Source: Candidatus Kaiserbacteria bacterium (GTDB lineage: Bacteria > Patescibacteriota > Minisyncoccia > Phycocordibacterales > UBA2100). From it: DNA of 64,000 bases. This document shows positions 1 through 64,000 of this stretch, in pieces. A model generated the notes under the pieces. The model saw only the letters and a program-made list of their open reading frames with translations. It had not been told where the DNA came from and did not search any database. Position numbers and translations under genes: made by a program. The stretch is taken from NCBI GenBank assembly GCA_016186695.1, contig JACPLC010000001.1, positions 109,718 to 173,717 on the forward strand. The letters run 5' to 3'. Positions within the stretch are counted from its first letter, which is position 1. Every line of letters starts with the position of its first letter.

Positions 1-1
1 C

Positions 2-676
2 ATTAACGTCTCACCGAAGTACAAAAAGTTTCTATATCGGGAATTGCAAAAGGTCACGAAACTTCCGCTCAAGCCTGCGAAAAATCTCATGTCGCAAACC
101 GCGAGCGTTACTGATTTTCTCGTTGTCTCGCAGGCGCTAACGGCGCTCTGCGCAGATCTCTCGAAGATAGCGGGCGATTTTCGTATTCTTTCGAGCGGTC
201 CGAAAGGCGGCATAGGAGAGTTGATCTTGCCGGAGCTTCAGGCAGGTTCTAGTATCATGCCGGGGAAGGTGAATCCTGTTTTGCCCGAAGCGCTCTCACA
301 GCTCTACTACCTCGTCTCGGGCAACAACGTCACGATCGAGAAGGCGTGCGAAGGCGCACAGCTTGAACTCGGCGTCATGATGCCCGTAATCACCGATAGA
401 CTCATCGAATCGCTCAAACTTTCCGCCGAGATGATAGAGCAGTTTGCAAAGAAGTGTGTCGCAGGCATTGTCGCGAACAAGCCGCGCATTAAGGAGCATC
501 TCGAAAAATCAACCGCATATGCCACTCTCCTCAACCCCATCATTGGCTACGACGCCGCGGCCGCGTGCGTCAAAGAAGCCGTTCGTACGGGCAAGACCCT
601 GCGCGAAGTCGTCCTTGCAAAGAAGCTCCTGACTCCCAAAGAGTTTGATCGAGTTACAAAGCCGCGTTTGACGTAG
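2..676 (+). CDS. Aspartate ammonia-lyase / class II fumarate hydratase family, C-terminal fragment (5' end lies outside the window)
   Basis: Lyase family signature GSSIMPGKVNP. C-terminal LNPIIGYD...TGKTLREVVL block typical of AspA/FumC. ORF is open to the window start. Confidence 0.8.
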   Translation: MNVSPKYKKFLYRELQKVTKLPLKPAKNLMSQTASVTDFLVVSQALTALCADLSKIAGDFRILSSGPKGGIGELILPELQAGSSIMPGKVNPVLPEALSQLYYLVSGNNVTIEKACEGAQLELGVMMPVITDRLIESLKLSAEMIEQFAKKCVAGIVANKPRIKEHLEKSTAYATLLNPIIGYDAAAACVKEAVRTGKTLREVVLAKKLLTPKEFDRVTKPRLT

Positions 677-774
677 GGGAAATCTCGTTGTCTGACTTCA
701 CGATACCTTGACGAGAATTTTACTTTGGTATATCTTTAAGCACTTGCTTAATCATTAAATCATCTAGGCTGGCT

Positions 775-1101
775 ATGCTCACGAAAGAGGAGGTACGGGG
801 TGTTCGCGCAAAGATCCCCCAAGGGGGCGATCGCCTTGCGCTCATTCTGGAAGCACTCGGCGATCCCGGACGCCTTCGGATATTCAGACTTCTCATGGAG
901 CGGCACGATCTGTGCGTGAGCGACGTTTCGTCTGTCCTCGGCGGCACGGTCTCTGCTGCTTCCCAGCAGCTCCGTGTCTTGGAGCGGGTCGGGCTGGTAC
1001 GTCGCGACCGTATGGGACAGATGATTTGCTATGAGCTACGCGACGATGATCCATGCGTTCGTTCCATTGCGTCGTTTGTGGGGAACTATTACGAGCATTA
1101 A
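775..1101 (+). CDS. ArsR/SmtB family HTH transcriptional regulator
   Basis: About 108 aa. ArsR-type winged-helix pattern (LRIFRLL...CVSDVS...SQQLRVLERVGLV). Confidence 0.75.
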   Translation: MLTKEEVRGVRAKIPQGGDRLALILEALGDPGRLRIFRLLMERHDLCVSDVSSVLGGTVSAASQQLRVLERVGLVRRDRMGQMICYELRDDDPCVRSIASFVGNYYEH

Positions 1102-1118
1102 CAGAAATCTATAAATGT

Positions 1119-1358
1119 ATGAAAAATGTAACCATTTACACAACTCCGACGTGCGTCTATTGCAAGCGAACCAAGGCGTTCTTCGGAGAGCACAACGTTG
1201 CCTATACGGAGAAAAATGTCGCATCGGATTCGGCGGCGCGCGAGGAAATGATCAAGAAATCGGAGCAGATGGGCGTGCCGGTCATCGATATCGACGGCAC
1301 GATCGTCGTCGGTTTCGACCAGCCGAAACTCGCTGAGCTTCTCGACATCAAAGCATAA
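1119..1358 (+). CDS. Glutaredoxin-like protein (NrdH/YruB type)
   Basis: CVYC active-site motif early in the sequence (TIYTTPTCVYCKRTKAFF), about 79 aa, thioredoxin fold. Lies immediately upstream of trxB. Confidence 0.75.
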   Translation: MKNVTIYTTPTCVYCKRTKAFFGEHNVAYTEKNVASDSAAREEMIKKSEQMGVPVIDIDGTIVVGFDQPKLAELLDIKA

Positions 1359-1361
1359 GGT

Positions 1362-2336
1362 ATGGACGAGCTCCACGACCTCGTCATCATCGGATCGGGC
1401 GCCGCAGGACTCGCGGCAGGAATTTATGCCGGTCGCTATGGAATGAAGGTGCTCGTACTTGGAGGGGAATTCGGCGGCGAGACGGCGAAAGCCGGGAACA
1501 TTGAAAACTATCCCGGCTTCGCATCGGTCGACGGGTATGAGCTCATGGACGCGATGAAGAAACAGTCTGAAGCGCTCGGCATTCGCCTGGTAGACGCAAA
1601 AGTTACGGCGATCTCTCGCGAGGGCCATTGTTTTACCCTCGAGGCAAACGGAAAAACGTACAACGCGAACGCGGTTCTTTTTGCCATTGGTGCAGAGCGC
1701 AGGCGCTTGGGGCTTCCGAATGAAAAAGAACTTACGGGCAAAGGCGTTCACTACTGCGTTACCTGCGATGGGCCAGTGTACGGAGGAAAAACGATTGCGA
1801 TGGTGGGCGGGGGCGACGCGTCCGTGAAAGGCGTGAATCTCGCGGCCGAATACGTGCAGAAGATTTTTCTCATTGTGAGAGGAAAAGAAGTCATCGCCGA
1901 GCCGATCAACTTTGAGCGCATGAAGAAGCTAGGAGATAAAGTCGAAGTACTCCTCGAGACTTCCGTGAAAGAGATCGTCGGCACACAGAAACTCGAGAAA
2001 CTCATTCTTTCTAAGCCATACAAGGGCTCAAGCGAACTCGTCGTCGACGGCCTCTTCGTAGAGATCGGTGCCTCGCCGCAGGTTGAGCTCGCAAAATCTC
2101 TTGGCGTTGAGCTCGACGAATCCGGCTATGTCAAAACCGACAATCTCATGCGGACCAACGTCGATGGCGTATTTGCGGCGGGCGATGTCACGAATCATTT
2201 CGGCCGTTTCAAGCAGGACATCACGGCGGCGGCGCAGGGCGCGGTTGCGGCCACCTCGGCCTACGAGGACCATAAAGTCCACGGGGATCTGTGCGTGCTT
2301 CACGCGCGGCCCGTTGGCACTTCTTTACATGTATGA
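1362..2336 (+). CDS. trxB: Thioredoxin-disulfide reductase
   Basis: N-terminal FAD-binding GSGAAG motif. Redox-active CVTCDG. NAD(P)-binding GGGDAS. Short non-canonical C-terminal tail. Confidence 0.88.
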   Translation: MDELHDLVIIGSGAAGLAAGIYAGRYGMKVLVLGGEFGGETAKAGNIENYPGFASVDGYELMDAMKKQSEALGIRLVDAKVTAISREGHCFTLEANGKTYNANAVLFAIGAERRRLGLPNEKELTGKGVHYCVTCDGPVYGGKTIAMVGGGDASVKGVNLAAEYVQKIFLIVRGKEVIAEPINFERMKKLGDKVEVLLETSVKEIVGTQKLEKLILSKPYKGSSELVVDGLFVEIGASPQVELAKSLGVELDESGYVKTDNLMRTNVDGVFAAGDVTNHFGRFKQDITAAAQGAVAATSAYEDHKVHGDLCVLHARPVGTSLHV

Positions 2337-3376
2337 CCATGAACAACTTTATGATTGCAGTTCTCGTAGTAATTGTCGGCCTCGCGGGTATCATTCTTTT
2401 CCAACGTTTTGCACGCGACGATTTCGATCTGCCTCGTGGTGGCGAAGCTGCGACAACAACCATCACTGTGGAAGAAGCGGCGGGAGGCGGGTCGCAAACC
2501 ACACGAACCATTATGGTCACCAACAACGTCAAGCATAGCGTTCCGCTCGATGAGATCCTCGGTGGCGGTCCCGCGAAGGATGGCATCCCGCCGATCGATG
2601 ATCCGCAGTTCGTTTCGATCGCGGAGGCAAGTTCGTTCCTTAAAGATTCGGAGCCGGGAATCGCGCTCGAGCGCAAGGGCGTCGCGCGTTTTTATCCATT
2701 TCAAATTCTTGTGTGGCACGAGATCGTGAACGACACAGTGGGTGGACAGCGCGTTTTGGTAACGTACTGTCCGCTGTGCTTCACGGGCATCGTCTTTGAT
2801 CCTCTCGTGAATGGCGAGCGCGTCGAGTTTGGTACCTCGGGAAAGCTGTGGAACTCGAACCTCGTGATGTACGACCGGAAAACGGATTCTTTGTGGTCGC
2901 AGGTTTTGGGCGAGGCGATCGTCGGCGAACAAACCGGAGCGCGTCTCGCCGTCATTCCCTCCGACATCATGCGTTATGAGAATTTCAAGAACTTATATCC
3001 CAAAGGCGAGGTGCTTTCGCGAAAAACGGGCGCTACTCGTCCCTACGGCACTGACCCATATGGCGACTACTACACGACTCCCGGTACCTTCTTTCCCCTC
3101 AACAAAACGGACAATCGTTTGGGCGACAAGGAATTCGTGCTCGGCATAGTCGTCAATGGCAAAGCGAAGGCGTACGCCGAGGCGGCAGTGAAGCGCGCAG
3201 GGGAGATCGAAGATCGTTTCGAAGGAAAAACGATTGTCGCGCGCTTTGATTCTGGAAGCGGCGCCGTACGTCTCTTCGAGAAAAAGGATGATGGAACACT
3301 CGTGCGCATCGAAACCATCGGCGGATTTTGGTTCTCCTGGGCTTCAGCGCATCCGGATACCGCGCTCTTTAAGTAG
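2333..3376 (+). CDS. DUF3179 family protein
   Basis: N-terminal TM helix. Conserved VTYCPLC motif characteristic of DUF3179. Start overlaps the trxB stop by ATGA. Confidence 0.6.
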   Translation: MTMNNFMIAVLVVIVGLAGIILFQRFARDDFDLPRGGEAATTTITVEEAAGGGSQTTRTIMVTNNVKHSVPLDEILGGGPAKDGIPPIDDPQFVSIAEASSFLKDSEPGIALERKGVARFYPFQILVWHEIVNDTVGGQRVLVTYCPLCFTGIVFDPLVNGERVEFGTSGKLWNSNLVMYDRKTDSLWSQVLGEAIVGEQTGARLAVIPSDIMRYENFKNLYPKGEVLSRKTGATRPYGTDPYGDYYTTPGTFFPLNKTDNRLGDKEFVLGIVVNGKAKAYAEAAVKRAGEIEDRFEGKTIVARFDSGSGAVRLFEKKDDGTLVRIETIGGFWFSWASAHPDTALFK

Positions 3377-3389
3377 CGGTCGAACATTA
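3375..3389 (+). promoter_or_regulatory. Conserved 15-nt motif AGCGGTCGAACATTA, copy 1, upstream of a small gene
   Basis: Identical 15-mer recurs at 3791..3805. Both copies sit 24 to 27 nt upstream of an ATG embedded in CAGTATG. Confidence 0.4.
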
Positions 3390-3416
3390 TTAACCTAGTT
3401 CATGTATACAAACAGT

Positions 3417-3788
3417 ATGATGTCACAAATGAAGCAGATGATGGTGCCGCTTCTTGTTCTCGCGGTCTTAGTCATCGCATCGATTTCGTTCGCATCGAAT
3501 GGTATTGGTTTGCAGGGACAAGTCGAGGGGGAGGAGGCGAAGTTCCACGCGCTCCAGAACGAGTACTTCTCGCAAAGTAAACAGGTACGCGACTCGGCGG
3601 AGAGCGGCTCTGCGCTCAACCAGCAGTTGGCGCAAATTCAGAACTATCCATCCGAGCTTCTGCGCTTGAAACTTGTCGGCGTAGGAAAGATCCTGACGGG
3701 GATCTATCTTGCGCTTCTCGCAATCGCGTTCCTTCTCTTCATGATGCCGATCCGTCTCGGAAAGTTGCTTCGGGAGGCGAGAACCTAA
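3417..3788 (+). CDS. Hypothetical small membrane/secreted protein (alternative start at 3402)
   Basis: N-terminal hydrophobic segment, Q-rich middle, second C-terminal TM helix. No recognisable domain. Confidence 0.45.
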   Translation: MMSQMKQMMVPLLVLAVLVIASISFASNGIGLQGQVEGEEAKFHALQNEYFSQSKQVRDSAESGSALNQQLAQIQNYPSELLRLKLVGVGKILTGIYLALLAIAFLLFMMPIRLGKLLREART

Positions 3789-3790
3789 AA

Positions 3791-3805
3791 AGCGGTCGAA
3801 CATTA
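3791..3805 (+). promoter_or_regulatory. Conserved 15-nt motif AGCGGTCGAACATTA, copy 2
   Basis: Exact repeat of 3375..3389, placed upstream of the Cys-rich mini-ORF. Confidence 0.4.
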
Positions 3806-3827
3806 CTAGAGATCATTTTTCATCAGT

Positions 3828-3914
3828 ATGGAAAAAGATAAAAAGACCTGCCCCGCGTGCGGTCACGATCACAAGCCGGACGGCACGTGCGATTGCGGAT
3901 GCGGGAAGGAGTAA
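3828..3914 (+). CDS. Cys-rich 28-aa peptide (MEKDKKTCPACGHDHKPDGTCDCGCGKE)
   Basis: Clean ATG to TAA ORF, too short to appear in the ORF track. Seven Cys residues plus His. Followed directly by a perfect 16-bp hairpin. Sits at the head of the thiol-disulfide oxidoreductase cluster. Confidence 0.4.
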   Translation: MEKDKKTCPACGHDHKPDGTCDCGCGKE

Positions 3915-3915
3915 T

Positions 3916-3957
3916 GCAGCGGGCCTGAATTACCCACGCGGAATTCAGGCCCGCTGC
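3916..3957 (+). terminator. Perfect 16-bp inverted repeat hairpin (GCAGCGGGCCTGAATT / AATTCAGGCCCGCTGC)
   Basis: Seen directly in sequence. GC-rich stem with a 10-nt loop and no downstream U-tract, so either a Rho-independent-like terminator or a regulatory/processing structure. Confidence 0.4.
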
Positions 3958-3986
3958 GCACAATTAGAAGTAACGCGTGGCAGAGT

Positions 3987-4541
3987 ATGCGATACACATT
4001 TATTCTCATCGCGGCGGTCATCATCATCGCAGGGGGCGTGTACCTCCTCGGCGGGAGCGGATCTCAACAGCCGGTGTCTTTAGGAGAGAACAGCGCAGCC
4101 AGTCCCGAAAATGCGGCCGCTTCTGGCGAGCGTCTGCCTGCTCTCACGCTTAAAGACTACGAAGGCAACGACGTGAATCTCACGGGTTTTTCCGGCAAAG
4201 CGCTGATCGTCAATTCATGGGCCGCATGGTGCCCGTTCTGCAGGCAGGAGCTGCCGGATTTTGCAGCTCTCCAGAAGGAGTTCCCCGACCTTGCAGTCAT
4301 CGCAGTTGATCGGGCGGAATCGCTCGCGACAGCGAAGCGCTACTCCGACGAGCTTAGTGTTACGGGAAAGCTCGTGCTTCTCCTCGATCCTTCCGACAGT
4401 TTCTACAAGGCAATTGGCGGCTTCACGATGCCGGAGACGATCTTTGTCGACAAAGAGGGTGCGATCGTCTTTCACAAGCGCGGGCCGATGAGTCTTTCGG
4501 AAATGCGGGAGAAAGTCCTCGAACTTACGCTTGCCGAGTAA
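3987..4541 (+). CDS. TlpA/ResA-like thiol-disulfide oxidoreductase (thioredoxin fold, membrane anchored)
   Basis: N-terminal TM helix. WAAWCPFC active-site motif. Confidence 0.85.
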   Translation: MRYTFILIAAVIIIAGGVYLLGGSGSQQPVSLGENSAASPENAAASGERLPALTLKDYEGNDVNLTGFSGKALIVNSWAAWCPFCRQELPDFAALQKEFPDLAVIAVDRAESLATAKRYSDELSVTGKLVLLLDPSDSFYKAIGGFTMPETIFVDKEGAIVFHKRGPMSLSEMREKVLELTLAE

Positions 4542-4547
4542 TAGCCT

Positions 4548-4709
4548 ATGGTCACAAAAACAAAACACACGCCATCTCTCTATCAGTGCGACGAATGCAA
4601 GCTCTTCTACCGCAAGGAGGAGACGGCGAAGCGCTGTGAGGCGTGGTGCACGGAACACAAGAGCTGCAATCTCGACATTATCAAAGACGCCGTTGATACA
4701 CATTCATGA
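4548..4709 (+). CDS. Small zinc-ribbon-like protein, 53 aa (CxxC ... CxxxC)
   Basis: Complete ATG to TGA ORF MVTKTKHTPSLYQCDECKLFYRKEETAKRCEAWCTEHKSCNLDIIKDAVDTHS. Its stop overlaps the dsbA-like start by ATGA. Missing from the ORF track because of size. Confidence 0.45.
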   Translation: MVTKTKHTPSLYQCDECKLFYRKEETAKRCEAWCTEHKSCNLDIIKDAVDTHS

Positions 4710-5362
4710 AAAGCGGAACTGCTATTTCTCTCTCGATTGTCGGAGCGGGTACACTAATTGCTCTCGCGGTTATTGCAAGCGCAGGCTCTGGAGCCACAGG
4801 ATCTCCTCATGCCGGAAATTCGGCACCGGTCGAGGTGCCGCTGTCTCCCGATGATCCCGTTTTGGGAAACGCCGATGCTCCCGTCACGATTATTGCGTTT
4901 GAAGACTTTGAGTGTCCATTCTGCGCGCGGTTCACGGCGGAAGCTGAGCAGTTGCTCATTCAGAATGAAATTAAGGAGGGTCTCGCGCGGATCGTGTGGA
5001 AAGACTTTCCGCTCTCCATACACTCACGCGCACGACTCGCCCACGAGGCGGCGCGATGCGCACAGGAACAGGGCAAGTTTTGGGAGTACCACGATCTTCT
5101 CTTCGGTAACCAGGATCGCCTCGGAAAAGCAGATCTTAAAGCGTACGCGAAAGCACTCGGCCTCGACGCGACAGCATTCGATTCGTGCCTCGATTCGGGG
5201 AAGTACCGCGCACTCGTGCAGAAGGGGATCAATGAAGGAACGCGTGCTGGAGTCTCGGGGACACCATCCTTCGTGATAAACGGTACACTCGTCTCGGGAG
5301 CGCTTCCCTACGAAGCGTTCAGCGATGTAATCCGGCAGATCGCCGCAGGCGCGACAAACTAG
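4706..5362 (+). CDS. DsbA-family thiol:disulfide interchange protein
   Basis: N-terminal TM/signal segment. CPFC active site within a thioredoxin fold. FEDFECPFCARF context. Confidence 0.85.
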   Translation: MKSGTAISLSIVGAGTLIALAVIASAGSGATGSPHAGNSAPVEVPLSPDDPVLGNADAPVTIIAFEDFECPFCARFTAEAEQLLIQNEIKEGLARIVWKDFPLSIHSRARLAHEAARCAQEQGKFWEYHDLLFGNQDRLGKADLKAYAKALGLDATAFDSCLDSGKYRALVQKGINEGTRAGVSGTPSFVINGTLVSGALPYEAFSDVIRQIAAGATN

Positions 5363-5365
5363 CGT

Positions 5366-6124
5366 ATGGAATTCTCGCTCATCATACCGACCTTTATTGC
5401 AGGCGTGCTCACGTTCCTCGCACCCTGCACGCTCCCACTCCTTCCGGGCTACCTCGGCTTCATCAGTGGAACGTCGATCGATGATCTCAAAGATCCCGCG
5501 CGATCGGCGAGGGCGCGGTGGAGGATATTTCTCAACGGATTATTTTTCGTCATCGGGTTCAGCGCGGTCTTTATCGTTCTCGGCACGATCGTCGGATTTG
5601 TAGGCGCAACGGTCCTTGCTCCATACCGGCAGTGGCTCTCACGTATCGGTGGAGTTTTCGTCATTATCTTCGGACTTTTTATGCTCAACGTGATAAAGGT
5701 CCCGTTCCTTACGCGCGAAACGCACTTCAAGGCGCCCGCGCTCTTTGAGCGCGGGCGCCCCCTCAACTCCCTTATCCTCGGCGCTTCGTTCTCACTCGGC
5801 TGGACGCCCTGCGTAGGCCCGATCTTGGGCTCGGTCCTTCTCCTCGCGTCTACCTCGACGACGGCCTTGCAGGGCGGACTTCTCCTCACCGTGTTCTCGC
5901 TCGGGCTCGCGGTTCCGTTCCTCCTTACCGCTGCGGCCGTTGGTCATGCTTCACGCTACATCGAAAACCTCTCGCGATTTCTCAACGTCGTATCGGTGAT
6001 CGGCGGCATATTTCTCATCGGACTCGGGTTCCTGCTCCTTACCGGAAACGTCGGTCTCCTCATCTCGTATGGGTATCGTCTTCTCGAATTCGTCAACTAC
6101 GATCGTCTGCTCGACTACCTCTAA
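5366..6124 (+). CDS. ccdA: Cytochrome c biogenesis / disulfide reductant transporter CcdA (DsbD core family)
   Basis: Multi-TM protein with conserved Cys in TM helices (LAPCTLPLLPGYL and GWTPCVGPILG). Confidence 0.85.
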   Translation: MEFSLIIPTFIAGVLTFLAPCTLPLLPGYLGFISGTSIDDLKDPARSARARWRIFLNGLFFVIGFSAVFIVLGTIVGFVGATVLAPYRQWLSRIGGVFVIIFGLFMLNVIKVPFLTRETHFKAPALFERGRPLNSLILGASFSLGWTPCVGPILGSVLLLASTSTTALQGGLLLTVFSLGLAVPFLLTAAAVGHASRYIENLSRFLNVVSVIGGIFLIGLGFLLLTGNVGLLISYGYRLLEFVNYDRLLDYL

Positions 6125-6127
6125 CGT

Positions 6128-6499
6128 ATGAAAACGCCGGCCAAAGACATTTTTAAGATCGCATCGGTACCCATCGTTATGGCGTCGCTCTGCTGCCTCT
6201 CGCCCGTAATCCTTGTACTTCTGGGGTTGAGCACGGCGTCATTCGCCGCATCTCTTGCAGACGTTCTATACGGACAGTATGCGTGGGCTTTTCGTGCGGT
6301 GGGGCTCCTGCTGCTTGCCGCATCGCTCGTTGTCTATTTCCGCAATAAAGGTATTTGCACCATCGACGAAGCAAAGAAATGCCGCAACGAGATCATCAAT
6401 ACGACCATCGTCGTTTTCATCGCCGCGGTCATCGGCTATGTCGTGTTTCTCTATGTCATTGTCGAGTACGCGGGTAAGTTTCTCGCCATCTGGCAGTGA
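6128..6499 (+). CDS. Small membrane protein with a CC pair in TM1 and a cytoplasmic CxxxxxxxC pair (MerT-like architecture)
   Basis: Three TM helices. SLCCLSPV in TM1 and CTIDEAKKC in a loop. Assignment rests on motifs only. Confidence 0.4.
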   Translation: MKTPAKDIFKIASVPIVMASLCCLSPVILVLLGLSTASFAASLADVLYGQYAWAFRAVGLLLLAASLVVYFRNKGICTIDEAKKCRNEIINTTIVVFIAAVIGYVVFLYVIVEYAGKFLAIWQ

Positions 6500-6533
6500 G
6501 GTCGTTATTCGCAGCAGTAACCTATATAGATCT

Positions 6534-6812
6534 ATGAAAGCAATCTGGAACGGAGTGACGATAGCTGAAAGTAGCGCGACGCGCGTTGTTGAGGGCAATC
6601 ATTATTTCCCGCCGGAATCGGTGTATCGCGAGTATCTCAAAAAGAACGGCAAGACGTACGTATGTTCATGGAAAGGTATTGCAGACTACTATGATGTCGT
6701 CGCGGGCGAAAAGGCTGCGCCGGGCGCTGCGTGGACGTACCCAGAGCCAAAAGAGGCGGCGCAGGAGATCGCGGGATACTTCGTGTTCTGGAAAGGAGTC
6801 GAGGTCGTATGA
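6534..6812 (+). CDS. DUF427 domain protein
   Basis: About 92 aa with the NHYFP motif and a Trp-rich C-terminus typical of DUF427. The ORF-track start at 6255 is unlikely to be real. Confidence 0.6.
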   Translation: MKAIWNGVTIAESSATRVVEGNHYFPPESVYREYLKKNGKTYVCSWKGIADYYDVVAGEKAAPGAAWTYPEPKEAAQEIAGYFVFWKGVEVV

Positions 6813-6871
6813 AGTACCTGTATGAACATGGGTAATAATCGTCGTGGTACCATCAAACGAGATTTATCAGG

Positions 6872-7282
6872 TTGCTAACACTTCTTAGAACTATGGAATT
6901 AGTGTTGCTTATCGGTCGGATACTGTTTGGAGGCTACTTTGTGATGGGCGGGGCTATGCACTTTATGAACCTTTCAATGATGACGGAGTACGCGCGCATG
7001 AAAGGTGCGCCGAGCCCCCGGCTTTCGGTCATAGGTACCGGTGTCGTCATCATGCTCGCAGGAGCGGGCGTCGTCTTTGGGACCTACGCAGGATTGTCTC
7101 TCCTTGCCATAGCGGTGTTTCTCGTCGTCATTACACCCATCATGCACGCATTCTGGAAGGTGACCGATCCGAATATGAGGATGATGGAGATGCAGATGTT
7201 CCTCAAGAACATGGCGCTCCTCGGCGCCTCGCTTGCTCTCTATGCGCTCTCGGCCAACTGGCCGTTCTCGGTCGCTCTATAA
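6872..7282 (+). CDS. DoxX family membrane protein
   Basis: Four TM helices. DoxX-like ILFGGYFVMGG motif. Confidence 0.7.
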   Translation: MLTLLRTMELVLLIGRILFGGYFVMGGAMHFMNLSMMTEYARMKGAPSPRLSVIGTGVVIMLAGAGVVFGTYAGLSLLAIAVFLVVITPIMHAFWKVTDPNMRMMEMQMFLKNMALLGASLALYALSANWPFSVAL

Positions 7283-7284
7283 AG

Positions 7285-7752
7285 ATGGAACACGAGCACA
7301 AGGCAGGTGGACCGCTCGACTACAACTACATTGCCGACGGCATTTACGCAGGGACCAACCAATGTTGTGCCCTCGGTCTCGCAGAAGTTTTGAAAAAAGA
7401 AGGGATTACTGCCGATATTTCACTCGAGGATGTTAGTCTCGATCATCCGTATGGGGTGAGCATGTACGCTTGGATTCCGACCGCCGACGACACGCCTCCG
7501 ACACAAGATCAGCTCATGTTTGGCGTACGGACGCTCGAAGAAATTATCAAACAAAAAAGAAAAGTGTACGTGCATTGCAAGAATGGACACGGACGCACAA
7601 CGACCCTTGTCTCCGCATATCTCATTTATCGTGGGGCAACGCCTGAAAAAGCGATTTCGCTTGTAAAGGCAAAACGGCTGACGGTGCACCTGCAGGATAG
7701 CCAGCGGCAAGCGCTCGAAGAGTTCGCGGCATCTGTGCTATCGACGAGATAA
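7285..7752 (+). CDS. Dual-specificity / protein-tyrosine phosphatase-like protein
   Basis: CX5R catalytic loop VHCKNGHGRT. Confidence 0.75.
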   Translation: MEHEHKAGGPLDYNYIADGIYAGTNQCCALGLAEVLKKEGITADISLEDVSLDHPYGVSMYAWIPTADDTPPTQDQLMFGVRTLEEIIKQKRKVYVHCKNGHGRTTTLVSAYLIYRGATPEKAISLVKAKRLTVHLQDSQRQALEEFAASVLSTR

Positions 7753-7801
7753 AAATATTGCAATGAGAGCACCAATTTGCGGATAAGATACACTCTTAGC
7801 T

Positions 7802-7999
7802 ATGCATCTCGTCACGACAACACTCGATGCTTTAGGGACGATACTCATCGGTATTGCGGCGTTGAGCGTGCACCGACGCGTACTGCGAGATGAAAAGATA
7901 AGCCGCAAGGTTGTCACTTCGATGCGTCGCGAGCAAATGATCGGTGTGATCGGGATAGGCATGATCGCAGTTAGCTACGTGCTGAAATTGATCGCATAA
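7802..7999 (+). CDS. Hypothetical small membrane protein
   Basis: 65 aa with two hydrophobic helices. No motif found. Confidence 0.3.
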   Translation: MHLVTTTLDALGTILIGIAALSVHRRVLRDEKISRKVVTSMRREQMIGVIGIGMIAVSYVLKLIA

Positions 8000-8001
8000 T
8001 C

Positions 8002-8619
8002 ATGCGTATGGAAATCACCTCAGTTTCTTTCTTCGGTTGTTCGTGTGGAAAGGAGGGTGATCCGCACTACGACGGAGCCTTTGCCGCTGCGGAGGCAGTC
8101 GCGCAGAGCGGGCGGCGTGTTGTGAATGGCGGGGGCCCCGGCGTCATGCTCGCCGCGACAATGGGCGCGAACGAGGGAGGAGGAAAAACGACCGCCGTAT
8201 ACTATCGCCCCGAGCTCGCGAAGCTCGCCGAGGGGCCGCTCGCGGCGAACCATGCCGATAAATCATTTGAAGAATCGAATTACATTCTGCGAACGAAGAA
8301 ACTGTTGGAACTTGGCGACGCTTATATTGTTTTTAACGGCGGCACTGGCACGATATCTGAATTTGGGATGGCGTGGGGACTCGCAAGACTCTACTTCGGT
8401 CACCACAAGCCTCTCATTCTCTACGGAGATTTCTGGGAACATCTCATCAAAGATTTCAGAGAACACATGCTTATTCGTCCGGAGGAGATCGATGTTATTT
8501 CAATTGTTTCTTCTCCCTCCGAAGTGCTCACTGCTCTCGATTCGTATGAGACAGTGTTAAAGAAAAACAGACACGACCACAAAGGGTGCACAAACCCCGA
8601 GTGCGACCTTTTGCTCTAA
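8002..8619 (+). CDS. LOG family protein (TIGR00730 Rossmann-fold nucleotide-binding / cytokinin riboside 5'-monophosphate phosphoribohydrolase-like)
   Basis: GGGPGVM and GGTGT motifs characteristic of LOG. Confidence 0.75.
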   Translation: MRMEITSVSFFGCSCGKEGDPHYDGAFAAAEAVAQSGRRVVNGGGPGVMLAATMGANEGGGKTTAVYYRPELAKLAEGPLAANHADKSFEESNYILRTKKLLELGDAYIVFNGGTGTISEFGMAWGLARLYFGHHKPLILYGDFWEHLIKDFREHMLIRPEEIDVISIVSSPSEVLTALDSYETVLKKNRHDHKGCTNPECDLLL

Positions 8620-8652
8620 CGAGTTCAAGAAGCATGACCGACATACCTCCCT

Positions 8653-9840
8653 CTAGCCCTCGACGACTTTTATTTTTGAGGCGGCGCGTTTCCCTTTTGC
8701 ACGGGCTTCGGAGACGGTCTCCGCAGTTGCGAGGACGACGGCCATGCGGCGGTGTTTGATGACCTCGGGTTTCCCGAAGATGCGGACCCATGTGCCCGAT
8801 TCTTTGAGCGCTTTCTCTACTCCTTCATACGTGGGATTTTTCATGTCGCCTTCGGCAAGAATTGCGACCGAGGCGCCGGGGTGGCAGGGAATTTCCGGAA
8901 TCGGGAGGCCGAGAATTGCACGCACGTGTAGCTCCATCTCACTCATGCTCTGTGAGACCATGGTGACCATGCCGGTGTCGTGCGGCCGCGGCGAGATTTC
9001 CGAAAAGTAGACGTCGTCGCCTTTGATAAAAAGCTCGCATCCGAAGATGCCGCGACCACTCTCGCCGCACAGGTCGTCCACAATTTTCTTTCCTATGGCA
9101 TGAGCTTTCTTTAGCTGTGTTTCGTTCATCTCGTGCGGCTGCCATGATTCCCGATAATCTCCGGCGATTTGGATATGCCCGACAGGCGCGCAAAACGATA
9201 TCCCCGCGGCGTGTCGCACGGTGAGAAGCGTGATCTCGGAGTCAAATTTGATCTGTCCTTCGACGATGACCTTGCCGGTTTTTCCGCGGCCCGACTCCAT
9301 CGCAAAGTTCCATGCGTTTTCCAGTTCACTTTCTTTCTCCACCTTGCTCTGTCCGTGTCCTGAAGAAGACATCGTTGGCTTCACGAAGCAGGGGAAGCCG
9401 ACGTCGGCCGCACCCTTTTTGAGCTCTTCAAGTGATGAAGCGAAGTGGTACGGCGACGTCGGGAGTTTCAACTCTTCTGCGGCAAGGCGGCGGATACCTT
9501 CGCGATCCATCGTGAGACGTGTCGCCCTCGCGGTGGGGATCACGGTCCAACCTTCTTTCTCGAGCTCCACCAGAGTCGGCGTCGCGATTGCTTCGATCTC
9601 GGGGACAATGTATGTCGGCTTTTCTTTTTCCACGATTTCGCGGATCTTTGTGCCGTCGAGCATCGGAAAAACATACGAGCGGTGCGCGATCTGTTGCGCG
9701 GGAGCGCCTTCGTACCGATCGCACGCGACGACCTCGCAGCCGAGCCGCATCGCTTCAATCGCGACTTCTTTGCCGAGTTCGCCGCTTCCGAGGAGGAGGA
9801 TTTTTATCGCGGAGGGCTTCAGCGGAGTACCAAATCTCAT
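8653..9840 (-). CDS. purT: Formate-dependent phosphoribosylglycinamide formyltransferase 2
   Basis: ATP-grasp fold. N-terminal [12 protein letters not shown]. Full length 395 aa with good PurT-like conservation. Confidence 0.85.
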
Positions 9841-9867
9841 AGAAGAATTATACGCGATACTCTAACG

Positions 9868-10608
9868 TCAAAAGCCTAAGCGCTGCCACCAACGTGTTAC
9901 GCGTCGGTGTCCTTGAACTAGCGGTATTCGGTGTATGTGTTGCCACCATTCGTAAAATGTCCCGAAAAAGAGACCGGAACAGAAATAGAAAATAACGTCA
10001 TCAATAGGGACGCCAACGAAGAGCAGATGTGGTGTATTTTTGAACATGTAAAAAGAGTCAATCCAAGACGGGGTGAGATAGTTCAACGCCGCATATATGG
10101 GAATAGAAAAAAGAACCAAAAGTAACCCATTTAACAGCGCGACTTTGATTAGATCTCTTCGCGCCCCCCACATGAATGCAGTCGGGATGACCAGTGCAAG
10201 GACCGTCGCGATCAAACTGTTCGTACCCAGCAAGAAGAAACTCCCGTAGAAAAGAAGAGCCATCGAAAAAAATGTCACGCACAACACGTGAATCTCCCGA
10301 AGCGTAAAAATTGTTCTCGGAGATGTGTCTCGCATGCGCAGGAGATATTCCGGTAAGACTGCCGCAACACCGATGATGCCAAATGATGCGATAAGCGCTT
10401 CGCCACTTAGTGGTGGGGTTCCAATGACGGTGACAGGTGTCCACCAATCTTTTACATAGAGGGCATCGGCTCCTATTCCGAGTACAGCTAATGGCAGCGA
10501 TAGAGAAAGTAGCTTGGGGCGTTCGTCTTTCCGGCGGATGTAAAGAAAAAGCCACGCCAGAGCAAAAAAGATTCCTAAGAGCAAGTATGTATACTTCTCG
10601 TCGATCAC
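9868..10608 (-). CDS. Hypothetical integral membrane protein (about 7 TM helices)
   Basis: Hydrophobicity pattern only. Co-directional with comFC and purT. Confidence 0.5.
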   Translation of the reverse strand: MIDEKYTYLLLGIFFALAWLFLYIRRKDERPKLLSLSLPLAVLGIGADALYVKDWWTPVTVIGTPPLSGEALIASFGIIGVAAVLPEYLLRMRDTSPRTIFTLREIHVLCVTFFSMALLFYGSFFLLGTNSLIATVLALVIPTAFMWGARRDLIKVALLNGLLLVLFSIPIYAALNYLTPSWIDSFYMFKNTPHLLFVGVPIDDVIFYFCSGLFFGTFYEWWQHIHRIPLVQGHRRVTRWWQRLGF

Positions 10609-10631
10609 ACCTTCATTGTAGCGCTATAAAA

Positions 10632-11285
10632 TCACGCGCGGGCGAGTGCTAAGAGGATGACATTCGCGCCCGCGCGGCGCAGCGGTGTTGCCGCGTTTGC
10701 GAGTGTCGCACCGGTTGTCGTTACGTCGTCGATGAGAAAAACGTGCGTGTCGTGAACAAGTGTCTCGTCGCTGACCGCGAATACACCGGCGACGTTCGAG
10801 AGACGCTCGGAGCGGGGGAGTCTTGTCTGCGGCTTTGTCGCGCGCGTTCGCGCGAGCGTGTGAGGCATAAGTGTCGCGATCGTGCCATCGCGGAATTCTG
10901 CTGGAAGGGCGCGAAGGACGAGCTCGATCTGGTTCCACCCGCGCTCGCGCGTACGGGTCTTGTGCAGAGGGACGGGGACGATGAGGACGTTTCGTGCGCT
11001 GAATGTTCGCGAAGAAGAAATCTCTTCGCGCAAATAGTCTGCAAGCACCGCAGCTGCAAGTTTCGCGGCATACGCAGAGCCGTCGTACTTGAGAGAGCGG
11101 ATAAGATCTTCGACTGCCGGATTTTGATACTCCATCAAGGTGGTGATGCGAACGCCGAGGAGATCGTGCGGCATAGGCGAGAGCGGAATGTCTTCCATTT
11201 GTCTTGCCTCCGTTCGCATCCGCCGCTCCCGCCTCGGCAAAACGGCATCTAAAGCGGAATTCATGATGTCTTTCCAGAGTGCCAT
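10632..11285 (-). CDS. comFC: ComF family protein (ComFC-like phosphoribosyltransferase, competence)
   Basis: C-terminal PRTase motif FLIDDVTTTGATL and ComF-like size. Confidence 0.75.
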   Translation of the reverse strand: MALWKDIMNSALDAVLPRRERRMRTEARQMEDIPLSPMPHDLLGVRITTLMEYQNPAVEDLIRSLKYDGSAYAAKLAAAVLADYLREEISSSRTFSARNVLIVPVPLHKTRTRERGWNQIELVLRALPAEFRDGTIATLMPHTLARTRATKPQTRLPRSERLSNVAGVFAVSDETLVHDTHVFLIDDVTTTGATLANAATPLRRAGANVILLALARA

Positions 11286-11299
11286 GCTAGGATTTTCCC

Positions 11300-11626
11300 A
11301 TGGATCTCACGAAGAAAAAGTGTGTCCCATGCGAGGCGGGCGTGGCTCCGCTTACGAAGGAAGAAGCGGAGAAATACATGCAACAGGTGAAAGGATGGCA
11401 CCTTTCGGGCGATGCGAAGCATATCTCAAAGGAGTTCAAGCTTGAGAACTTTCTCGAGGCAATGGCGTTTGGGAACAAGATAACGGCAGTCGCAGAAGCT
11501 GAAGGCCATCACCCCGATCTCTCTATCGGCTGGGGAAGGGTCGGTATTGAGCTCTCGACCCATGCCATTAAGGGCCTCTCTGAGAACGACTTCATTCTAG
11601 CGGCAAAGATTGACCAGATTCAGTAA
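11300..11626 (+). CDS. Pterin-4a-carbinolamine dehydratase (PCD/DCoH)
   Basis: Signature EGHHPD motif. About 108 aa. Confidence 0.85.
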   Translation: MDLTKKKCVPCEAGVAPLTKEEAEKYMQQVKGWHLSGDAKHISKEFKLENFLEAMAFGNKITAVAEAEGHHPDLSIGWGRVGIELSTHAIKGLSENDFILAAKIDQIQ

Positions 11627-11669
11627 AACGGACTCGTCTGCTTGCGCATTTCACACAACAATTGAGTGC

Positions 11670-11675
11670 TATAAT
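11670..11675 (+). promoter_or_regulatory. TATAAT -10 hexamer 8 nt upstream of the pilM ATG (leaderless-type promoter)
   Basis: Hexamer seen in sequence. No SD between the hexamer and the ATG. Confidence 0.35.
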
Positions 11676-11683
11676 TCAGTCCA

Positions 11684-12832
11684 ATGGCGTTTTCGCTAGG
11701 CAGTATTACGCAAAAAATTTCTTCCGCGTTCGGCGGTGGCGGAGAGGGAAGTTTTCTTGGCATCGACATCGGCACGAGTTCCGCTAAAATCGTACAGTTG
11801 CGCGCCTCGCACGGCGCCGCAATTCTCGAAACGTACGGCGAGATCGCGCTAGGGCCCTATGGCGGTCAGCCAATCGGAAAGGCTGTCAAACTTACGCCAG
11901 AAAAGACGGCCGAAGCGCTGATTGATTTGATGAAGGAGGCGAATGTCACGGCCCGCTCGGGCGGGCTTTCCATCCCGTTTTCGTCAAGTCTTATTTCGGT
12001 CTTGGAATTTCCAAAAGTCGACGAGGGGACACTTAAGCGCATGGTTCCCATAGAGGCCCGCAAGTACATTCCGGTGCCTGTTTCTGAAGTTACGCTCGAC
12101 TGGTTCGTCATTCCGCAGGATGAGGTCGAGAAAAGTGCCTTCGATCGCATAGAAGGTGTGCCGCAAAAACCGAAGGGGCAGGAGGTGCTTCTCGTTGCAA
12201 TTCACAACGACGCAGTAAGCGGATTTCAGACGACTGTGGAAACAGCCGGCATTCATATCGACTACTACGAGATCGAGATTTTTGGCGCGATACGCTCCTC
12301 GCTTTCGCACGGCATCGCACCGGTGTTGGTCGTCGACATCGGGGCATCAACGACCAAGATGTACATCGTCGAGCGGGGGATTGTACGCCTCACGCACCTC
12401 ATCTCAACAGGGGGCCAGCAGATGACAGAAACCTTAGCGCGCTCGCTCAACTGGGATTTCGAGAAAGCCGAGCGTGTGAAGCGCGAGCGGGGCCTTGAGG
12501 ACTCAAGCGCCTACTCTGCCGATGAGAACGACCGCATCAAATCAGCGCTGTTATCAACACTCTCTCGTCTCTTTTCAGAGGTGAATCGGGTACTATTGAG
12601 TTACGGGCAGCGATACAATAAGAATGTGTCGCGCGTCGTTTTGACGGGCGGCGGTGCATCGCTCCCCGGCCTCGCAGCACAGGCGAAGGCATCCTTGAGC
12701 GCGGACGTTGCACTTGCCGATCCCTTTGCCCGAACAGAGGCGCCGGCCTTTCTCGCAGACGTCTTACGGGAAATAGGTCCGGGGTTTTCGGTTTCGGTCG
12801 GTCTCGTTCTCCGCAAACTCAAGAGCACATAA
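11684..12832 (+). CDS. pilM: Type IV pilus assembly protein PilM (actin-like ATPase fold)
   Basis: GIDIGTSSAK and DIGASTTK sugar-kinase/actin-fold motifs. First gene of the pilMNO block. Confidence 0.85.
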   Translation: MAFSLGSITQKISSAFGGGGEGSFLGIDIGTSSAKIVQLRASHGAAILETYGEIALGPYGGQPIGKAVKLTPEKTAEALIDLMKEANVTARSGGLSIPFSSSLISVLEFPKVDEGTLKRMVPIEARKYIPVPVSEVTLDWFVIPQDEVEKSAFDRIEGVPQKPKGQEVLLVAIHNDAVSGFQTTVETAGIHIDYYEIEIFGAIRSSLSHGIAPVLVVDIGASTTKMYIVERGIVRLTHLISTGGQQMTETLARSLNWDFEKAERVKRERGLEDSSAYSADENDRIKSALLSTLSRLFSEVNRVLLSYGQRYNKNVSRVVLTGGGASLPGLAAQAKASLSADVALADPFARTEAPAFLADVLREIGPGFSVSVGLVLRKLKST

Positions 12833-12839
12833 CAAATTT

Positions 12840-13526
12840 ATGCCCACACAGAGCGCACCGCAGAGCTTCATACCGCATGAGGCGTCCGCCCCTATCGTGC
12901 GGCGGAGCGGAAAGGGCCTCACCGACCTCTTTGCGCTTATTGCACTCGTCCTTTTTGTCGCTTCGATCGCGCTTGCCGTCGGCATGTTTCTCTACAAGGA
13001 GTATCTTGGATCAAGTACGGCATCGAAGGTCGACCAGCTTGAGCGGGCGAAGGCAGCGTTCGAGCCGAGCCTCATCAATGAGCTGACTCGTCTCGACGAC
13101 CGGATGCAGGCGGCGGGCGAAATTCTACAGAAACATATCGCGCCCTCGGTTTTCTTCCAGATGCTCGAGCAGACAACTATCAACTCTGTTGCATTTACCT
13201 CTCTCGATTTCGAAGTGACGGATGCCGAGAACATGGCAATCAGAATGGATGGGCTCGCCGGAAGTGTGAACGGCATTGCACTGCAGGCAGATCTTTTCTC
13301 AAAAGGCGGCATGCTCACCTCTCCTATCTTTTCCAACATCAATCGGGAAGTCGATGGTGTGCACTTCAGCCTATCTGCAAACGTGAACCCTCTTGGGATT
13401 AATTTTGCCCAGCTAATCTCGGCACCCAGCGCGATCGCTCCCTCCCCGCAGGCGCTTCCTTTTGGCGTGCCCGTCGAGCCGCAACCTGAAGACACCGGTG
13501 CTGCGCAAGACGAAACCAGCCTATGA
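12840..13526 (+). CDS. pilN: Type IV pilus assembly protein PilN-like (bitopic, coiled coil)
   Basis: Single N-proximal TM helix followed by coiled-coil and periplasmic domains. Position between pilM and pilO. Confidence 0.6.
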   Translation: MPTQSAPQSFIPHEASAPIVRRSGKGLTDLFALIALVLFVASIALAVGMFLYKEYLGSSTASKVDQLERAKAAFEPSLINELTRLDDRMQAAGEILQKHIAPSVFFQMLEQTTINSVAFTSLDFEVTDAENMAIRMDGLAGSVNGIALQADLFSKGGMLTSPIFSNINREVDGVHFSLSANVNPLGINFAQLISAPSAIAPSPQALPFGVPVEPQPEDTGAAQDETSL

Positions 13527-14092
13527 CGAAGACAATTCTTGCCGTCGCGGGGCTTGCAATTGCAGGAGGGGCGCTCTTCTTCTACACCCAGCCCACCTAC
13601 GACAGCGTGCGCGCACTTGAAACGCAGATTGGCGAATACAACCAGGCTCTCGAGAAGGCGGCGGAGCTGCAGAGTCTCAAGCAGTCACTTCTTTCTCGCT
13701 ACAACGCGTTCAATCCATCGGACATTGATCGTCTTCACAAGCTGCTTCCCGATCATGTAGACAATGTGCGTCTTGTGCTTGATCTCGACAACATGGCGGG
13801 CAGACACGGCATGGCGCTTCAGAACGTGACTCTCTCAAATCCGACAGAGACGGCGGACAAGGGCGCGATTGGTGCGATCGGAACGGGCAGGCAGAAGTTT
13901 AATTCGCTTACGCTCAAGTTTGCGACCCACGGTACGTATCCGAACTTTAAGGGATTCATGGAGGACCTCGAGCAGAGCCTGCGCATTGTCGACTTGGTCA
14001 GCTTAAGTTTGCAGGAAGCTGATAACAACCAAGCGGGACAGGAGCCAAGGTACCGGTACGACATTACGATCAGAACCTACTGGCTCAAATAA
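13523..14092 (+). CDS. pilO: Type IV pilus assembly protein PilO-like
   Basis: N-terminal TM helix, coiled coil, then a ferredoxin-like C-terminal domain. 4-nt overlap with pilN. Confidence 0.6.
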   Translation: MTKTILAVAGLAIAGGALFFYTQPTYDSVRALETQIGEYNQALEKAAELQSLKQSLLSRYNAFNPSDIDRLHKLLPDHVDNVRLVLDLDNMAGRHGMALQNVTLSNPTETADKGAIGAIGTGRQKFNSLTLKFATHGTYPNFKGFMEDLEQSLRIVDLVSLSLQEADNNQAGQEPRYRYDITIRTYWLK

Positions 14093-14093
14093 T

Positions 14094-14447
14094 ATGGGAC
14101 AGCTCTTCTCACAATACAAACTATACGCTCTGGCCCTCGTGGGCATTGCTGTAGCCATCGGTGCATGGTGGGTCTTCTCCGCGGAGCCGCAGGACGATGC
14201 ACTTCTTGCAACCGAGAGCCCGATGGGTGGCGGCCTCGTCGACAAAGAGCTCGTCGGTTCGCTTTTGCAGCTGCGCGCGGTCTCATTAGGAGGGACGATT
14301 TTCTCCGATCCGGCATTTATTGAATTGCAGGATTTCGGCACGCAGATTATTCCCGAGCCGGTAGGCCGGCCGAATCCGTTTGCGCCGACATCCTACCGCG
14401 GGACGAGCACCTCGTCGGGGAGCCAACTCTTTCAACGACGCCCCTAA
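14094..14447 (+). CDS. Hypothetical pilus-operon membrane protein (PilP-like position)
   Basis: N-terminal TM helix. Sits between pilO and pilB. No motif. Confidence 0.4.
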   Translation: MGQLFSQYKLYALALVGIAVAIGAWWVFSAEPQDDALLATESPMGGGLVDKELVGSLLQLRAVSLGGTIFSDPAFIELQDFGTQIIPEPVGRPNPFAPTSYRGTSTSSGSQLFQRRP

Positions 14448-14454
14448 GAGAGCT

Positions 14455-16167
14455 ATGCCCGCACCAGCAGCACAGAGCGTTGTCGGAGGGGCTCCGAGCC
14501 CATCGCTGAGTGCTCCGTTGCGCAGCCTCGGAGACAGCAAGGTGCCCTACGACGTGCTTCGCTACATCCCGCAGGAATCCGCGGAGCACTACAGGCTTGC
14601 GCCACTTAGCGTTACGGACGGTGTTCTCGAGGTGGGAATGGTTAGTCCGGACGACATAGGCGGCTTTGACGCGCTCAATTTCATCGCGCGCGGCACCGGG
14701 ATGCCCTTTAAGGTCTATCAGATCTCGCAGGCAGATTTCGACAGTATCTTGAGGATGTACAAAGGTTTGGGTGGGGACGTTGATAAGGCAATTACCGACC
14801 TGCAGACAGAGCAGAAAGAAACGCGAATTGCGGAGGGCGAAGCCGCACCTCTCGATCTCGGCGACCCGTCTCTCGTCCAGCAGGGATCGCTCGATAAAAA
14901 TATCCAGGAGGATGCGCCGACGATAAAAATCGTCTCAACGATTCTCCGGTACGCGATCGATGGCAAAGCTTCAGACATCCACATCGAGCCGCAGGCGCAC
15001 GGCGTGCGCGTGCGGTACCGCGTCGACGGCGATCTGCATACGAGCGTCGTCCTGCCGGCCGCGACACTTCGCCCCTTGATCGCTCGCGTTAAAGTGCTTG
15101 CGTCTATCCGGCTCGACGAACAGCGCAAGCCACAGGACGGCCGCTTTTCTGCCTCGATCGATGGCCGCGCCATCGACTTTCGCGTTTCAACGTTTCCCTC
15201 ATATCATGGGGAGAAGGTCGAGATCCGTATTCTTGACCGTGATCAGGGTTTTATTTCGCTCGATAAAATCGGATTTACCGAGCGCAACCTGCAATTGGTT
15301 CGTGAGGGTATTTCTCGTCCTCATGGTCTGATTCTTATTTCGGGGCCAACCGGCAGCGGCAAATCGACGACGCTCTACTCAATGCTTTCCGAGATGGATC
15401 GCGAGCACAAGAATGTGCTTTCACTCGAGGATCCTATCGAGTATTTCATCGACGGCGTGACGCAATCACAGGTGCGGCCGGAAATCGGGTACAGTTTCGC
15501 GAACGGCTTGAGGACGACCCTACGGCAGGATCCGGACATCATCATGGTCGGCGAGATCCGCGATGGCGAGACGGCGAAACTCGCGATACAGGCTGCGCTC
15601 ACGGGACACCTCGTGCTCTCAACAATCCACACGAACGACGCAGTCGGCACCATTCCGCGCCTCATCGACATGGGTGTGGAGCCCTATCTCATTCCGCCGG
15701 TTTTGATCGTCTCGATCGCGCAGCGTCTCGTGCGGACCCTTGCGGAAGATGGAGGTCAGGAAGTGGAGCTATCTCCCAGCGACAGGACAGCAATCGAAGC
15801 CGAGCTCTCATCGTTGCCTGCGAAGTATCGCTTTAAGATCCCGCAAAAAGTGTGGGAGCCCGTGCGAACGGCGACCTCTCCCACGGGACTACGAGGACGC
15901 ATGGCGGTATTTGAGGTTCTCGAAATGTCCCGCGAGATCGAGCGCATTATTCTCGACAATCCCGTCGAATCGCGTCTCTGGGATGCAGCCCGCGCAAGCG
16001 GCATGCTCACGATGCGCGAAGACGCGCTCATGAAAGCGTTTGGCAAACTCGTACCGTACTCGGAGGTGAACACACTTTCCACGCTTCTGGCGGGAGATGC
16101 TGAAGAAGCCGAAAAAGAAAAAACGAAGAAAGGAGCGAAGGCTGAAGGAACAGAACCAAACGTATGA
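14455..16167 (+). CDS. pilB: Type IV pilus assembly ATPase PilB (GspE family)
   Basis: N-terminal GSPII_E-N-like domain. Walker A GPTGSGKST. Asp box, Walker B and His box present. The ORF-track start at 14380 is likely upstream of the true ATG. Confidence 0.88.
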   Translation: MPAPAAQSVVGGAPSPSLSAPLRSLGDSKVPYDVLRYIPQESAEHYRLAPLSVTDGVLEVGMVSPDDIGGFDALNFIARGTGMPFKVYQISQADFDSILRMYKGLGGDVDKAITDLQTEQKETRIAEGEAAPLDLGDPSLVQQGSLDKNIQEDAPTIKIVSTILRYAIDGKASDIHIEPQAHGVRVRYRVDGDLHTSVVLPAATLRPLIARVKVLASIRLDEQRKPQDGRFSASIDGRAIDFRVSTFPSYHGEKVEIRILDRDQGFISLDKIGFTERNLQLVREGISRPHGLILISGPTGSGKSTTLYSMLSEMDREHKNVLSLEDPIEYFIDGVTQSQVRPEIGYSFANGLRTTLRQDPDIIMVGEIRDGETAKLAIQAALTGHLVLSTIHTNDAVGTIPRLIDMGVEPYLIPPVLIVSIAQRLVRTLAEDGGQEVELSPSDRTAIEAELSSLPAKYRFKIPQKVWEPVRTATSPTGLRGRMAVFEVLEMSREIERIILDNPVESRLWDAARASGMLTMREDALMKAFGKLVPYSEVNTLSTLLAGDAEEAEKEKTKKGAKAEGTEPNV

Positions 16168-16314
16168 CCCGGTAGTGAAATGTGCCTTAGGCTTACACAA
16201 ACTATGAAAACAAACAACAAACGTATCAAAAGCGCAACACGTGAGAGTTCGTCGCTCACGCCGCGGCAGCCATGCATGCGGGCCTGCCGCAAAGGCGCAT
16301 TCTACTAACCGGGT

Positions 16315-16722
16315 ATGACGGACGCAACGAAAGGGAACATCTTGTTCGTGGACGATGACAAGTTTTTGGCGGACATGTACGGTATGAAGTTCACCTCGGC
16401 GGGCTACACGGTGCAGTCATGTTTATCGGTTGCCGAAGCGCTCACTGCACTGAAATCGGGATTCGTGCCCGACGCAATTGTCTTCGACCTCACTATGCCG
16501 GAGCGCGACGGCTTCTCGTTTATCGAAGAGCTTTCGCAAGGAAAACTTGCACCCGCCGCGGCGCTCATCGCACTTACCAATCAAAGCGACCCCGCGGAGA
16601 AAACAAAGGCCGAACACTTAGGAGTCCATCGCTACATCGTGAAAGCGAGCATGATTCCGTCAGAGGTCGTGCAGGCTGTCGGGGAAGAGATAGCGAAGAG
16701 GAAGGGCGGCAAACGTTCGTAA
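16315..16722 (+). CDS. Stand-alone CheY-like response regulator receiver domain, embedded in the pilus locus
   Basis: Receiver motifs FVDDD, phospho-acceptor D in IVFDLTMP, and a conserved K. Confidence 0.75.
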   Translation: MTDATKGNILFVDDDKFLADMYGMKFTSAGYTVQSCLSVAEALTALKSGFVPDAIVFDLTMPERDGFSFIEELSQGKLAPAAALIALTNQSDPAEKTKAEHLGVHRYIVKASMIPSEVVQAVGEEIAKRKGGKRS

Positions 16723-16772
16723 GTTCGCACATCTAATTCACATCAATCCGAAATAGCGTCCGCATATCGGGG

Positions 16773-16778
16773 TATAAT
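16773..16778 (+). promoter_or_regulatory. TATAAT -10 hexamer 6 nt upstream of the pilT ATG
   Basis: Sequence ggTATAATcgcactATG, with no SD. Confidence 0.35.
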
Positions 16779-16784
16779 CGCACT

Positions 16785-17852
16785 ATGGCAGCAGACTACG
16801 CATCCACGCTCAAAAAATATATTAACGTGCTCGCGCACGAGGGCGGAAGTGATTTGCACTTCTCGGCGGGCGCGCATCCCACGATTCGTGCTTCCGGTAT
16901 CTTAGCGCCGATGCTCAAAGAGCCGCCGCTTTCGCCTGAAGACACCATGGGTTTTTTGAAAACGCTCATCTCTCCGGAACAGGAAAAGCGCTTTCTTGCC
17001 GACAAGGAAGTCGACTTTGCGTACGAGAGCGAAGACAAAAATCGCTTCCGCGGAAATGCCTTCTTTCAGCGGGGATCTGTTTCGATAGCGCTCCGTCTCA
17101 TCCCGAAACAGATCCGTACCGTTCAGGAGTTGAATCTTCCCGATGTGCTCACGACCTTCGCGCGGAAGACGCAGGGGTTTTTTCTCGTCGTTGGTCCTGT
17201 AGGTCAGGGAAAAACGACAACACTTGCCTCCCTCATCGAACTCATCAATACCGAACGCATGGAACACATCGTTACGATCGAGGATCCTATCGAGTACGTG
17301 TTCGAACCGAAGCAATCGCTCATCGACCAGCGGGAGGTGCGGATCGACACGAAAGATTTTGCGACCGCGCTCCAGTCTGCGTTCAGGCAGGACATCGATG
17401 TGCTTCTCGTTGGTGAGATGCGGGGACCGGAGACGATGGCTGCAGCGGTGACCGCGGCCGAAACCGGCCACCTCGTGTTCTCGACGATGCACACGAACGA
17501 CGCGGCGCAAACCGTCGATCGCATCATCGATACGTTTCCGGCTTCCCAGCAAGACCAAATCCGCCTTCAGCTTGCGGCATCTCTCGCGGGAATATTCTCT
17601 CAGCGTCTTGTCCCGCGTGTCTCGGGCGGCCTGATCCCCTCATATGAGCTTCTCGTCAACAATAAAGCTGTCGGGAACCTTATTCGAGAGCGGCGCACGC
17701 ACGAGATTCCGACCGTTATCGAAACCGGCTCTCAAGAGGGTATGATCGACATGAACCGGTCTCTTGCGGAATTGGTCGCACGTGGCGAGATTACCGTTGA
17801 GAGTGCCTACCAGTTTTCGCTCAATCCGAACGTATTGCAGAAATTACTCTAA
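16785..17852 (+). CDS. pilT: Twitching motility / pilus retraction ATPase PilT
   Basis: Walker A GPVGQGKTT, PilT-type His box, and the AIRNLIRE-like motif AVGNLIRE. Confidence 0.88.
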   Translation: MAADYASTLKKYINVLAHEGGSDLHFSAGAHPTIRASGILAPMLKEPPLSPEDTMGFLKTLISPEQEKRFLADKEVDFAYESEDKNRFRGNAFFQRGSVSIALRLIPKQIRTVQELNLPDVLTTFARKTQGFFLVVGPVGQGKTTTLASLIELINTERMEHIVTIEDPIEYVFEPKQSLIDQREVRIDTKDFATALQSAFRQDIDVLLVGEMRGPETMAAAVTAAETGHLVFSTMHTNDAAQTVDRIIDTFPASQQDQIRLQLAASLAGIFSQRLVPRVSGGLIPSYELLVNNKAVGNLIRERRTHEIPTVIETGSQEGMIDMNRSLAELVARGEITVESAYQFSLNPNVLQKLL

Positions 17853-17856
17853 AGGT

Positions 17857-19065
17857 ATGGCGCTCTTCACATACCGCGCAGTTGATCAGGAGGGAGCCGA
17901 ACGGGCGGGTACGATCGACGCAGTCAACGTTGATGTTGCTATTACGGCGCTGCAGCGGCGCGGCCTCGTCATTTCTTCCATTGTAACGGAAGGGGAGAAG
18001 GTAAGTGCGTGGACGCGCATTTCTTTTTTCGACCGTATCACGAATGCGGATATCGTGATGGTGAGCCGTCAGGTCACCACGCTCTTCGAAGCACAGGTTT
18101 CCGCACTGCGTGCGTTCCGTCTCCTTGCGTCAGAGGCGCGTACGCCCAAGCTCGCAGAGAAACTCTCCGCCGTCGCAAGCGACATCCAGAGCGGCTCCTC
18201 GATCTCGGCGGCGCTCTCGCGGCACCCGGACGTGTTTTCCCCCTTTTACGTCAACATGGTGCGTGCGGGCGAGGAGGCTGGCAAACTGGATGAGACGTTT
18301 TCGTTCCTTGCCGATTACCTCGATCGCAATTACGAGATTACCCAAAAAGCGAGGAACGCTCTCATCTATCCGGCCTTTATCATGACTACGTTTATCGTCG
18401 TGATGGGTCTTATGATGACACTCGTAATTCCCAACCTCGCGACGCTCCTTGAGGAGCTCGGACAGAATGTCCCGATTTATACCAAAATCGTGATCGGCAT
18501 CAGCACCTTCCTCACGCGCTACATATTGCTTATTCTGATTCTTCTTGCTGTCGCGGGGGTGTTTCTCTTTCGCTTTTACCGTACTGAGGTAGGACGCGAG
18601 ATGTTTAGCCGCGCACGCTTGCAAGTTCCTGCGATCGGCGAAATCTTCAAGAAGCTCTTTCTTTCGCGCGTTGCCGACAACCTCTCGACGATGCTCAAAA
18701 GCGGCGTGCAGATCCTTCGGGGACTTGAAATAACAGGTTCTGTCGTTGGCGATGCAGTCTACGAGAAGGTACTTGTCGCCGCGGCCATAGATGTGAAAGG
18801 AGGTCTTCCGGTATCAGAGGCGTTCCGGAAGCATCCGGAAATTCCAGGCATTGTCGTTGCTATGATTAAGATCGGAGAGGAGACGGGCAACATGGCCCAA
18901 GTCCTCGACACGATGGCGCGCTTTTACCGACGTGAGGTAAATAACGCCGTGGACACGCTGGTCGGCCTCATCGAGCCATTTATGATTGTGACACTTGCCG
19001 TCGGTGTCGCGATCCTCCTTGCCTCTGTGCTTCTTCCGATTTACAACATCGCATCTGGCTTTTAG
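17857..19065 (+). CDS. pilC: Type IV pilus inner-membrane platform protein PilC (GspF family)
   Basis: Two GspF repeats and three TM segments. About 400 aa. Confidence 0.85.
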   Translation: MALFTYRAVDQEGAERAGTIDAVNVDVAITALQRRGLVISSIVTEGEKVSAWTRISFFDRITNADIVMVSRQVTTLFEAQVSALRAFRLLASEARTPKLAEKLSAVASDIQSGSSISAALSRHPDVFSPFYVNMVRAGEEAGKLDETFSFLADYLDRNYEITQKARNALIYPAFIMTTFIVVMGLMMTLVIPNLATLLEELGQNVPIYTKIVIGISTFLTRYILLILILLAVAGVFLFRFYRTEVGREMFSRARLQVPAIGEIFKKLFLSRVADNLSTMLKSGVQILRGLEITGSVVGDAVYEKVLVAAAIDVKGGLPVSEAFRKHPEIPGIVVAMIKIGEETGNMAQVLDTMARFYRREVNNAVDTLVGLIEPFMIVTLAVGVAILLASVLLPIYNIASGF

Positions 19066-19102
19066 GCTATCCACACAAGATTTCAGAGCGCATTCCGTCT
19101 GC

Positions 19103-19108
19103 TATACT
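19103..19108 (+). promoter_or_regulatory. TATACT -10 hexamer 6 nt upstream of the pilin ATG
   Basis: Sequence gcTATACTaggtgcATG. Confidence 0.35.
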
Positions 19109-19114
19109 AGGTGC

Positions 19115-19630
19115 ATGAAAGATGTCCGAGGCCTTGCCCTCCGCCCGTCGAAGGGTTTTACCTTGATCGAATTGCTTGTCGTGATCGCCATCATCGGGAT
19201 CCTTTCATCGGTCGTTCTCGCATCTCTGAACAGCGCGAGGAAGAAAGGGAGAGACGCTCGCCGTATCGCAGACGTGAGGCAGTTGCAGCTTGCGCTCGAA
19301 CTTTACTACGACAAGTCCAACGCCTATCCGCAGGTCACCGATCTTGATTCCTCGACTCTCGTTTCTGACGGATTTCTCTCTGCCATTCCCCACGATCCGA
19401 GCGACCAGAGGGATTACTCATATGCATATACAACAAACGGCGGGGATTACCATATGGGCGCATCTCTCGAGGATACAAACAATTCGGCGAAGAATAGCGA
19501 CGCCGACTGTACGTCTGCCGCAGCAGGTTGCTTTACCGCTGCCGCAGCGGCCGGAGGATTCAACGGTGCTGATTCCGGAAAGTGCAATACGAATGATACG
19601 GGCACTCTCTGCTACGACGTGACGAGTTAA
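19115..19630 (+). CDS. Type IV pilin (major pilin, prepilin-type N-terminal cleavage/methylation domain)
   Basis: Class III signal KGFTLIELLVVIAIIGIL with cleavage after G. C-terminal Cys pairs. Confidence 0.85.
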   Translation: MKDVRGLALRPSKGFTLIELLVVIAIIGILSSVVLASLNSARKKGRDARRIADVRQLQLALELYYDKSNAYPQVTDLDSSTLVSDGFLSAIPHDPSDQRDYSYAYTTNGGDYHMGASLEDTNNSAKNSDADCTSAAAGCFTAAAAAGGFNGADSGKCNTNDTGTLCYDVTS

Positions 19631-19632
19631 TC

Positions 19633-19712
19633 GGAAGTCGCAGGGACGATTTATTGCCTGCGAAACTCGCTTCGCTCAAACAGTCCTCGTCAACAAATCG
19701 CACCTGCGACTT
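19633..19712 (+). repeat. Structured intergenic repeat family, copy 1 (between the pilin gene and pilD)
   Basis: Core CCTGCGAAACTCGCTTCGCTCAAACAGTCCTCG flanked by a perfect 12-bp outer stem GGAAGTCGCAGG/CCTGCGACTTCC. Homologous to the copies at 37402, 40284, 48881, 51811 and 57595. Confidence 0.7.
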
Positions 19713-19723
19713 CCTCAGGCGGA

Positions 19724-19729
19724 TATAAT
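19724..19729 (+). promoter_or_regulatory. TATAAT -10 hexamer 6 nt upstream of the pilD ATG
   Basis: Sequence ggaTATAATgcaaagATG. Confidence 0.35.
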
Positions 19730-19735
19730 GCAAAG

Positions 19736-21028
19736 ATGGGTGAAGCAATTTTTTTTGGTCTCTTTGGTCTCATTGTAGGAAGCTTTCTCAACGTTCTTAT
19801 TCTCCGGTGGGGTAAACAGCGTGTCACAGGCCGAAGCGCATGCGTTTCTTGCGGTGGGCGAATTGCATGGTATGACCTTATCCCTGTTATTTCGTGGATC
19901 CTCTTGCGCGGCCGTTGTCGCGCGTGCGGCGCAAAGATATCCATCCAATACGTGCTCGTAGAAGCAGGTACCGCGATACTCTTCGTGCTCATCGGACTAT
20001 CTTCGCTTCCACTTCTCACCCGTCTCGCCGCGCTCCCGATCGCGGCTCTCCTTGTTGCGATCGCGGTATACGATCTTCGTCACACCCTCATACCAGATGC
20101 GTGGGTCCTGACAGTTGCTGGGTTAGCGCTTCTTAGTTCGTTACTATCACTCGCAGGTCAGGAAACCTTGTTCGACGTCATCCTGACGCTTTTTTTTGGT
20201 CCTGTGGGAGGATCCCTCGTCGCACTTCCTCTTTTTGGATTTTGGTTTTTCTCGCACGGCACGTGGATGGGATTCGGCGATGTGAAGCTCGCGCTTGCTA
20301 TGGGGTGGCTCTTAGGGATAGTCAGCGGACTAGAGGCGCTCTTTCTCGCCTTCGTCCTCGGAGCGGCCATCGGTATTCCGCTCCTCTTTTTTTCTTCACG
20401 CGCTTGGGAGCTCATGCGGGCGCGATTTACCCCCACAGGAGCTTCGCAGAAGTTTCGTGGGAGGTTTACAATGAAAAGCGAGGTACCGTTCGGTCCGTTT
20501 CTCGTCGCGGCGACACTCATCATATGGCTTTCAAACATGCACGGTCTCGTTGAGAATCTTGCCTATGATGTCGCTCTCTCCGTTAGGCAGGCACAGGTGT
20601 ACGGCATTGCGGTGAGGCGATACGGTGCTACTAATTTCAGCATCGGCTACGGGATGCATTTTGCTATCGACAGTCCCACCACGTACGTGCTATTTGCCGA
20701 CGCGTTATCCGCCAACGGTCTCTATGATGGCTGTCCCGACTCGATTTCGTGCGAGCTGGTCGAATCTACCGACATACTCCGCGGCTACCACATCGCCGAT
20801 CTGTGCGCGACTGCAGGTGGCGGGGGAGGTGAAGTGTGCGGAGTGCAGAAACTCGATATTCTCTTCAAGCGGCCAGAACCCGATGCCTATATAAGTGCGA
20901 ACGGTGTGTCGGGAGTTGCGAACCCCGGAGCACTTCAAGAGCGCGGGCGCATCGTACTCGAATCGCCACGTGCGGATCGCATAAGCGTAATCGTTGAGGT
21001 GGCAGGGCAGATCGCAACGCAACCATAG
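19736..21028 (+). CDS. pilD: Prepilin peptidase (A24 family, PilD) fused to a C-terminal extension of about 165 aa of unknown function
   Basis: N-terminal zinc-binding CxxC...CxxC. Multi-TM A24 peptidase core with the GFGDVKL catalytic Asp region. A24 peptidases are usually 250 to 290 aa, whereas this ORF is 430 aa. Confidence 0.8.
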   Translation: MGEAIFFGLFGLIVGSFLNVLILRWGKQRVTGRSACVSCGGRIAWYDLIPVISWILLRGRCRACGAKISIQYVLVEAGTAILFVLIGLSSLPLLTRLAALPIAALLVAIAVYDLRHTLIPDAWVLTVAGLALLSSLLSLAGQETLFDVILTLFFGPVGGSLVALPLFGFWFFSHGTWMGFGDVKLALAMGWLLGIVSGLEALFLAFVLGAAIGIPLLFFSSRAWELMRARFTPTGASQKFRGRFTMKSEVPFGPFLVAATLIIWLSNMHGLVENLAYDVALSVRQAQVYGIAVRRYGATNFSIGYGMHFAIDSPTTYVLFADALSANGLYDGCPDSISCELVESTDILRGYHIADLCATAGGGGGEVCGVQKLDILFKRPEPDAYISANGVSGVANPGALQERGRIVLESPRADRISVIVEVAGQIATQP

Positions 21029-21030
21029 GT

Positions 21031-21603
21031 ATGGGGGACCGCGGCTTCACACTCATCGAGATGATAGTAGCAGTCGGGCTCTTTGCGGTTGTGATGCTTG
21101 TTTCGACAGCGGCGCTTCTTTCTCTCGTGGGCGCGAACCGCAAAGCACATGCCCTGCAATCGGTCATGAACAACTTTAGTGTCGCACTCGACGGCATGGT
21201 GCGGTCAGTCCGTATGGGTTCCGAATACCATTGTGGGGCAGGTGACATAACCACGCCCCAGTCATGCGAAGACGGTGATACGAAGCTCGCTTTCAAACCG
21301 TTTTGCGAAGAAGACTGCGATTCCCTCGAGAGGTGGGTATACGCGTATGACACGAACGGCACATTCTGCGGACAAGGGCGTCTGTGCAAGTCCGAGAACA
21401 ACGGGAACAATTACTATGCGGTTACTGCGGGAGACGTCTCGATCGACGACCTGACATTTTACGTCATCGGTACAACGCGGGGCGACACGATACAGCCAAA
21501 GGTTGTTGTGGCCGTGAGCGGTACCGCGGGAGGTAGTGATGTAAAAACGAGTACTACATTTTCGATACAAGCTACCGCCGTGCAGAGGATCTTGGACATA
21601 TGA
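21031..21603 (+). CDS. Pseudopilin / minor pilin (prepilin N-terminal methylation motif)
   Basis: GFTLIEMIVAVGLFAVV N-terminus. Confidence 0.75.
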   Translation: MGDRGFTLIEMIVAVGLFAVVMLVSTAALLSLVGANRKAHALQSVMNNFSVALDGMVRSVRMGSEYHCGAGDITTPQSCEDGDTKLAFKPFCEEDCDSLERWVYAYDTNGTFCGQGRLCKSENNGNNYYAVTAGDVSIDDLTFYVIGTTRGDTIQPKVVVAVSGTAGGSDVKTSTTFSIQATAVQRILDI

Positions 21604-22157
21604 AGAAGGGATTTACACTTATTGAGACGCTTGTTGCAGTTACAATCCTTTCGGTTGCGATTACAGCCCCGATGGCCTTGACCGCCAAGAGCCTTGCGGC
21701 CGCGTACTATGCGCGGGATCAGATCACCGCGTATCATCTTGCGCAGGAGGCGATCGAAGCGATACGTCATGCGCGCGACAACAACATCCTCACCAATGTC
21801 TTCGGCACTCATGCGGATCTTTTGGAGGGTATTCCGTCGACGACAGGCTCACCATTCACCGTGGACACTCGGGACGATTCGACGGCTCTCTGCGCGCCCG
21901 ATGGCTGTCCGCCACTGCAATCGAACGGCGAGCTATACGGATACAGACCGGGGTGCTCGATGCCGACTCTTGATTGCGGCACCGCAGAGGGGTGGGAAAA
22001 CTCTCGATTCACCCGCACGGTACGCGCGGAGTTTGTGACAGGAAGTTCGGACGAAGTCCGCATCTCGGTCGAAGTCGAATGGAGAACCGGCTCGTTCCAG
22101 ACGCGTTCGTTCACGATTTCGGAGAATCTCTACCGCTGGGTAGAGGAGATAGAATAG
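21600..22157 (+). CDS. Pseudopilin / minor pilin
   Basis: GFTLIETLVAVTILSVAI N-terminus. 4-nt overlap with the previous gene. Confidence 0.75.
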   Translation: MKKGFTLIETLVAVTILSVAITAPMALTAKSLAAAYYARDQITAYHLAQEAIEAIRHARDNNILTNVFGTHADLLEGIPSTTGSPFTVDTRDDSTALCAPDGCPPLQSNGELYGYRPGCSMPTLDCGTAEGWENSRFTRTVRAEFVTGSSDEVRISVEVEWRTGSFQTRSFTISENLYRWVEEIE

Positions 22158-22166
22158 TATGAAAAT

Positions 22167-22628
22167 ATGAAAGGGAGAAAAAGGGAAAAAGGGTTTACAC
22201 TGATGCTTGCGGCGCTTATCGCTTCCGTGACGCTTGCGCTCGGCACGTCCATCTTTGCGCTTGCCCAAAAGGAGCTCTCACTCTCATCGGTTGGCCGTGA
22301 TTCGCAGTTTGCCTTCTACGCGGCCGACACTGGTGCCGAGTGTGCGCTCTATTGGGACATACGATTCCAGCTCTTTCCCACGACAACACCGACCTCGAAG
22401 AATCTCACCTGCGACAACGAGGCGAAAACCACATCAGCTTCAAACGTCGACGGTGATATTATCTCCTCGTTCGAGTTTGAACCCAACGGGTACTGCGCGA
22501 AGGTAAGTGTCACAAAACGTGATACGAACCCGAGGACGAAGATTCACGTGGACGGCTACAACACGACATGCGCGAACATCCAATCGAGCTCCCATGCGCT
22601 TGAGCGCTCCGTCGATCTTAAGTACTGA
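22167..22628 (+). CDS. Pseudopilin / minor pilin
   Basis: KGFTLMLAALIASVTLAL N-terminus. Confidence 0.7.
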   Translation: MKGRKREKGFTLMLAALIASVTLALGTSIFALAQKELSLSSVGRDSQFAFYAADTGAECALYWDIRFQLFPTTTPTSKNLTCDNEAKTTSASNVDGDIISSFEFEPNGYCAKVSVTKRDTNPRTKIHVDGYNTTCANIQSSSHALERSVDLKY

Positions 22629-22638
22629 AAACAGCTGA

Positions 22639-24977
<2,339 letters not shown>

Positions 24978-24987
24978 TTCATGATTC

Positions 24988-26412
24988 ATGAATCTTGATT
25001 CTTTAACAATTGCCGAAGCGCGTCGCGCTCTTGATGTCAAAGAGTATTCGGCGCTTGAGCTCACGGACGCGTATCTGGATGAGATTTCGAAACGTGATGG
25101 AGAAATCCACGCGTACCTCGAGGTGTGGGAAAAGTCTGCGCGGGAAGAAGCAAAAGCGGCGGATGCGCTTATCGCAAAAGGAGAATCGAAGCCGCTCACC
25201 GGAATTCCACTCGCATTTAAGGACAACATTCTGATAGAAGGACATACGGCGAGCGCTGGCTCGAAAATCCTTGAAAACTACAAAGCTTCCTACGATGCCA
25301 CGGTTATCAGTAAGCTGAAGGAGCACAACGCAGTCTTTCTCGGACGCACGAACTGTGACGAGTTCGCGCTCGGTAGTTCTACAGAAAACTCTGCATATGG
25401 TCCGACGAAGAATCCACACGATCTTTCGCGAGTGCCGGGCGGCACATCAGGCGGATCCACTGCCGCTGTTGCCGCAAACATGGCTCTCGGCGGCTTGGGA
25501 AGTGATACGGGCGGCTCGATACGACAGCCCTCTTCTCTCTGTGGTGTCGTGGGGATGAAGCCGACGTACGGATCGGTCTCAAGATACGGACTCATCGCTG
25601 CCGCTTCCTCGCTAGACCAGATCGGGAGTATCGGCAAAACGGTCGCTGATGCGAGGAGCATTTTCGAAGGCATTCGCGGGCACGATAAGCACGATAGCAC
25701 TTCGCTTCCTGATTCTTTTTTCAATGAGAAACGCACGGTAAAGAAAGTGATCGGCGTTCCGCGCGCGTTCTTGAAAGAGGGGAGTGACGCCGATGTACTC
25801 GCGGAATTCGAAAAGACGCTTGAGAACCTGCAATCGACCGGCTACGAAATACGCGATGTAGAGCTGCCAAACGTGCCATATTCGCTCGCCGTCTACTACA
25901 TCATCAATCCGGCGGAGGTCTCGACCAATCTTGCGCGCTTCGACGGCATTCGCTACGGGCTTTCTGTTCCAGCCGGCGATATCCAGAGCGTGTATTCAAA
26001 AACACGCGGCGCGGGATTTGGCCCAGAAACACGGCGTAGAATTCTCGTCGGAACATTTGTGCTCTCCGCTGGTTATGCGGATGCGTACTACCGAAAGGCG
26101 CGCGCGGTGCGCGAGTTGATACGTGATGATTTCAAGCGCGCATTCGAATCAGTCGATGCGATCGCTATGCCGACTTCGCCGACACCGGCCTTCAAGATAG
26201 GGGAAAAGTCGGATGACCCGCTCGCCATGTACGCTGCAGACATTTTCACCGTTCCGGTCAATCTCGCGGGAGTTCCGGCTATTTCCGTGCCCTCGGGCAT
26301 GGTCCCGCGTGAAGGTAAAAATCTACCCGTCGGATTTCAGATTATTGCGCCGCACGGAGGAGAAGACGCACTGTTCACGGTTGGGGAAGATGTCGAAAAG
26401 GGCAGGGGGTAA
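24988..26412 (+). CDS. gatA: Glutamyl-tRNA(Gln) amidotransferase subunit A (amidase signature family)
   Basis: Amidase signature GGTSGGSTAAVAA. Ser-cisSer-Lys triad region. About 474 aa. Confidence 0.88.
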   Translation: MNLDSLTIAEARRALDVKEYSALELTDAYLDEISKRDGEIHAYLEVWEKSAREEAKAADALIAKGESKPLTGIPLAFKDNILIEGHTASAGSKILENYKASYDATVISKLKEHNAVFLGRTNCDEFALGSSTENSAYGPTKNPHDLSRVPGGTSGGSTAAVAANMALGGLGSDTGGSIRQPSSLCGVVGMKPTYGSVSRYGLIAAASSLDQIGSIGKTVADARSIFEGIRGHDKHDSTSLPDSFFNEKRTVKKVIGVPRAFLKEGSDADVLAEFEKTLENLQSTGYEIRDVELPNVPYSLAVYYIINPAEVSTNLARFDGIRYGLSVPAGDIQSVYSKTRGAGFGPETRRRILVGTFVLSAGYADAYYRKARAVRELIRDDFKRAFESVDAIAMPTSPTPAFKIGEKSDDPLAMYAADIFTVPVNLAGVPAISVPSGMVPREGKNLPVGFQIIAPHGGEDALFTVGEDVEKGRG

Positions 26413-26429
26413 GGGGATATAATAGGGCA

Positions 26430-27113
26430 ATGGAGAACACGCTCATCGGGGCTTTTCCGGAGGCGTTCAGTTTTTTGGGCGATCTGCTTTTTCGCTGGGT
26501 ACCTGCGACGGTAATTGCTGTTTTGAATATTAGTCCCTCGTCTCCCTTTGCCAATCTCGAACAGCCGATCACTGCATGGAATGTGCCAATCCTGCTCGCG
26601 CAAGCATCAGGGCCGACGGGGTATGAATCACTCCTCAAGGGATGGTTTGTCTTTTCGTTTCTTACGCTGGTCGGCTCGCTTCCATTTCTCGCACTCATTC
26701 TCTACTGCTGGACGCGCATCTTCCAAATACGGCGACGCGAGTATCGCGCGTTTCGCGCAGCACAGCGCACCGTCGTATCGCAGGATATTCCGCGCACGCA
26801 GCTGCGCTGGAATCGAGTTATCGACCAGTCCAACAGTTCCAATCCCGAAGGCTGGCGTCTCGCAATTCTCGAAGCAGACATTATGCTCAACGAGCTTCTG
26901 GACGTGCAGGGCTACAAGGGCGAGACGATTGCAGAAAAGATGAAACAGGTCGACCGCGCGAACTTTCACTCGATCGATGATGCGTGGGAAGCGCACAAAA
27001 TCCGCAATCGCATTGTGCACGAAGGCACGGCACATGAGCTTTCGCATCGCGAAGTTCGGCGTGTTGTCGCTCTCTACGAGCGAGTATTCAAAGAGTTCAA
27101 GTATATCGAATAA
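26430..27113 (+). CDS. Membrane-anchored protein with a C-terminal HEPN-like domain (RNxxxH motif)
   Basis: N-terminal third has three hydrophobic helices. C-terminal region carries KIRNRIVHEG, which matches the Rx4-6H / RNxxxH HEPN nuclease motif. No other recognised domain. Confidence 0.45.
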   Translation: MENTLIGAFPEAFSFLGDLLFRWVPATVIAVLNISPSSPFANLEQPITAWNVPILLAQASGPTGYESLLKGWFVFSFLTLVGSLPFLALILYCWTRIFQIRRREYRAFRAAQRTVVSQDIPRTQLRWNRVIDQSNSSNPEGWRLAILEADIMLNELLDVQGYKGETIAEKMKQVDRANFHSIDDAWEAHKIRNRIVHEGTAHELSHREVRRVVALYERVFKEFKYIE

Positions 27114-27151
27114 ACGCAAAAATTCCGCTTTCGCGGAATTTTGCATCTCGT

Positions 27152-27223
<72 letters not shown>

Positions 27224-27263
27224 TCTGTGCACTGTACTACAAAGAAAAGTCGGTAGCAATTTT

Positions 27264-27452
27264 TTAGTGGCCGAGTGCGGTGAGCACGACTTCCGTGAGC
27301 GAAACGGCAACGAATGTTGCAAGCGCGAGGAGGAACAATCTCCAATCGAGCGACGTAATGATCGAACCGAAACCGTAGGCGAGAAATCCAAGTGCGACAA
27401 ACCACAGCACGGAATTAAATGCGAGGATCGTTGTCCAGAAGCGTGTGGACAT
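27264..27452 (-). CDS. Hypothetical small membrane protein (62 aa)
   Basis: Two hydrophobic helices. No similarity recognised. Could be spurious. Confidence 0.25.
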   Translation of the reverse strand: MSTRFWTTILAFNSVLWFVALGFLAYGFGSIITSLDWRLFLLALATFVAVSLTEVVLTALGH

Positions 27453-27515
27453 ACTGCAACATGATTATATCGCATTGTTGAGAGGGAAGGAGTAAACTGA
27501 TATCTTGTCAGAATT

Positions 27516-27589
27516 GTCGGGGTAGCTCAGCTGGTTAGAGCGGACGTTTCATAAGCGTCAGGTCGTGGGATCGTAGCCCACCCCCGACA
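27516..27589 (+). tRNA. tRNA-Met (anticodon CAT), elongator-like
   Basis: Cloverleaf with acceptor GTCGGGG/CCCCGAC, D-arm GCTC...GAGC, anticodon stem GACGT/GCGTC and loop TTCATAA. T-loop ATCGTAG carries an A54:U58 swap, a covariation of the usual T54:A58. Confidence 0.7.
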
Positions 27590-27680
27590 CACAGCGGACA
27601 CACAGCGTGGCGGTTGCGGAAGGCATATGTATCCACGTAAGTGGTTAGTGCCATGTCTTGTCACGTGGTAGTATAGTTTT

Positions 27681-28442
27681 GTGGCTCCAATGTATCGTAA
27701 AGTAAGACGTGATTTTTTCCGCATCTGGTCCGCGGAAATGGCATACGTTCTTGGTTTCTTTGCAGCCGATGGCAATATGATCCGGAACAGGCGAGGCGCG
27801 TATTTCGTCAGCTTTTACTCGAATGACAGGCGGTTGCTCGTCGATATCCGACATGTACTCGACTCCTCACACAGGATTGGAACGAAGAAACATTTTCCTT
27901 CGCGTAGGACCGCATACCAACTTCAAATCGGGAGCAAAGAAATCTTTGAGGATTTGTTGTCATTGGGATTTACTCCAAATAAGAGTACATCACTTCGGCT
28001 GCCGCGTATTCCGAGGTCGCTCGCGAAGCATTTCGTGCGAGGCTACTTTGATGGAGACGGCAATGTGTATTTCAAAAGGCACTTCGCGAAGGATCGGGGT
28101 AAATACCGGTGGATATTTCAAAGCAGGTTTACATCGGGCAGTCGTGTGTTTCTGGAAGATCTCCATACCGTTCTTCGGAGCAACGGAATTCTTGGCGGAT
28201 CGCTCATCAAGAAAGAGCGCGGCCACGATTTGCTATTTAGTCATCATGATAGCGTTGCTTTATTCCGTCTTATGTACAATAATATCGGCGATTGCGTATA
28301 TCTTAGGAGAAAGTACTTGCTATTCCGACACGCAGTCGACTCATTGTATGGGGGCGTAGCTCAGCCCGGTTCAGAGCGTCCGCTTGTCACGCGGAAGGTC
28401 GCGGGTTCAAATCCCGTCGCTCCCGCATCACCGAAAAACTGA
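27681..28442 (+). CDS. Double-motif LAGLIDADG homing endonuclease, free-standing; functional protein probably ends near 28349
   Basis: Two LAGLIDADG motifs, LGFFAADGN and VRGYFDGDGNV, about 100 aa apart. Lower GC (about 47%) than the flanks. From 28350 the frame reads through tRNA-Asp, so the last 30 codons probably translate the tRNA. Confidence 0.75.
   Translation: MAPMYRKVRRDFFRIWSAEMAYVLGFFAADGNMIRNRRGAYFVSFYSNDRRLLVDIRHVLDSSHRIGTKKHFPSRRTAYQLQIGSKEIFEDLLSLGFTPNKSTSLRLPRIPRSLAKHFVRGYFDGDGNVYFKRHFAKDRGKYRWIFQSRFTSGSRVFLEDLHTVLRSNGILGGSLIKKERGHDLLFSHHDSVALFRLMYNNIGDCVYLRRKYLLFRHAVDSLYGGVAQPGSERPLVTRKVAGSNPVAPASPKN
28350..28425 (+). tRNA. tRNA-Asp (anticodon GTC)
   Basis: Acceptor GGGGGCG/CGCTCCC (one G:U pair). 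D-arm GCTC...GAGC. Anticodon stem TCCGC/GCGGA with loop TTGTCAC. T-arm GCGGG TTCAAAT CCCGT. Confidence 0.8.
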
Positions 28443-28663
28443 CAGCCGGCCGCGCCGACATTTTCGCATGACTGAAGCCTAAATTTTAGGCGGCGAGCCG
28501 ATAATCACTGCGCTGCCTTGACCATATAAAACACTAAATGTAAAGTAAGGTGGGTATAGCGGAGTGCGCGAGATGACCTCGCGGTCAGTCCGCAGTGCTT
28601 ATCTCAAATTTGATGCGATAAGCATCGCTTCTGATCGTGAAGGCAGATATGGGAGAGTGACCT

Positions 28664-28864
28664 ATGATGATGTCGACTGAATTATTGGAACGGCTCGTTC
28701 CATGGTCTGATGACAGCTTCCTTGTCTTCGACGTAAAGTCCATCTTGCAGCACTGCTTCGACAAGGGAGCCCTCTCACCTAGAAAGGTCGAGGGCATGCT
28801 CGCGACACTCCCTGCCTCGGAGCAAATTCGCAGGCGCAACAGCGCCGGTGAATCGCTCCACTAG
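28664..28864 (+). CDS. Hypothetical small protein (66 aa)
   Basis: ORF only. Preceded by a hairpin-rich 220-nt intergenic region. Confidence 0.3.
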   Translation: MMMSTELLERLVPWSDDSFLVFDVKSILQHCFDKGALSPRKVEGMLATLPASEQIRRRNSAGESLH

Positions 28865-28950
28865 CAATGGACCGGAAAGTTCTGGTCCACGCGACGAGCC
28901 GTCAGAGGATACTGGCGGCTCGCTCTTATGCTTTCGTGCAGGAGCGGTGA

Positions 28951-28956
28951 TAGAAT
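28951..28956 (+). promoter_or_regulatory. TAGAAT -10-like hexamer 6 nt upstream of the HD-domain gene ATG
   Basis: Sequence gtgaTAGAATcagcggATG. Confidence 0.3.
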
Positions 28957-28962
28957 CAGCGG

Positions 28963-29616
28963 ATGAAGACTGCGCAGGATATTTACGCTGAATACAACAT
29001 CATGCCCTCGCTGCAGCTCCATCAGCTGCGGGTAGCGGCGGCCGCGAAGTTAATTTGCGACAATTTGAAAGTCCCGGTCAATACGGGCGATGTCGTTCTT
29101 GCGTGCCTTTTTCACGACATGGGCAACATTTTGAAATTTGATCTTGGGAAAACGTTTCCTGAATTTCTCGAACCAGAAGGGGCAGAGTATTGGAGGCAAG
29201 CGAAGGCGGAATTCTTATATCGATATGGCGACAACGCGCACAAGGCGAACATCGCGATTGGGAGAGAGATCGGATTAGACAAGAGGATCGTCGAGCTGAT
29301 CGATAGCATAAGTTTTTCGAATATTGCAAACATTGTTGCAAATGCTTCGTTCGAGCAAAAAATCAGTGAGTATGCCGACGATAGGGTAGGTCCGTACGGG
29401 GTCTTGCCACTGAAAGAACGTCTTGCAGAGGCTCGCGCACGCTATATCGAGAGCGGAAAAACGTACTATACGGCTGAAGGATTCGACAAACTTTCGCGCT
29501 TGGTATATGAACTTGAGCGACAAATCTTTGCGCACACGAGTGTCCGACCCGAAGATCTCAACGACGCAGCCGTCGAGTCTATCATTGAGCAATTGAGAAC
29601 CTACACGGTAGCGTGA
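28963..29616 (+). CDS. HD-domain phosphohydrolase family protein
   Basis: H...HD motif (LACLFHDMGN) and downstream metal-ligand residues. Confidence 0.7.
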   Translation: MKTAQDIYAEYNIMPSLQLHQLRVAAAAKLICDNLKVPVNTGDVVLACLFHDMGNILKFDLGKTFPEFLEPEGAEYWRQAKAEFLYRYGDNAHKANIAIGREIGLDKRIVELIDSISFSNIANIVANASFEQKISEYADDRVGPYGVLPLKERLAEARARYIESGKTYYTAEGFDKLSRLVYELERQIFAHTSVRPEDLNDAAVESIIEQLRTYTVA

Positions 29617-29631
29617 TAGTATCGCAATGTC

Positions 29632-29704
29632 GCCGATGTAGCTCAGTTGGTAGAGCAACTCCATGGTAAGGAGTAGGTCGCCGGTTCAACTCCGGCCATC
29701 GGCT
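29632..29704 (+). tRNA. tRNA-Thr (anticodon GGT)
   Basis: Acceptor GCCGATG/CATCGGC. Anticodon stem ACTCC/GGAGT with loop ATGGTAA. T-arm GCCGG TTCAACT CCGGC. Confidence 0.85.
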
Positions 29705-29755
29705 CACGAGATGAGTACTGGAAATTCGTTAAAAATCCCGTAGGATAAGCTCGTT

Positions 29756-29873
29756 TGCCGCCTTAGCTCCCTCCTACGCTCAAATTGCATTTGAGCTTCG
29801 GACGGGCAAGCAGTAGGACTTTCCACTACGACTTGCACTTCGAAGCTCCGATGTAAAATCGGAGCGTAGTAGT
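29756..29873 (+). repeat. 14-nt direct repeat of the tRNA-Thr(CGT) 5' end (TGCCGCCTTAGCTC) flanking a 103-nt palindrome-rich spacer
   Basis: First copy at 29756..29769, second copy at 29873..29886 (the start of the real tRNA). The spacer contains the hairpin GCTCAAAT-tgc-ATTTGAGC and ends that pair with each other (TCCTACGCTC with GAGCGTAGTA). Confidence 0.5.
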
Positions 29874-29945
29874 GCCGCCTTAGCTCAGTGGTAGAGCAAC
29901 GCTTTCGTAAAGCGTGGGTCCCCGGTTCAAATCCGGGAGGCGGCT
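29874..29945 (+). tRNA. tRNA-Thr (anticodon CGT)
   Basis: Acceptor GCCGCCT/AGGCGGC. Anticodon stem ACGCT/AGCGT with loop TTCGTAA. T-arm CCCGG TTCAAAT CCGGG. Confidence 0.85.
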
Positions 29946-30058
29946 CCGAATGCCGTGAGGAGACGACTTCCGGATTGTGAGGGGGTCGGGGAACGGGAGT
30001 TCCCCGTGGAGGAAGGATTGGGAAAACCGTGGGTTTCCCAGTTGTCCGGCGTGGCGGC

Positions 30059-31138
30059 TCAAGATACCTTGCCGGAGATCAATACATTGTCTCCGAATCT
30101 CATGACAGAGACATCGTTCAAGCGGGATGCGCCGTGGAGCGTCCGCACACCCCTACCTCCGATCGTCGAGGCATCCTTTCCGCCGATGAGGACCGGAGCA
30201 TAGAATGCGTAGACTCGATCGAGAAGCCTTTCATCAAGAAAGCTGCCGATAGTCTTTCCACCCCCTTCCACGAGAATACTCACGATGTTTCGTTTTCGGA
30301 GTTCTCTGAGAAGTCCCCGAAGCGGAATTCCCTTGCCTTTGAATAGGAGAATTGTACTACCGCGTTTCTCCAAAGCCATTTTTTTGCGTCGTGGGGCGCC
30401 GAAAGATGCCGCGATCAGTACGTTCTGGTCGCGGAGCACTTTGGCGGAGAGGGGAATGCGAAGGTCCGGATCGAGAATAATTCGCAGGGGGTCTCTTTTC
30501 CCCTGTGCACGTACGCCCAAGTGCGGGTCGTCAGAGAGAATAGTCCTGATTCCGACGAGCACCGCTTGGTAGCTTCCACGGAGACTTCGTGCATACGCGC
30601 GCGCCTCTTTATTCGTTATCCACTTCGAATCTCCCGTACGTGTTGAGAGTTTGCCATCGAGACTCGCGGCATACTTGAGCCCAATAAAGGGTCGTTTTTT
30701 CCGGTGGAAGGTGAAAAATGCCTCGTTCAGCGCTCTCGCTTCGTTCGCGCACGCGCCAACGCGCACGGGAATACCTGCCTTGCGCAGTCTCGTAATCCCT
30801 TTTCCGTTCACGCGTGGGTTGGGGTCTTTCGTCGCGCAGACGACGCGTTTGATTCCCGCTTGTATGATCGCGTCAACGCACGGCGGTGTTTTGCCGAAAT
30901 GTGCGCACGGTTCCAGGTTTACATATAGTGTTGCACCTCGCGCTCCCTCTCCCGCTTCCGAAAGCGCCTCGATTTCGGCGTGCGATTTTCCTGCGCGCTT
31001 GTGGAAACCACGTGCGGTAACGCGTGTGCCTTTCACGATTACCGCTCCAACCATCGGGTTGGGGTTCGTCCAACCCGCACCTTTTTTGGCAAGGCGGAGC
31101 GCTTCATGCATGAGGGTTTCGTCGAATCGCGGGGCCAT
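30059..31138 (-). CDS. ribD: Bifunctional riboflavin biosynthesis deaminase/reductase (diaminohydroxyphosphoribosylaminopyrimidine deaminase and 5-amino-6-(5-phosphoribosylamino)uracil reductase)
   Basis: CMP/dCMP deaminase zinc motif HAEIEAL...EPCAHFGKTPPC. C-terminal reductase domain. Confidence 0.88.
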   Translation of the reverse strand: MAPRFDETLMHEALRLAKKGAGWTNPNPMVGAVIVKGTRVTARGFHKRAGKSHAEIEALSEAGEGARGATLYVNLEPCAHFGKTPPCVDAIIQAGIKRVVCATKDPNPRVNGKGITRLRKAGIPVRVGACANEARALNEAFFTFHRKKRPFIGLKYAASLDGKLSTRTGDSKWITNKEARAYARSLRGSYQAVLVGIRTILSDDPHLGVRAQGKRDPLRIILDPDLRIPLSAKVLRDQNVLIAASFGAPRRKKMALEKRGSTILLFKGKGIPLRGLLRELRKRNIVSILVEGGGKTIGSFLDERLLDRVYAFYAPVLIGGKDASTIGGRGVRTLHGASRLNDVSVMRFGDNVLISGKVS

Positions 31139-31140
31139 GT

Positions 31141-32367
31141 TTAGACGCGGAGCAGGCGATGCCCCAATTTCCGCTTCTTTGTTCTCAGGTATTTCACGTT
31201 TGTCCGGCGCGGCTCCACTTCGAGCGGAATAGTGGCGCTGATAGATGTGCCGTATCCCGAGAGCTGCCGCTCTTTTTCGGGATTATTCGTGAGGAGACGT
31301 ATGTCGTGTACGCCGATGTCTTCGAGGATGTGCGCGGCCGCTTCATAGGTACGTCCGTCGGCGGAAAAGCCAAGTGCCTCGTTTGCTTCCACCGTATCGA
31401 AGCCCCTGTCCTGCAGTGCGTAGGCTTTTATTTTGTTCCCAAGTCCGATCCCGCGACCTTCCTGACTCGCGTACACGATGACACCCGAACCCTCCTTACC
31501 GATCCTGCGCATGCTCTCCTTGAGCTGCTCTCCGCAGTCGCAGCGGCGCGAAAAGAGCGTATCGCCCGTGAGGCACTGCGAGTGTACGCGCACGAGCGTA
31601 TTCTTCCGTGGTTTGCCGAGGACGAGCGCAGCGTGTTCGCGTCCGTCGAGAACGGATTTATATGCGGTAACAGCGAATGTTCCATAGGCGGTGGGAAGTG
31701 TCGAAGAGGAGACGCGAACCACGCTCGAGCTGTGTGTCGCGGGCGGCAGGGGATGTTGCTCGAGGTAGCGCACGAGGTCCTCTACCGAGATTATTTTTAT
31801 CTGAAGCGTCCGCGCAAGCCGGAATAGCTCGTGACCTTTTGCCATGCGACCGCTTGTGCCGACGATTTCGCACAAGACTCCCGCTGGTGTTCTTCCCGCG
31901 AGCCGCGCGAGGTCCACCGCTGCTTCTGTATGTCCCCGGCGTTCGAGCAGACCGCCTCTTCGCGCGACGAGTCCGAACACGTGTCCGGGTTTGACGATGT
32001 CTTTCGGTTTCGATCGCGGGTCTACGAGCACGCGGATTGTCTTTGCCCGATCATGCGCGGAAACGCCGGTCGTGATTCCATGCGCGGCGCTCACGGAGAC
32101 GGTAAAGCCCACACCGGTTTTTTCTTTGTTCTCGTCTCTCGGTACCATAAGCGGAAGATGCAAACGACGCGCCTGCGCCTCCGTGATCGCGGCACACACA
32201 AGTCCGCCAGCGCGCTTGATCATCGTTCTCAGTGTGGCGGGAGTTACCGTCTCCGCGGCGATGAAAAGATCGCCCTCGTTTTCGCGTTTGGGACTGTCGA
32301 CGATGATAAGCATCTTGCCTTTTCTCACATCGGCGATTGCTTCCGGTATCGTGCTGAATCTGTTCAT
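31141..32367 (-). CDS. ribBA: Bifunctional 3,4-dihydroxy-2-butanone-4-phosphate synthase / GTP cyclohydrolase II
   Basis: DHBP synthase N-terminal half, then a GTP cyclohydrolase II half with CxCxxxC-like zinc ligands. Start chosen at MNRFSTIPEAI so that it overlaps the ribH stop by ATGA. The ORF-track start at 32541 lies inside ribH. Confidence 0.85.
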   Translation of the reverse strand: MNRFSTIPEAIADVRKGKMLIIVDSPKRENEGDLFIAAETVTPATLRTMIKRAGGLVCAAITEAQARRLHLPLMVPRDENKEKTGVGFTVSVSAAHGITTGVSAHDRAKTIRVLVDPRSKPKDIVKPGHVFGLVARRGGLLERRGHTEAAVDLARLAGRTPAGVLCEIVGTSGRMAKGHELFRLARTLQIKIISVEDLVRYLEQHPLPPATHSSSVVRVSSSTLPTAYGTFAVTAYKSVLDGREHAALVLGKPRKNTLVRVHSQCLTGDTLFSRRCDCGEQLKESMRRIGKEGSGVIVYASQEGRGIGLGNKIKAYALQDRGFDTVEANEALGFSADGRTYEAAAHILEDIGVHDIRLLTNNPEKERQLSGYGTSISATIPLEVEPRRTNVKYLRTKKRKLGHRLLRV

Positions 32368-32807
32368 AGCTCGGAGAGGGTTCGTATCATCGCCAAGGCC
32401 GATGTAGCAGCTTCGACGCCCTTGTTCTCTTTCTTTCTTGTTGCGCGATCGAGCGCGTCTTCGAGTCGGTAGACAGCGAGCACTTCGAAGATGACCGGTA
32501 TTTCGTATGTTAAGGAAACATCCATACATCCCCGCGCACATTCATTGGCGATTTGCTCGAAATGGTAGGTCTCACCCTTCACGATCGCTCCGAAGACGAT
32601 GAGTGCATCATACGTGCGTTTTTTCGCGATGCTCTTTGCGAGGAGCGGTATCTCAAGTGATCCCGGAACCCTGAAGACGTCGATCTGCGATCTTCTGATG
32701 CCTTTGTGCACAAGTGTATTGATACAGTTTCGCTCAAGCGCGCGCGCGACCTCCATTCGGAAGGAGCTGCTGATAATTGCAATACGGATGTCTTTTGTGT
32801 TCTTCAT
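32364..32807 (-). CDS. ribH: 6,7-dimethyl-8-ribityllumazine synthase
   Basis: Lumazine synthase fold of about 147 aa, conserved through GAIVKGETYHFE. Confidence 0.88.
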   Translation of the reverse strand: MKNTKDIRIAIISSSFRMEVARALERNCINTLVHKGIRRSQIDVFRVPGSLEIPLLAKSIAKKRTYDALIVFGAIVKGETYHFEQIANECARGCMDVSLTYEIPVIFEVLAVYRLEDALDRATRKKENKGVEAATSALAMIRTLSEL

Positions 32808-33388
32808 GCGTGAGTTTTGAGAAGTTTCTCGAGGTATTTGCCGATAACATCGACCTCGATGTTGACGGGGTCACCCGGTTTGAGCGCGTGCATCGATGTC
32901 GTACGCCACGTATGCGGAATAATGCCGACGGTGAAATGGTTTTGACCGGCGCTCATTACCGTGAGCGAAACGCCGTTGACCGCGATCGATCCTTTCCCGA
33001 CGACATACTTGGAAAGCGTCCGGGGAATCGAAAATCTCAACACCCGATCTTCTTTTTGCCGGTCGATGCGCGCTACGCGTGCGCTTATGTCCACGTGTCC
33101 CTGAACGAGGTGGCCCGAGAGGAATGTGTTCGGCGTAACCGGCAGTTCGAGGTTGACCACAGAGCCTCGGAAGAGCTTCCCGAGATTTGTCCGCACGTTC
33201 GTCTCCGACATTATGTCGGCGGTAAACGTATTTGGACGGCGTCCGACGACGGTGAGGCACACGCCCTCTACGGCAACACTTGTTCCGATCTGTAGTTTTC
33301 CGCAGAAGCCTCGCGTGGCTGAAATTGTCAGACGTGTTTTGTCTGCATTCTTGACTGTTCCTGTGTGTGAAATAATTCCACTGAACAT
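32804..33388 (-). CDS. ribE: Riboflavin synthase alpha subunit
   Basis: Two lumazine-binding repeats, each starting MFTGI/MFSGI-like. 194 aa. Confidence 0.85.
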   Translation of the reverse strand: MFSGIISHTGTVKNADKTRLTISATRGFCGKLQIGTSVAVEGVCLTVVGRRPNTFTADIMSETNVRTNLGKLFRGSVVNLELPVTPNTFLSGHLVQGHVDISARVARIDRQKEDRVLRFSIPRTLSKYVVGKGSIAVNGVSLTVMSAGQNHFTVGIIPHTWRTTSMHALKPGDPVNIEVDVIGKYLEKLLKTHA

Positions 33389-33394
33389 AAGAAA

Positions 33395-33548
33395 AACCCC
33401 GCTGCTTCGGGGTTATGCGCTCCGCTCGAAAGAGCGGTCTTCCTTCTTTTATCCCGACTGTACGGTCGGTCGCGGGATCTCACCGCAGTCGTGTCCCGAC
33501 TTTTGTCAGGACTCGTGGACTCGCCCCTCGAGAGGAGCTCTACCACCG
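33395..33548 (-). ncRNA. FMN riboswitch (RFN element) with intrinsic terminator, upstream of ribE
   Basis: Minus-strand sequence ...AGGGGCGAGTCCACGAGTCCTGACAAAAGTCGGGAC...GATCCCGCGACCGACCGTACAGTCGGGATAAAAGAAGGAAG matches conserved RFN blocks (for example CCGACAGTGAAAGTCTGGATGGGAGAAGGA). Followed by hairpins CCGCTCTTTCGAGCGG and CCCCGAAGCAGCGGGG plus a T-tract that abuts the ribE ATG. Confidence 0.8.
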
Positions 33549-33725
33549 ATTGGGACTTTCCGCCAATCTGGCGGATCACCCAAACCCCGAAGGAAATGTA
33601 AGTATACCGCTCGCTTCAACGAAAGCCAACCGTTATACTTTCGAAATGCAGAGCAAAGAAACGATAGCGGCTATGGTGCTTCTTTTTGCGATGTATAAGG
33701 TAGCTAAACTCAATCGCGAGAAAAG

Positions 33726-34751
33726 CTAGCGATCCAAGCCCAAACTGATGCCGTTGATGATTTGAGGAATAATGTGAACAAGCGGCCCAGCTGATCCACG
33801 CTCGACGTATATTCGTAACTCCAACATGCTATCGCCGCGATCTATCAATAGAATAGCGGAAAAATAAATGAGAGAATCAAATTCCTGCATCCCGTAGAGC
33901 CAATACACCGGCAAGTTGTTCAGCGTACTTTTTGTTGTGCTCGAAATGTCCATTCTACGCTGCGACGACCACTTCTTCTGATAGTTTTGTGCGTACGAAT
34001 CAAACGTCGCGCCATATGAGTCGAATTGCATACTAGTATCGTAGAGATACCTGATCATTCCTATGTGTACAATGCCAACGCTATTGCCTCTTCTATCTTT
34101 GCCGACGAGGTTTATAGATTTTAGAGGACCGGATGAGAAATCCTTTTCCCACCCTTCAGGGTAAGGAACACTCAATGTGCTGCTTGGGTCATCAGAAATC
34201 CAGTCAAGCCGTGTCCAGAATTCGCTTGGGATAACTGCCGTCGAGACAGTAAAAGAGTATGGGTTATCCAAGCCTAGATCGGATGAATAGCATAGAAAAG
34301 AGTATTCGCCGTCCCATTCACATGCCGAGAAATAAGGTCCGCCGAAGGTGTCGGCATTTGAGGCGGTGTATGATTTTTTATCATGGTCGAAATTGAAATC
34401 GCCAAAATATCTGTCATTTTCCAGAACTGAAAGACTAAAAGGATACGTACCGTGTTCTCGCTTGTATGTATCAATAGCAGTCGCCACCTGGAAAAGGCTC
34501 AGTGAATTTTGTTGCGGAGTAGTTTTCAGTTCTCCACCATCGGATGTGCCGAACATATTTTGTTGCTCTCTAAGTGATGGCCCGTTCTGAGCATTTATTT
34601 GCGTAAGAAATGTGCTTTCAGGTGTTGGTAAAGAGGTGGCCGTGGTTCTCGCAGGAGAGCGAAAGACCCAAAAAACGATGCCGAGCAGAGCTGCAATTGT
34701 TACAAAGACAGCAACGTAGATACCGAAATGTGTATTGTGCTGCGGGTTCAC
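33726..34751 (-). CDS. Hypothetical membrane-anchored/secreted protein, compositionally atypical (about 45% GC versus about 58% in the flanks)
   Basis: N-terminal TM helix. Rich in Ser/Tyr/Asp/Gly. No recognised domain. Clear local GC drop. Confidence 0.6.
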
Positions 34752-34808
34752 GCACTTAGTATCCCACGTCGACGCATCGCTTCGTTGGCGAGGCAGATAA
34801 TAGGTGGA

Positions 34809-34814
34809 TATACT
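34809..34814 (+). promoter_or_regulatory. TATACT -10 hexamer 6 nt upstream of the prfB ATG
   Basis: Sequence ggaTATACTgcttcaATG. Confidence 0.35.
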
Positions 34815-34820
34815 GCTTCA

Positions 34821-35699
34821 ATGCAGAAAGAGGTGATCGAAGGGCGCATTGCGGAGATCGAGGCGCAGATGGGAGCCGCGGATTTTTGGGCTGACAAAGA
34901 AAAAGCGCAGGCGGCGCTCAAAGAGTATCAGGAACTGAAGCAAAGATTGGCGGGGGCGGGAAGTTACGACAAGGGGAATGCCATACTCTCCATCGTTTCT
35001 GGCGCAGGCGGTGACGATGCGGAAGATTTTTCCCGCATGCTCTTCGAGATGTTTACGAAGTACGCCGCCTCTCGAGGCTGGCGTACGCCTCTTCTTTCGT
35101 CCAACCAGAATACGATGGGCGGCTTTCGCAGTGTCTCGTGCGAGGTAGTGGGGCAGGGTGCCTACGGTACGCTCAAAAACGAGGCGGGCGTGCACCGGCT
35201 CGTGCGTCTCTCGCCCTTCGGGCAGGGCAAACGGCAGACCAGCTTTTCGCTTGTCGAGGTGTTGCCGGAGTTGCCAGATGTGGGCGAGGCGCATATTCCC
35301 GAAGGCGAGCTCGAAATTACCGTGGCGCGCTCCGGCGGCCCCGGCGGACAGAACGTCAACAAGCGTGATACAGCAGTACGCATGACCCATAAACCCACCG
35401 GCATCTCCGTGCACGTCACTTCCGAGCGTAGTCAGGCACAAAATCGTGAAAAGGCCCTCGAAATACTGCGTGGAAAACTCTTTCAAATGCGCGAAGATGC
35501 CCAAAAACGCGAAGCGCGCGGGTATTCTGCAGGAGCATCCACCAAGATCGAGTGGGGAAGCCAGATCCGTTCCTACGTGCTTCATCCGTACCAGCTTGTA
35601 AAGGATCACCGGACCGACCACGAGCGACGCGATGTCGAAAAAGTGCTTAATGGAGATATACAGTCGTTCATCGATGCAGAATCGAAGTTGGAATCCTGA
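34821..35699 (+). CDS. prfB: Peptide chain release factor 2 (short form, no programmed +1 frameshift site)
   Basis: SPF stop-codon recognition motif (RLSPFGQGK). GGQ motif ([11 protein letters not shown]). 293 aa, lacking about 70 N-terminal residues compared with E. coli RF2. Confidence 0.85.
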
Positions 35700-35774
35700 A
35701 TCGGAAGGGTATAATACTCGAATGCGTTTTGCATTGCTGCGCACTACTAACCACACGCTACGGGCTATCCTTCC

Positions 35775-36455
35775 ATGATTTACTACGACAAGGTTACAAA
35801 AATCTATAACGGAGATTCGCCTGCGGTTCAGGACATTACACTCGGTATCGATCCGAGCGAATTTGTTTCCATCGTTGGCCATTCGGGCGCTGGCAAGTCT
35901 ACGCTCCTCAAGATGCTTTTTGCAGAAGTCTACCCGACGGAAGGCGCTGTGTATTTTGGTTCTCGCGAGATCAAGGCGATGCGCGGTAAGGAATTACGCG
36001 ATCTGCGGCGGAACATCGGGACGATTTTTCAGGATTTCCGGCTTTTGCCCACCAAAACGGTGTATGAAAACATCGCGTTTGCGCTCGAGGTGGCCGGCAA
36101 ATCCGAGGATGATATTGCCGCCGACGTCCCGCACGTATTGGAACTCGTTGGGCTCCCCGACAAGATGTGGAGTTTTCCATCCCAGCTCTCGGGGGGGGAG
36201 CAGCAGCGGGTCGCGATCGCGCGCGCGATCGTCAACCAGCCCGACGTTCTGATTGCCGATGAGCCCACCGGCAATCTCGATCCCATCAACACGCACGACG
36301 TGGTTGAAATTCTTAAAAAAATCAACGATCTCGGTACCACTGTCTTTCTCGCCACGCACAACAAGAGTGTCGTGGATTCGATCGGCCGTCGTGTCGTCGT
36401 GATGGATCAGGGCAGGGTTGTGCGCGACGACAAATCGGGCAAGTACGTGTTGTAG
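35775..36455 (+). CDS. ftsE: Cell division ATP-binding protein FtsE
   Basis: Walker [13 protein letters not shown] signature [14 protein letters not shown], Walker B LIADEPT. Followed by ftsX. Confidence 0.88.
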
Positions 36456-36464
36456 AATTCAAGT

Positions 36465-37385
36465 ATGAGTACATGGGTCAATGTGAAGCGGGTGGCGAGG
36501 TACGGGCTCATTGGTTTCGTGCGCAACGGATTTGTGTCACTCGCGGCGGTTCTTATTATGACTATCACGCTCTTTGTCGCTGCAGGCCTCCTTATTCTCG
36601 GAGCTGCACTTAGCTCAACGCTGCAGCAGCTCACCGAAAAAGTAGATGTGACCGTCTACTTCACAACGAATGCATCCGAGGAGCAGGTTCGAGAGGTGCG
36701 AGGCTCACTCGAGGCACTTTCCGAAGTTGCTGTTGTGACCTACATAAGCCGCGAAGAGGCGCTCGCCATCTTCCGCGAGCGTCACAAGAACGATCAGCTT
36801 ACACTGCAGGCACTCGACGAACTCGGTGAAAATCCTCTCGGCGCTTCGCTCGAGATCCGCGCGAAAGAGACGAGCCAATACGAATCGATCGCTCGTTCGC
36901 TCGAAGCCATGCAGGAAGGTGGCGAAAGTGGCATTGATAAGGTGAATTTCTTCCAGAACAAGACCGCCATCGATCGTCTTACCAATATTATTGAAACCTC
37001 GGGGCGGCTCGGCATCGCGATCTCGCTCGTTCTGGGGCTTGCGACGGTGCTTATCGCCTTCAATACAGTGAGGCTTGCCATCTACACGGCACGGGATGAG
37101 ATCGGCGTTATGAATCTCGTGGGTGCCTCGCGTTGGTACGTACGCGGACCTTTTATGATAACCGGCGTACTCTACGGGCTCATAAGTGGTCTCATTGTGC
37201 TTCTCCTCCTGTATCCTCTTACACTCTGGATAGGTCCCGGGAGCGAGCGCTTTTTCGGCTCGTTCAATGTGTTTTCCTACTTTATCAGCTCGTTCCCCCT
37301 CGTATTTCTTGTCGTGATGGGTTCTGGGATCGGGCTTGGCGCACTTTCCAGCTATCTCGCGGTTCGCCGATACTTGCATACATAA
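36465..37385 (+). CDS. ftsX: Cell division permease FtsX
   Basis: FtsX topology: N-terminal TM helix, large periplasmic loop, three C-terminal TM helices. Confidence 0.85.
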   Translation: MSTWVNVKRVARYGLIGFVRNGFVSLAAVLIMTITLFVAAGLLILGAALSSTLQQLTEKVDVTVYFTTNASEEQVREVRGSLEALSEVAVVTYISREEALAIFRERHKNDQLTLQALDELGENPLGASLEIRAKETSQYESIARSLEAMQEGGESGIDKVNFFQNKTAIDRLTNIIETSGRLGIAISLVLGLATVLIAFNTVRLAIYTARDEIGVMNLVGASRWYVRGPFMITGVLYGLISGLIVLLLLYPLTLWIGPGSERFFGSFNVFSYFISSFPLVFLVVMGSGIGLGALSSYLAVRRYLHT

Positions 37386-37401
37386 AGAGAGAGGGTCGCT
37401 C

Positions 37402-37476
37402 GGGCGGGAGCGTTTTCCGCCTGCGGGACTCGCTTCGCTTCGAACAAGGTCCTCGGCGAAAAAGCGCTCCTGCCCT
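37402..37476 (+). repeat. Structured intergenic repeat family, copy 2 (downstream of ftsX)
   Basis: GGGCGGGAGCGTTTTCCGCCTGCGGGACTCGCTTCGCTTCGAACAAGGTCCTCGGCGAAAAAGCGCTCCTGCCC. The outer arms are complementary. Confidence 0.7.
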
Positions 37477-37514
37477 CACTAGGCACTCTCACTGCCCGCT
37501 CGTGGATTGTGTGT

Positions 37515-37520
37515 TATGAT
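37515..37520 (+). promoter_or_regulatory. TATGAT -10-like hexamer 8 nt upstream of the pyrG ATG
   Basis: Sequence gtgtTATGATggagcccgATG. Confidence 0.3.
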
Positions 37521-37528
37521 GGAGCCCG

Positions 37529-39190
37529 ATGAAGCGGCGTGCGCAGAGCGGGCATAAGTATATTTTTGTTGTCGGTGGGGTGATGTCCGGCGTCGGCAAA
37601 GGGATTGCGACGGCCTCGATCGGAAAACTACTCACCGCACGCGGAGTATCGGTGAATCTCGTCAAGATTGATCCGTATCTCAATGTGGATGCGGGTACCA
37701 TGAACCCAATAGAGCATGGGGAGGTTTTTGTTTTGGATTCCGGATTGGAAACGGACCAGGACATGGGAAACTACGAGCGATTTCTCGAGCGCGATCTTGG
37801 CGGAGACGACTACATGACGAGCGGTATGGTGTATGGCTCGGTAATTGCCCGCGAGCGTAATCTTGGCTATGGAGGAAAATGTGTCGAGACGATCCCACAT
37901 GTGCGCGATGAAGTGATCGAGCGTCTGCGGCGCGCCGCAGACGTATCGAACTCCGACATTTCGGTGGTGGAGATCGGCGGCACGGTCGGCGATTTTCAGA
38001 ACGCACTCTACATGGACGCGGCGCGTGTGATACACCTGCTTTCTCCCCACGACGTGCTCTTTGTCATGGTTTCATATTTGCCCGTACCTGGAACATTGGG
38101 AGAAATGAAAACGAAGCCGACACAAAACGCGGTGCGTCTTCTCAACTCCTATGGCGTACAACCCGACATCATCATCGCGCGCGCCGCGCATCCGCTCGAT
38201 CGGAAGCGCAAGGAAAAGCTCGCCATCAGCTGCAACGTGCATCCCGCCATGATCGTCTCCGCACCCGACGTTGAAAGTATTTACGATGTCCCAGTCAACT
38301 TCGAGCGCGACAAGCTCTCCGATATTCTGCTCGAGTCGCTCGGGTATGAAGAGAAGCCAGAGGCCGATCTCTCTGTGTGGAAAGAATTTGCCGACAAGGC
38401 GCGAAACGGCGGGAAGCGGGTAAAGATTGGCATTGTCGGCAAGTATTTTGATACGGGAGACTTCGTGCTCTCGGACGCGTACATCTCGGTCATCGAATCA
38501 ATAAAATTCTCCGCGTACGCCCATGACGCGAAACCAGAGATCCACTGGCTGAACGCAAAAACTTACGAAGCGAATCCGAAAGCTGTCGCCGAGCTCGAAG
38601 ACTATGATGGAATCTTAGTACCGGGGGGTTTCGGTGAGACAGGTATTGAAGGGAAGATCGCAGCAATCAAATTCGCGAGGGAGAACAAGATCCCGTATTT
38701 CGGTCTTTGCTATGGCATGCAGCTTATGACGGTCGAATACGCGAGGAATGTTGGAGGCCTTAAGAACGCGCATACCACCGAAATAAATCCCGAAACACCA
38801 CATCCCATTATCATGATATTGCCTGAACAGGTCGAGAAGTTGGCGAAGAAAGACTACGGCGGTTCGATGCGTCTCGGGGCATACCCATGCGATCTTGTCG
38901 AAGGGACGATTGCGCGCAAGGCCTATGGCAAAGAATCTATTTCAGAGCGTCACCGTCACCGCTACGAAGTAAATCCGGAATACATCGAGCGTCTCTCGAA
39001 AGCAGGCCTTGTTTTCTCCGGAATATCACCTGATCGCCGCCTGATGGAGATCGCCGAGCTTCCAAAAAAGGAACATCCCTTCATGCTCGGAACGCAGTTC
39101 CATCCCGAAATGAAAGCGCGCCCGCTTTCGCCGCATCCTTTGTTCAGTGCCTTCATCAAAGCAGCCATTGAGCGAAAGAAGAAGGCATAG
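37529..39190 (+). CDS. pyrG: CTP synthase
   Basis: N-terminal synthase domain (YIFVVGGVMSGVGKGI). C-terminal glutamine amidotransferase with GLCYGMQ catalytic Cys. Confidence 0.9.
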   Translation: MKRRAQSGHKYIFVVGGVMSGVGKGIATASIGKLLTARGVSVNLVKIDPYLNVDAGTMNPIEHGEVFVLDSGLETDQDMGNYERFLERDLGGDDYMTSGMVYGSVIARERNLGYGGKCVETIPHVRDEVIERLRRAADVSNSDISVVEIGGTVGDFQNALYMDAARVIHLLSPHDVLFVMVSYLPVPGTLGEMKTKPTQNAVRLLNSYGVQPDIIIARAAHPLDRKRKEKLAISCNVHPAMIVSAPDVESIYDVPVNFERDKLSDILLESLGYEEKPEADLSVWKEFADKARNGGKRVKIGIVGKYFDTGDFVLSDAYISVIESIKFSAYAHDAKPEIHWLNAKTYEANPKAVAELEDYDGILVPGGFGETGIEGKIAAIKFARENKIPYFGLCYGMQLMTVEYARNVGGLKNAHTTEINPETPHPIIMILPEQVEKLAKKDYGGSMRLGAYPCDLVEGTIARKAYGKESISERHRHRYEVNPEYIERLSKAGLVFSGISPDRRLMEIAELPKKEHPFMLGTQFHPEMKARPLSPHPLFSAFIKAAIERKKKA

Positions 39191-39235
39191 TCAAGCATCG
39201 GCTTGACTTTCGTTCGTGCGTGAGTAGCATGGAAC

Positions 39236-40282
39236 ATGGTTGCCAAAATTTTAGAACGTGGGTTCACTTTCGACGACGTGCTTATCGTCCCGAACGAAAG
39301 CCGGATTGAACCTGCGGAAGCATCTCTCCAAGCGACCGTATGCGGGATCACCCTCAAAGTCCCGTTCCTTTCTGCTGCAATGGATCGCGTCACTGAAACC
39401 TCCATGGCGATTGCGCTCGGCAAGCTCGGGGGCTTGGGTGTTTTGCATCGCAACCTTTCAATAGAAGAGCAAGTAAAGATGGTGCGAGAAGTGAAGAAGA
39501 CTGGCGTTCCTGTTGCGGCGGCATGCGGGCCTTTTGCAGCGGATCGTGCCAAGGCACTGGATGATGCCGGAGTCGATGTGATCGTCATCGATTGCGCACA
39601 CGGGCACAATTTAAATGTTGTTGATAGCGCCAAGAAGATCAAGAAATCGCTCAAGCACGCAAAAATGATCTTCGGGAATATCGCGACCGCCGAGGCGGCA
39701 TATGCAGCCTGCACCTTTGCTGATGCGGTAAAGGTCGGCGTCGGGCCCGGCTCGATTTGCACAACACGGATAATTTCGGGTGTCGGCGTACCGCAACTTT
39801 CTACGATCCTCGACGTTGTTTCTGTCGCGGCGAAAAAGAAGGTGCCTGTCATTGCCGACGGCGGGATGCGTACCTCGGGCGATATTGCGAAGGCACTCGC
39901 TGCGGGCGCTTCCGCGGTGATGCTCGGAAACATTTTTGCCGGTACCGACGAGACACCAGGCAAGACGATTGAAAAAGGAGGGAGGAAATACAAAGAGTAC
40001 CGCGGCATGGGTTCAAAGTCAGTTATCGAGAGTGCGGCGGGGAAGGAGCGCTACTTCACACACGGACGCAAAGCGGTTCCCGAGGGTGTTGAAGCACTTG
40101 TGCCGTATAAGGGGCCTGTCGCAGAGACTGTTGCCGAGCTTTCTTCCGGCATACAGGTGGGCATGGGATACGTGGGTGCGCGTAATTTCAAGGAGTTCCA
40201 TGCGAAAGCGAAGTTCATTCGCATTACGAACGCCTCGATCGCCGAAGGAAAACCGCATTCACTTTCTGGGATAACTGGTTGA
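39236..40282 (+). CDS. guaB: IMP dehydrogenase family protein lacking the CBS subdomain (GuaB-like; GMP reductase not excluded)
   Basis: Catalytic loop GVGPGSICTTR. IMPDH-type YRGMGS...RYF...VPEGVEALVPYKG flap and C-terminal motifs. Only 348 aa, with no CBS pair insertion. Confidence 0.75.
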   Translation: MVAKILERGFTFDDVLIVPNESRIEPAEASLQATVCGITLKVPFLSAAMDRVTETSMAIALGKLGGLGVLHRNLSIEEQVKMVREVKKTGVPVAAACGPFAADRAKALDDAGVDVIVIDCAHGHNLNVVDSAKKIKKSLKHAKMIFGNIATAEAAYAACTFADAVKVGVGPGSICTTRIISGVGVPQLSTILDVVSVAAKKKVPVIADGGMRTSGDIAKALAAGASAVMLGNIFAGTDETPGKTIEKGGRKYKEYRGMGSKSVIESAAGKERYFTHGRKAVPEGVEALVPYKGPVAETVAELSSGIQVGMGYVGARNFKEFHAKAKFIRITNASIAEGKPHSLSGITG

Positions 40283-40283
40283 C

Positions 40284-40373
40284 GCGAGGACGGAGATCGT
40301 TTTCCGCCTGCGGGACTCCCCGCCGGCTGGCGGGTCGAACAGGTCCTCGGCGAAAAAGCGCTCCCGTCCTCGC
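40284..40373 (+). repeat. Structured intergenic repeat family, copy 3 (downstream of guaB-like)
   Basis: Outer stem GCGAGGACGGAG.../...CTCCCGTCCTCGC. Core TTTTCCGCCTGCGGGACTC and GAACAGGTCCTCGGCGAAAAAGCGCTCC. The internal hairpin is replaced by CCCGCCGGCTGGCGGG. Confidence 0.7.
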
Positions 40374-40420
40374 TGATAGGAGAAAATTGCATTCAATACC
40401 CTGTATCGTAAAGTGCTCGC

Positions 40421-41362
40421 ATGAACAGGGTCGTGCTTGGTGCAGCAGCCGTCATCGCGGCCGCATGGCTTTTGATACTTCCGGTTTCGGACACCAGAGA
40501 TTTCGTTCGTCCTGTGCCGGTGATGCCGACTCCCACACCGGAGCCGCGAGCTTCTATTATATTCGGCGGCGATCTGATGTTCGACCGCTCGATCCGAACC
40601 GCCATGGAACAGCACGGAGAAGATTATATTTTTTCCTGCATTGAGGGTGTACTGCAAAGCGCGGATCTCGTGGTAGCAAACCTCGAGGGGCCGATCACCA
40701 CGCACCCGTCAAAAAGTATCGGTACGAAGGTCGGCGGGGAAGGGAATTATACTTTTACATTCCCGATCTCGGCCGCTGCACTACTCTTCCGCCATAACGT
40801 TCGATTGGTAAACATCGGCAACAACCACGTCATGAATTTCGGCCGCGAGGGCCTTGCGCAGACCAAATACTGGCTTGATGAAGCAGGGGTCCTCTATTTC
40901 GGTGAGCCGGATCTTAGCGAGACGGATCGCGTTGAAAGGATCTCGGTGAATGGAATTCCTTTCTCGTTCGTGAACTGGAGCGACTGGACCTCGGATAAGA
41001 CAGATCACACGGTCGCACAGGTACGCGAAGAGGCGGAGAAGGGAAACATCGTCGTCGTGTTTGCACACTGGGGAGACGAATACGTGCCGGCGCCGGAACG
41101 CGTCAAGGTTCTTGCGCGGCAATTCGTCGACGCGGGAGCGGATATTGTCATTGGTGCGCATCCGCACGTTGTACAGGAGCACGAAATCTATCAGGAGAAG
41201 CACATCTACTACTCGCTCGGCAATTTTGTTTTTGATCAGTACTGGAGTGAAGCCGTGCGACGGGGACTTCTGCTTCGCGTCGAATTTACTCGAGAAAGCG
41301 TCGCTTCAGTGGAAGAAATTCCCATTGATAATCAGACTGATCGTCGGACGTGTGCGGGATGA
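40421..41362 (+). CDS. capA: CapA family protein (PGA_cap metallophosphatase-like, poly-gamma-glutamate/capsule-associated)
   Basis: N-terminal TM helix. Calcineurin-like metallophosphatase motifs (GGDLMFDR, GNNH, GAHPH). Confidence 0.75.
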   Translation: MNRVVLGAAAVIAAAWLLILPVSDTRDFVRPVPVMPTPTPEPRASIIFGGDLMFDRSIRTAMEQHGEDYIFSCIEGVLQSADLVVANLEGPITTHPSKSIGTKVGGEGNYTFTFPISAAALLFRHNVRLVNIGNNHVMNFGREGLAQTKYWLDEAGVLYFGEPDLSETDRVERISVNGIPFSFVNWSDWTSDKTDHTVAQVREEAEKGNIVVVFAHWGDEYVPAPERVKVLARQFVDAGADIVIGAHPHVVQEHEIYQEKHIYYSLGNFVFDQYWSEAVRRGLLLRVEFTRESVASVEEIPIDNQTDRRTCAG

Positions 41363-41828
41363 CGCGTTCGCCGAGGAGCGAGAGAAATTCCTTGCGCCGA
41401 TCTTCGCGTCCGATGTCCCAGAGATGCCAAAGAGGGTAGCACTCCGGCGTGTACTCGTAGTGTCCGCGAACTTCCCGGTCTTCAAAAATGCGAAGGTGAT
41501 ATTGGAAAACGAAGTCTTTCACCAGACGCAAACTCACTATCTCTCCGTCGTCCTCCCACGCGACGCGATGATAGGCGTAGCCCTTTTCGATGAGGTATGC
41601 GACAAATTCTTCGATAGAAAGATGCGGTGCGACCGTGCCGAGAAGGAACGGCTGGCGGCCCCGGTTTTTGATGAGGCTTAGCGCAATGACGCTGTCGCGC
41701 ACCGTCGGATGATACGGTGTGTAGTAGTACCAGAAGTAGTACTTGATGCGGTGCACCAGTGAATCGGGATAGACCATCTCCGAGTGGGGGATTTTTTCTA
41801 TGAGCGCACGACGATCATGGGGCGCCAT
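41286..41828 (-). CDS. Hypothetical protein (Trp/Tyr-rich); 3' end overlaps the capA 3' end by 77 nt
   Basis: 180-aa ORF with no recognised motif. Convergent overlap with capA. Confidence 0.4.
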   Translation of the reverse strand: MAPHDRRALIEKIPHSEMVYPDSLVHRIKYYFWYYYTPYHPTVRDSVIALSLIKNRGRQPFLLGTVAPHLSIEEFVAYLIEKGYAYHRVAWEDDGEIVSLRLVKDFVFQYHLRIFEDREVRGHYEYTPECYPLWHLWDIGREDRRKEFLSLLGERVIPHTSDDQSDYQWEFLPLKRRFLE

Positions 41829-42005
41829 ACATGTACTTCGTCGCGTATTGTATCAGGTGATATTGTTCCCGTGCAACGACGCGGCGTTGAAGGGACCGCG
41901 TTTTTGCAGTATTCTCAACGAATTGCGGATCTCGCCGGACGTGTCTGTCCACAGAGGGAGGGTTCTGTTTCTAAACTTTGTTCCAGAACCCGTATACTGT
42001 AATCA

Positions 42006-42350
42006 ATGCCATACATTGATCGAGAAAAAAAGCGATTGTATGACCAAAAGTGGAACAGGGAATATTATCGTAACAATCGGAAATCAGAGATTGCGCGAGT
42101 CAGAAAAAGAAAACAGGAACTTCGTGATTGGCTGGATGCGTACAAGACCAAACTCAAATGTGAAATATGCGGCGAGAAGCACCCAGCATGCCTTGATTTT
42201 CATCATAGAGATTCCAGTAAAAAAGATTTTTCGATCGGCGCTATAAAAGAATATGGGTGGGGCAGGGAAAAAGTACTTCTTGAGATACAAAAGTGCATGG
42301 TAGTATGCGCCAACTGCCATAGAAAAATACATGCGAGTAGGCTAAAATAG
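42006..42350 (+). CDS. HNH endonuclease family protein, low GC (about 40%)
   Basis: HNH zinc-finger pattern CEICGEKHPACLDFHHRD...CANCHRKIH. Lys/Arg-rich N-terminus. Ends 9 nt before tRNA-Gln. Confidence 0.7.
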   Translation: MPYIDREKKRLYDQKWNREYYRNNRKSEIARVRKRKQELRDWLDAYKTKLKCEICGEKHPACLDFHHRDSSKKDFSIGAIKEYGWGREKVLLEIQKCMVVCANCHRKIHASRLK

Positions 42351-42358
42351 GCAGGAAT

Positions 42359-42429
42359 TGCGGGATCATCTAATGGTAGGATGCGACTCTCTGGAAGTCG
42401 TCATCTTGGTTCGAATCCAAGTCCCGCAG
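42359..42429 (+). tRNA. tRNA-Gln (anticodon CTG)
   Basis: Acceptor TGCGGGA/TCCCGCA. D-arm ATCT...GGAT. Anticodon stem CGACT/AGTCG with loop CTCTGGA. T-arm CTTGG TTCGAAT CCAAG. Confidence 0.75.
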
Positions 42430-42631
42430 TCAGGCAAATTTACACGCCTTGACTAGCGCGTGGTCGAATAACGACTCTGCTGAGTCATAAAATGGAAATG
42501 AGCGAACAAAATAGATTCGAACCACTGGTGTCAGGCGAGCTTCACTTGCATTTCAAGTATGGCATGGTACCTTTTAAGTACAGTTGGCTTCGGCCTCACC
42601 CCCGCAAGGGGGAGAATATGTGGAAAGGCCG

Positions 42632-43015
42632 TCAGAGCAATCCTCTGGCGGCTTTTCTCAATCGGGCGAAAATATTCTTATCAAGAAAGCCGACCTTTTC
42701 CGCAAGGCGGCGTGTATCGATAACCCGCAACTGGGATAGGTTGGCTCGTGCCGGACGACCGTCAACCACCCCAATAGAGACACGAAGTGGATGCTCGCGG
42801 GCAGAAGTGGTGAGCGGTGCGACGAGACAAGCATCAGGGCCGAACCCGCGCAGTATGAGTGCCGGGCGGAGAAAATTATCACCTCGCCCGTCTTGTTCAG
42901 ATCCCACGTTCACACCAAGTCGGCACCACCATATTTCGCGAACGGTATAAAGGCGGGGAGGTTCCGCGTTCGTTTGCTTCTTCAGTGTATTCCATCGATC
43001 AAAATCTTTCTCCAT
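42632..43015 (-). CDS. PemK/MazF-like toxin domain protein; no cognate antitoxin gene evident upstream
   Basis: Pattern REIWWCRLGVNVGSEQDGRGDNFLRPALIL...PLTTS resembles the PemK/MazF core (GEIWLVSLDPTAGHEQQGTRPVLIV...PVTS). N-terminal extension of about 25 aa. Confidence 0.5.
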   Translation of the reverse strand: MEKDFDRWNTLKKQTNAEPPRLYTVREIWWCRLGVNVGSEQDGRGDNFLRPALILRGFGPDACLVAPLTTSAREHPLRVSIGVVDGRPARANLSQLRVIDTRRLAEKVGFLDKNIFARLRKAARGLL

Positions 43016-43094
43016 ATACGCGCAGGAATTATAACATCACAAGTGCGGTCATCTGTGGATGAGACGTTTGCCTGTGTGGCACAATCTCGGGTCT

Positions 43095-43331
43095 ATGAAA
43101 AAACCCGACAAGAATTATTCTGCAGCAGTGCCGATCGCTGACGAGCGCATTGAGGAGTTTCGACGTATTTACAAAGAAGCATACGGGGAGGAGATTTCAG
43201 TAGGCAACGCGCGAATAATGGCGCTGCGTCTCATCACGCTTTATCGATTACTCATGCAGCCGCTGCACGGCGAAGGCTCTTCGTCTCCTTCACAAGACTC
43301 TCCGGCTCAAAGCGCTGACGAAGCGTCCTGA
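43095..43331 (+). CDS. Hypothetical small protein (78 aa), divergent from the MazF-like gene
   Basis: ORF only. Confidence 0.25.
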   Translation: MKKPDKNYSAAVPIADERIEEFRRIYKEAYGEEISVGNARIMALRLITLYRLLMQPLHGEGSSSPSQDSPAQSADEAS

Positions 43332-43477
43332 TATTTTCGAGTATGCCCTGCCCGTCTTCGGTGTGTAGCATGGCAGAAATTTCTTTCGTTAAGCGATTGA
43401 ACCAGCGTTTCTTGCCAATTCGGCTAAAAGTTCTAACATCGTCGATGACTCCCAGCCAAATTACAGCCAAATTAGGT

Positions 43478-43804
43478 ATGAGTGATGTAATAATCGGAAA
43501 AGGGAATTTGGCAGGAAAGGGCGTGTATGCAAATCGAGATTTTAAAGCGGGAGAAATTGTAATTCAGTATCACCTAAAATCTTTGACGGAGGAAGAATTT
43601 CAGAATCTTCCTGAAAGTGAAAAAGAGTTTACTCATATCTATCGTGGAGTCATTCGTCTTTATTCAGGACCAGAACGATACGTTAATCATTCCGCGAATC
43701 CCAATACCTCTCAAGATCTAGAAAACGGGCGAGATGTAGCTTTGCGCGATATTAAGAAGGGGGGAGTGATCACGACTGACGCGACTAAGGATGACTCCAA
43801 CTAG
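43478..43804 (+). CDS. SET-domain protein (putative lysine methyltransferase), low GC (about 42%)
   Basis: GKGVYANRDFKAGEIVIQY is a SET N-region. RYVNHSANPNT corresponds to the NHSxxPN motif. ALRDIKKGGVITTD is post-SET-like. About 108 aa from the internal ATG. Confidence 0.6.
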   Translation: MSDVIIGKGNLAGKGVYANRDFKAGEIVIQYHLKSLTEEEFQNLPESEKEFTHIYRGVIRLYSGPERYVNHSANPNTSQDLENGRDVALRDIKKGGVITTDATKDDSN

Positions 43805-43858
43805 CCTCCAGATTGGTTCCAATATCGTATCAGACGGCCAGCAACCGAGCATGAGCAA

Positions 43859-43885
43859 TTGACTTTGGACAGCTTGCAATATAAA
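43859..43885 (+). promoter_or_regulatory. Putative promoter (TTGACT N15 TATAAA) upstream of the cold-shock gene with a long 5' UTR
   Basis: Hexamers seen in sequence. Cold-shock genes typically have long structured leaders. Confidence 0.3.
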
Positions 43886-44022
43886 TACGTCATGATACTA
43901 TTGCTACATCATTTCAGGGTGATCCAGAGAAGCGGGGATCGACCTTCAACTCCACTCACTGTATTTGATCGATCGAAAATATTTCGGTCGCGATTATCAG
44001 TCCAATCTATTCTTCCATTGCT

Positions 44023-44226
44023 ATGCAAGAAGGAACAATTGCCCGTCTCACCGATAAGGGTTTCGGGTTTATCTCTCGCGAGGGACAGGAAAAAGATCTC
44101 TTTTTCCACTCCAACGAGCTCGTGAATGTTAAGTTCGATGAGCTTCGCGAAGGAGACAAAGTGACTTTTGAAGTCGCGGACAGTCCGAAAGGACCGAACG
44201 CGGTGAAGGTCAGCCGCGTTTCCTAA
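44023..44226 (+). CDS. Cold-shock protein (CspA family, S1-like OB fold)
   Basis: RNP1 KGFGFI and RNP2-like FFH motifs. 67 aa. Confidence 0.88.
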   Translation: MQEGTIARLTDKGFGFISREGQEKDLFFHSNELVNVKFDELREGDKVTFEVADSPKGPNAVKVSRVS

Positions 44227-44291
44227 AGTAAAAGCGCTCCGTATGGGGCGCTTTGCATATAAGTGTTTCTGGTCTGAATTTCGTATTCTGT

Positions 44292-44297
44292 TATACT
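44292..44297 (+). promoter_or_regulatory. TATACT -10 hexamer 7 nt upstream of the HlyD-family gene ATG
   Basis: Sequence tgtTATACTgccgcaaATG. Confidence 0.3.
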
Positions 44298-44304
44298 GCC
44301 GCAA

Positions 44305-45852
44305 ATGCAAAAAATCCTCGCTCATATACGCGCGAACGCTGTGGTCTACGGCGGCGTTGCCGTCGTGCTGCTCGGCGCCGGGTTTCTGTTTTCGAACAGT
44401 AAGAACGGCAAGGAGGAGCTCCTTACGGTTACGGCCGGTGCCTTCGTGCAAGAGGTAAGCGTGTCGGGAAAGGTGATAGCCGCTCAAGACGTGGACCTCG
44501 GATTCTCGCAGGGCGGTCGTGTTGCCGGCGTATATGTGAAAGTCGGCCAGCAGGTACAAGCGGGAACCACTCTCGCGGAGCTCGATAACGGCGATCTACG
44601 CGCGAGTGTCTTGCAGAAGCAAGCCGCTCTGGAGCGCGAGAAGGCATCGCTTGCACTGCTGCGCGAGGGAACACGGTCGGAAGAGGTGGAAATTGCACTC
44701 TCTGAAGTGAGGAGTGACGAAACGGAGCTCACGCAGAAGCGTAATTCGCTTGTTGAGGCGGTAAAAGACGCATTCAGCACGTCGGATGATGCCGTGCGCA
44801 ACACTATTGACCAATTCATCAGCAGTCCGCGAATCGATCCCCAAATCAATTTCATCGTGAGTGATATTCAACTCGAAACCAAGGTCGAGCACACACGCCT
44901 TGCGATGGAAAGCGTGCTCGCGCTCTGGCAGAGGAACGTGGAAGGGCTTGCAGCCGATTCCGCGCTCCCAGGTGCGGTCTCGGAGGCGCAGTACAACCTC
45001 TCGCAAGTTGCCTTGCTGCTGACGGATGCCAACACTGTTCTCAATAAGGCAGTGCCAACGGGGAGCAATACGCAGGCAGTAATCGACGGTTACGAGACTG
45101 ACGTCGCCGCCGTGCGCGCTGCTGTGAATGTCGCCGCCTCGGCCCTCGTTTCTGCGATAACCGCAGAGAAAAATGCAGTCTCGGCACTCGAAACTTCACG
45201 CAGGAGTCTCACGCTTAAACAGGCAGGCACGCGTGCAAGTGACATTGATGCGCAGGAGGCGGATGTGAAAGTTGCGGAGGCCGACCTTGCAAACGCGCAT
45301 GCGCAACTAGGGAAGACGATCATGCGGGCCCCCTTCACGGGGGTCGTCACAAAAATGGATCTCAAGATCGGACAAGTAGCATCCGCGAGTGTTTCGGACG
45401 TTTCCATGATCTCTTCCGGCACGTTCCAGATAGAAAGCTTTGTTCCCGAGGTGAACATCGCTCTCATCGAAGTCGGTGACCCGGGGAACGTGACACTTGA
45501 CGCATATAGTGCAGATGTCGTATTTACCGCGCGCATTATTTCTATCGATCCTGCAGAAACGACTCGCGATGGTGTTTCTACGTACCGTTCACTTCTCCAG
45601 TTTTCTGAAAACGATCCCCGTATCAGACCGGGAATGACGGCTAACGTTGTTATCAAAACCGACGAGCGTGCCGGTATAATCAGCGTCCCGCAGGGGATCG
45701 TTTTCGAGCGTGGTGGCAAAAAGTATGTCCGTGTGAAGATCGGTAAGGAGATTGAGGAGAGAGTGGTAACGACGGGCGCTGTCTCGAACCTCGGCAACGT
45801 TGAAATTCTTTCGGGTCTTTCGGAGGGCGAGCTAGTCGTGCTCTCGCCGTAG
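44305..45852 (+). CDS. HlyD-family periplasmic adaptor (membrane fusion protein) of a MacAB-like efflux system
   Basis: N-terminal TM helix. Long coiled-coil hairpin. Beta-barrel and lipoyl-like domains. 515 aa. Confidence 0.75.
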   Translation: MQKILAHIRANAVVYGGVAVVLLGAGFLFSNSKNGKEELLTVTAGAFVQEVSVSGKVIAAQDVDLGFSQGGRVAGVYVKVGQQVQAGTTLAELDNGDLRASVLQKQAALEREKASLALLREGTRSEEVEIALSEVRSDETELTQKRNSLVEAVKDAFSTSDDAVRNTIDQFISSPRIDPQINFIVSDIQLETKVEHTRLAMESVLALWQRNVEGLAADSALPGAVSEAQYNLSQVALLLTDANTVLNKAVPTGSNTQAVIDGYETDVAAVRAAVNVAASALVSAITAEKNAVSALETSRRSLTLKQAGTRASDIDAQEADVKVAEADLANAHAQLGKTIMRAPFTGVVTKMDLKIGQVASASVSDVSMISSGTFQIESFVPEVNIALIEVGDPGNVTLDAYSADVVFTARIISIDPAETTRDGVSTYRSLLQFSENDPRIRPGMTANVVIKTDERAGIISVPQGIVFERGGKKYVRVKIGKEIEERVVTTGAVSNLGNVEILSGLSEGELVVLSP

Positions 45853-45856
45853 GTAC

Positions 45857-47107
45857 ATGGTCCCCCTGAATATTCGTGTTGGTTTTTTCTTAGCTCTGCG
45901 GGCCTTGAAGAGAGCATCACTCTGGACCACCGGACTCATTGTTTTTGTAATGGTGCTCACGTTCCTCAACCTTGTCGTTATCTCGGGAATCTTGGTAGGG
46001 CTTTTGCAAGGAGCGGTTGACGCGGTGCGCACCGAATACACGAGCGATGTCATTATCTCGACCTTGAGTGACAAGAGCTACATCGAGAACAGCGCAAACC
46101 TCATATTGCTTGCCAAAGGACTGCCCGGTGTCGAGCGTGTGACTGCCCGGTACATCGAGGCGTCGCGACTCGAGGCCGGCTACCAGACGCGGAAAGAATC
46201 GGATAAGCCCGATACCGCGAACGCATTGGTTGTCGGCGTCGATCCCGAAGAAGAAGACGCGATCAGCGGAATCTCAAACGACATTATCGAAGGCGAATTT
46301 CTTGAGGCAGGCGATTACGACAAGATAGTGCTCGGCAACTACCTTTTAAAGCAGTACATTTTGTTTGAAACGCCCGGACTTGCGACGCTCGATGACGTCG
46401 GCATTGGCACGAAGATCCGCCTGCACGTGGGCGACGTGACGCGAGAGGTCACCGTGAAGGGTATTCTCAAGAGCAAGGTTGACGAGATAGCACTGCGTGC
46501 GTTCATGGTCGATTCGCAGTTCAGGAGCATTATCGGACGCAACGATGGAAATGTTGACGAGATCGCCATCAAGACCAACGAAGAGACGACACCGGAACAG
46601 CTCCGCGACGCGCTGATTCTTCGAGGTGTTAGAGAGGATGCGAGAGTGCAAACCTTCGAGGAGGCGCAGCCACAAGCATTCAAAGACGTCATCAGTACCT
46701 TCAATATGCTTGGCACCATGTTTTCCTCGATCGGGCTTGTCGTCGCCTCCGTCACTATTTTCATCGTAATTTTCGTAAATGCACTCACGCGCCGAAAGTA
46801 CATCGGGATATTGAAAGGCATTGGTGTTTCTGGCCGCGCGATCGAGTTCTCCTATGTCTTCCAATCCATTTTTTACGCTGTCATCGGCTCGGCAATCGGG
46901 CTTGCACTCGTGTACGGGTTTCTCGTGCCCTACTTTCTAGCGAACCCGATCGATTTTCCCTTCAGCGACGGCATTCTGGTTGCACCCTATGAGCAGACCT
47001 TTTTCCGCGTTGGTCTTCTTGTCGTCTCGACAGTCGTTGCTGGCTACATTCCCGCATGGATGATTATCAGGAGAAACACGCTCGACTCGATACTGGGCCG
47101 CAACTAA
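45857..47107 (+). CDS. ABC transporter permease, FtsX/MacB-like
   Basis: N-terminal TM helix, large periplasmic domain, three C-terminal TM helices. 416 aa. Confidence 0.8.
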   Translation: MVPLNIRVGFFLALRALKRASLWTTGLIVFVMVLTFLNLVVISGILVGLLQGAVDAVRTEYTSDVIISTLSDKSYIENSANLILLAKGLPGVERVTARYIEASRLEAGYQTRKESDKPDTANALVVGVDPEEEDAISGISNDIIEGEFLEAGDYDKIVLGNYLLKQYILFETPGLATLDDVGIGTKIRLHVGDVTREVTVKGILKSKVDEIALRAFMVDSQFRSIIGRNDGNVDEIAIKTNEETTPEQLRDALILRGVREDARVQTFEEAQPQAFKDVISTFNMLGTMFSSIGLVVASVTIFIVIFVNALTRRKYIGILKGIGVSGRAIEFSYVFQSIFYAVIGSAIGLALVYGFLVPYFLANPIDFPFSDGILVAPYEQTFFRVGLLVVSTVVAGYIPAWMIIRRNTLDSILGRN

Positions 47108-47113
47108 ACGACC

Positions 47114-47585
47114 ATGATACAAACCGCACAATTGATGAAAACATTCAAGAACGGCGATGTGTTCACGCCCGTCTTGAAGGGGATCGACTTTGTGGCCTCG
47201 CAAGGCGAGTGGGTCGCCATCATGGGCCGAAGCGGCGCAGGCAAATCTACCTTTCTCTATCAGATGAGTCTCCTCGACGATCCGACGAGCGGGGAGATCG
47301 TTATCGATGGACATGACACGCATGAGATGAGTGCGAACGAGAAGATGCAGTTTCGGCTTTCGAAGTTTGGATTTGTGTTTCAACGAGCCAAAAGTGCTTT
47401 TTGCGGACGAACCGACTGCAAACCTCGACAACGAATCCTCGAGGCGCATCATGGAAATATTCACTGAGCTCCATAAGGCGGGGCAGACTATCATCATGGT
47501 CACGCACGAAGAACAGTATGCAAGTCTTACACAGCGTATCGTGCACCTCGACGACGGTCGCGTTGTCTCTGAGGAGAAACAGTAA
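47114..47585 (+). pseudogene. ABC transporter ATP-binding protein (MacB/LolD-like) disrupted by an internal deletion of about 70 codons plus a frameshift
   Basis: Frame A (47114..47467) has Walker A GRSGAGKST and Q-loop FGFVFQ, then nonsense. Frame B (47331..47585) resumes at NEPKVLFADEPTANLD (Walker B) through the H-loop region and C-terminus. The ABC signature LSGGQ and about 200 nt are missing between the two blocks. Confidence 0.6.
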
Positions 47586-47593
47586 AATTTCCC

Positions 47594-48880
47594 ATGGACG
47601 CTATACGGGCATTTGGCGAGCAGACTTTTTCGTCGTTGAAGATCCGCAATTATCGTCTCTACTTTATCGGGCAAGGGCTCTCCGACATCGGCACGTGGAT
47701 GCAGGTGGTTGCAATCGGCTGGCTTGTGCTTGAGCTGACCGGCTCCGGAATACAGCTCGGAAGCGTATTGGCATTCCGTTTTGCGCCCATGCTTGCCTTG
47801 GGTGTGCTTGCCGGAAGTGTCGTCGATTCGTTCGACAAGCGGGTCCTTTTGTACATAACGCAATCTATCGGGGCATTCGTCGCGCTCTCTATAGGCGTCC
47901 TTGTTCTTACGGAATCTATCACGCTCCCGATGGTATACCTCGCCGCGCTCGTTCTCGGCCTTGCGGATGTTTTCGATCGTCCAGCGAGGCAGACGTTTGT
48001 GCACGAGGTAGTAGGTCCCGAGAATCTGAGAAATGCCGTTAGCTTAGGCTCTGCGCGCGCGAATCTCGCGCGCGCCCTCGGGCCTATGTTTGCGGGTGCC
48101 CTGATTGCAGGCGCAGGCATGGCACTCTGTTTTTTTGGGAACGCGCTTTCATATGCTGTGTCCCTCGTTGCACTTTTTTTGATGCGCCGGCGCGAATTGC
48201 ATCGCGAATTCGCCGAAGCGCGCAAAGTGAGCCATATTTTTTCGGGTCTTCGCTATGTTGCATCAATGCCGCTCATACGCACTATTCTCATTTCTATGGC
48301 GGTCGTCGGCACCCTCTCGTATGAATTTCAAACTACACTTCCTCTCCTTGCACGTACAACGTTTCTCGGAAATGCCGCCGACTATGCGGCACTCCTTTCT
48401 GCAATGGGAGCGGGTAGCGTTGCCGGAGGTTTGTTCTCTGCGAGCCGCAAGGAAGTTGGCGCGCACGAGTTTGTTTTCTGGGCGTTTCTCTTCGGCGTTT
48501 CGATCTGCGCGACAGCGTTCATGCCCTCTCTCCCGTACGCAGTTCTCGGGATGGTATTTGTGGGATTCTTTTCCATCTGTCTTTCCACTACGGGAAACAC
48601 CATGATCCAACTCGAATCTGCCTCGCACATGCGGGGGCGGGTGATGTCTTTGTGGTCGATGGCACTTTTCGGCTCAACCTTGATCGGCGCGCCCATCGTC
48701 GGGCTTGTCGGCGAGCATATTTCTCCGCGATGGGCGCTCGCGCTTGGCGGAGTAGCGGCGATTGTTGCGGCACTTTTTGCGAGCCGTCGGCTTCTCAAGA
48801 GCTATCAGTTCTTTTCTATTCCATCATTTATATCCATTCGCCGAGAGGAGGAGACAGTTGTAGAGAGTGAGAAAGTATGA
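47594..48880 (+). CDS. MFS transporter (EntS/MFS_3-like)
   Basis: Twelve predicted TM helices. MFS-type loop motifs. 428 aa. Confidence 0.8.
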   Translation: MDAIRAFGEQTFSSLKIRNYRLYFIGQGLSDIGTWMQVVAIGWLVLELTGSGIQLGSVLAFRFAPMLALGVLAGSVVDSFDKRVLLYITQSIGAFVALSIGVLVLTESITLPMVYLAALVLGLADVFDRPARQTFVHEVVGPENLRNAVSLGSARANLARALGPMFAGALIAGAGMALCFFGNALSYAVSLVALFLMRRRELHREFAEARKVSHIFSGLRYVASMPLIRTILISMAVVGTLSYEFQTTLPLLARTTFLGNAADYAALLSAMGAGSVAGGLFSASRKEVGAHEFVFWAFLFGVSICATAFMPSLPYAVLGMVFVGFFSICLSTTGNTMIQLESASHMRGRVMSLWSMALFGSTLIGAPIVGLVGEHISPRWALALGGVAAIVAALFASRRLLKSYQFFSIPSFISIRREEETVVESEKV

Positions 48881-48996
48881 ACGCAGAAGCGGAAGCGTTT
48901 CTCGCCTGCGAAACTCGCTTCGCCCGTCACACGCACCGCGTGTGGTCGGGCTTCGCTCAAACAGTCCTCGGCTTCAAAACGCTTCCACTCCTGCGC
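48881..48996 (+). repeat. Structured intergenic repeat family, copy 4 (long variant, downstream of the MFS gene)
   Basis: Outer stem GCAGAAGCGGAAGCGTTT/AAACGCTTCCACTCCTGCGC. Core GCCTGCGAAACTCGCTTCGC plus an extra internal hairpin CACACGCACCGCGTGTG, then TTCGCTCAAACAGTCCTCGGC. Confidence 0.7.
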
Positions 48997-49051
48997 TTGT
49001 GGGAATAAATAATGAAACCGCCCCTTTTGGGGCGGTTTCTTCGAGAATGCG

Positions 49052-49741
49052 TTAGGGGTTTGTCCGGAATGTCGCGGGCCATGTTAGGCTCAAGTTTCCA
49101 CTTGCGTCGGTTGCCTGCACGACGTAGAAGTACGTGGTGCTTGAAGCAAGTCCGGAGAGCATAACGCTATGCGCGCTTCTGAGAGAGGTGTCTGTCGTTA
49201 CTCCGGTTCCGGTCACGATCGGCGCGAAGCCGAGTCCCGCTGCTTCGGAGAACGTTATCGGCAAAGAAGAGTAGTAGACTTTCGAGGATGCCGGTTCATT
49301 CGTTGAGAAGTTCACGGTCGCTGCATTTGGGGATGTTGCGACCGCTGTCGCAAAGATGAACGGTCCCGAGAAATCTATTCCCGCGCCCACGCTTCCACCC
49401 GCACGAAGATTCAACTGTACGAGCGTCATCGGTCCGACGCGGCCGTAGCCGGTCGAGAGGGGTGTGCCCGAGCAGACGATTTCTTCGGCGCACTGGAAGC
49501 GCTGTACCGCGGCTTGTGTGAGTACTCCGAAGTAACCGGTCACCAACCCTTCAGGGTAGTGACTTGTTTTCGTTGCCAGGAAGGACTGCAGTTCACTGAC
49601 CTGCGCGCCGCGCGAGCCAACGCTCATCTGCTGCGTGAAGACAGTGGTCTGTGCACTCGCTGTGAATGCCCACAACAGGATCAGGGCAAGAAGGACAATT
49701 CCAGCCGTAAGGCCGACTTTTCGAGATAATGCTAATTTCAT
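49052..49741 (-). CDS. Secreted protein with a peptidoglycan-binding domain (PG_binding_1) and a C-terminal Fn3/beta-sandwich-like domain
   Basis: Signal/TM N-terminus. PG-binding-like repeat LQSFLATK...GYFGVLTQAAVQRFQ. Start chosen at MKLALSRK. Confidence 0.6.
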   Translation of the reverse strand: MKLALSRKVGLTAGIVLLALILLWAFTASAQTTVFTQQMSVGSRGAQVSELQSFLATKTSHYPEGLVTGYFGVLTQAAVQRFQCAEEIVCSGTPLSTGYGRVGPMTLVQLNLRAGGSVGAGIDFSGPFIFATAVATSPNAATVNFSTNEPASSKVYYSSLPITFSEAAGLGFAPIVTGTGVTTDTSLRSAHSVMLSGLASSTTYFYVVQATDASGNLSLTWPATFRTNP

Positions 49742-50054
49742 ACGTAATGTGTAGTCTTTAGGTCGTTGATAATGCAAGATCGACCGGCTCTTGTGACGAG
49801 GAGCCAATATGAAGGTTACAGCCGCATCATGAAGTCACCGTGTATATTTGGCTTGTAAACCGGCCCCGTGCCGGTTTCTGGACTCCTCGGCTCAAAGATG
49901 CAAAAGCGAGCTTTTGCACCCACTCGCTCTACGTCGCCAGTAATCGAATTCTTCTAGGGACGTCAGCCTGTATGGTGCTCATGAAAACTTCATATTGTAT
50001 GCTTCACAGTAGTAGCGTGGCCGAGAGGCCGCACTTAGCAGTCAACAATCATAT

Positions 50055-50726
50055 ATGAAAATACTTCTTATAGAGGACGAACAGAAACTGGCCACTGCTC
50101 TGAAGCGGGGCTTAGAACTGCAGGGCTATGCGGTGGATATTGTCGCGGACGGAAAGAAAGCACTCACGAGAATATCGCTCCATCGCACCGACTATGATCT
50201 CGTGATACTTGATCTCATGTTGCCTTCGATGGACGGGCACGAAATATGCAAGCGTATGTGCGAAGAGAACATCACTGTGCCAGTCCTCGTGCTTACCGCT
50301 CGTGCCGAAACCGACAACAAGGTGAAACTGCTTTTGTCGGGCGCTGACGACTACCTTGTGAAGCCGTTTTCGTTTGCGGAACTCTCAGCGCGGCTGCAGG
50401 CGCTCTTACGGCGCCCGAGCGAGAGCGTACCCGAAGTGTTGCACAGCGATGACCTCGAGCTAAATCCCGTCACGAGGCGGGTAACGCGCGCGGGAGAAGA
50501 CATTCCGCTGACTCTCAAAGAGTTCGGACTCCTCGAGTACTTCATGCGCAATCCCGATAAGGTCGTGAGTCGGGAAGACCTGCTTAGTCACCTGTGGGAT
50601 TTCAACTATGTCGGATTCAGCAACGTCGTGGACGTCCACGTTAAAAACCTTCGCAGAAAACTTGGGGGAGGAGATACAGGCCTACTGGAAACGGTTCGGG
50701 GCATCGGCTACCGGCTACGTGCATAA
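50055..50726 (+). CDS. OmpR-family two-component response regulator
   Basis: Receiver (LLIEDE...DLVILDLMLP) plus winged-helix trans_reg_C domain. Confidence 0.88.
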   Translation: MKILLIEDEQKLATALKRGLELQGYAVDIVADGKKALTRISLHRTDYDLVILDLMLPSMDGHEICKRMCEENITVPVLVLTARAETDNKVKLLLSGADDYLVKPFSFAELSARLQALLRRPSESVPEVLHSDDLELNPVTRRVTRAGEDIPLTLKEFGLLEYFMRNPDKVVSREDLLSHLWDFNYVGFSNVVDVHVKNLRRKLGGGDTGLLETVRGIGYRLRA

Positions 50727-51804
50727 GTATCGGTTCGATCCGTTCTTCCGTACAGAAGTAAGTGTCGTCGCACTGCAGATCGTGTTTGCAGTTCTACTTC
50801 TCCTCATAGTCGGTCTTGCGGCAACCTCGCTCTACCATGATGCTTCTGCCGCACTTTCGCGCGGTATAGAGCAGGTACTAACGTCGCCATCCAACCCCGA
50901 GGCAGTGGGCCACTCTGTCGCGGAGGAACTCTCGACGATGCGGATGAGGACCGTTACGTGGGCGGCGATTGCCGTCGTGGCCGTAACTGTCTTTCTAAGC
51001 TATCTCATTGCACGTGTCGCGCTTAGCCCTACACGAAACGCGCTTGAATCCCAAAAACAATTCATTGGGAACGTCGCGCATGAGCTTCGCACGCCGCTTT
51101 CGGTCATCAAGACCAACACCGAAGTCGCCCTCATGTCGGGAGGGATTGAGCGAGAACTTCGTTCGACCTTGGAGAGCACGGTCGGAGAACTCGATCGCAT
51201 ATCTGAGATTATCAACAATCTACTCTCGCTCTCCGCTTCTGTACGGCCTGAGCGCATGGAATTTAAAGATCTTGATTTCGGTCCCATCGTGCATGGCGTC
51301 ATCGGGAAGTTGAAAGAGCTCGCTGATTCAAAGCGTGTCGAGATAACGGCACGAATGAGTCAGCGCAGGTTCGTACTCGGCAACCCCGCAGCCCTTGAGC
51401 AGATTACGATGAATATACTCAAGAACGCTATCACGTACTCACCTCGTGGCGGGCGGGTCATCGTCACGGTAGAACCGATACACCCGGATTATATAGAGTT
51501 TACCGTGCAGGATTTTGGCATCGGCATCGCGCAGAAGAACCTGTTCCGGATCTTTGAGCCATATTATCGAGTAGATCCTTCGCGCTATCGCGGCGAGTCG
51601 GGTTCGGGTCTAGGATTAACGATTGTCTCCGAACTCGTCAAGCTCCATAACGGCAAGATCACTGTGCGAAGTGCCGAGCAGCGTGGCACCATTGTGACCG
51701 TTCATCTTCCCGCCGGTCGGCCGAGTCTCACATCGGAGCGAGCTGCAGCTCACGATGAGCACGCGGGCGAAGTAACCGTCGATTTTTCGCATCGCGCGGG
51801 CTGA
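50719..51804 (+). CDS. Sensor histidine kinase (two TM helices, HisKA, HATPase_c); start uncertain (GTG at 50719 or further upstream)
   Basis: H-box NVAHELRTPL. N, G1 and G2 boxes (GSGLGL). Overlaps the response-regulator stop. Confidence 0.8.
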   Translation: MHKYRFDPFFRTEVSVVALQIVFAVLLLLIVGLAATSLYHDASAALSRGIEQVLTSPSNPEAVGHSVAEELSTMRMRTVTWAAIAVVAVTVFLSYLIARVALSPTRNALESQKQFIGNVAHELRTPLSVIKTNTEVALMSGGIERELRSTLESTVGELDRISEIINNLLSLSASVRPERMEFKDLDFGPIVHGVIGKLKELADSKRVEITARMSQRRFVLGNPAALEQITMNILKNAITYSPRGGRVIVTVEPIHPDYIEFTVQDFGIGIAQKNLFRIFEPYYRVDPSRYRGESGSGLGLTIVSELVKLHNGKITVRSAEQRGTIVTVHLPAGRPSLTSERAAAHDEHAGEVTVDFSHRAG

Positions 51805-51810
51805 TGTGGT

Positions 51811-51917
51811 GAAGCGCAGCAGTTTTGCGGCCTGCGGAACTCGCTTCGCCCGTCACACGCACCGCGTGTGGTCGGGCTTCGCTCAGACAGTCCTCGGCAG
51901 CAAAACTGCTGCGCTTC
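51811..51917 (+). repeat. Structured intergenic repeat family, copy 5 (long variant, downstream of the histidine kinase)
   Basis: Outer stem GCGCAGCAGTTTTGC/GCAAAACTGCTGCGC is complementary but differs in sequence from the copy-4 stem. Core is near-identical to copy 4, including the CACACGCACCGCGTGTG hairpin. Confidence 0.7.
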
Positions 51918-52340
51918 AGCTGCGGCGACGCGAACGAGTCCGCGACGCCTTCATTTCTGATTCATGGCTACTCGGTACCATGATACGCGGAACCTTTGCT
52001 CCTTCTCTTTTCGAGGCGCCGCCCCGAGTGTGGGGCGGTGGCTCTCGGGAAGGTTATCAATATCCATACCCCACCATGTCACAGAGAATGGGGAAACTGT
52101 CCTTCATTCTGACGCGGAAGATAATCGCGTCAGCCGGGGAGGCGAGAGCTCTAAGGAGCCTCGCCTCCCCGGCGTATGAGGGGAAAACCGTTGGTTTCGA
52201 GCTCCTCGGCTCGGAAATGCGCAAGTAGCTTACGCATTTCTCTCACTTTACGTCGCTCGTAAGAAACAAGCATACATTTCGTCTTAATGAAGCGGAGGGA
52301 TTTTATCCCTCCTTTAACTTAGTAATCTATCTATTGAAGT

Positions 52341-53033
52341 ATGAAAAAGCATCAAATTACGGCGCTTCTTCTCGGCGCAGTGCTGGTTCCAATGACTTTC
52401 GCGTTGGCATTGAACCTTGAAGCAGATGTCGACAGTTCTGTGAACGTAGATGTCGGGCTCGGTGCGACAAGCTCGAATACCGGAGCATCGGGAGACGCTA
52501 ACGCAGAGGCCGCAGCCTCGAGCGAAGTAGTCCTCGGTGTTCCCGGGAATGTTGAGGTCATCGTTGTCACGAGGGCGGATGTTGAGGGAAGCGGCGCGAT
52601 AAGCGCAAGCGCATCTCCCGCATCGGTTAGCTCTGAAACTGACCTCTCGGGATTCGTTGCGGCACAGATTGCCTCGGACGAAAATCTCTCAAAGGTTGAG
52701 TCTTCCAAAAGCCGTGTCTCGGTAACCTACCCCCAGAAGGCCAGACTCTTCGGCCTTATTCCGATTACGGTGGACGCGACGGCGACAATTCTTGCGGACG
52801 GTACCGTGGACGTGAAGTACCCGTGGTACGCTTTCCTCATGGTTACGAACGAAACGGTGCTCGAAAGCGAGATTGAGAGCCGGGTAACGTCTCTCAATCC
52901 AGCGGGTGTCCGTGCTGTGGCAGACGCAGAGCTTGAACTCACGGCAAACGCGCAGGCGGAGTTGATCGATGAAGTACGCGCCGTGATGGAGAGTCAGCTT
53001 GCTATCGATGCGAGTGGCACAGTTGAACTCTAA
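52341..53033 (+). CDS. Hypothetical secreted protein (signal peptide, Ala/Ser/Val-rich)
   Basis: N-terminal signal peptide. Low-complexity composition. No motif. Confidence 0.5.
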   Translation: MKKHQITALLLGAVLVPMTFALALNLEADVDSSVNVDVGLGATSSNTGASGDANAEAAASSEVVLGVPGNVEVIVVTRADVEGSGAISASASPASVSSETDLSGFVAAQIASDENLSKVESSKSRVSVTYPQKARLFGLIPITVDATATILADGTVDVKYPWYAFLMVTNETVLESEIESRVTSLNPAGVRAVADAELELTANAQAELIDEVRAVMESQLAIDASGTVEL

Positions 53034-53140
53034 GACTGTGAAAATCAAAACAACCAGAGACCAAAAGGCCCCTGCATCGGGGTCTTTTGGTATAGTAGCG
53101 GAACAGCCTACGTAAGAAATGAAGGGCGTCAGCGTCTTCT

Positions 53141-53662
53141 ATGAAGGACATCGAGAAAATATTTCAGCAGGCGTTTGAAAAGCATGCGGACGAACTCTTC
53201 CGACACGCCTCTTTGAGGCTCTCGGATCGCGATCGCGCGCTCGAACTCACGCAGGAATGTTTTCTACGCACTTTGGCTTATGCCTCGCGCGGCGAGGAGA
53301 TCCGCGAGATACGCCCGTTCCTCTTCAGAACATTGAGGCATCTCATCATCGATGAGTATCGCAGGGCAAAATCATTCTCGCTCGACGAGATGACAGAAGG
53401 CGAGGATGGGGAGCAGATGGACTCGCTTCTCAAGGATGAAACCGACGAGCTCGAGCAGGCGTTTGCGCGCTTCGACGGAGCACGTGCGCTCGGTATGATC
53501 AGGCGGCTGCCGGATCTGTACCGCGAAGTCTTGATGATGCGCTACGTTGATGACCTCTCGATATCTGAAATTGCCGCGTGCATCGAGGAGAGCGAAAATG
53601 TGGTCTCGGTGCGGCTGCATCGCGGTTTAAAGAAGTTGCGCGCCTTGCTTGAATCTGAATAA
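53141..53662 (+). CDS. ECF-subfamily RNA polymerase sigma-70 factor
   Basis: Sigma70 region 2 (FLRTLAY...LIIDEYRR) and region 4 (LSISEIAACIEESENVVSVRLHRGLKKLR). Confidence 0.85.
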   Translation: MKDIEKIFQQAFEKHADELFRHASLRLSDRDRALELTQECFLRTLAYASRGEEIREIRPFLFRTLRHLIIDEYRRAKSFSLDEMTEGEDGEQMDSLLKDETDELEQAFARFDGARALGMIRRLPDLYREVLMMRYVDDLSISEIAACIEESENVVSVRLHRGLKKLRALLESE

Positions 53663-53669
53663 TCAAAGT

Positions 53670-54794
53670 ATGAATAAATTTTTCTCACAATTGAAAAAAG
53701 AAGCGAATGAGATCCGGCTCTCACCGAGGGAGCGGGAGGTAATGCGTCGTGCGCTTTTAAAAGCGATTGGCAAGCCGAAACTCGTGAAAAGTCCGTTCCG
53801 CGTGACACAAAGTCCGTATCTTTTTATATCATCGAAGCTTGTCACGCCACTTGCGTTTGTTTTGGTTATTGCCGTCATTGGCGGCGGAACAGCCTACGCG
53901 GCTGAAGCAGCCGTGCCGGGCGACGCGCTCTATACAATCAAGGTGAATGTAAATGAGAAAGTAGCCGAGGCGTTTGCGGCGGGGGCGGAGGCGAGAGCGT
54001 CAGTGCATGCAAATCTCGCCGAGCGGCGCATGAAAGAAGCAGAAGTTTTGGTGGAGCGCGGAGCGCTTACGAGAGATGCGAAAGAAGAGATCGAGACGCG
54101 CTTAGATAGCCATGCAACCGAGCTCGATATCGCTATAGAGGTTGTCGGGAGAGACGATCCTGTCGCGGCAGCAGAGCTGTCGACCCGTCTTGGATCAGCG
54201 CTTGCCGCGCACAGCGCGCTCATCGAGCGGCTGGGGGAGGAGGCCGACGATGAGGGAAGCAGAGAGGAGTCGCGGCGTTTCGCTTCGGCGCTTCGGGAGC
54301 GCGGATCGAGGCTCGCTCGCGCGGAAGACGGAGTCGCCGTTATGGCGATGCGCACTGACGGCGATATCGCAGTGCAGACATTTGCCAAAAGCGGAGAGAG
54401 TTCGGTCTCTGCATCGGTGACGATGCGCGGCGAAGCTGGGAATTCCGTCGCGATACAGCTACGAAGAAATGCATCGAGCACGCTGGAAGAAGCGGAGATA
54501 AAACTGAATGCACTCAAGAATGTGAATGCTACCACTGCGGCACGGGTAAAAGCGCAGATCGGAAAGACACGCGATTCTTTAAAGAAGCTCCACAAGGACG
54601 ACAAAGAGGGATTTGAGAAAGCGCTCAAGGATGCGAAGACCCTGCAGGTATTTATCGAAGCGCAGGAGAAATTCCAAATGCGCGCGATTCTTCCGGCACC
54701 GGACATAGAAGAGAATGACGAAGAGGACAACTCCGGACATGGCTCCGACGATGATCGTGAAGATACATCGTTAACCGCTCCGCTTCCATTTTAA
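53670..54794 (+). CDS. Putative membrane-anchored anti-sigma factor (DUF5667-like), cotranscribed with the ECF sigma
   Basis: Single TM helix at about residues 55 to 78. Helical, charged periplasmic region. Genomic context. Confidence 0.55.
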   Translation: MNKFFSQLKKEANEIRLSPREREVMRRALLKAIGKPKLVKSPFRVTQSPYLFISSKLVTPLAFVLVIAVIGGGTAYAAEAAVPGDALYTIKVNVNEKVAEAFAAGAEARASVHANLAERRMKEAEVLVERGALTRDAKEEIETRLDSHATELDIAIEVVGRDDPVAAAELSTRLGSALAAHSALIERLGEEADDEGSREESRRFASALRERGSRLARAEDGVAVMAMRTDGDIAVQTFAKSGESSVSASVTMRGEAGNSVAIQLRRNASSTLEEAEIKLNALKNVNATTAARVKAQIGKTRDSLKKLHKDDKEGFEKALKDAKTLQVFIEAQEKFQMRAILPAPDIEENDEEDNSGHGSDDDREDTSLTAPLPF

Positions 54795-54848
54795 TGTGCA
54801 TGACTAAATCGTTTTGACTCTCGCGCACTCTCGCGCGAGAATTGCGCG

Positions 54849-55736
54849 ATGCACGGACTAACGGAGCAGCAGAAAGGCGAATGGTACACATTCGGGGGCG
54901 CACTTTTCTGGGCAGTCTTTCCCGTCATGGTCGTGCTTTCATACGCGACACTTCAAAGCCTCGTCTCACTCCTCTGGAGTACTGGACTCGCCGCACTCTT
55001 TTTTGCCGCAGTGATGACGTATCGGAAGCGATGGGGAGAGATCCAAAATCCTCGTTTGTGGAAAAATGTTCTTATGGTCACGCTGTTTATCGGCGTGCTG
55101 TTTTATAGCCTCTACTACATCGGGCTCGAAACGACGAGCCCTGGGAACGTTGCCATCATCACGCTCTTTGAGGTTTTCACGTCTTTCGTGTTTTTCCGGC
55201 TATTCAGGGGAGAACGGCTTTCGTTCGACTACGCCTTGGGCGCGATCTTTATGGTCATCGGCGCTGCTATCGTGCTTGCGCCGAATTTTGCCGGCGTTCG
55301 CGTCGGTGATTTCATCGTGCTTGCGGCAACATTTTTTGCGCCGGCGGGTAATTACTTCCAACAGCGGGCGCGCGAGATCGCTTCTGCCGAGAGTATCATG
55401 TTTTTGCGCAGTACTCTTTCGCTGTTTCCGATTTTTGCCCTCGTGTATTTTTTCGGACAAAAATCTTCCTCCGCAGACATCGTTTCGGCTTCACTTTTTC
55501 TTATCGTGAACGGGATTCTCCTGCTCGGTCTCTCCAAACTTTTCTGGATTGAGGCAATTCATCGCATATCCGTCACGAAAGCGACGGCGCTTTCGAGTAT
55601 TGCACCTTTCTTTACGCTCCTTGTTGCATGGGTTGCTCTCTCCCAAGAGCCCACGCTCCCACAGCTCCTTTCACTCATCCCATTTGTGCTCGGGACGCTG
55701 CTTCTGACGGACCAAATTCGGCTGATGAGAGCATAA
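54849..55736 (+). CDS. DMT-superfamily (EamA-like) transporter
   Basis: Ten TM helices arranged as two EamA repeats. Confidence 0.75.
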   Translation: MHGLTEQQKGEWYTFGGALFWAVFPVMVVLSYATLQSLVSLLWSTGLAALFFAAVMTYRKRWGEIQNPRLWKNVLMVTLFIGVLFYSLYYIGLETTSPGNVAIITLFEVFTSFVFFRLFRGERLSFDYALGAIFMVIGAAIVLAPNFAGVRVGDFIVLAATFFAPAGNYFQQRAREIASAESIMFLRSTLSLFPIFALVYFFGQKSSSADIVSASLFLIVNGILLLGLSKLFWIEAIHRISVTKATALSSIAPFFTLLVAWVALSQEPTLPQLLSLIPFVLGTLLLTDQIRLMRA

Positions 55737-55849
55737 ATGCGCGACCAATACCATTTTGCGTTCGGAGTTGACAAGATAACGCGCTAGAGGCATAGTTGCG
55801 GCATTAGAAGGGGGAGGGGGATAATTATCTATATTTTAAGCCATATATT

Positions 55850-57592
55850 ATGAAAACCGTTGCTCTAAGTGCTGCTCTTGGCGTTCTACTTCTCGCAAGC
55901 GTAGCTTCGGCACAGGTGTACTACCCACAGACATACACTCCTCCTACCTATACAACCTCCGTTTCGGGTTCCGCGTGCGTCATGCTCTCCTCTGACCTTT
56001 CATTCGGTTCCCGCGGCACCGAAGTGACGAAGCTCCAGCAATTTCTCGTGACCCAGAACTATCCCGGTGGCGGCAACTGGATGGTTACCGGCTATTTCGG
56101 ACAGGCTACCGCGCAGGCAGTACGCAATTTCCAGCAGTCGGCAGGAATCCCGATGACAGGCTACGTTGATGCGGCGACACGCTCTGCGATCCAGAGCCGC
56201 ACGTGCGCAGGATTCGCGGGCGTTGTTCCCGTCCCTCCGGTTGTTTCTCCGACGTATACGCTCCCGACGCCGACGTACACGACTCCTCCGTATACTCCAA
56301 CATACACAACTCCTCCGTATACCTCGCCGAATTATCCGTATCCGTCACTCTATCCGTACGGCGGCGTATCGATAACCTCGCTCTCGACGCAGAGCGCGCA
56401 GATCGGAACCTCGGTAACCATGTATGGAAGTGGTTTCGACGTCACGGGCACAAACACGGTGCACGTGGGCAACGCTACCGTCGTCGCGGCGAGCAACGGC
56501 TCGTCTATCACCTTTGCTGTCCCATCGACTCCGGCGGGCACCTACAGCGTGTATATAACGAACTCGCGTGGCACCTCAAACTCGATCTCGTTTTCTGTCA
56601 CGCAAGTGCAATCGGTCTGCAACCAGACGCCGTGGTACCAGCCGTGGAACTGGTTCGGCCAGCAATACCAGTGCGGCATCTACAGCAGTGTTCTGCTCAA
56701 TTCTGTTACCCCGAACTGGGCAGCAGTGGGAACTACTATCACGGTAAAGGGTAACGGATTTTCTGCGACAGGGAACACGGTATACATGGGTGGAAGTGTT
56801 GTCGCAACCGTTTCTTCGACGAACAACGGGACAGAGCTCACCTTTGCTGTGCCGACGCAGCTGCAGGGTCCGTATGGTTTGCAACAGATAGTGCCGGGCC
56901 ACTATCCGGTGCGTGTCGTGAATGCAACGGGCGCGCAAAGCAACTCGCTCACGCTCTCCATCACACAGCAAGGATCGAGTTCACTTTCGATCTCGAGTAC
57001 TTCGGGACCGAGCTCACTTCAAGCTGGTGCGCAGGGAATATGGACACTTGTGGTGAACGTACCCTATGGCTCGTACCTTACGACGACCGTGAACTGGGGT
57101 GATAGCAGCACTCCTTTCACCTCGAGCGCAGCGCCGACCTTCCTCTCCGGCATACAGACGCTCACCTTCACTCACGTGTATCCGAATGTCGGCACGTATA
57201 CGATCACCTTCACGGTGACGAGTGGCAACAACACGACTTCGGCAACGAAGACGGTGACAGTCACTTCGGCTCCGAGTGGCGGCTCCCTGAACCTCAACTT
57301 CTTGAGCCCAATACAGGGCGCTGTCGGGACGACGGTCACGCTGAATGGTTCGGGCTTCACTTCGACGGAGAATGTCGTGCACTTCGGCATCGGCGGCTCG
57401 CGCAACGTCTCTTCGACGAATAGTGGCACGCAGATCGCGTATGTTGTCCCGACAAATATCTCGGCATGTGATCTCATCGCACCCGGTTTCTACTGCGGTG
57501 CCCCGGTTCAGACCGTGACGCCGGGCGTCTATCCTCTGTACGTGACGAACTCAACAGGGGCGACGAACGTTCTCTATTTCACGGTACAATAA
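55850..57592 (+). CDS. Cell-surface protein with signal peptide, PG-binding domain, Pro/Thr/Tyr-rich linker and three IPT/TIG-like beta-sandwich repeats
   Basis: PG_binding_1-like LQQFLV...GYFGQATAQAVRNFQ. Linker PTYTTPPYTPTYTTPPYTSPNYPYP. Three repeats of the form ITS/VTP...GT.VT..GSGF....NTV..G...V...S...T.L.F.VP. Confidence 0.7.
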   Translation: MKTVALSAALGVLLLASVASAQVYYPQTYTPPTYTTSVSGSACVMLSSDLSFGSRGTEVTKLQQFLVTQNYPGGGNWMVTGYFGQATAQAVRNFQQSAGIPMTGYVDAATRSAIQSRTCAGFAGVVPVPPVVSPTYTLPTPTYTTPPYTPTYTTPPYTSPNYPYPSLYPYGGVSITSLSTQSAQIGTSVTMYGSGFDVTGTNTVHVGNATVVAASNGSSITFAVPSTPAGTYSVYITNSRGTSNSISFSVTQVQSVCNQTPWYQPWNWFGQQYQCGIYSSVLLNSVTPNWAAVGTTITVKGNGFSATGNTVYMGGSVVATVSSTNNGTELTFAVPTQLQGPYGLQQIVPGHYPVRVVNATGAQSNSLTLSITQQGSSSLSISSTSGPSSLQAGAQGIWTLVVNVPYGSYLTTTVNWGDSSTPFTSSAAPTFLSGIQTLTFTHVYPNVGTYTITFTVTSGNNTTSATKTVTVTSAPSGGSLNLNFLSPIQGAVGTTVTLNGSGFTSTENVVHFGIGGSRNVSSTNSGTQIAYVVPTNISACDLIAPGFYCGAPVQTVTPGVYPLYVTNSTGATNVLYFTVQ

Positions 57593-57594
57593 GA

Positions 57595-57681
57595 GAGGCG
57601 CTCGGGCGGAAGCGTTTTCCGCCTGCGGGACTCGCTTCGCTCGAACAGGTCCTCGGCGAAAAACGCTTCCGCCCTCGCTTC
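57595..57681 (+). repeat. Structured intergenic repeat family, copy 6 (downstream of the surface-protein gene)
   Basis: GAGGCGCTCGGGCGGAAGCGTTTTCCGCCTGCGGGACTCGCTTCGCTCGAACAGGTCCTCGGCGAAAAACGCTTCCGCCCTCGCTTC. The arms are complementary. Confidence 0.7.
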
Positions 57682-57687
57682 AGAACA

Positions 57688-57716
57688 GCCCCGCCAAAAG
57701 GCGGGGCCGTTTCGTT
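57688..57716 (+). terminator. Rho-independent terminator (GCCCCGCC-aaaa-GGCGGGGC followed by a T-rich tail)
   Basis: 8-bp GC stem, tetraloop and CGTTTCGTT tail, seen directly in sequence. Confidence 0.6.
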
Positions 57717-57744
57717 ATGCACACATTGTGCACCAAAGCACGTC

Positions 57745-57772
57745 TTGACTAGATACCCCCTAGGGGTATCAT
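57745..57772 (+). promoter_or_regulatory. Promoter with CsoR-type operator: TTGACT, then the 19-bp perfect palindrome GATACCCCCTAGGGGTATC, then TATCAT -10; the csoR ATG follows 6 nt later
   Basis: Palindrome at 57752..57770 overlaps the -35/-10 spacer and the -10 element. GC-rich pseudo-palindromes of the form TACCC...GGGTA are the known CsoR operator type. Confidence 0.65.
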
Positions 57773-57778
57773 GGCTAC

Positions 57779-58051
57779 ATGAAGATAGACACAAAGAAGC
57801 GGGCGCTTCGGCGCATGAGCATTATCGAAGGTCAGCTTCGCGGTCTTGCTCGAATGATCGAGGATGAGAAGTACTGCGTTCACATCATCGTGCAATCGAG
57901 CGCTATAAAGAGAGCGCTCTCTGGCGTTGAAGACCTCGTGCTCGAAAATCATCTCTCGACCCACGTGCGGCAGCAGATGAAAGGCGGCAAGGACAAAAAG
58001 GCCATCGAAGAGGTCATGAAGATCTACCAACTCGCCCAAAAGTGCAAGTGA
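57779..58051 (+). CDS. csoR: CsoR/RcnR-family metal-sensing transcriptional repressor (copper-sensing)
   Basis: DUF156 fold. Ligand residues in the KYCVHII context (C-H-C pattern). 90 aa. Immediately upstream of the copper ATPase cluster. Confidence 0.8.
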   Translation: MKIDTKKRALRRMSIIEGQLRGLARMIEDEKYCVHIIVQSSAIKRALSGVEDLVLENHLSTHVRQQMKGGKDKKAIEEVMKIYQLAQKCK

Positions 58052-58060
58052 TTTTCGTAT

Positions 58061-58387
58061 ATGAAATTTGGCGTCATTCTACAGTCCAATAAACCGGAGC
58101 ATGTATGGAACACATTCCGATTCGGCATCGCGTCTTTAAAGGCCGGTCATTCGGTGCAGATAAACCTCATGAGCGAAGGGGTCGAGGCGGAAGACATTCC
58201 TGACTCCGAGCAATTCGACATCTCAAAAAAGATCGAGGAGTTCAAAAGCCTGAAAGGAATTCTTCTCGCATGCGGGAGTTGTCTCGAGATCCGATCGAAA
58301 AGAAAGAGCAAGGTCTGCCCGACCGGCACCATGAAGGACTTGGTGGCGATGGTGGGAGAGTCCGATAAAGTCCTCGTGTTCGGGTGA
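58061..58387 (+). CDS. DsrE/DsrF-like family protein
   Basis: About 108-aa DsrE-like fold pattern (GVILQSNKPE...LLACGSCLE...VLVFG). Confidence 0.45.
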   Translation: MKFGVILQSNKPEHVWNTFRFGIASLKAGHSVQINLMSEGVEAEDIPDSEQFDISKKIEEFKSLKGILLACGSCLEIRSKRKSKVCPTGTMKDLVAMVGESDKVLVFG

Positions 58388-58441
58388 CTAGACCGGTGGT
58401 CGATCCGGCGCGAAATCAGTATTATCAGCTCAAAAAAATCT

Positions 58442-58699
58442 ATGATAAACACAGTTCGTTTGCTCAAAGTCAGCGTCGCATGGACGAGCGTCATCTACAT
58501 CGTCTGCTTCGGGGGAGTAGTGCTCGTTCCGGGGATCCGGGAGTGGTTCTTTCAGTACGCGCTCCATTCGGTGAATGTGGGCGTCGGGCAAAGCACGATG
58601 ACGCTCACGACATTCATCACCGGCCTCATCATCTGGGATGTCATCGCGGTACTTGCGATGTGGCTTTTCGCGTACCTCTGGAACATGATCAAAAGTTAA
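58442..58699 (+). CDS. Hypothetical small membrane protein (2 to 3 TM helices)
   Basis: ORF plus hydrophobicity only. Sits between the DsrE-like gene and the P-type ATPase. Confidence 0.4.
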   Translation: MINTVRLLKVSVAWTSVIYIVCFGGVVLVPGIREWFFQYALHSVNVGVGQSTMTLTTFITGLIIWDVIAVLAMWLFAYLWNMIKS

Positions 58700-58703
58700 A
58701 AAC

Positions 58704-60728
58704 ATGAACGACTCCGGACATACGAGCACGTATGCCTGCCCGATGCATCCGGAAGTCATTTCCGACAAGCCGGGGATGTGCCCGGAGTGTGGAATGAGTC
58801 TCATTCCGCAGAAGCACGAAGCACGAAGCAGGAAATCCGAAACACAAACTCATGACAAGCATGCGGGGCACAAAACGTCGTCATTTCTGACGAAATTTTG
58901 GGTGACGCTCGTGCTCACGCTGCCGATCCTCGCGTATTCGGATATCTTCACGATCGCAACCGGTATTGAGCTGCCTCGATTCGGGGGAGTGGAGTTCGTG
59001 ATACTCGCACTCGGCTCCGCGGTGTTTTTTTACGGAGGATGGATCTTTATTTCGAGCGCATACCGCGAGCTTCGTGCGCGTCTGCCGGGAATGATGACCC
59101 TAATCGCGCTTGCGATCACCGCGGCGTATGCGTTCAGCGTCTTTCAAGTGTTGCGCGGCGCAGAGGAAACGCTTTTTTGGGAGCTCTCGACCCTTATCGC
59201 CATCATGCTCCTCGGGCACTGGATAGAAATACGCGCGGTGCAGGGAGCGAAGGGCGCTCTTCGGGAACTTGCGAAGCTGCTTCCCGACACGGCGGAAGTC
59301 ATCCGCGGAGAAACGAGCAGCGTCATTGCACTTTCGGAACTTCGCGAGGGTGACATCGTTATCGTAAAGCCGGGAGGCAAAATTCCTGCCGACGGGAAGG
59401 TCGCTGAAGGTGAGTCCGACGTAAATGAAGCCATCATCACCGGAGAATCGAAGCCCGTCGGCAAACACGAGGGGAGTGAAGTGATAGCTGGCTCTATCAA
59501 TGGAGACGGCGCACTCAACATAGAGGTCACAAAGATAGGCGAGCACACGTTCCTCGCAGGCGTGATGCGCCTCGTCGCGGAAGCGGAGGCTTCGAAGTCG
59601 CGTCTGCAGATGCTTTCTGATCGTGCGGCGTTCTATCTCACTGTTGTTGCTGTCGGCGCAGGAGGCCTCACGTTTGTCTTATGGCTTTTCGCACAAGCGG
59701 GAATTGTCTTCGCGACGGAGCGGCTCGTCGCGGTTCTTGTGATCGCGTGCCCGCACGCGCTTGGGCTTGCGGTGCCTCTCGTTGCATCCATCTCGACTAC
59801 TATGGCGGCACGAAGCGGCTTTCTTGTGAAGCGCCGCCTCGCCTTGGAGGCGGCGCGCAATATCGATATCGTTCTCTTTGATAAGACAGGAACGCTCACG
59901 GAAGGAAAGTTTAGCGTTACGCGGGCAAGTTCGGATGAAGCACTCGCGCTCGCAGCGGCAGTGGATAGCAAGTCAGAGCACCCGATAGCGCTCGCAATCG
60001 TGGAAGAGGCAAAGAAACGAGGTCTCGCAGTCTCACATGCAGAGAATTTCCAACGTATTCCGGGCGTCGGCGCCGAAGCGCGTGTCTCCGGCAAGAAAGT
60101 CTTTGTCGGGCATCGTGGCGGAGCGGATATCGTTGTCGAGGTGGATGGAGAGACGGTCGGTAGCATTTCTGTCGCCGATACCGTGCGGAGGGATGCGAAA
60201 GAGGCACTCGATTCATTGCGCGAAATGGGCGTGAAGGTCGCGATGATAACCGGCGATTCGGAAGACGTGGCGCGAGAAGTGAGCCGTGAGCTCGGCATCG
60301 ACGAGTACTTCGCACGCGTGTTGCCGCATGAAAAAGTCGAGAAAGTAAAGGTGTTGCAAAAAGGTGGTGCGAAAGTTGCAATGGTTGGCGACGGTGTGAA
60401 CGACGCGCCGGCTCTCACACAAGCGGATCTCGGCATCGCGATCGGTGCGGGGACGAACGTCGCCATCGAATCCGCCGGCATCATCCTCATCAAGAACGAT
60501 CCGCGCGATATTCCGAAAATAATCCGGCTCTCGAAACTTACATATTCGAAGATGCTACAGAACCTCTTTTGGGCGACGGGCTACAACGTGGTCGCGTTGC
60601 CGCTTGCTGCGGGAATTCTCTATGCGTGGGGAATTATCTTAGAACCCGCTCTCGCCGCCGTCCTCATGTCGTTCTCGACCGTCATCGTCGCCGTCAACGC
60701 CGTCCTCCTGCGTAGGCGGGTATTGTAA
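58704..60728 (+). CDS. Heavy-metal (copper) translocating P1B-type ATPase with a CPH transmembrane motif and an N-terminal CPxH...CPxCGM metal-binding ribbon
   Basis: N-terminus CPMHPEVISDKPGMCPECGM. TM CPH motif (VIACPHALGLAVP). DKTGT phosphorylation site (FDKTGTLT). GDGVNDAPAL hinge. 674 aa. Confidence 0.88.
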   Translation: MNDSGHTSTYACPMHPEVISDKPGMCPECGMSLIPQKHEARSRKSETQTHDKHAGHKTSSFLTKFWVTLVLTLPILAYSDIFTIATGIELPRFGGVEFVILALGSAVFFYGGWIFISSAYRELRARLPGMMTLIALAITAAYAFSVFQVLRGAEETLFWELSTLIAIMLLGHWIEIRAVQGAKGALRELAKLLPDTAEVIRGETSSVIALSELREGDIVIVKPGGKIPADGKVAEGESDVNEAIITGESKPVGKHEGSEVIAGSINGDGALNIEVTKIGEHTFLAGVMRLVAEAEASKSRLQMLSDRAAFYLTVVAVGAGGLTFVLWLFAQAGIVFATERLVAVLVIACPHALGLAVPLVASISTTMAARSGFLVKRRLALEAARNIDIVLFDKTGTLTEGKFSVTRASSDEALALAAAVDSKSEHPIALAIVEEAKKRGLAVSHAENFQRIPGVGAEARVSGKKVFVGHRGGADIVVEVDGETVGSISVADTVRRDAKEALDSLREMGVKVAMITGDSEDVAREVSRELGIDEYFARVLPHEKVEKVKVLQKGGAKVAMVGDGVNDAPALTQADLGIAIGAGTNVAIESAGIILIKNDPRDIPKIIRLSKLTYSKMLQNLFWATGYNVVALPLAAGILYAWGIILEPALAAVLMSFSTVIVAVNAVLLRRRVL

Positions 60729-60736
60729 TTTCGGCT

Positions 60737-61156
60737 ATGAATGGTATTATTCTCAGTATGAAATCGGGGACAGCCGCACTTCTCGTAGTGGGCATCTTTG
60801 CCGTCGGAGTTTTTGGCTTTCTTGACATGGATCCTTCGATGGATCACGACGGAGGCTGCATCGCATCGCTCGTGAACGCTGCTTCGTGCCCGCTGCAGGG
60901 GTTAGAAAGCGCGATGTATCACATGAGCGCATACACATCGTTCTCGCGGGCGGTGTTCTCCTCGACTATTCTTCTCGCACTCATTCTCCTTGTACTTCTT
61001 GCCCGTACGTACGGTTTTGCACACTTCCTCCTACTGCCCGGAATGCGGCCACGTCGTTTGTATAGTCGTTCCACTTCAGACATAGCGCCGCGGTATAAAT
61101 TCATCCAGTGGTTATCACTATTCGAGAATAGTCCCACCCTCTTCCGCAGCGCCTAA
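60737..61156 (+). CDS. Hypothetical membrane protein with a CxxxxxxxxxC periplasmic segment
   Basis: ORF with two TM segments. No recognised motif. Confidence 0.4.
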   Translation: MNGIILSMKSGTAALLVVGIFAVGVFGFLDMDPSMDHDGGCIASLVNAASCPLQGLESAMYHMSAYTSFSRAVFSSTILLALILLVLLARTYGFAHFLLLPGMRPRRLYSRSTSDIAPRYKFIQWLSLFENSPTLFRSA

Positions 61157-61231
61157 AAATCTGTAAAGATTTTTGGCGCTGCCATAGTCCTCATTGAGGA
61201 CTGTCTTGATTATGTATTCACTCATTAACCT

Positions 61232-61729
61232 ATGGACACAAAAACAATATTCGCAGGGGCCATCGTGCTTCTCGCGATCGGCGGCCTCTTCTTCTGGGGT
61301 CGCGTAAATCAGGCAGCTTCTTCTGAAACACCGTCCGTAAGGGCAAGCGCGCTTGCCGCGGCCGAAGTCTTCTATGATTTCGGAGAGATCTCGATGAAGA
61401 ACGGAAACGTCGAGAAGATATTCGAGATCGAGAATCCGACCGACAAAGACATTACCCTTGCTTCACTCATGACCTCATGCATGTGCACCAACGCATACAT
61501 CGTGAAAGGTGCGGCGCGCCGCGGACCGTTCGGGATGCAGGGCCACAGCGGACCGGTACCCAGAGCAAATGAAATCATTCCCGCAGGCGGAACGCTCGCG
61601 ATCGCGGTCGTCTACGACCCGAATGCGCACGGGCCAGCCGGCGTAGGCGCAATCGACCGCTTCGTCTACCTCGTCGACGACGAGGGAGGACAACTCTCGT
61701 TCGAAATTAAGGCGAACGTGACCCCGTAA
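61232..61729 (+). CDS. DUF1573 domain protein (membrane-anchored)
   Basis: FDFGEI...G.....F.I.N.G...L pattern typical of DUF1573. N-terminal TM helix. Confidence 0.6.
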   Translation: MDTKTIFAGAIVLLAIGGLFFWGRVNQAASSETPSVRASALAAAEVFYDFGEISMKNGNVEKIFEIENPTDKDITLASLMTSCMCTNAYIVKGAARRGPFGMQGHSGPVPRANEIIPAGGTLAIAVVYDPNAHGPAGVGAIDRFVYLVDDEGGQLSFEIKANVTP

Positions 61730-61732
61730 GTT

Positions 61733-62512
61733 ATGAGAAAATTACTCATCTGGGGAAGCGTCGTACTTCTCGCGTTCATCGCGATCGTCATTCTCAAGTA
61801 CGCACCGGGCACGTCGTCCATCATCTGGAATCTCTCCGACGGAGGTAAGTGGCTCTTGCCATTGGTTGGCGTCTCCGCGGTACTCGACAGCGTGCACCCG
61901 TGTTCATTCTCGATACTCCTCATCACCATCGCATTTCTCTTCGGTATGCAGATGACGAGGGGGAGAACCCTCGCAATCGGAAGCATCTACATTGCCGGAA
62001 TCTTCGTCGCGTATCTCGGCATCGGTCTCGGCATCTTCCACGTGTTGCACATCTTCGCGGTTCCGCACTTCATGGGAAAGCTTGGTGCGACGCTTCTCAT
62101 CCTCTTCGGCATCCTCAATCTCATCAATTGGCTCGTGCCGTCGTTCCCGCTCAAACTCTCTATCCCCGCGGGGGCGCATCGGAAGATGGCGGAATTGATG
62201 AACACCGTTTCGGTGCCAGCAGCGTTCGTTCTCGGATTGCTCGTCGGTCTCTGTCAGTTCCCATGTATGGGCGGCCCGTACCTCATGGTCATCGGACTCT
62301 TGCACGACAGTGGAAGCTACGTCGTCGGAATCGGCTATCTTGTTCTCTACAATGTGATACTGATCTTGCCGCTTGCAGCGGTCTTGTACCTTGCAGCGAA
62401 CAAGGAGGTCGTGGACAACATGCAGAACTGGCGGAAGACGAACATCTCTGCGGTGCGCCTCTGGAGCGGGATTGCGATGGTATTACTAGGAATAATCGTT
62501 CTCTATGTCTAA
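61733..62512 (+). CDS. CcdA/DsbD-family membrane protein (second paralog in the window)
   Basis: Conserved TM cysteines (HPCSFSIL and FPCMGGPYL). About 7 TM helices. Confidence 0.7.
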   Translation: MRKLLIWGSVVLLAFIAIVILKYAPGTSSIIWNLSDGGKWLLPLVGVSAVLDSVHPCSFSILLITIAFLFGMQMTRGRTLAIGSIYIAGIFVAYLGIGLGIFHVLHIFAVPHFMGKLGATLLILFGILNLINWLVPSFPLKLSIPAGAHRKMAELMNTVSVPAAFVLGLLVGLCQFPCMGGPYLMVIGLLHDSGSYVVGIGYLVLYNVILILPLAAVLYLAANKEVVDNMQNWRKTNISAVRLWSGIAMVLLGIIVLYV

Positions 62513-62659
62513 CCGGCAACTCAAATTAGGAGACGCGATCGCATGGCTTGCAAAGCTTCTGCACATACCGCACTGTGCAAGTTGCGAGCGACGCCGTGTC
62601 ATCCTCAATGAGATCCAGACGGCGGGCGTGAAAGAAACATTGCGAAGATTAAAAGACTG

Positions 62660-63556
62660 TTGCAACTAACGCGCATGATCAAAGAAACACTTGATAGGTT
62701 TGCGACGACGTATGCGGTTCCCATCGCTCTCGCGACACTCGTGGGTGTCGTCGCGGCACAACAATGGCAAGGGGCGCCCTTGCCACTCGATGCTGATGTT
62801 ATTCCGAAGGAGGGGGTTGAGCTTCCGGTCGTCTGGGGAGATCTCGGCAGACAGCTCGTCGGCTCCGGCGCAATCGACCGGGGAAAGTGGATGGAGCTCT
62901 ACCTGCCCGCCGAAGCCTCGGCGCAGGCGGGCGGGAAGCTCACGGAAGAAGAAAAACGTCTACTCGATGGTACTAGTCCGGAAAAGCTTCGCATCACGCA
63001 CGAGAATGCGTCGTATCTCCTCAACCTCTTCTGGGCATTCGGGCTCGCAAATAAAAATCCGATCCTCGAAGACAAAACAGAGATGATGAATCCGGATTAT
63101 GGAGGCGCGGGAGGATTTGCTTCGACAGGAGGATGGACGTTATCCGATGGCGATGCCATGAACCACTACGGGACGCATGCACTCGTCCGGCTAACGGCCG
63201 AACAGCAAGCGCTCGTCGAGAAGATCTCGCGTGGCGTGTACCGCCCATGCTGCGACAACTCGACACACTTCCCGGATTGCAATCACGGGATGGCGATGCT
63301 CGGCCTCTTGGAGCTCATGGCGTCGCAAGGTGCGAGCGAAGAGGAGATGTGGGATGCGGCGCTCGCCGTGAATTCGTACTGGTTCACTGACACGTACCAA
63401 ACGATCGCGCTCTACAAAAAGCAGAAAGGCGTCGAGTGGAGCGATGTGAATCCGCAGGAAGTGCTCGGATACGACTATTCGAGCGCATCTGGATTCGCTC
63501 GCGTCGCCGCGGAGGTCGCGCCGCGAAGCGGCAACGGCGAAAGCTGTAGCGTATAA
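62660..63556 (+). CDS. Hypothetical protein with a CC-x7-C-x-H cysteine cluster
   Basis: YRPCCDNSTHFPDCNHGMAM motif. Last complete gene of the copper/thiol cluster. No family recognised. Confidence 0.45.
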   Translation: MQLTRMIKETLDRFATTYAVPIALATLVGVVAAQQWQGAPLPLDADVIPKEGVELPVVWGDLGRQLVGSGAIDRGKWMELYLPAEASAQAGGKLTEEEKRLLDGTSPEKLRITHENASYLLNLFWAFGLANKNPILEDKTEMMNPDYGGAGGFASTGGWTLSDGDAMNHYGTHALVRLTAEQQALVEKISRGVYRPCCDNSTHFPDCNHGMAMLGLLELMASQGASEEEMWDAALAVNSYWFTDTYQTIALYKKQKGVEWSDVNPQEVLGYDYSSASGFARVAAEVAPRSGNGESCSV

Positions 63557-63564
63557 TTGTCCGT

Positions 63565-64000
63565 ATGAAAAACAGGATAGCGAGTTCTGTTCTCGTTGCA
63601 GTGCTCCTCATCGGCGGAGCGTCGTATCTAGCTTCATCGAAGAACGCCGAAGAAGATTCACGTTCCGTTTTCGGCGCGGATGTCGTGCTTGCGGCGCAGT
63701 TCGATCGCTTGAGCAAGAACGGCAACTCTTCTTGCTCGGGGGCGTTTGCGGATTCGATCGACAGCATGCCGGATTCAGAGCGCCTGCAAGGGTCGTGTTG
63801 CTCTCCAATGGATCCGCATCGGTACGAGGAGCAGGTTACCGGACTCCGGAAGTTCAAGGACGTTCCCGAAATTCCTCCGGACCCCTATGACATCGACATC
63901 GCGCTTGCGAAGCAACTTAAGGCCTACTATGATATCGAGCTCACGCCTTTGGAGCAGCCAGCCTACGACTACGCGATGGCAAACTCGAACGAAAAGGGCC
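63565..64000 (+). CDS. Hypothetical secreted Cys-containing protein, partial (3' end outside the window)
   Basis: ATG at 63565 and N-terminal signal-like helix. Frame stays open to the window end. Absent from the ORF track because it has no stop. Confidence 0.4.
   Translation, partial: MKNRIASSVLVAVLLIGGASYLASSKNAEEDSRSVFGADVVLAAQFDRLSKNGNSSCSGAFADSIDSMPDSERLQGSCCSPMDPHRYEEQVTGLRKFKDVPEIPPDPYDIDIALAKQLKAYYDIELTPLEQPAYDYAMANSNEKG

Follow-up and report, generated by a model that had tools for sequence, protein, structure and literature searches.

Sequence comparison identified a 15-nt repeat, AGCGGTCGAACATTA, in the 64,000-nt stretch of Candidatus Kaiserbacteria DNA analysed here (the window) as the extended form, in this lineage, of a cis-element that is conserved and strictly oriented and lies in 30- to 50-nt spacers ahead of selected genes of thiol/metal-homeostasis arrays in Parcubacteria. 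The element is made up of box A, GGTCGA(A), usually preceded by A residues, and of an A/T-rich box B, ATTAYYAAC, at a variable distance downstream. The locus offers a concrete and testable cis-element that is tied to a thiol/metal-stress gene set and differs from the canonical leaderless sigma70 promoters found in these genomes. Tentatively, and with some doubt, we read it as a promoter-class signal of a thiol/metal-stress regulon, recognized by a factor other than the housekeeping one. To our knowledge, almost nothing is known of gene-expression signals in the Candidate Phyla Radiation (CPR), and the literature on CPR promoters, leaderless mRNAs and DUF3179 clusters yielded nothing relevant. 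A dedicated promoter class would, as far as could be found, mean that a stress regulon has been described for the first time in organisms of this group, and an element acting in RNA would bear on the translation of polycistronic mRNAs devoid of Shine-Dalgarno (SD) sequences.

Gene array and copies of the element in the window

Both exact copies of the 15-mer were located on the plus strand, at 3375-3389 and 3791-3805, 416 nt apart, in agreement with the preliminary description of this DNA. A chance origin of the repeat was ruled out: shuffled sequences gave 0.18 matches at two or fewer mismatches, and the number of second exact copies expected by chance is 1e-4. The distances to the following ATG codons, previously given as 24 to 27 nt, were measured as 27 nt and 22 nt, respectively. 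The copies had also been placed at the head of a thiol-disulfide oxidoreductase cluster; both were instead found inside a co-directional array that begins at the ArsR gene (775) and passes through the genes for Grx, TrxR and DUF3179 before reaching them. The features of the window considered here are as follows:

708-751, +: canonical promoter-like site TTGACG-17-TATCTT with palindrome TTAAGCACTTGCTTAA at 736-751 (promoter scan, sequence)
775-1101, +: ArsR/SmtB-family metalloregulator, first gene of the array (Pfam HTH_5, 8.5e-11)
1119-1358, +: glutaredoxin, Grx (Pfam)
1362-2336, +: thioredoxin reductase-like protein, TrxR (Pfam)
2333-3376, +: DUF3179 protein (Pfam)
3375-3395, +: element copy 1, 15-mer and box B (sequence)
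3417-3788, +: two-TM helical-hairpin membrane protein, here called Memb123, belonging to no Pfam family
3791-3805, +: element copy 2, identical 15-mer (sequence)
3828-3914, +: 28-codon gene for the Cys5His2 peptide MEKDKKTCPACGHDHKPDGTCDCGCGKE (ORF, family listing)
3916-3957, +: perfect 16-bp hairpin (folding, sequence)
3987-4541, +: TlpA/Redoxin-like membrane-anchored thiol-disulfide oxidoreductase (Pfam Redoxin, AhpC-TSA)
4548-4709, +: 53-aa zinc-finger-like protein, relative of DUF7128
4706-5362, +: DsbA-like protein (Pfam, NCBIfam)
5366-6124, +: CcdA/DsbD_TM protein (Pfam, NCBIfam)
6128-6499, +: CC-motif membrane protein, weakly MerT-like (Pfam, NCBIfam)
6500-6812, +: variant element GGTCGT (6500-6505), then DUF427 gene (6534-6812) (sequence, Pfam)
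49052-49785, -: element copy GGTCGAT, running downwards from 49785
58398-60728, +: element copy GGTCGAT at 58398, then DUF5676 and HMBD P-type ATPase genes

The site at 708-751, upstream of the ArsR gene, is likely the head of the array, and its palindrome is the likely operator of the ArsR protein, which scored 71.5 bits against NCBIfam HTH_metalloreg (cut-off 55); orthologues of this gene in relatives are also preceded by TTGAC, a -10 sequence and repeats of the TTAAG...CTTAA type. The Grx, TrxR and DUF3179 genes are tightly packed, with one 3-nt spacer and one overlap. The same gene set, in shuffled order, recurs in dozens of Parcubacteria/CPR loci, and the core of the motif is enriched before its genes, which bears out the earlier suggestion that these genes make up a coordinated module for thiols and metals, in which a cis-element is repeated.

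Copy 1 overlaps the stop codon of the DUF3179 gene (3374-3376); its box A, GGTCGA, spans 3378-3383, and its box B, ATTATTAAC(C), spans 3386-3395. Copy 2 lies 2 nt past the Memb123 stop codon and 22 nt ahead of the ATG of the 28-codon mini-ORF. The sequence CAGTATG, reported as common to both downstream ORFs, was indeed present at both starts, but its specificity was only partial, as TATG (T at -1) is the start context of 35 of the 74 genes in the window. SD-like sequences were found at 3 of the 74, and the source genome has leaderless TAnnnT-N6-ATG promoters and almost no SD.

Further copies lie elsewhere in the window. The variant GGTCGT occurs immediately 3' of a stop codon and 34 nt ahead of the DUF427 gene (Pfam NTP_transf_9/DUF427, 7e-29). 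The plus-strand GGTCGAT at 58398 is enclosed by a CCGG/CCGG stem inside a CsoR operon, ahead of the genes for DUF5676 (58442-58699) and the P-type ATPase (58704-60728). The minus-strand copy, with a CAAGA/TCTTG stem and ATTATCAAC as box B, precedes the gene of a secreted PG-binding protein (49741-49052) by 44 nt. A third copy of the 15-mer, with one mismatch (40575-40589, minus strand), was rejected as a regulatory site and taken as a coding coincidence, lying within a PGA_cap coding region where the plus strand codes for DLMFDRS; its chance expectation is nonetheless only 0.0055.

Conservation of the element in Parcubacteria

Of 103 non-redundant orthologues of Memb123, 40 had the motif within 75 nt upstream (3.8 expected), and GGTCGA or a variant with one mismatch was found in 26 of the 47 spacers between Memb123 and the following peptide gene in relatives. 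Its density in co-directional spacers was 2.1 per kb (background 0.395 per kb), and among 502 distinct spacers of this kind 52 instances were in forward and 5 in reverse orientation. In the close relatives L066 and L067, the block GGTCGAACATTAYYAA is kept upstream of the Memb123 orthologue and the remaining spacer has diverged. The core also precedes genes for DoxX, Grx, TrxR, TlpA, rhodanese and G6PD in relatives and, in the window, the DUF427 gene and the DUF5676/P-type ATPase pair. The genes downstream of the motif are functionally coherent, an apparent coherence that is inflated by the sampling of all comparison loci around one gene.

A promoter-class reading of the element

If the element is a promoter-class signal, box A would take over the role of the housekeeping -35 sequence (TTGACA) and would be read by an alternative sigma factor or by an activator that replaces the -35 contact. 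Such sites would provide internal, condition-specific starts for transcripts that are leaderless or have short leaders, within an array headed by a canonical, ArsR-controlled promoter. Of the two copies in the window, one would drive expression of the membrane protein and the other that of the 28-aa Cys5His2 peptide. This second, short unit would be terminated or attenuated by the 16-bp hairpin after the peptide gene, so that, as we propose, more of the peptide would be made than of the TlpA, DsbA and CcdA proteins encoded downstream. The peptide would most likely act as a small metallothionein-like binder of a Zn/Cu/Cd-type metal, working with its membrane partner.

Several positional signals are consistent with this reading. 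The end of the motif was at least 25 nt from the ATG in 49 of 50 instances (median 32), as expected for the -35 of leaderless or short-leader promoters, and the sole closer instance was due to an upstream in-frame ATG. A hexamer starting with TA was found 16-18 nt after GGTCGA in 43 out of 65 cases (other offsets: mean 27, maximum 37), and T was enriched at +22 and +23. Spacings resembling those of -35 and -10 sequences were seen in L067 (GGTCGA-17-CATAAT-8-ATG) and, in the window, at 6500 (GGTCGT-17-TATATA-5-ATG) and 58398 (GGTCGA-16-TATTAT), and the Memb123 start reads TATACA-N6-ATG. TTGAC was found in 0 of 62 motif spacers versus 28 of 285 (p = 0.004).

Other observations argue against a promoter. 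The TA hexamer found 16-18 nt after box A is degenerate and does not resemble a sigma70 signal (consensus TAATNA, last base A in 32 of 43), TAnnnT showed no positional peak after the motif, and both copies of the 15-mer lack a TA hexamer at this distance. The distances from box A to the ATG, 39 nt for copy 1 and 34 nt for copy 2, differ by 5 nt, and a 5-nt insertion after box A likewise distinguishes L048 from L049. Box A and box B are separated by 1 to 21 nt (with three outliers at 30-35 nt), box B lying mostly 13-23 nt from the ATG. Moreover, the elements are found within arrays or operons already under regulated canonical promoters (ArsR, CsoR).

The promoter-class reading has a close parallel in the sigmaR regulon of Streptomyces and the sigmaH regulon of Mycobacterium, whose promoters, GGAAT/GGAAC-N17-18-GTT, precede trxB, trxC and similar genes. 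As in those regulons, a short, non-housekeeping, -35-like box stands ahead of genes for the thioredoxin system, NADPH supply and thiol homeostasis, also at internal positions in operons. Here, in contrast, the box is GGTCGA, no GTT-type -10 is conserved, the distance to the downstream A/T box varies, and the module has no linked sigma/anti-sigma pair. A specific box in spacers free of TTGAC is also reminiscent of sites for -35-replacing activators such as the pho boxes of PhoB, but these are tandem direct repeats, whereas GGTCGA is a single 6- to 7-nt box with no repeat at 10-11 nt, and the activator would be a hypothetical one.

The window contains an ECF-type sigma gene (53141-53662). Its presence and the functional coherence of the downstream genes speak for the promoter-class reading, and its lack of linkage to the thiol/metal module in relatives speaks against it.

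Four known types of signal were considered and rejected. A sigma70 housekeeping promoter is at odds with the absence of TTGAC from the 62 motif spacers, with the missing TAnnnT peak and with the canonical promoters found elsewhere in the same genomes, and a Shine-Dalgarno site, which is GGAGG-like and placed 5-10 nt before the start codon, with the distance of at least 25 nt to the ATG. CtsR boxes consist of tandem heptads, (A/G)GTCAAA-NAN-(A/G)GTCAAA, while only a single GGTCGAA is present here, with no second heptad 3 nt downstream. Integron attC sites are imperfect palindromes of 60-140 nt with RYYYAAC...GTTRRRY cores and an integrase nearby; the spacers here span only 30-50 nt and lack such cores, and the arrays contain no integrase.

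Action at the RNA level

In a somewhat less probable reading, the element acts between cistrons of one long SD-less mRNA that starts at the promoter of the ArsR (or CsoR) gene. Beside the upstream stop codon, GGUCGA would then cooperate, either unpaired or in a hairpin loop, with box B, and binding of a protein, a small RNA or the ribosome would control initiation, re-initiation or processing of the downstream cistron. The motif was enclosed by a short stem, G.U pairs included, in 17 of 65 instances (3.4 +/- 1.8 in shuffles), with arms that are lineage-specific (GGGCAG/CTGCCC, GGTGG/CCACC, CTTCCG/CGGAAG versus TTTCCG/CGGAAA, and GAGTGA/TCACTT), which suggests a constraint at the RNA level. Of the cells in the best-sampled subclass, 95% are paired, and pairing was kept through sense-strand G.U in 8 of the 12 changed cells; no double-compensatory changes were found within the subclass, only one-sided changes to G.U. 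Both copies of the 15-mer, on the other hand, lack significant RNA structure (z = -0.31 and +0.37), and Rfam gave no meaningful match in the window region or in the loci of 10 relatives.

The flexible spacing between the boxes, with box B anchored 13-23 nt before the AUG and a 5-nt indel tolerated, would suit an RNA element, as would motif spacers devoid of a sigma70 -35 or -10 and the location in operons whose upstream promoters are regulated. Such a model does not predict a TA signal at a fixed 16-18 nt, nor a lower limit of 25 nt on the distance to the ATG. A stop codon lies 0-10 nt ahead of the motif in 26 of 50 cases. The motif was nearly exclusive with SD sequences (2 of 25 SD-bearing versus 38 of 78 SD-less orthologous spacers, p = 3e-4), an association that may be purely phylogenetic. 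The element is not a general requirement for SD-less initiation, since 106 of 137 spacers of equal length lack it, and any trans-acting factor would be only hypothetical.

A more specific form of RNA-level action, which we regard as improbable, is that GGUCGA serves as a ribosome-tethering or standby element for bacteria without SD sequences. Placed at the end of a cistron, sometimes in a hairpin opened by the terminating ribosome, it would retain or attract the 30S subunit and pass it on to box B and to the AUG, which lies 30-45 nt further on. In E. coli 16S rRNA, the complement of GCGGUCGA, UCGACCGC, lies near nt 871-878; no rRNA gene was found within the window or any relative locus retrieved. 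Translational coupling and the TURBS of caliciviruses, which tether to 18S rRNA, share with the element its place beside the upstream stop codon, the occasional hairpin with its 5' arm in the upstream ORF, a host without SD and an AUG 30-45 nt downstream. The element differs in being absent from most comparable spacers, and we know of no bacterial precedent for TURBS-like tethering. On the tethering reading, the element would be a bacterial counterpart of viral termination-reinitiation signals, used for selected stress genes of Parcubacteria.

Operator and neutral explanations

The element could also be the operator of the ArsR/SmtB-family repressor that the array itself encodes (775-1101). 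This protein is a regulator of the thiol/metal type and has conserved Cys residues, and its gene is the first of the array here and in L080, L055, L021 and others. An operator role of the element nevertheless appears quite improbable. Proteins of this family bind imperfect inverted repeats (12-2-12 type) that overlap the promoter they regulate, whereas GGTCGA(A) lacks symmetry and keeps a strict orientation; the arsR genes have a different palindrome (TTAAGCA-N2-TGCTTAA type) beside canonical promoters without GGTCGA, and in many motif-bearing loci no arsR was found in the flanks examined.

That the pair of 15-mers is a functionless, neutral leftover of spacer duplication or gene conversion is very improbable and, on comparative grounds, largely refuted. 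The two spacers in the window do look paralogous over their whole length, with CTAG..TCAT..CAGTATG in common, and nearly identical pairs occur in L080 (two 45-nt spacers) and L014 (two 30-nt blocks). The core, however, is kept across lineages with unalignable flanks, is about 10-fold enriched upstream of Memb123 and strictly oriented, and in L066 and L067 the element alone survives in a diverged spacer.

Small proteins of the array and the hairpin

Both mini-ORFs of the preliminary description proved to be conserved genes in relatives. Together with Memb123, the two-TM partner, they define three small-protein families, of which the modular Cys/His peptide and the DUF7128-like zinc finger were unannotated. 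Memb123 gave 396 matches at 60-87% identity (alignment A1, with 37 invariant columns) and was modelled by AF2 with a pLDDT of 85. Among 1.84 billion representatives, no more than 65 clusters (50% identity) were found for it. No Pfam, NCBIfam, PDB-sequence or Foldseek match was found beyond a generic helical hairpin. The family evolves slowly and is present both in MAGs with a CPR label and in MAGs labelled DPANN archaea.

A Cys/His-rich ORF follows Memb123 in 47 of 95 loci. By comparison with these, the 28-codon ORF (59-64% identity to relatives, tblastn) is a one-unit member of a modular family, CxxCxHxHx4-6CxCxC, adjoining Memb123, in whose other members the unit is repeated or joined with His-rich tracts. 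The peptide had been credited with 7 Cys; it contains 5 Cys and 2 His. Of the roles suggested for it, metal binding was the best-fitting, and the product is probably a small Cys/His-rich metal binder, a reading that draws on composition (5 Cys + 2 His in 28 aa, His tracts in homologues) and gene context. The peptide and five longer homologues matched no Pfam or NCBIfam family, Metallothio_Pro included, and a database search with a 58-aa homologue gave no word-sharing candidates.

Bacterial metallothioneins (SmtA/BmtA and mycobacterial MymT) are similar in being tiny Cys/His-rich proteins with CxxC, CxC and His ligands, encoded in metal/thiol loci with an ArsR/SmtB regulator and built from ligand-rich units in variable number. 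The present family differs in its distinct unit, in its obligatory pairing with a conserved two-TM membrane protein and in that its metal binding is a prediction; membership in Metallothio_Pro/SmtA was rejected, there being no family match and the ligand pattern differing from the Zn4Cys9His2 type.

The remaining suggestion, that the small, Cys-rich mini-ORF products adjoining thiol-disulfide oxidoreductases are RiPP precursors or dedicated redox substrates of TlpA/DsbA/CcdA, is hardly credible. Pfam scans found no maturation enzymes (radical SAM, YcaO, LanM-type) in the window array, and none appeared in the gene calls or Pfam annotations of four contigs closely related to it. The peptide family has no leader/core layout but a variable unit number and His-rich tracts typical of metal ligands. 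TlpA and DsbA act outside the membrane, but the 28-aa peptide lacks a signal peptide, and its constant partner is the two-TM protein, not an oxidoreductase.

The perfect 16-bp hairpin reported after the 28-codon ORF was confirmed (arms 3916-3931 and 3942-3957, 10-nt loop; -38.2 kcal/mol, z = -4.7) and begins 2 nt past the stop codon. Hairpins of unrelated sequence occupy the equivalent place in 18 of 44 relatives, several of them followed by T-tracts. From its fold and position, it may be a terminator/attenuator or a 3' stabilizer. A strong GC-rich hairpin right after a short, presumably highly expressed gene is typical of intrinsic terminators and attenuators inside operons, but the hairpin in the window differs from these in lacking a U-tract, which makes its termination efficiency uncertain.

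The 53-aa ORF (4548-4709) was present as described and overlaps the DsbA-like gene, which starts at 4706, in the sequence ATGA. Its product scored 21.9 bits against DUF7128 (PF23447), below the cut-off of 25.7. It reads as a conserved, DUF7128-like zinc-finger protein: PF23447 is carried by 5 of 11 homologues (57-70% identity), and the Cys/His columns are invariant.

Gene array and expression signals in the window

The 15-mer AGCGGTCGAACATTA was found exactly twice on the plus strand of the window, 416 nt apart, as the preliminary description had reported. The chance expectation for a second exact copy was 1e-4, and window shuffles gave 0.18 matches even with two mismatches allowed. The copies had been placed at the head of a thiol-disulfide oxidoreductase cluster; both are instead internal to a co-directional array that begins with an ArsR/SmtB gene. 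By its named homologues the source bacterium belongs to the Parcubacteria group, and identical contigs are present in two public runs.

Features of the array, and further copies of the element (the 15-mer and its variants) in the window
775-1101, plus strand: ArsR/SmtB regulator, with a canonical promoter-like site and the palindrome TTAAGCACTTGCTTAA upstream; followed by genes for glutaredoxin (Grx), thioredoxin reductase (TrxR) and DUF3179
3375-3389, plus strand: element, first exact 15-mer
3417-3788: membrane protein Memb123
3791-3805, plus strand: element, second exact 15-mer
3828-3914: 28-codon Cys/His peptide
3916-3957: hairpin; followed by the TlpA gene
4548-4709: 53-aa protein; followed by genes for DsbA, CcdA and a weakly MerT-like CC-motif membrane protein
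6500, plus strand: GGTCGT variant of the element, before DUF427; followed by genes for DoxX, a Cys-phosphatase and a LOG-like protein
49785, minus strand: element, before a secreted PG-binding protein
58398, plus strand: element inside the CsoR operon, before the DUF5676/heavy-metal P-type ATPase pair

SD-like sequences precede only 3 of the 74 window genes, the genome being essentially SD-less, and in 22 of the 74 the ATG stands 5-8 nt (mostly 6) downstream of a TAnnnT hexamer. From this position of the hexamer, the genome apparently uses leaderless mRNAs transcribed from canonical promoters (examples of SD-less or leaderless starts are at 8653-9840 on the minus strand, 16785, 19115, 19736, 22669, 26430, 28963, 36465 and 44305). 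A model example is the CsoR-like gene (unit 57745-58051), assigned from sequence reading and a tblastn match; it is preceded by TTGACT (57745-57750), a 16-nt spacer containing the CsoR-type palindrome ATACCCCCTAGGGGTAT (57753-57769), TATCAT (57767-57772) and 6 nt before the ATG, and is followed by DsrE-like, DUF5676 and HMBD P-type ATPase genes. Downstream of canonical ArsR-gene promoters, the palindrome TTAAGCA-N2-TGCTTAA or related TTAAG...CTTAA repeats were found in the window (736-751) and in loci L080, L055, L060 and L105 (L-numbers denote related loci fetched around Memb123 homologues); this palindrome is likely the ArsR operator, separate from the GGTCGA element. Internal genes of the window mostly overlap or stand 2-10 nt apart. 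The window also holds an FMN riboswitch (33437-33598, minus strand; 72.3 bits, above the gathering score) upstream of riboflavin-type genes, and six tRNA genes (27153-29945 and 42359-42429).

Conservation and anatomy of the element

The element was compared across 141 related loci and four close relatives, all sampled around Memb123 and with genes taken from crude ORF calls, and it is gene-specific, oriented and position-constrained. Its core, GGTCGA(A), mostly with A's ahead, recurs in Parcubacterial loci at the position seen in the window, and the block GGTCGAACATTAYYAA was kept upstream of the membrane gene in L066 and L067, the closest relatives (82-87% protein identity), while other spacer sequence had diverged. 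The motif was present upstream of Memb123 in 40 of 103 non-redundant regions (3.8 expected) and in 26 of 47 spacers between Memb123 and a downstream Cys/His ORF. Among 502 distinct co-directional spacers it occurred 52 times in forward and 5 times in reverse orientation, at a density of 2.1 per kb relative to a background of 0.395 per kb, and chiefly in those 30-49 nt long, of which 31 out of 137 carry it. The genes that follow it (non-redundant) encode Memb123 (22), Cys-rich peptides (17) and DoxX (10), with single cases of Grx, TrxR, TlpA, rhodanese, DsrE-like protein, DUF2703, the 53-aa protein (in L125) and a G6PD-6PGD fusion; sampling every relative around a single gene builds in part of this functional coherence, and only the 64-kb window is free of that bias. 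No matching family was found in Rfam, and no description in the literature searched.

When instances were aligned on GGTCGA (box A), information was high in these six bases only. An A/T-rich box further downstream (box B, ATTATTAAC with up to 2 mismatches) accompanied 46 of 65 instances (shuffled spacers: 19.9 +/- 3.3); in most it lies 13-23 nt ahead of the ATG and 1 to 21 nt from box A (clusters at 1-4, 8-9 and 13-16 nt; three outliers at 30-35 nt). It is perfect in the first window copy (3386-3394) and reads ATTACTAGA in the second. Box A lies at least 25 nt from the ATG (median 32 nt, mode 29-32 nt), with a single exception that reflects the choice of an in-frame ATG further upstream. The upstream stop codon ends 0-10 nt ahead of box A in 26 of 50 cases, while box A is inside the upstream ORF by 14-34 nt in 14. 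Both window 15-mers start at or just past a stop codon, the first overlapping the TAG of the DUF3179 gene (3374-3376) and the second beginning 2 nt past the TAA of the Memb123 gene. The CAGTATG context of the two start codons stands as described, with distances of 27 and 22 nt in place of the 24 to 27 nt given earlier; the context is partly generic, since T at -1 ('TATG') precedes 35 of the 74 window genes.

Near-identical element-bearing spacers (30-45 nt) precede different genes of one genome (L080, 2963 and 3371; L014, 1101 and 3590; L123/L088-type loci), which suggests that the spacers were duplicated, arose by gene conversion or co-evolved with a reader of extended specificity. A near-copy with one mismatch (40575-40589, minus strand; chance expectation 0.0055) is antisense to the PGA_cap ORF (40421-41362, plus strand), whose mRNA would thus be 14/15 complementary to the element; as the plus strand here encodes DLMFDRS, the copy was treated as a coding coincidence.

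Possible modes of action

Tentatively, the element may be a DNA signal of the promoter class, distinct from housekeeping promoters. Box A would replace the -35 and be read by an alternative sigma factor or an activator, so that elements would give internal, stress-responsive start points inside arrays. The 25-nt minimum and 29-32-nt mode from box A to ATG equal the -35-to-start distance of a leaderless gene, and, of 65 instances, 43 have a hexamer starting with TA 16-18 nt past box A, compared with a mean of 27 and a maximum of 37 at other offsets. Promoter-like arrangements include GGTCGA-17-CATAAT-8-ATG (L067), GGTCGT-17-TATATA-5-ATG (window 6500) and GGTCGA-16-TATTAT (window 58398), and TTGAC was absent where the motif was present (0/62 vs 28/285, p = 0.004). 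The hexamer, TAATNA, ends in A rather than T and is therefore not a sigma70 -10. Evidence against a promoter came from the two window 15-mers, both of which lack a TA hexamer at 16-18 nt, from the loose spacing between boxes A and B, from a 5-nt insertion that separates L048 from L049 in the element region, and from the location of elements within arrays already supplied with regulated canonical promoters. In part, the element is like the promoters dedicated to thiol-stress regulons (sigmaR/sigmaH) and like -35-replacing activator boxes, but it matches neither definition in full.

An intercistronic element acting at the RNA level is a somewhat less likely reading of the same sequences. It is favoured by stems of 4-10 bp (mostly 5-8 bp) around box A in 17 of 65 instances (3.4 +/- 1.8 in shuffles, maximum 8), with arms that vary by lineage (GGGCAG/CTGCCC, GGTGG/CCACC, CTTCCG/CGGAAG and TTTCCG/CGGAAA, GAGTGA/TCACTT; CCGG/CCGG and CAAGA/TCTTG at further window copies). 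In the best-sampled stem subclass pairing extends to 95% of cells and persists via G.U in 8 of the 12 that changed, with no double compensations; no stem or significant fold was found at 3375-3389 or 3791-3805. Motif and SD sequences are nearly exclusive (2/25 vs 38/78, p = 3e-4), as would suit a role in translation, although phylogeny by itself may account for it. Reading by the array's ArsR protein is unlikely, because ArsR promoters have their own, different palindrome and the element is asymmetric.

Two regulatory loci of the window were also recorded.
53141-54794: ECF-type sigma (Sigma70_r2 + r4_2, 173 aa) and neighbouring DUF5667 protein, a possible anti-sigma
50055-51804: OmpR-family response regulator and histidine kinase pair, a possible separate control, divergent from the element-bearing PG-binding/Pur_ac_phosph_N-like gene (region 49052-51804)

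Linkage of the ECF-type sigma to the module was not found in relatives; an extended -10 (TGGTATAGT) lies upstream of its gene, as does AGCGGAACA, a sequence similar to the 15-mer with TCG removed.

The membrane protein and its module

For Memb123 the databases contain 396 relatives (60-87% identity), and only 65 clusters (50% identity) exist among 1.84 billion representatives. The protein matched no Pfam family, and comparison with the PDB by sequence and by fold gave no useful match; the predicted fold is a 2-TM helical hairpin (pLDDT 85). In relatives it is surrounded, in shuffled order, by ArsR, Grx, TrxR, DUF3179, TlpA, DsbA, CcdA, MerT-like, 53-aa, phosphatase and LOG genes. Memb123 (50-60% identity) also occurs in MAGs labelled as DPANN archaea (Woesearchaeota, Pacearchaeota, Micrarchaeia) and other phyla (L020, L023, L027, L028, L030, L032, L040, L045, L050, L053), several with DUF3179, DsbA, MerT-like protein, Grx and LOG, and with SD-like GGAGGTGA upstream of genes in place of GGTCGA; cross-domain transfer or mis-binning could account for these. 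A glucose-6-phosphate dehydrogenase/6-phosphogluconate dehydrogenase (G6PD/6PGD) fusion of 790-796 aa was seen in the module neighbourhood (L014 1101, L005 5643-8033); in L014 the element precedes it, which would tie NADPH supply to the thiol system.

The Cys/His peptide, the hairpin and the 53-aa protein

Judged by its conservation, the 28-codon ORF (MEKDKKTCPACGHDHKPDGTCDCGCGKE) is a real gene, encoding 5 Cys and 2 His and not the 7 Cys first counted; of 95 loci with sufficient sequence, 47 have a Cys/His-rich ORF after Memb123. The family is modular, built from unit A (CMACSCPCExHKEH) and unit B (CxxCxHxHx4-6CxCxC, for example CTMCNHEHKADGVCDCGC), some members adding His-rich tracts and CxxC...CC heads, and the window peptide is one unit B with 59-64% identity to those of relatives. 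No Pfam or NCBIfam family matched. A small cytoplasmic metal-binding protein working with a membrane partner is the reading favoured by its composition, by the absence of a signal peptide and by the ArsR/CsoR/P-type-ATPase context; the peptide is likened to metallothioneins in presumed action, and sequence tests did not place it among them. The suggestion of RiPP-like precursors was not borne out, no RiPP enzymes being found in the window array or among annotated genes of four related contigs.

The perfect 16-bp hairpin reported after this ORF was confirmed (arms 3916-3931 and 3942-3957, 10-nt loop) and is the strongest of the window (-38.2 kcal/mol, z = -4.7). In 18 of 44 relatives a strong hairpin, in several cases with a T-tract, likewise comes after the Cys/His ORF; these are mainly relatives whose peptides end ...CDCGCGKK, as in the window. 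Since the hairpin sequences are unrelated, it is the position that is conserved, and the feature appears to be a transcript-end or attenuation signal. The window hairpin has no U-tract, the TlpA gene starts 29 nt later and no recognisable promoter lies between them, which implies that read-through would be partial.

The 53-aa ORF likewise held, overlapping the DsbA-like gene by ATGA. Its product is a conserved zinc-finger-like protein with eleven homologues at 57-85% identity (five with PF23447/DUF7128), invariant C14, C17, C30, C34, H37 and C40, and an AF2 model giving a confident three-strand-plus-helix mini-domain (pLDDT 87.8).

Follow-up and report, generated by a model that had tools for sequence, protein, structure and literature searches.

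The window, the whole 64,000-nucleotide stretch of Candidatus Kaiserbacteria DNA analyzed here, carried the motif GCCTGCGRRACTC six times, only on the + strand (19656, 37419, 40306, 48904, 51830, and 57621). Only 0.54 occurrences were expected, and 100 shuffles never gave as many as six. A covariance model run over the window with filters off, a search proposed by an earlier note on this DNA, returned exactly these six sites (43–87 bits) and no other credible match. The six-copy family in one orientation that the note had described was thus borne out.

Neighboring copies, numbered c1 to c6 by position, lay 3–18 kb apart on the + strand, and every hairpin started 0–16 nt past a stop codon. Copy c1 (19633–19714, 80.8 bits) had arms at 19633–19656 and 19691–19714 around a 36-nt core (19656–19691, GCCTGCGAAACTCGCTTCGCTCAAACAGTCCTCGTC); it followed the stop of a pilin gene (19630) by 2 nt, and the next gene started at 19736. 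Copy c2 (37395–37482, 65.9 bits), whose arms (37402–37418 and 37458–37476) contained a bulge and mismatches around a core at 37419–37457, had ftsX upstream (stop at 37385) and pyrG downstream (start at 37529). Directly 3' of the stop of an IMPDH-like gene (40282) was c3 (40283–40373, 43 bits; arms 40284–40308 and 40349–40373, core 40306–40351), while c4 (48882–48995, 50.1 bits; arms 48882–48900 and 48977–48995, core 48904–48972) was located between the stop of an MFS gene (48880) and a terminator. Copy c5 (51805–51922, 65.4 bits; arms 51810–51832 and 51896–51918, core 51830–51898) directly followed a histidine kinase stop (51804), and c6 (57595–57681, 87 bits; arms 57604–57623 and 57655–57674, core 57621–57657) had the stop of a surface-protein gene (57592) upstream and a terminator downstream. 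Pfam identified the upstream genes as pilin (N_methyl), FtsX, IMPDH, MFS, histidine kinase, and a PG_binding/TIG/PKD surface protein, in agreement with the earlier assignments (pilin, ftsX, guaB-like, MFS, histidine kinase, and surface protein). The ORF at 51806–52228, which begins within c5, had no Pfam match and is plausibly spurious, as previously held.

Anatomy, folding, and transcript ends of the copies

In each copy, a freely varying arm of 17–25 bp was followed by a T-run, the asymmetric core (~36 nt), an A-run, and the complementary arm. Within the core, GCCTGCGRRACTC preceded a hairpin, either the mini-hairpin GCTTCGC or a longer one, and TCRAACAG(G)TCCTCGGC came last; the shared form of the core was GCCTGCGRRACTC, mini-hairpin, TCRAACAGTCCTCGGC, with AACTCGCTTCGCTCARACAG as the most constant stretch. 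It is by this core, and by CTGCGRAACTCGCTTCGCTCARACAG most of all, that the family is defined. Read directly on the - strand, the core was CUGA-GCGAAGC-GA, with tandem G.A around a GCGAAGC mini-hairpin. The central mini-hairpin of c3 was swapped for CCCGCCGGCTGGCGGG, and the c4 core contained an extra inner hairpin (CCGTCACACGCACCGCGTGTGGTCGG) between duplicated CTTCG, the same inner hairpin being found in c5 (CCCGTCACACGCACCGCGTGTGGTCGGG, extra in both copies). The family is modular, as the earlier note had proposed; the 3' consensus given there also occurs in variants of other length.

The six copies were predicted to fold into long hairpins (-36 to -72 kcal/mol, z -3.6 to -6.2), and five of them were the five longest inverted repeats of the 64-kb window. 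In the window alignment, 14 of 20 outer-stem pairs had changed on both sides, confirming that the arms are self-complementary yet differ between copies. Paired cells amounted to 89.3% (72.9% when shuffled), and the covariation score was 0.49, compared to 0.17 in shuffles (0/500 as high) and about 0.1 in slid controls, in an alignment fitted to the covariance model with two of the six copies serving as seeds. Among 50 distinct copies, 91.3% of cells were paired versus 59.9% shuffled, double changes occurred in 20/20 outer pairs, and the covariation score was 0.588 versus 0.123 (0/500 shuffles). The arms matched their own partners with a median score of 12.5, compared to 5 when arms were swapped between copies, and 28 of 32 exceeded the 95th percentile; the 5' arms of unrelated copies resembled one another only at chance level (median score 5 of 30). 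The stem pairs of the 50 distinct copies were almost purely Watson-Crick, with G-U in ~2.4% of paired cells (~24 cells vs. 94 other mismatches). Mismatches read on the + strand were 8 G:T and 19 A:C, so that wobble-type mismatches were fewer on the + than on the - strand.

The window copies occupied transcribed 3' ends, between a stop codon and a terminator or the next gene. Downstream of c4 there was a canonical terminator with a GC-rich stem-loop (49014–49039, called on the - strand but reading as bidirectional), orthologous to one directly 3' of the MFS gene in a related locus, L043; c4 is therefore part of the 3' UTR rather than the terminator. A second canonical terminator (57688–57707, + strand, GCCCCGCCAAAAGGCGGGGC followed by a T-rich tail) was present downstream of c6. 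Because they lie upstream of terminators, c4 and c6 are transcribed. No T/U tract followed any of the six copies. The absent U tract, together with the separate terminators 3' of c4 and c6, ruled out the intrinsic-terminator role that the earlier note had suggested, and there was no indication of the small-RNA family it had considered possible.

Empty sites, copies inside recJ, and distribution

Locus L104, which was syntenic with the window over ftsX-pyrG-IMPDH at 83–86% nucleotide identity, lacked c2 and c3 wholly, arms included. L043 had a stop, 19 nt, and a terminator where the window has a stop, c4, and a terminator, c4 again being absent with its arms; it also had a copy of its own where the window holds only an 8-nt spacer. 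Presence/absence polymorphism at orthologous sites was thus shown for c2, c3, c4, and one L043-only copy, and by this sequence comparison the copies look like insertions. No copy was found at 80 pyrG loci of related Parcubacteria (563 kb). Insertion of the core into an existing terminator loop was considered for c2 and rejected: the hairpin at that site in L104 has unrelated arms, and c2 and c6 share arms, which indicates that the arms travel with the element. The other copies were diverged and thus gave no sign of ongoing transposition.

Target-site duplications, a check named in the earlier note, were not consistently found at the six copies or in comparisons of filled and empty sites, where diverged intergenic sequence could hide short ones. 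The copies had no conserved terminal repeats, the arms being their most variable part. When about 56 ORFs of the window were scanned against Pfam, none proved to be a transposase, RAYT, IS110, or Nop gene, nor was any such gene found near copies in other loci, and no protein family recurred beside copies in an all-against-all ORF comparison of the element-bearing loci. That comparison gave only housekeeping coincidences, such as pgk beside recJ and VirD4-like ATPases.

The six window copies were intergenic; in Paceibacterota and Nomurabacteria, the element was instead in frame within recJ, in both orientations (L095, L097, L190, L191, L193, and L194). The insert was at the same RecJ site in 17 of 87 parsed homologues, forward in some, with the core translated as PAELASLKQSS, and reversed in others (AEDCLSEVSSAG). 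Core identity between recJ lineages was 86–94%, compared to 68–81% for the flanking recJ coding DNA. Arm polarity was rejected on logic as proof that the core alone had flipped, since inversion of the whole palindrome also leaves the arms unchanged; for this reason, arm polarity does not separate an in-situ flip from a second, reverse insertion.

An exact 20-mer scan yielded 101 loci in Patescibacteria, Gammaproteobacteria, Campylobacterales, Lachnospiraceae, and Parabacteroides. A near-unchanged core between unrelated complementary arms was found in other Patescibacteria, Gamma- and Betaproteobacteria, Campylobacterales, Lachnospiraceae, and Parabacteroides, an apparent conservation that is inflated because most non-window copies were found by a pattern fixing 20 core bases, and that is partly offset by covariance-model matches and the recJ copies. 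The number of copies per genome ranged from one to dozens, with dozens in Parabacteroides, and in Ralstonia megaplasmids and viral contigs the loop was held between other stems. Outside the window, orientation relative to genes was mixed (both neighboring genes in the same orientation in 4 cases and opposite in 6; 11 vs. 8 in Parabacteroides), and the non-Parabacteroides copies avoided divergent promoter regions (0 of 29 intergenic cases). Orientation had no significant link with GC skew in other genomes. GC skew in the window was positive throughout, and copy orientation coincided with the direction of transcription and with the leading strand.

At the gathering threshold, Rfam 15 recognized only tRNAs and an FMN riboswitch in the window; an E-value scan at c6 gave only chance microRNA-hairpin matches, and at the copies in 14 loci from four phyla, no family reached the threshold. 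Matches in E. coli genomes were limited to chance 19-mers within a gene for a type I methylase, and those in phage records to chance partial matches. A literature search on core strings gave nothing relevant, and the element was not described in a REP super-family paper (PMC3733652), a MITE survey (PMC11602168), or the TIGR-Tas paper (PMC12045711). The repeat family is so far uncatalogued, and its cross-phylum core is a point beyond the earlier note.

Explanations for the repeat family

We give about even credence to the explanation that the six elements are a dispersed, non-autonomous palindromic DNA repeat of the general REP/RPE/MITE class, the center of which is recognized by a putative factor. 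The REP/MITE-like, structured multi-copy repeat postulated in the earlier note was supported in that the family is modular, its stems covary, and syntenic relatives have empty sites. The family would have multiplied in a Kaiserbacteria-like (CPR) lineage after its split from the nearest sampled relatives, with the core as the recognition site of a putative factor acting in trans to copy or maintain the element. Pairing alone would be required of the arms, on single-stranded or cruciform DNA, and their complementarity might be kept by hairpin selection, by arm-to-arm correction (template switching or recombination between arms), or by both. REPs protect mRNA 3' ends or cause polarity; the very stable mRNA 3' hairpins formed here as a presumed by-product may do either. 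Counting against a mobile element are the lack of a mobility gene in the window or near copies elsewhere, the lack of a target-site duplication and of a conserved terminal repeat, and the divergence of the copies with no sign of ongoing transposition.

A cis-acting structured RNA of the 3' UTR is unlikely in our estimation. Such an RNA would be a stabilizer, an attenuator, a terminator, or a source of 3'-derived small RNA, with RNA folding selecting the stems and a conserved RNA-binding factor bound to the loop, and it would account for the six copies being co-oriented with the upstream gene just past its stop, for the transcription of c4 and c6, for the strong covariation and very stable folds, and for the avoidance of divergent promoter regions. 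However, G-U pairs were not enriched relative to other mismatches and wobble-type changes were the rarer kind on the + strand (8 vs. 19), terminators were separate from the copies, which had no U tract, and no Rfam family matched. The mixed gene-relative orientations elsewhere and the translation of a conserved core in both orientations within recJ also argue against it. The low G-U content, the missing + strand wobble enrichment, and these orientations likewise leave selection on RNA structure, one of the two options in the earlier note, unsupported. A core whose nucleotide sequence is conserved between phyla, and which within recJ is conserved in either orientation and more strongly than the flanking coding DNA, would be expected of a DNA site with a host function, in which a DNA-binding protein of broad conservation binds the center of a hairpin or cruciform and has a role in chromosome organization or replication. 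For comparison, REP/BIME sequences bind gyrase and IHF, and parS and CIRCE are protein sites conserved across phyla. The almost purely Watson-Crick stems and the lack of a linked mobility gene are consistent with such a site, but its distribution is very patchy, with none in the 563 kb of related Parcubacteria, at the same sites of the closest relative, or in E. coli, so the site is dispensable; copy number also varies from one to dozens per genome, and we know of no candidate binding protein for the core. We therefore regard a host site as rather improbable.

We know of no convincing match of the core to the hammerhead, group II intron domain V, boxA, or sso CS-6. Solitary guide-RNA-like units, kin to TIGR stem-loop arrays or box C/D-like RNAs with a k-turn-like tandem G.A topology on the - strand, would be in keeping with a core of ~36 nt, with its tandem G.A around the GCGAAGC mini-hairpin, with the occurrence of TIGR systems in CPR bacteria, and with the variable palindromic stems and short conserved loop motifs of TIGR units (PMC12045711). 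We hold this to be very improbable, since the units are dispersed rather than tandem, the loop is invariant without variable spacers, no Nop/Tas gene was found among the scanned window ORFs or recurring near copies elsewhere, and many copies of the family occur in Parabacteroides and Ralstonia. To our knowledge, there is no TIGR link in those two genera.

Returning to the palindromic DNA repeat, the long in-situ conservation of its core within recJ would be explained by a functional nucleic-acid site no less well than by a purely selfish element. Since the six window copies all run with transcription and with the leading strand, they may also have an orientation-dependent role in this genome. 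We suggest, tentatively and with some doubt, that the ~36-nt core is the recognition module of a very widely distributed but as yet unrecognized DNA/RNA-hairpin system, either a new mobile palindromic element or a genome-maintenance site, in which stems need only pair and the center is under cross-phylum purifying selection at the nucleotide level, in either orientation and even where it is translated in recJ. The orthologous filled and empty sites provide natural experiments for RNA-level selection versus DNA-level palindrome maintenance, as does the in-frame recJ insertion that survived deep divergence in both orientations. The elements also give rise to spurious ORFs and inflated proteins in CPR annotations, and a model of the family would be a useful addition to libraries of repeats and ncRNAs.

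Comparison with known repeat systems

The REP/BIME and REPIN sequences of E. coli and Pseudomonas, which are mobilized by RAYT/TnpA_REP, are likewise multi-copy, intergenic palindromic hairpins, mostly at gene 3' ends and in mRNAs. REPs are 20–40 bp long, with conserved stems, a GTAG/CGTC tag, and short variable loops, whereas the window family has a conserved center and free stems; its stems varied, no tag was present at the arm ends, and no RAYT/IS200-like Y1 transposase was found among the about 56 ORFs of the 64-kb window or recurring near copies in other loci. REP-related super-families have been found in several phyla (PMC3733652), but in the window family it is the same ~20–36 nt sequence that is common to several phyla. 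MITEs (Correia/NEMIS, ERIC) are also small, non-autonomous, hairpin-forming, polymorphic for insertion, and co-transcribed with genes. Their conserved terminal inverted repeats, matching a parent IS, and target-site duplications had no counterpart here, where the terminal arms were the most variable part.

Integron attC sites are co-oriented hairpins at gene 3' ends, recognized by structure, with variable complementary stems. They have conserved outer R'' (RYYYAAC) and R' (GTTRRRY) boxes at the hairpin base, conserved extrahelical bases, and a variable center, an arrangement reversed in the window family: the arm ends were variable and had no GTTRRRY boxes, the center was invariant, and core housekeeping genes instead of cassettes flanked the copies. 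The TIGR arrays of TIGR-Tas systems, found in CPR and phage genomes (PMC12045711), share variable palindromic stems around a structured loop, but they are tandem, lie beside a tas (Nop-domain) gene, and have variable loop spacers, whereas the window units were solitary, 3–18 kb apart, with an invariant loop and no Nop-domain match among the window ORFs.

The RPEs of Rickettsia are palindromic repeats of ~100 nt with no known transposase, intergenic as well as in frame within genes, as the family members of other CPR bacteria are in recJ and the six window copies are not. RPEs are not known to have any sequence similarity to the window family; they are limited to Rickettsia and its relatives and are conserved over their full length, whereas here only the center is conserved, across phyla. 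Known bacterial palindromic repeats (REP, RPE, and Correia) are lineage-specific and have conserved stems. Free stems around a near-identical center in Patescibacteria, Proteobacteria, Bacteroidota, and Firmicutes imply instead either a putative shared trans-acting partner or a very effective horizontal spread of the element.

Six hairpin copies and their surroundings

The motif GCCTGCGRRACTC occurred six times in the window, on the plus strand only, compared with 0.54 occurrences expected, and none of 100 shuffles reached six. When one mismatch was allowed, the 20-mer GCCTGCGGRACTCGCTTCGC was present at five of these sites. A covariance model of the family (R1), run on both strands with filters off, recovered all six at 43-87 bits and, beyond them, only generic hairpins with E > 0.01. 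The copies, c1 (19633-19714), c2 (37395-37482), c3 (40283-40373), c4 (48882-48995), c5 (51805-51922) and c6 (57595-57681), folded at -36 to -72 kcal/mol (z-scores -3.6 to -6.2), with the reverse strand about as stable, and five of them were the five longest inverted repeats of the whole window. Their hairpins started 0-16 nt past the stop codons of genes for a pilin, FtsX, an IMPDH-like enzyme, an MFS transporter, a histidine kinase and a PG_binding/TIG/PKD surface protein, respectively; c1, c2, c3 and c5 were flanked by co-directional genes. The six-copy repeat is real and modular, as an earlier note made from the sequence alone had described it: the shared strand, the position directly after these stop codons, the compensatory outer-stem changes (14 of 20 pairs changed on both sides in the model-guided alignment), the extra inner hairpin in c4 and c5 and the substituted one in c3 were all confirmed.

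The inner hairpins of c4 (48924-48950) and c5 (51850-51876) carried a duplicated CTTCG on both sides and contained GCCCGTCACAC, which would correspond to a universal 16S rRNA segment. Two loci from other genomes, L044 and L052, had a long inner hairpin between duplicated CTCGC. Both kinds of inner hairpin have the appearance of later insertions within the loop.

Terminator use, also proposed in the note, was ruled out. No T tract followed the hairpin in any of the six copies, and separate canonical terminators were found downstream of c4 (49014-49039, called on the minus strand but reading as bidirectional) and c6 (57688-57707). The window was syntenic with the Candidatus Kaiserbacteria MAG locus L043 (68-77% nucleotide identity), where only 19 nt, and no element, separated the stop codon of the orthologous MFS gene from the same terminator (AAACCGCCC...GGGCGGTTTC), indicating that c4 is an insertion into the 3' UTR. 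The copies are distinct from terminators.

The window had a G+C content of 54%, positive GC skew throughout and about three quarters of its ORFs on the plus strand; the common orientation of the six copies matches transcription and leading strand alike, and the two effects are inseparable in the window. Gene content included a type IV pilus cluster, ligA, gatA, ftsEX, pyrG and a minus-strand riboflavin operon (lumazine-binding ribE-like, ribBA, ribD) with an upstream FMN riboswitch (33437-33598, minus strand, 72.3 bits), and no transposase, RAYT, IS110 or Nop-domain genes were found among the ORFs scanned. The ORF at 27681-28442 (plus strand), whose product has a LAGLIDADG_3 homing-endonuclease domain, lay between tRNAs at 27516-27589 and 28350-28425, overlapping the second. 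The ~420 nt past c5 (51919-52340), mostly covered by an ORF at 51806-52228, had no Pfam-supported gene but contained a terminator-like site (52294-52312) and two strong hairpins, at ~52013-52045 and at 52133-52173, the stem of the second being a perfect 14 bp; a small RNA or short ORF may be encoded here. A perfect 16-bp intergenic inverted repeat (3916-3957), its arms GCAGCGGGCCTGAATT / AATTCAGGCCCGCTGC separated by a 10-nt loop, was unrelated to the family.

Pairing of the arms

When the six copies were fitted to R1, for which two of them had served as seeds, 89.3% of cells were paired compared with 72.9% in shuffles, and the covariation score was 0.49 compared with 0.17 (0/500 shuffles as high; slid controls ~0.1). 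With 50 distinct copies on R1, 91.3% of cells were paired compared with 59.9% in shuffles, covariation was 0.588 compared with 0.123 (0/500; slid controls ~0.1), and double changes were seen in all 20 outer pairs. In an energy-free permutation test, each 5' arm was scored against its own and foreign 3' arms; the median was 12.5 for own arms and 5 for foreign arms (95th percentile 9), and 28 of 32 copies exceeded that percentile. Likeness among the 5' arms of unrelated copies was at chance level.

Stem pairing was almost purely Watson-Crick. The 50 copies held ~24 G-U cells versus 94 other mismatches, wobble being no commoner than random single hits predict, and a model-free arm alignment gave 8 G:T versus 19 A:C on the plus strand, together with many pyrimidine-pyrimidine oppositions that are purine-purine on the minus strand. 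This mismatch pattern gives no support for selection on plus-strand RNA; if anything, it would weakly favour the minus strand or DNA.

Insertion in near relatives and in recJ

The metagenome contig L104, whose pyrG product was 95% identical to that of the window, was collinear with it over ftsX, pyrG, the IMPDH gene and the next gene at 83-86% nucleotide identity, and c2 and c3 were wholly missing from it, arms included. Conversely, the 8-nt spacer that precedes the MFS gene in the window is replaced in L043 by a copy of its own. Neither pattern search nor covariance model found a copy in 80 pyrG loci of related Parcubacteria (563 kb). With near relatives as the reference, the copies are insertions. 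Because c2 and c6 had their arms in common, plus some sequence outside them, the arms belong to the copied unit. The REP/MITE-like character suggested in the note was supported by the modular repeat and by insertion polymorphism among relatives; no consistent target-site duplication was visible. At the c2-equivalent site of L104, right after ftsX (1138-1216), an unrelated perfect 18-bp hairpin was present (CCTGACATGCAATGAGGC...GCCTCATTGCATGTCAGG); long post-gene hairpins may turn over in these genomes.

The element was also inserted in frame in recJ of L095 (Paceibacterota, 3654-3738) and L097 (Nomurabacteria, 5789-5873), where the core, the conserved centre of ~36 nt, encodes PAELASLKQSS. The site is the DHH-DHHA1 linker, and the insert adds ~27 aa (PAELASLKQSS or AEDCLSEVSSAG). 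Among 87 parsed homologues from the best 120, the linker measured 23-26 aa in 70 and 44-52 aa, with the insert, in 17; some inserts were forward, some slightly decayed (SAELAxLKQSSTAK), and two, AAEDCLSEVSSAGKK and AVEDCLSVASSADKK, were in the reverse-complement frame of the core. In DNA, the element was forward in L193 (744-828) and L194 (1592-1674) and reversed in L190 (2076-2160) and L191 (2100-2184), and L192 had an empty site. L195 recJ (1001-2710, protein P0006) carried another palindromic insert at the same site, with CCTGCG...CCTCGG kept and the universal loop replaced by CCCGCATGCGGG; it is a member of a sister family or else a degraded version of this one.

Core-bearing recJ elements folded alone (L095, L097, L190, L191, L193) gave -42 to -59 kcal/mol. 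Core identity across lineages was 86-94%, compared with 68-81% for the adjoining recJ coding sequence (300 nt), and about half of the arm positions were identical while the arms remained complementary. Since the two orientations encode unrelated peptides, protein-level selection cannot account for core conservation. The orientation difference reflects either an in-place flip of the centre by recombination between arms or two hits on one site; inverting the whole palindrome leaves the arms unchanged, so arm polarity cannot separate the two, and the shared site and similar arms would lean toward a flip. Either way, the core is conserved while its orientation to the host transcript is not, and recJ tolerates the in-frame element in both orientations.

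Breadth of the family and its possible nature

An exact scan for GCCTGCGRRACTCGCTTCGC, with one genome per species, gave 101 loci (~4 expected by chance), six of which look like chance matches; in the remainder, the core lay between arms that were self-complementary yet unrelated to one another. Core-bearing loci came from Patescibacteria (Saccharibacteria, Kaiserbacteria, Paceibacterota, Nomurabacteria and others), Halopseudomonas, Pseudomonas neustonica, Cellvibrionaceae, Oleiphilaceae, Marinobacter, Thiotrichaceae, one Campylobacterales MAG, one Lachnospiraceae MAG and Parabacteroides, whose genomes each had dozens of copies; MAG labels are as deposited. Ralstonia megaplasmids had several AAACTCGCTTCGCTCAGACAG copies each as the apical loop on a ~30 bp stem (two adjacent GMI1000 copies differing by compensatory changes), and six viral contigs also contained the loop; it was not found in E. 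coli. Isolate genomes (Parabacteroides, P. neustonica, Ralstonia GMI1000) make the presence of the family firm in Bacteroidota, Gammaproteobacteria and Betaproteobacteria at least. The family spans several phyla, with free, complementary Watson-Crick arms and a nearly invariant centre. Ascertainment by pattern overstates how conserved this centre is beyond the window; the covariance-model hits and the recJ series are less biased. No Rfam 15 family matched any version, and literature searches with sequence strings returned nothing on it; palindromic interspersed repeats are a known class, and absence from Rfam and the searchable literature leaves the family's undescribed status unproven.

All versions shared CTGCGRAACTY-P3-CTCARACAG, where the mini-hairpin P3 was mostly GCTTCGC, other small or large hairpins also occurring. 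ACTCGCT and TCGCTCA form a perfect mirror repeat, which on the minus strand reads UGA-GCGAAGC-GAG; this GNA-type mini-hairpin between tandem G.A may be significant. Proteobacterial and Parabacteroides versions were larger composites with additional CTGCGNNACTCG-like copies on both arms. The former (L045, L074, L039, L090, L026, L059 and L088 in Gammaproteobacteria; L102 and L103 in Ralstonia) measured 130-150 nt, with three direct CTGCGNNACTCG-like copies, one more small hairpin on the 5' side and a 5' flank rich in A (AAAGAAAGG) that is a T tract past the big hairpin on the opposite strand, an arrangement that looks like a minus-strand terminator. Parabacteroides units (~170 nt, e.g. L002, L013, L034) had a 28 nt exact match to c1 and c4 (GCCTGCGAAACTCGCTTCGCTCAAACAG), a loop closed by CGCAGGC and added nested CTACTCCGG / CCCTCCGC modules. 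Listed copies in the complete Parabacteroides genome NZ_CP187555 were mostly on the minus strand at 0.27-1.95 Mb and mostly on the plus strand at 2.2-4.9 Mb, with no overall GC-skew bias.

For intergenic copies, crude ORF calls gave flanking genes both in the same orientation as the copy in 10 cases (four from the window), convergent in 8, both opposite to it in 6 and divergent in none outside Parabacteroides; the corresponding Parabacteroides counts were 11, 12, 8 and 6. Orientation relative to local GC skew (29:31 in Parabacteroides, 21:11 in others) was not significant in either group. The family favours gene 3' ends and its orientation is not fixed, the window's 6/6 co-orientation being lineage-specific or chance (two-sided p ~0.03).

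On the favoured reading, the element would be a DNA-level palindromic repeat of the REP/RPE/MITE class, with a centre recognised by a putative factor; selection for the hairpin, correction of one arm by the other, or both would keep the arms complementary. Window copies would be carried within 3' UTRs, where, by analogy with REP, a putative stabilising or polarity effect is plausible. A cis-acting structured RNA would also fit the covarying stems; the scarcity of wobble pairs speaks against it, and we consider it unlikely. A DNA site bound by a host protein, which the conserved centre would fit, seems slightly less probable still. Very improbable is a TIGR or box C/D-like RNA unit: TIGR systems have tandem arrays, variable spacers and a tas gene; the copies here are dispersed, their loop is invariant, and no tas gene was found among the window ORFs scanned.

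Follow-up and report, generated by a model that had tools for sequence, protein, structure and literature searches.

A membrane-anchored HEPN protein family of Paceibacteria in the gatC-gatA operon, with a probable housekeeping RNase role

To our knowledge, nearly all the HEPN RNases known in bacteria serve as weapons, whether as toxins, Abi proteins, or CRISPR effectors. The existence of bacterial membrane-associated HEPN proteins was predicted in 2013 by Anantharaman et al. (PMC3710099, section 15). One of their three groups consists of an Abi2/Swt1-type HEPN domain carried by a single conserved transmembrane (TM) helix, and the authors proposed that such proteins cleave RNA at the inner face of the membrane, possibly depending on a stimulus (PMC3710099). 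The protein analyzed here, which we call the target, is encoded in a 64,000-nucleotide stretch of DNA of a Candidatus Kaiserbacteria bacterium (hereafter the window, meaning the whole stretch that was analyzed). Compared by their description, the groups of 2013 are the closest to it by architecture and concept, as the target likewise joins a TM segment to a HEPN domain that lies in the cytoplasm, keeps its motif intact, and is apparently active. However, these groups were described from Vibrio, Salmonella, and Planctomyces, and have a WP-signature TM domain, a globular helical domain, or a Zn-ribbon at the N-terminal side, and their description includes neither a family of Patescibacteria, nor a linkage to gatCA, nor SH3b ectodomains (PMC3710099). 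The KEN domain of Ire1 and RNase L, together with C6orf70, provides another precedent of membrane-tethered HEPN with a variable sensor-side segment and a gating by dimerization (PMC3710099). Here the comparison is one of analogy, since the target is bacterial, lacks a kinase domain, and has a HEPN that is not circularly permuted, while most members of its family have almost no sensor-side domain.

In terms of sequence, the nearest family is HEPN_Swt1 (PF18731, the Swt1-like/Abi2 clade), which gives the most frequent and best-scoring Pfam matches among the relatives of the target and shares with them the R-N-x-x-A-H style of the motif. The known bacterial members of HEPN_Swt1 occur in R-M and Abi contexts, whereas the target family occurs in the gatCA operon. 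In terms of structure, the closest proteins are the toxins of HEPN-MNT (type VII) modules, for example SO_3166 (5yep), 7ae2, and 8xdj, with 7-12% identity. These toxins are soluble and are AMPylated by the adjacent MNT antitoxin, whereas the target is membrane-anchored, lacks an MNT gene, and has the distribution of a core gene. A functional analogy is found in RNase Y and in membrane-associated RNase E, housekeeping enzymes with a membrane anchor and a cytoplasmic endoribonuclease. The target resembles RNase Y in its N-terminal anchor, its helical stalk, its predicted cytoplasmic endoribonuclease domain, and its apparent housekeeping character, but the folds are unrelated (KH and HD in RNase Y, HEPN in the target), and our Pfam scans of the target and its family revealed no KH or HD domains. 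Our literature searches found no paper on a HEPN family in Patescibacteria/CPR and nothing relevant on RNase Y in Parcubacteria. What is new here is the lineage, the core-gene behavior, the linkage to gatCA, and the variants with SH3b ectodomains.

Membrane anchor and HEPN domain of the target

The target and its parts are located in the window as follows:

26430..27113, + strand: target ORF, 227 aa with an ATG start, encoding a membrane-anchored HEPN protein and closing the ligA-gatC-gatA-X block
26466..26531, + strand: probable TM helix 1, residues 13-34, present in the relatives with two TM helices and carrying F-x-W-[VI]-P
26532..26645, + strand: predicted short extracytoplasmic loop, residues 35-72; in positional orthologs, SH3b-like repeats totaling up to ~500 aa take its place
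26646..26714, + strand: definite TM helix, residues 73-95, with a small-xxx-small pattern found across the family
26715..26780, + strand: basic juxtamembrane stalk helix RIFQIRRREYRAFRAAQR, residues 96-117 (AlphaFold), followed by a low-confidence hinge at 114-119
26793..27095, + strand: predicted HEPN domain, residues 122-222, with helices H1 (122-134), H2 (139-160), H3 (182-201), and H4 (206-222)
26871..26879, + strand: acidic residues E148-A-D150 in helix 2, expected near a HEPN active site
27003..27020, + strand: putative Rx4H catalytic motif R192-N193-R-I-V-H197 at the end of helix 3, after the conserved A185-W186-E187-A188-H189 and before G199

The ORF is as an earlier reading of this DNA, made from the sequence alone, had described it, and its start codon appears correct because the N-terminus MENTLIGAFPEAF is common to homologs of 82-88% identity. 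Its GC content equals that of the neighboring genes and its composition shows no anomaly. When scanned as a single sequence against Pfam, NCBIfam, and PADLOC, the protein had no match. A possible paralog elsewhere in the window (2879-3025, tblastn E=0.015) was rejected, as this ORF has no RNxxxH nor any other likeness to the target.

The sequence-only reading had seen three hydrophobic helices in the N-terminal third. The AlphaFold model of the window protein does have three helices (8-31, 49-59, and 62-117), but only one segment, 73-91, exceeds the TM threshold of the Kyte-Doolittle scale (2.34). The segment 13-34 is borderline (1.48), and the helix 49-59 is short and amphipathic. The membrane anchor itself is well supported by the hydrophobicity of helix 73-91, by the conserved residues within it, and by a topology consistent with the positive-inside rule: the strongly basic stalk that follows the definite TM helix places the C-terminal domain in the cytoplasm. 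Among 112 relatives, the TM position 79 is always S, A, T, or G, position 83 is S, T, A, or G in 105 sequences, G89 is present in 91 (the window protein has L), Y92 is invariant, and position 96 is R or K in 107. The window protein has Thr79 and Ser83 at the small-xxx-small positions. A passive anchor would not show such specific conservation, which points to helix-helix packing. The F-x-W-[VI]-P of the first helix is a signature of the Kaiserbacteria subfamily, where W23 and P25 are conserved among 33 homologs. We considered and rejected its equation with the WP-signature TM domain of the DUF4145 TM-HEPN group, because the W and P are not adjacent and are not conserved in the wider family.

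The stretch KIRNRIVHEG (residues 190-199, nt 26997-27026), previously proposed to be an RNxxxH motif of HEPN RNases, contains R192-N193-x3-H197. Taken alone, this is weak evidence. The plain Rx4H pattern occurs 34 times in 83 crude ORFs of the window, with 0.31 occurrences expected per 227 aa, and RNxxxH is rarer (0.0096 expected per 227 aa). The motif gains a meaning beyond chance because it is conserved across homologs. We analyzed alignments of 33 homologs (49-87% identity), of 149 representatives of clusters at 50% identity, and of the 112 relatives mentioned above (~31-47% identity). H189, R192, N193, H197, and G199 do not vary at all in the alignments of 33 and 112 sequences. In the one with 149 sequences, R192 and N193 are found in 147 (the two remaining rows being gapped at these positions), H197 in 144, and, more generally, H189, H197, and G199 in 144-147. 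Loss of the R and H residues, which the sequence-only reading had named as grounds for abandoning its interpretation, is thus not what we find. In helix 2, D150 is invariant or nearly so and E148 is at least 90% conserved in the three alignments, although the target lacks the Ex3[KR] spacing of the acidic HEPN motif.

The placement of these residues along the modeled helices corresponds to that of known HEPN domains. [quoted passage not shown] R192 to H197 lie inside helix 182-201, directly before the loop 202-205, and the conserved R is immediately followed by a polar residue (N193), as is typical of HEPN. A model of the domain alone, made with 63 sequences, reached a pLDDT of 95.5 and a pTM of 0.88, and has an insert between H2 and H3 with a short helix (167-173). 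Foldseek against the PDB gave nothing at E<=0.001, the top match being the HEPN protein 2hsb (E=0.87), and the PDB yielded no meaningful match to sequence or profile queries. Among the solved structures, HEPN toxins of HEPN-MNT modules are some of the closest. The comparison with Pfam HEPN families, also suggested by the earlier reading, gave a mixed outcome. The window protein has no match to HEPN_Swt1 at E<=10, but when scanned singly 15 of the 33 homologs and 28 of the 112 relatives (the latter at E<=0.01) do match it. The best of these matches (P0290, 26.1 bits, profile positions 19-110 of 115) remains below the gathering cut-off of 27.5 bits. The weak PADLOC matches of family members are mostly to models that include HEPN domains (CARF_HEPN, RT-HEPN, Cas13a). 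Structure, topology, and sequence thus agree in supporting the assignment of the C-terminal domain to HEPN, with a complete and conserved RNxxxH motif, as had been proposed.

A family in a conserved position after gatC-gatA

The genes around the target are arranged in a block:

22669..24684, + strand: ligA (NAD-dependent DNA ligase), overlapping gatC by 4 nt; a usual, not constant, member of the block
24681..24977, + strand: gatC (PF02686), the constant upstream operon partner
24988..26412, + strand: gatA (amidase; PF01425, E=7.6e-142)
27119..27142, either strand: perfect palindromic hairpin AAAATTCCGC-(N4)-GCGGAATTTT, 6 nt past the target stop

Only 17 nt separate the stop of gatA from the ATG of the target, and we found no promoter-like site between them. 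The hairpin was called on the - strand, but being a palindrome it is identical on the + strand; it would be a bidirectional terminator-like site, and the operon would end there. The genes upstream of the target are ligA, gatC, and gatA. The locus has no obvious partner gene, as noted earlier. Directly upstream of ligA lies a type IV pilus-like cluster (11684-22628) with one pseudopilin confirmed by Pfam (21600-22157, N_methyl motif). Its pilM-like gene (11684-12832), its prepilin peptidase-like gene (19736-21028), and further pseudopilins were recognized from the ORF sequences alone. The junction between the pseudopilin and ligA is kept in many related loci; in the locus L166, pilin genes are found downstream instead.

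The order ligA-gatC-gatA-target is almost universal in the 80 related loci that we kept, whereas the downstream side is variable. The target follows gatA in nearly all the loci where our crude gene caller recovered it (70 out of 80), and ligA is absent upstream in L166. Relatives with ~40% identity, found in long contigs, have the same gene order, and the position after gatA is kept while the identity to the target gradually drops from 88% to about 30%. We also made the reverse test, with 80 metagenome loci picked through gatA alone, 64 of which have at least 400 nt past gatA. The target is directly downstream and on the same strand in 60 of these 64 loci, and the four others have just 431-705 nt of downstream sequence. 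In one locus (L046), gatB (4625-5929) lies between gatA and the target; it was identified by its match to GatB of B. subtilis (40% identity over 477 aa). We had considered that the target might replace GatB. This was rejected, since the order gatA-gatB-target in L046 indicates that the target goes along with the gatCAB operon and is no substitute for gatB. We found no gatB within ~6 kb in the other loci (4 kb in those selected by gatA), and there is none in the whole 64-kb window, which suggests that gatB was separated from gatCA in most of these genomes while the HEPN gene stayed. Judged at the level of loci, the target behaves as a core gene: from its sequence context, it is vertically inherited, keeps a fixed position, and would be transcribed together with gatC-gatA(-gatB), whose operon it closes. 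The conserved order may in part reflect inheritance in streamlined CPR genomes rather than functional coupling.

This family is large. We found 874 close homologs of the target, and a profile search with the TM+HEPN core retrieved at least 5,961 sequences; the core is also present in 2,555 clusters at 50% identity. When one genome per GTDB species was scanned with strict patterns, 258 species were positive. All the informative source names correspond to Kaiserbacteria, Paceibacteria, or the Parcubacteria group (Patescibacteria). The members are annotated as "hypothetical protein" throughout, except for one evidently spurious automatic label, and neither Pfam nor NCBIfam has a model for the family.

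The conserved unit, at profile positions ~75-230, begins with the last TM helix and continues through the stalk and the HEPN domain. The median length in the sampled set is 227 aa. Short forms (185-200 aa) have an N-terminal segment of ~30 residues, one TM helix, and the HEPN domain. The Kaiserbacteria-type forms, including the window protein, have two TM helices and an outside loop of ~38 residues. Finally, in the long forms, of 350-700 aa, 2-6 SH3b-like repeats (Pfam SH3_3) separate an N-terminal TM helix from the TM-HEPN core. The repeats are predicted to be extracellular, with the consensus G-x-V-x-x-GP-x4-G-x-RYWYVDF-x-x-GPDGWV. Examples are found at L166 (2510-4333) and L167 (6001-7404), and in the proteins P0158, P0185, P0221, and P0241. 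The two located examples are positional orthologs of the target because they directly follow gatC-gatA, with a gap of 2 nt or an overlap of 1 nt. The SH3b ectodomains are lineage-specific additions outside the conserved core.

The region downstream of the target

As previously noted, tRNA genes and a homing endonuclease are found beside the target:

27152-27224, - strand: tRNA-Met
27516-27590, + strand: tRNA-Met
27681-28442, + strand: LAGLIDADG_3 homing-endonuclease ORF (E=1.9e-13)
28350-28426, + strand: tRNA-Asp

We searched for tRNA genes with ARAGORN in the loci L001-L165. The first tRNA within 1.5 kb downstream has a CAT anticodon in 70 of 122 loci (45 on the + strand and 25 on the - strand), at a median of 59 nt past the target stop. 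The association of a tRNA-Met(CAT) pair with tRNA-Asp seen in the window is repeated in about 15 loci. Apart from the frequent tRNA-Met(CAT), the downstream side is variable. The proximity of tRNA genes and of a homing endonuclease is no evidence of a mobile patch. An attempt to sort the downstream tRNA-CAT genes by their 1:72 mismatch was discarded as unreliable, since it also flagged tRNA-Asp, and a large cluster of downstream ORFs turned out to be false, consisting of spurious ORFs across tRNA genes.

Several other observations concern this region. The minus-strand tRNA-Met copy has an initiator-like A1xA72 mismatch, and both tRNA-Met genes of the window have unusual T-loops (TGCAATT and ATCGTAG). 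The LAGLIDADG_3 ORF reads through the entire tRNA-Asp, over 77 nt, so either its true end is earlier or the two genes overlap. LAGLIDADG genes are also found downstream in the distant loci L081, L083, and L084, and are not related in sequence to that of the window. An ORF of 62 aa (27264-27452, - strand), convergent to the target, has two hydrophobic helices, no Pfam match, and is a genuine conserved gene for a small membrane protein: tblastn finds it in 39 related loci, with 27-90% identity, 0.15-3 kb downstream of the target and always on the strand opposite to it. It could be an unrecognized partner or a mere syntenic neighbor. An HD-domain protein (28963-29616, + strand; PF01966, E=2.5e-6) is encoded between tRNA genes, and such a gene is also present downstream of the target in L007, L018, L028, L037, and L048. 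Further away, an FMN riboswitch (33437-33598, - strand, 72.3 bits) lies upstream of a riboflavin biosynthesis operon on the minus strand, whose rib genes (~30059-33388) were identified from ORF translations alone.

Candidate functions and significance

We consider it probable that the target is the Kaiserbacteria-type ortholog of an inner-membrane family present across Paceibacteria, and that this family consists of housekeeping TM-HEPN proteins, predicted RNases, encoded in the gatCA operon. Two copies would pair via the conserved TM helix, with its small-xxx-small pattern and invariant Tyr92, and via the stalk; judging from conservation, dimerization through the TM helix is probable. Pairing would join the two HEPN domains into a composite, metal-independent endoribonuclease site. 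RNA cleavage would take place at the inner membrane face and yield 2',3'-cyclic phosphate ends, and tethering would restrict the access to substrates, as for RNase Y. We infer dimerization, RNase activity, and the role of tethering from what is generally known of HEPN proteins, whose active sites form across a dimer and whose metal-independent cleavage gives 2',3'-cyclic phosphate products (PMC3710099). Because of the link to a tRNA-dependent amidotransferase and of the frequent downstream tRNA-Met(CAT), tRNA or membrane-proximal mRNA are the leading substrate candidates, although these two clues are hints only. A more far-reaching version of this reading, to which we give little credence, is that of an essential, class-wide housekeeping HEPN RNase tied to transamidation. 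It would act either in tRNA cleavage or quality control at the membrane (on mischarged Glu-tRNAGln/Asp-tRNAAsn or CAU-anticodon tRNA), or as the main decay-initiating RNase in place of RNase E/Y, and would be gated by SH3b in some lineages.

The sequence-only reading had put forward a one-gene abortive-infection or toxin module, i.e. a membrane-tethered HEPN toxin in a mobile patch of tRNA and homing-endonuclease genes. Most prokaryotic HEPN proteins do belong to conflict systems, HEPN-MNT toxins are among the closest solved structures, relatives have weak PADLOC matches to CARF_HEPN, RT-HEPN, and Cas13a models, and tRNA genes and a LAGLIDADG gene are indeed nearby. However, the target is fixed after gatA in nearly all related loci, including 60 of the 64 selected by gatA, and holds this position as identity falls from 88% to about 30%. 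It has neither an MNT nor an antitoxin gene next to it, and no gene of a nucleotidyltransferase (NTP_transf) family, the partner expected in HEPN-MNT modules, was found in the annotated neighborhoods. A scan of 2.9 million viral contigs revealed no relative. The GC content is native, the LAGLIDADG gene is not a conserved neighbor, the window protein has no match to any PADLOC defense model, and its distribution is not the patchy, island-bound, or mobile one of defense genes. We therefore regard this interpretation as quite improbable. The comparison of neighborhoods, which the same reading had recommended, places the homologs consistently in a housekeeping operon (gatC-gatA), and its fallback proposal of an uncharacterized housekeeping RNA-processing protein is a better fit to this position and to relatives ranging from 31% to 88% identity. 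Since it is fixed and vertically inherited at the end of the gatC-gatA operon, the target looks like a housekeeping RNase and not like a phage-defense toxin.

The other readings differ in what the conserved TM-HEPN core would do. It might be an Ire1-like transmembrane signaling RNase, in which a cue from the envelope or the surface drives dimerization through a ligand, switches HEPN on, and reprograms RNA stability. The positional orthologs with 2-6 SH3b-like repeats before the core, the conserved packing residues of the TM helix, and the general dependence of HEPN activity on dimer geometry are in line with this idea, which was also proposed for other TM-HEPN groups (PMC3710099, section 15). 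Yet most members, among them the window protein, which is of the minimal type, have just ~30 residues or a loop of ~38 residues outside the membrane, scarcely enough to accommodate a sensor. Neither a kinase nor any other relay domain is present, and the ectodomains are lineage-specific rather than part of the conserved core. We retain it as a less probable but sizeable alternative because SH3b forms exist. Alternatively, the HEPN domain could be catalytically silent, serving in RNA or nucleotide binding or as a scaffold, for instance to tether GatCAB or tRNA to the membrane. This we deem improbable, as non-catalytic HEPN domains typically lose the Rx4-6H (PMC3710099), whereas R192 and N193 are invariant, H197 is invariant or nearly so, and the acidic residues of helix 2 are conserved, across thousands of sequences. 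Finally, the plain Rx4H is common by chance, the Foldseek matches are not significant, and no significant sequence match was found in the PDB, as could be expected if the domain were a generic four-helix bundle with a fortuitous R-x4-H instead of a HEPN; the conservation of RNxxxH makes this very improbable.

Provided that the housekeeping TM-HEPN protein that we favor has activity, bacteria would possess a kind of housekeeping or signaling RNase that has not been described in them, and one of the many conserved membrane proteins labeled "hypothetical" in CPR bacteria would gain a function. The motif of the protein is fully intact, yet the family resembles a core gene across an entire class of ultra-small bacteria, most of them uncultured. 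The SH3b variants offer a natural test of the 2013 idea that surface signals are coupled to RNA cleavage. Should the class-wide reading, coupled to transamidation and gated by SH3b, be true, these proteins would be a bacterial counterpart of Ire1 and a rare housekeeping use of a conflict fold. As no Pfam or NCBIfam model covers it, defining the family would improve the annotation of thousands of genomes. It is well-defined, testable, and widespread, and it presents the fold of a "conflict" RNase in a core-gene setting.
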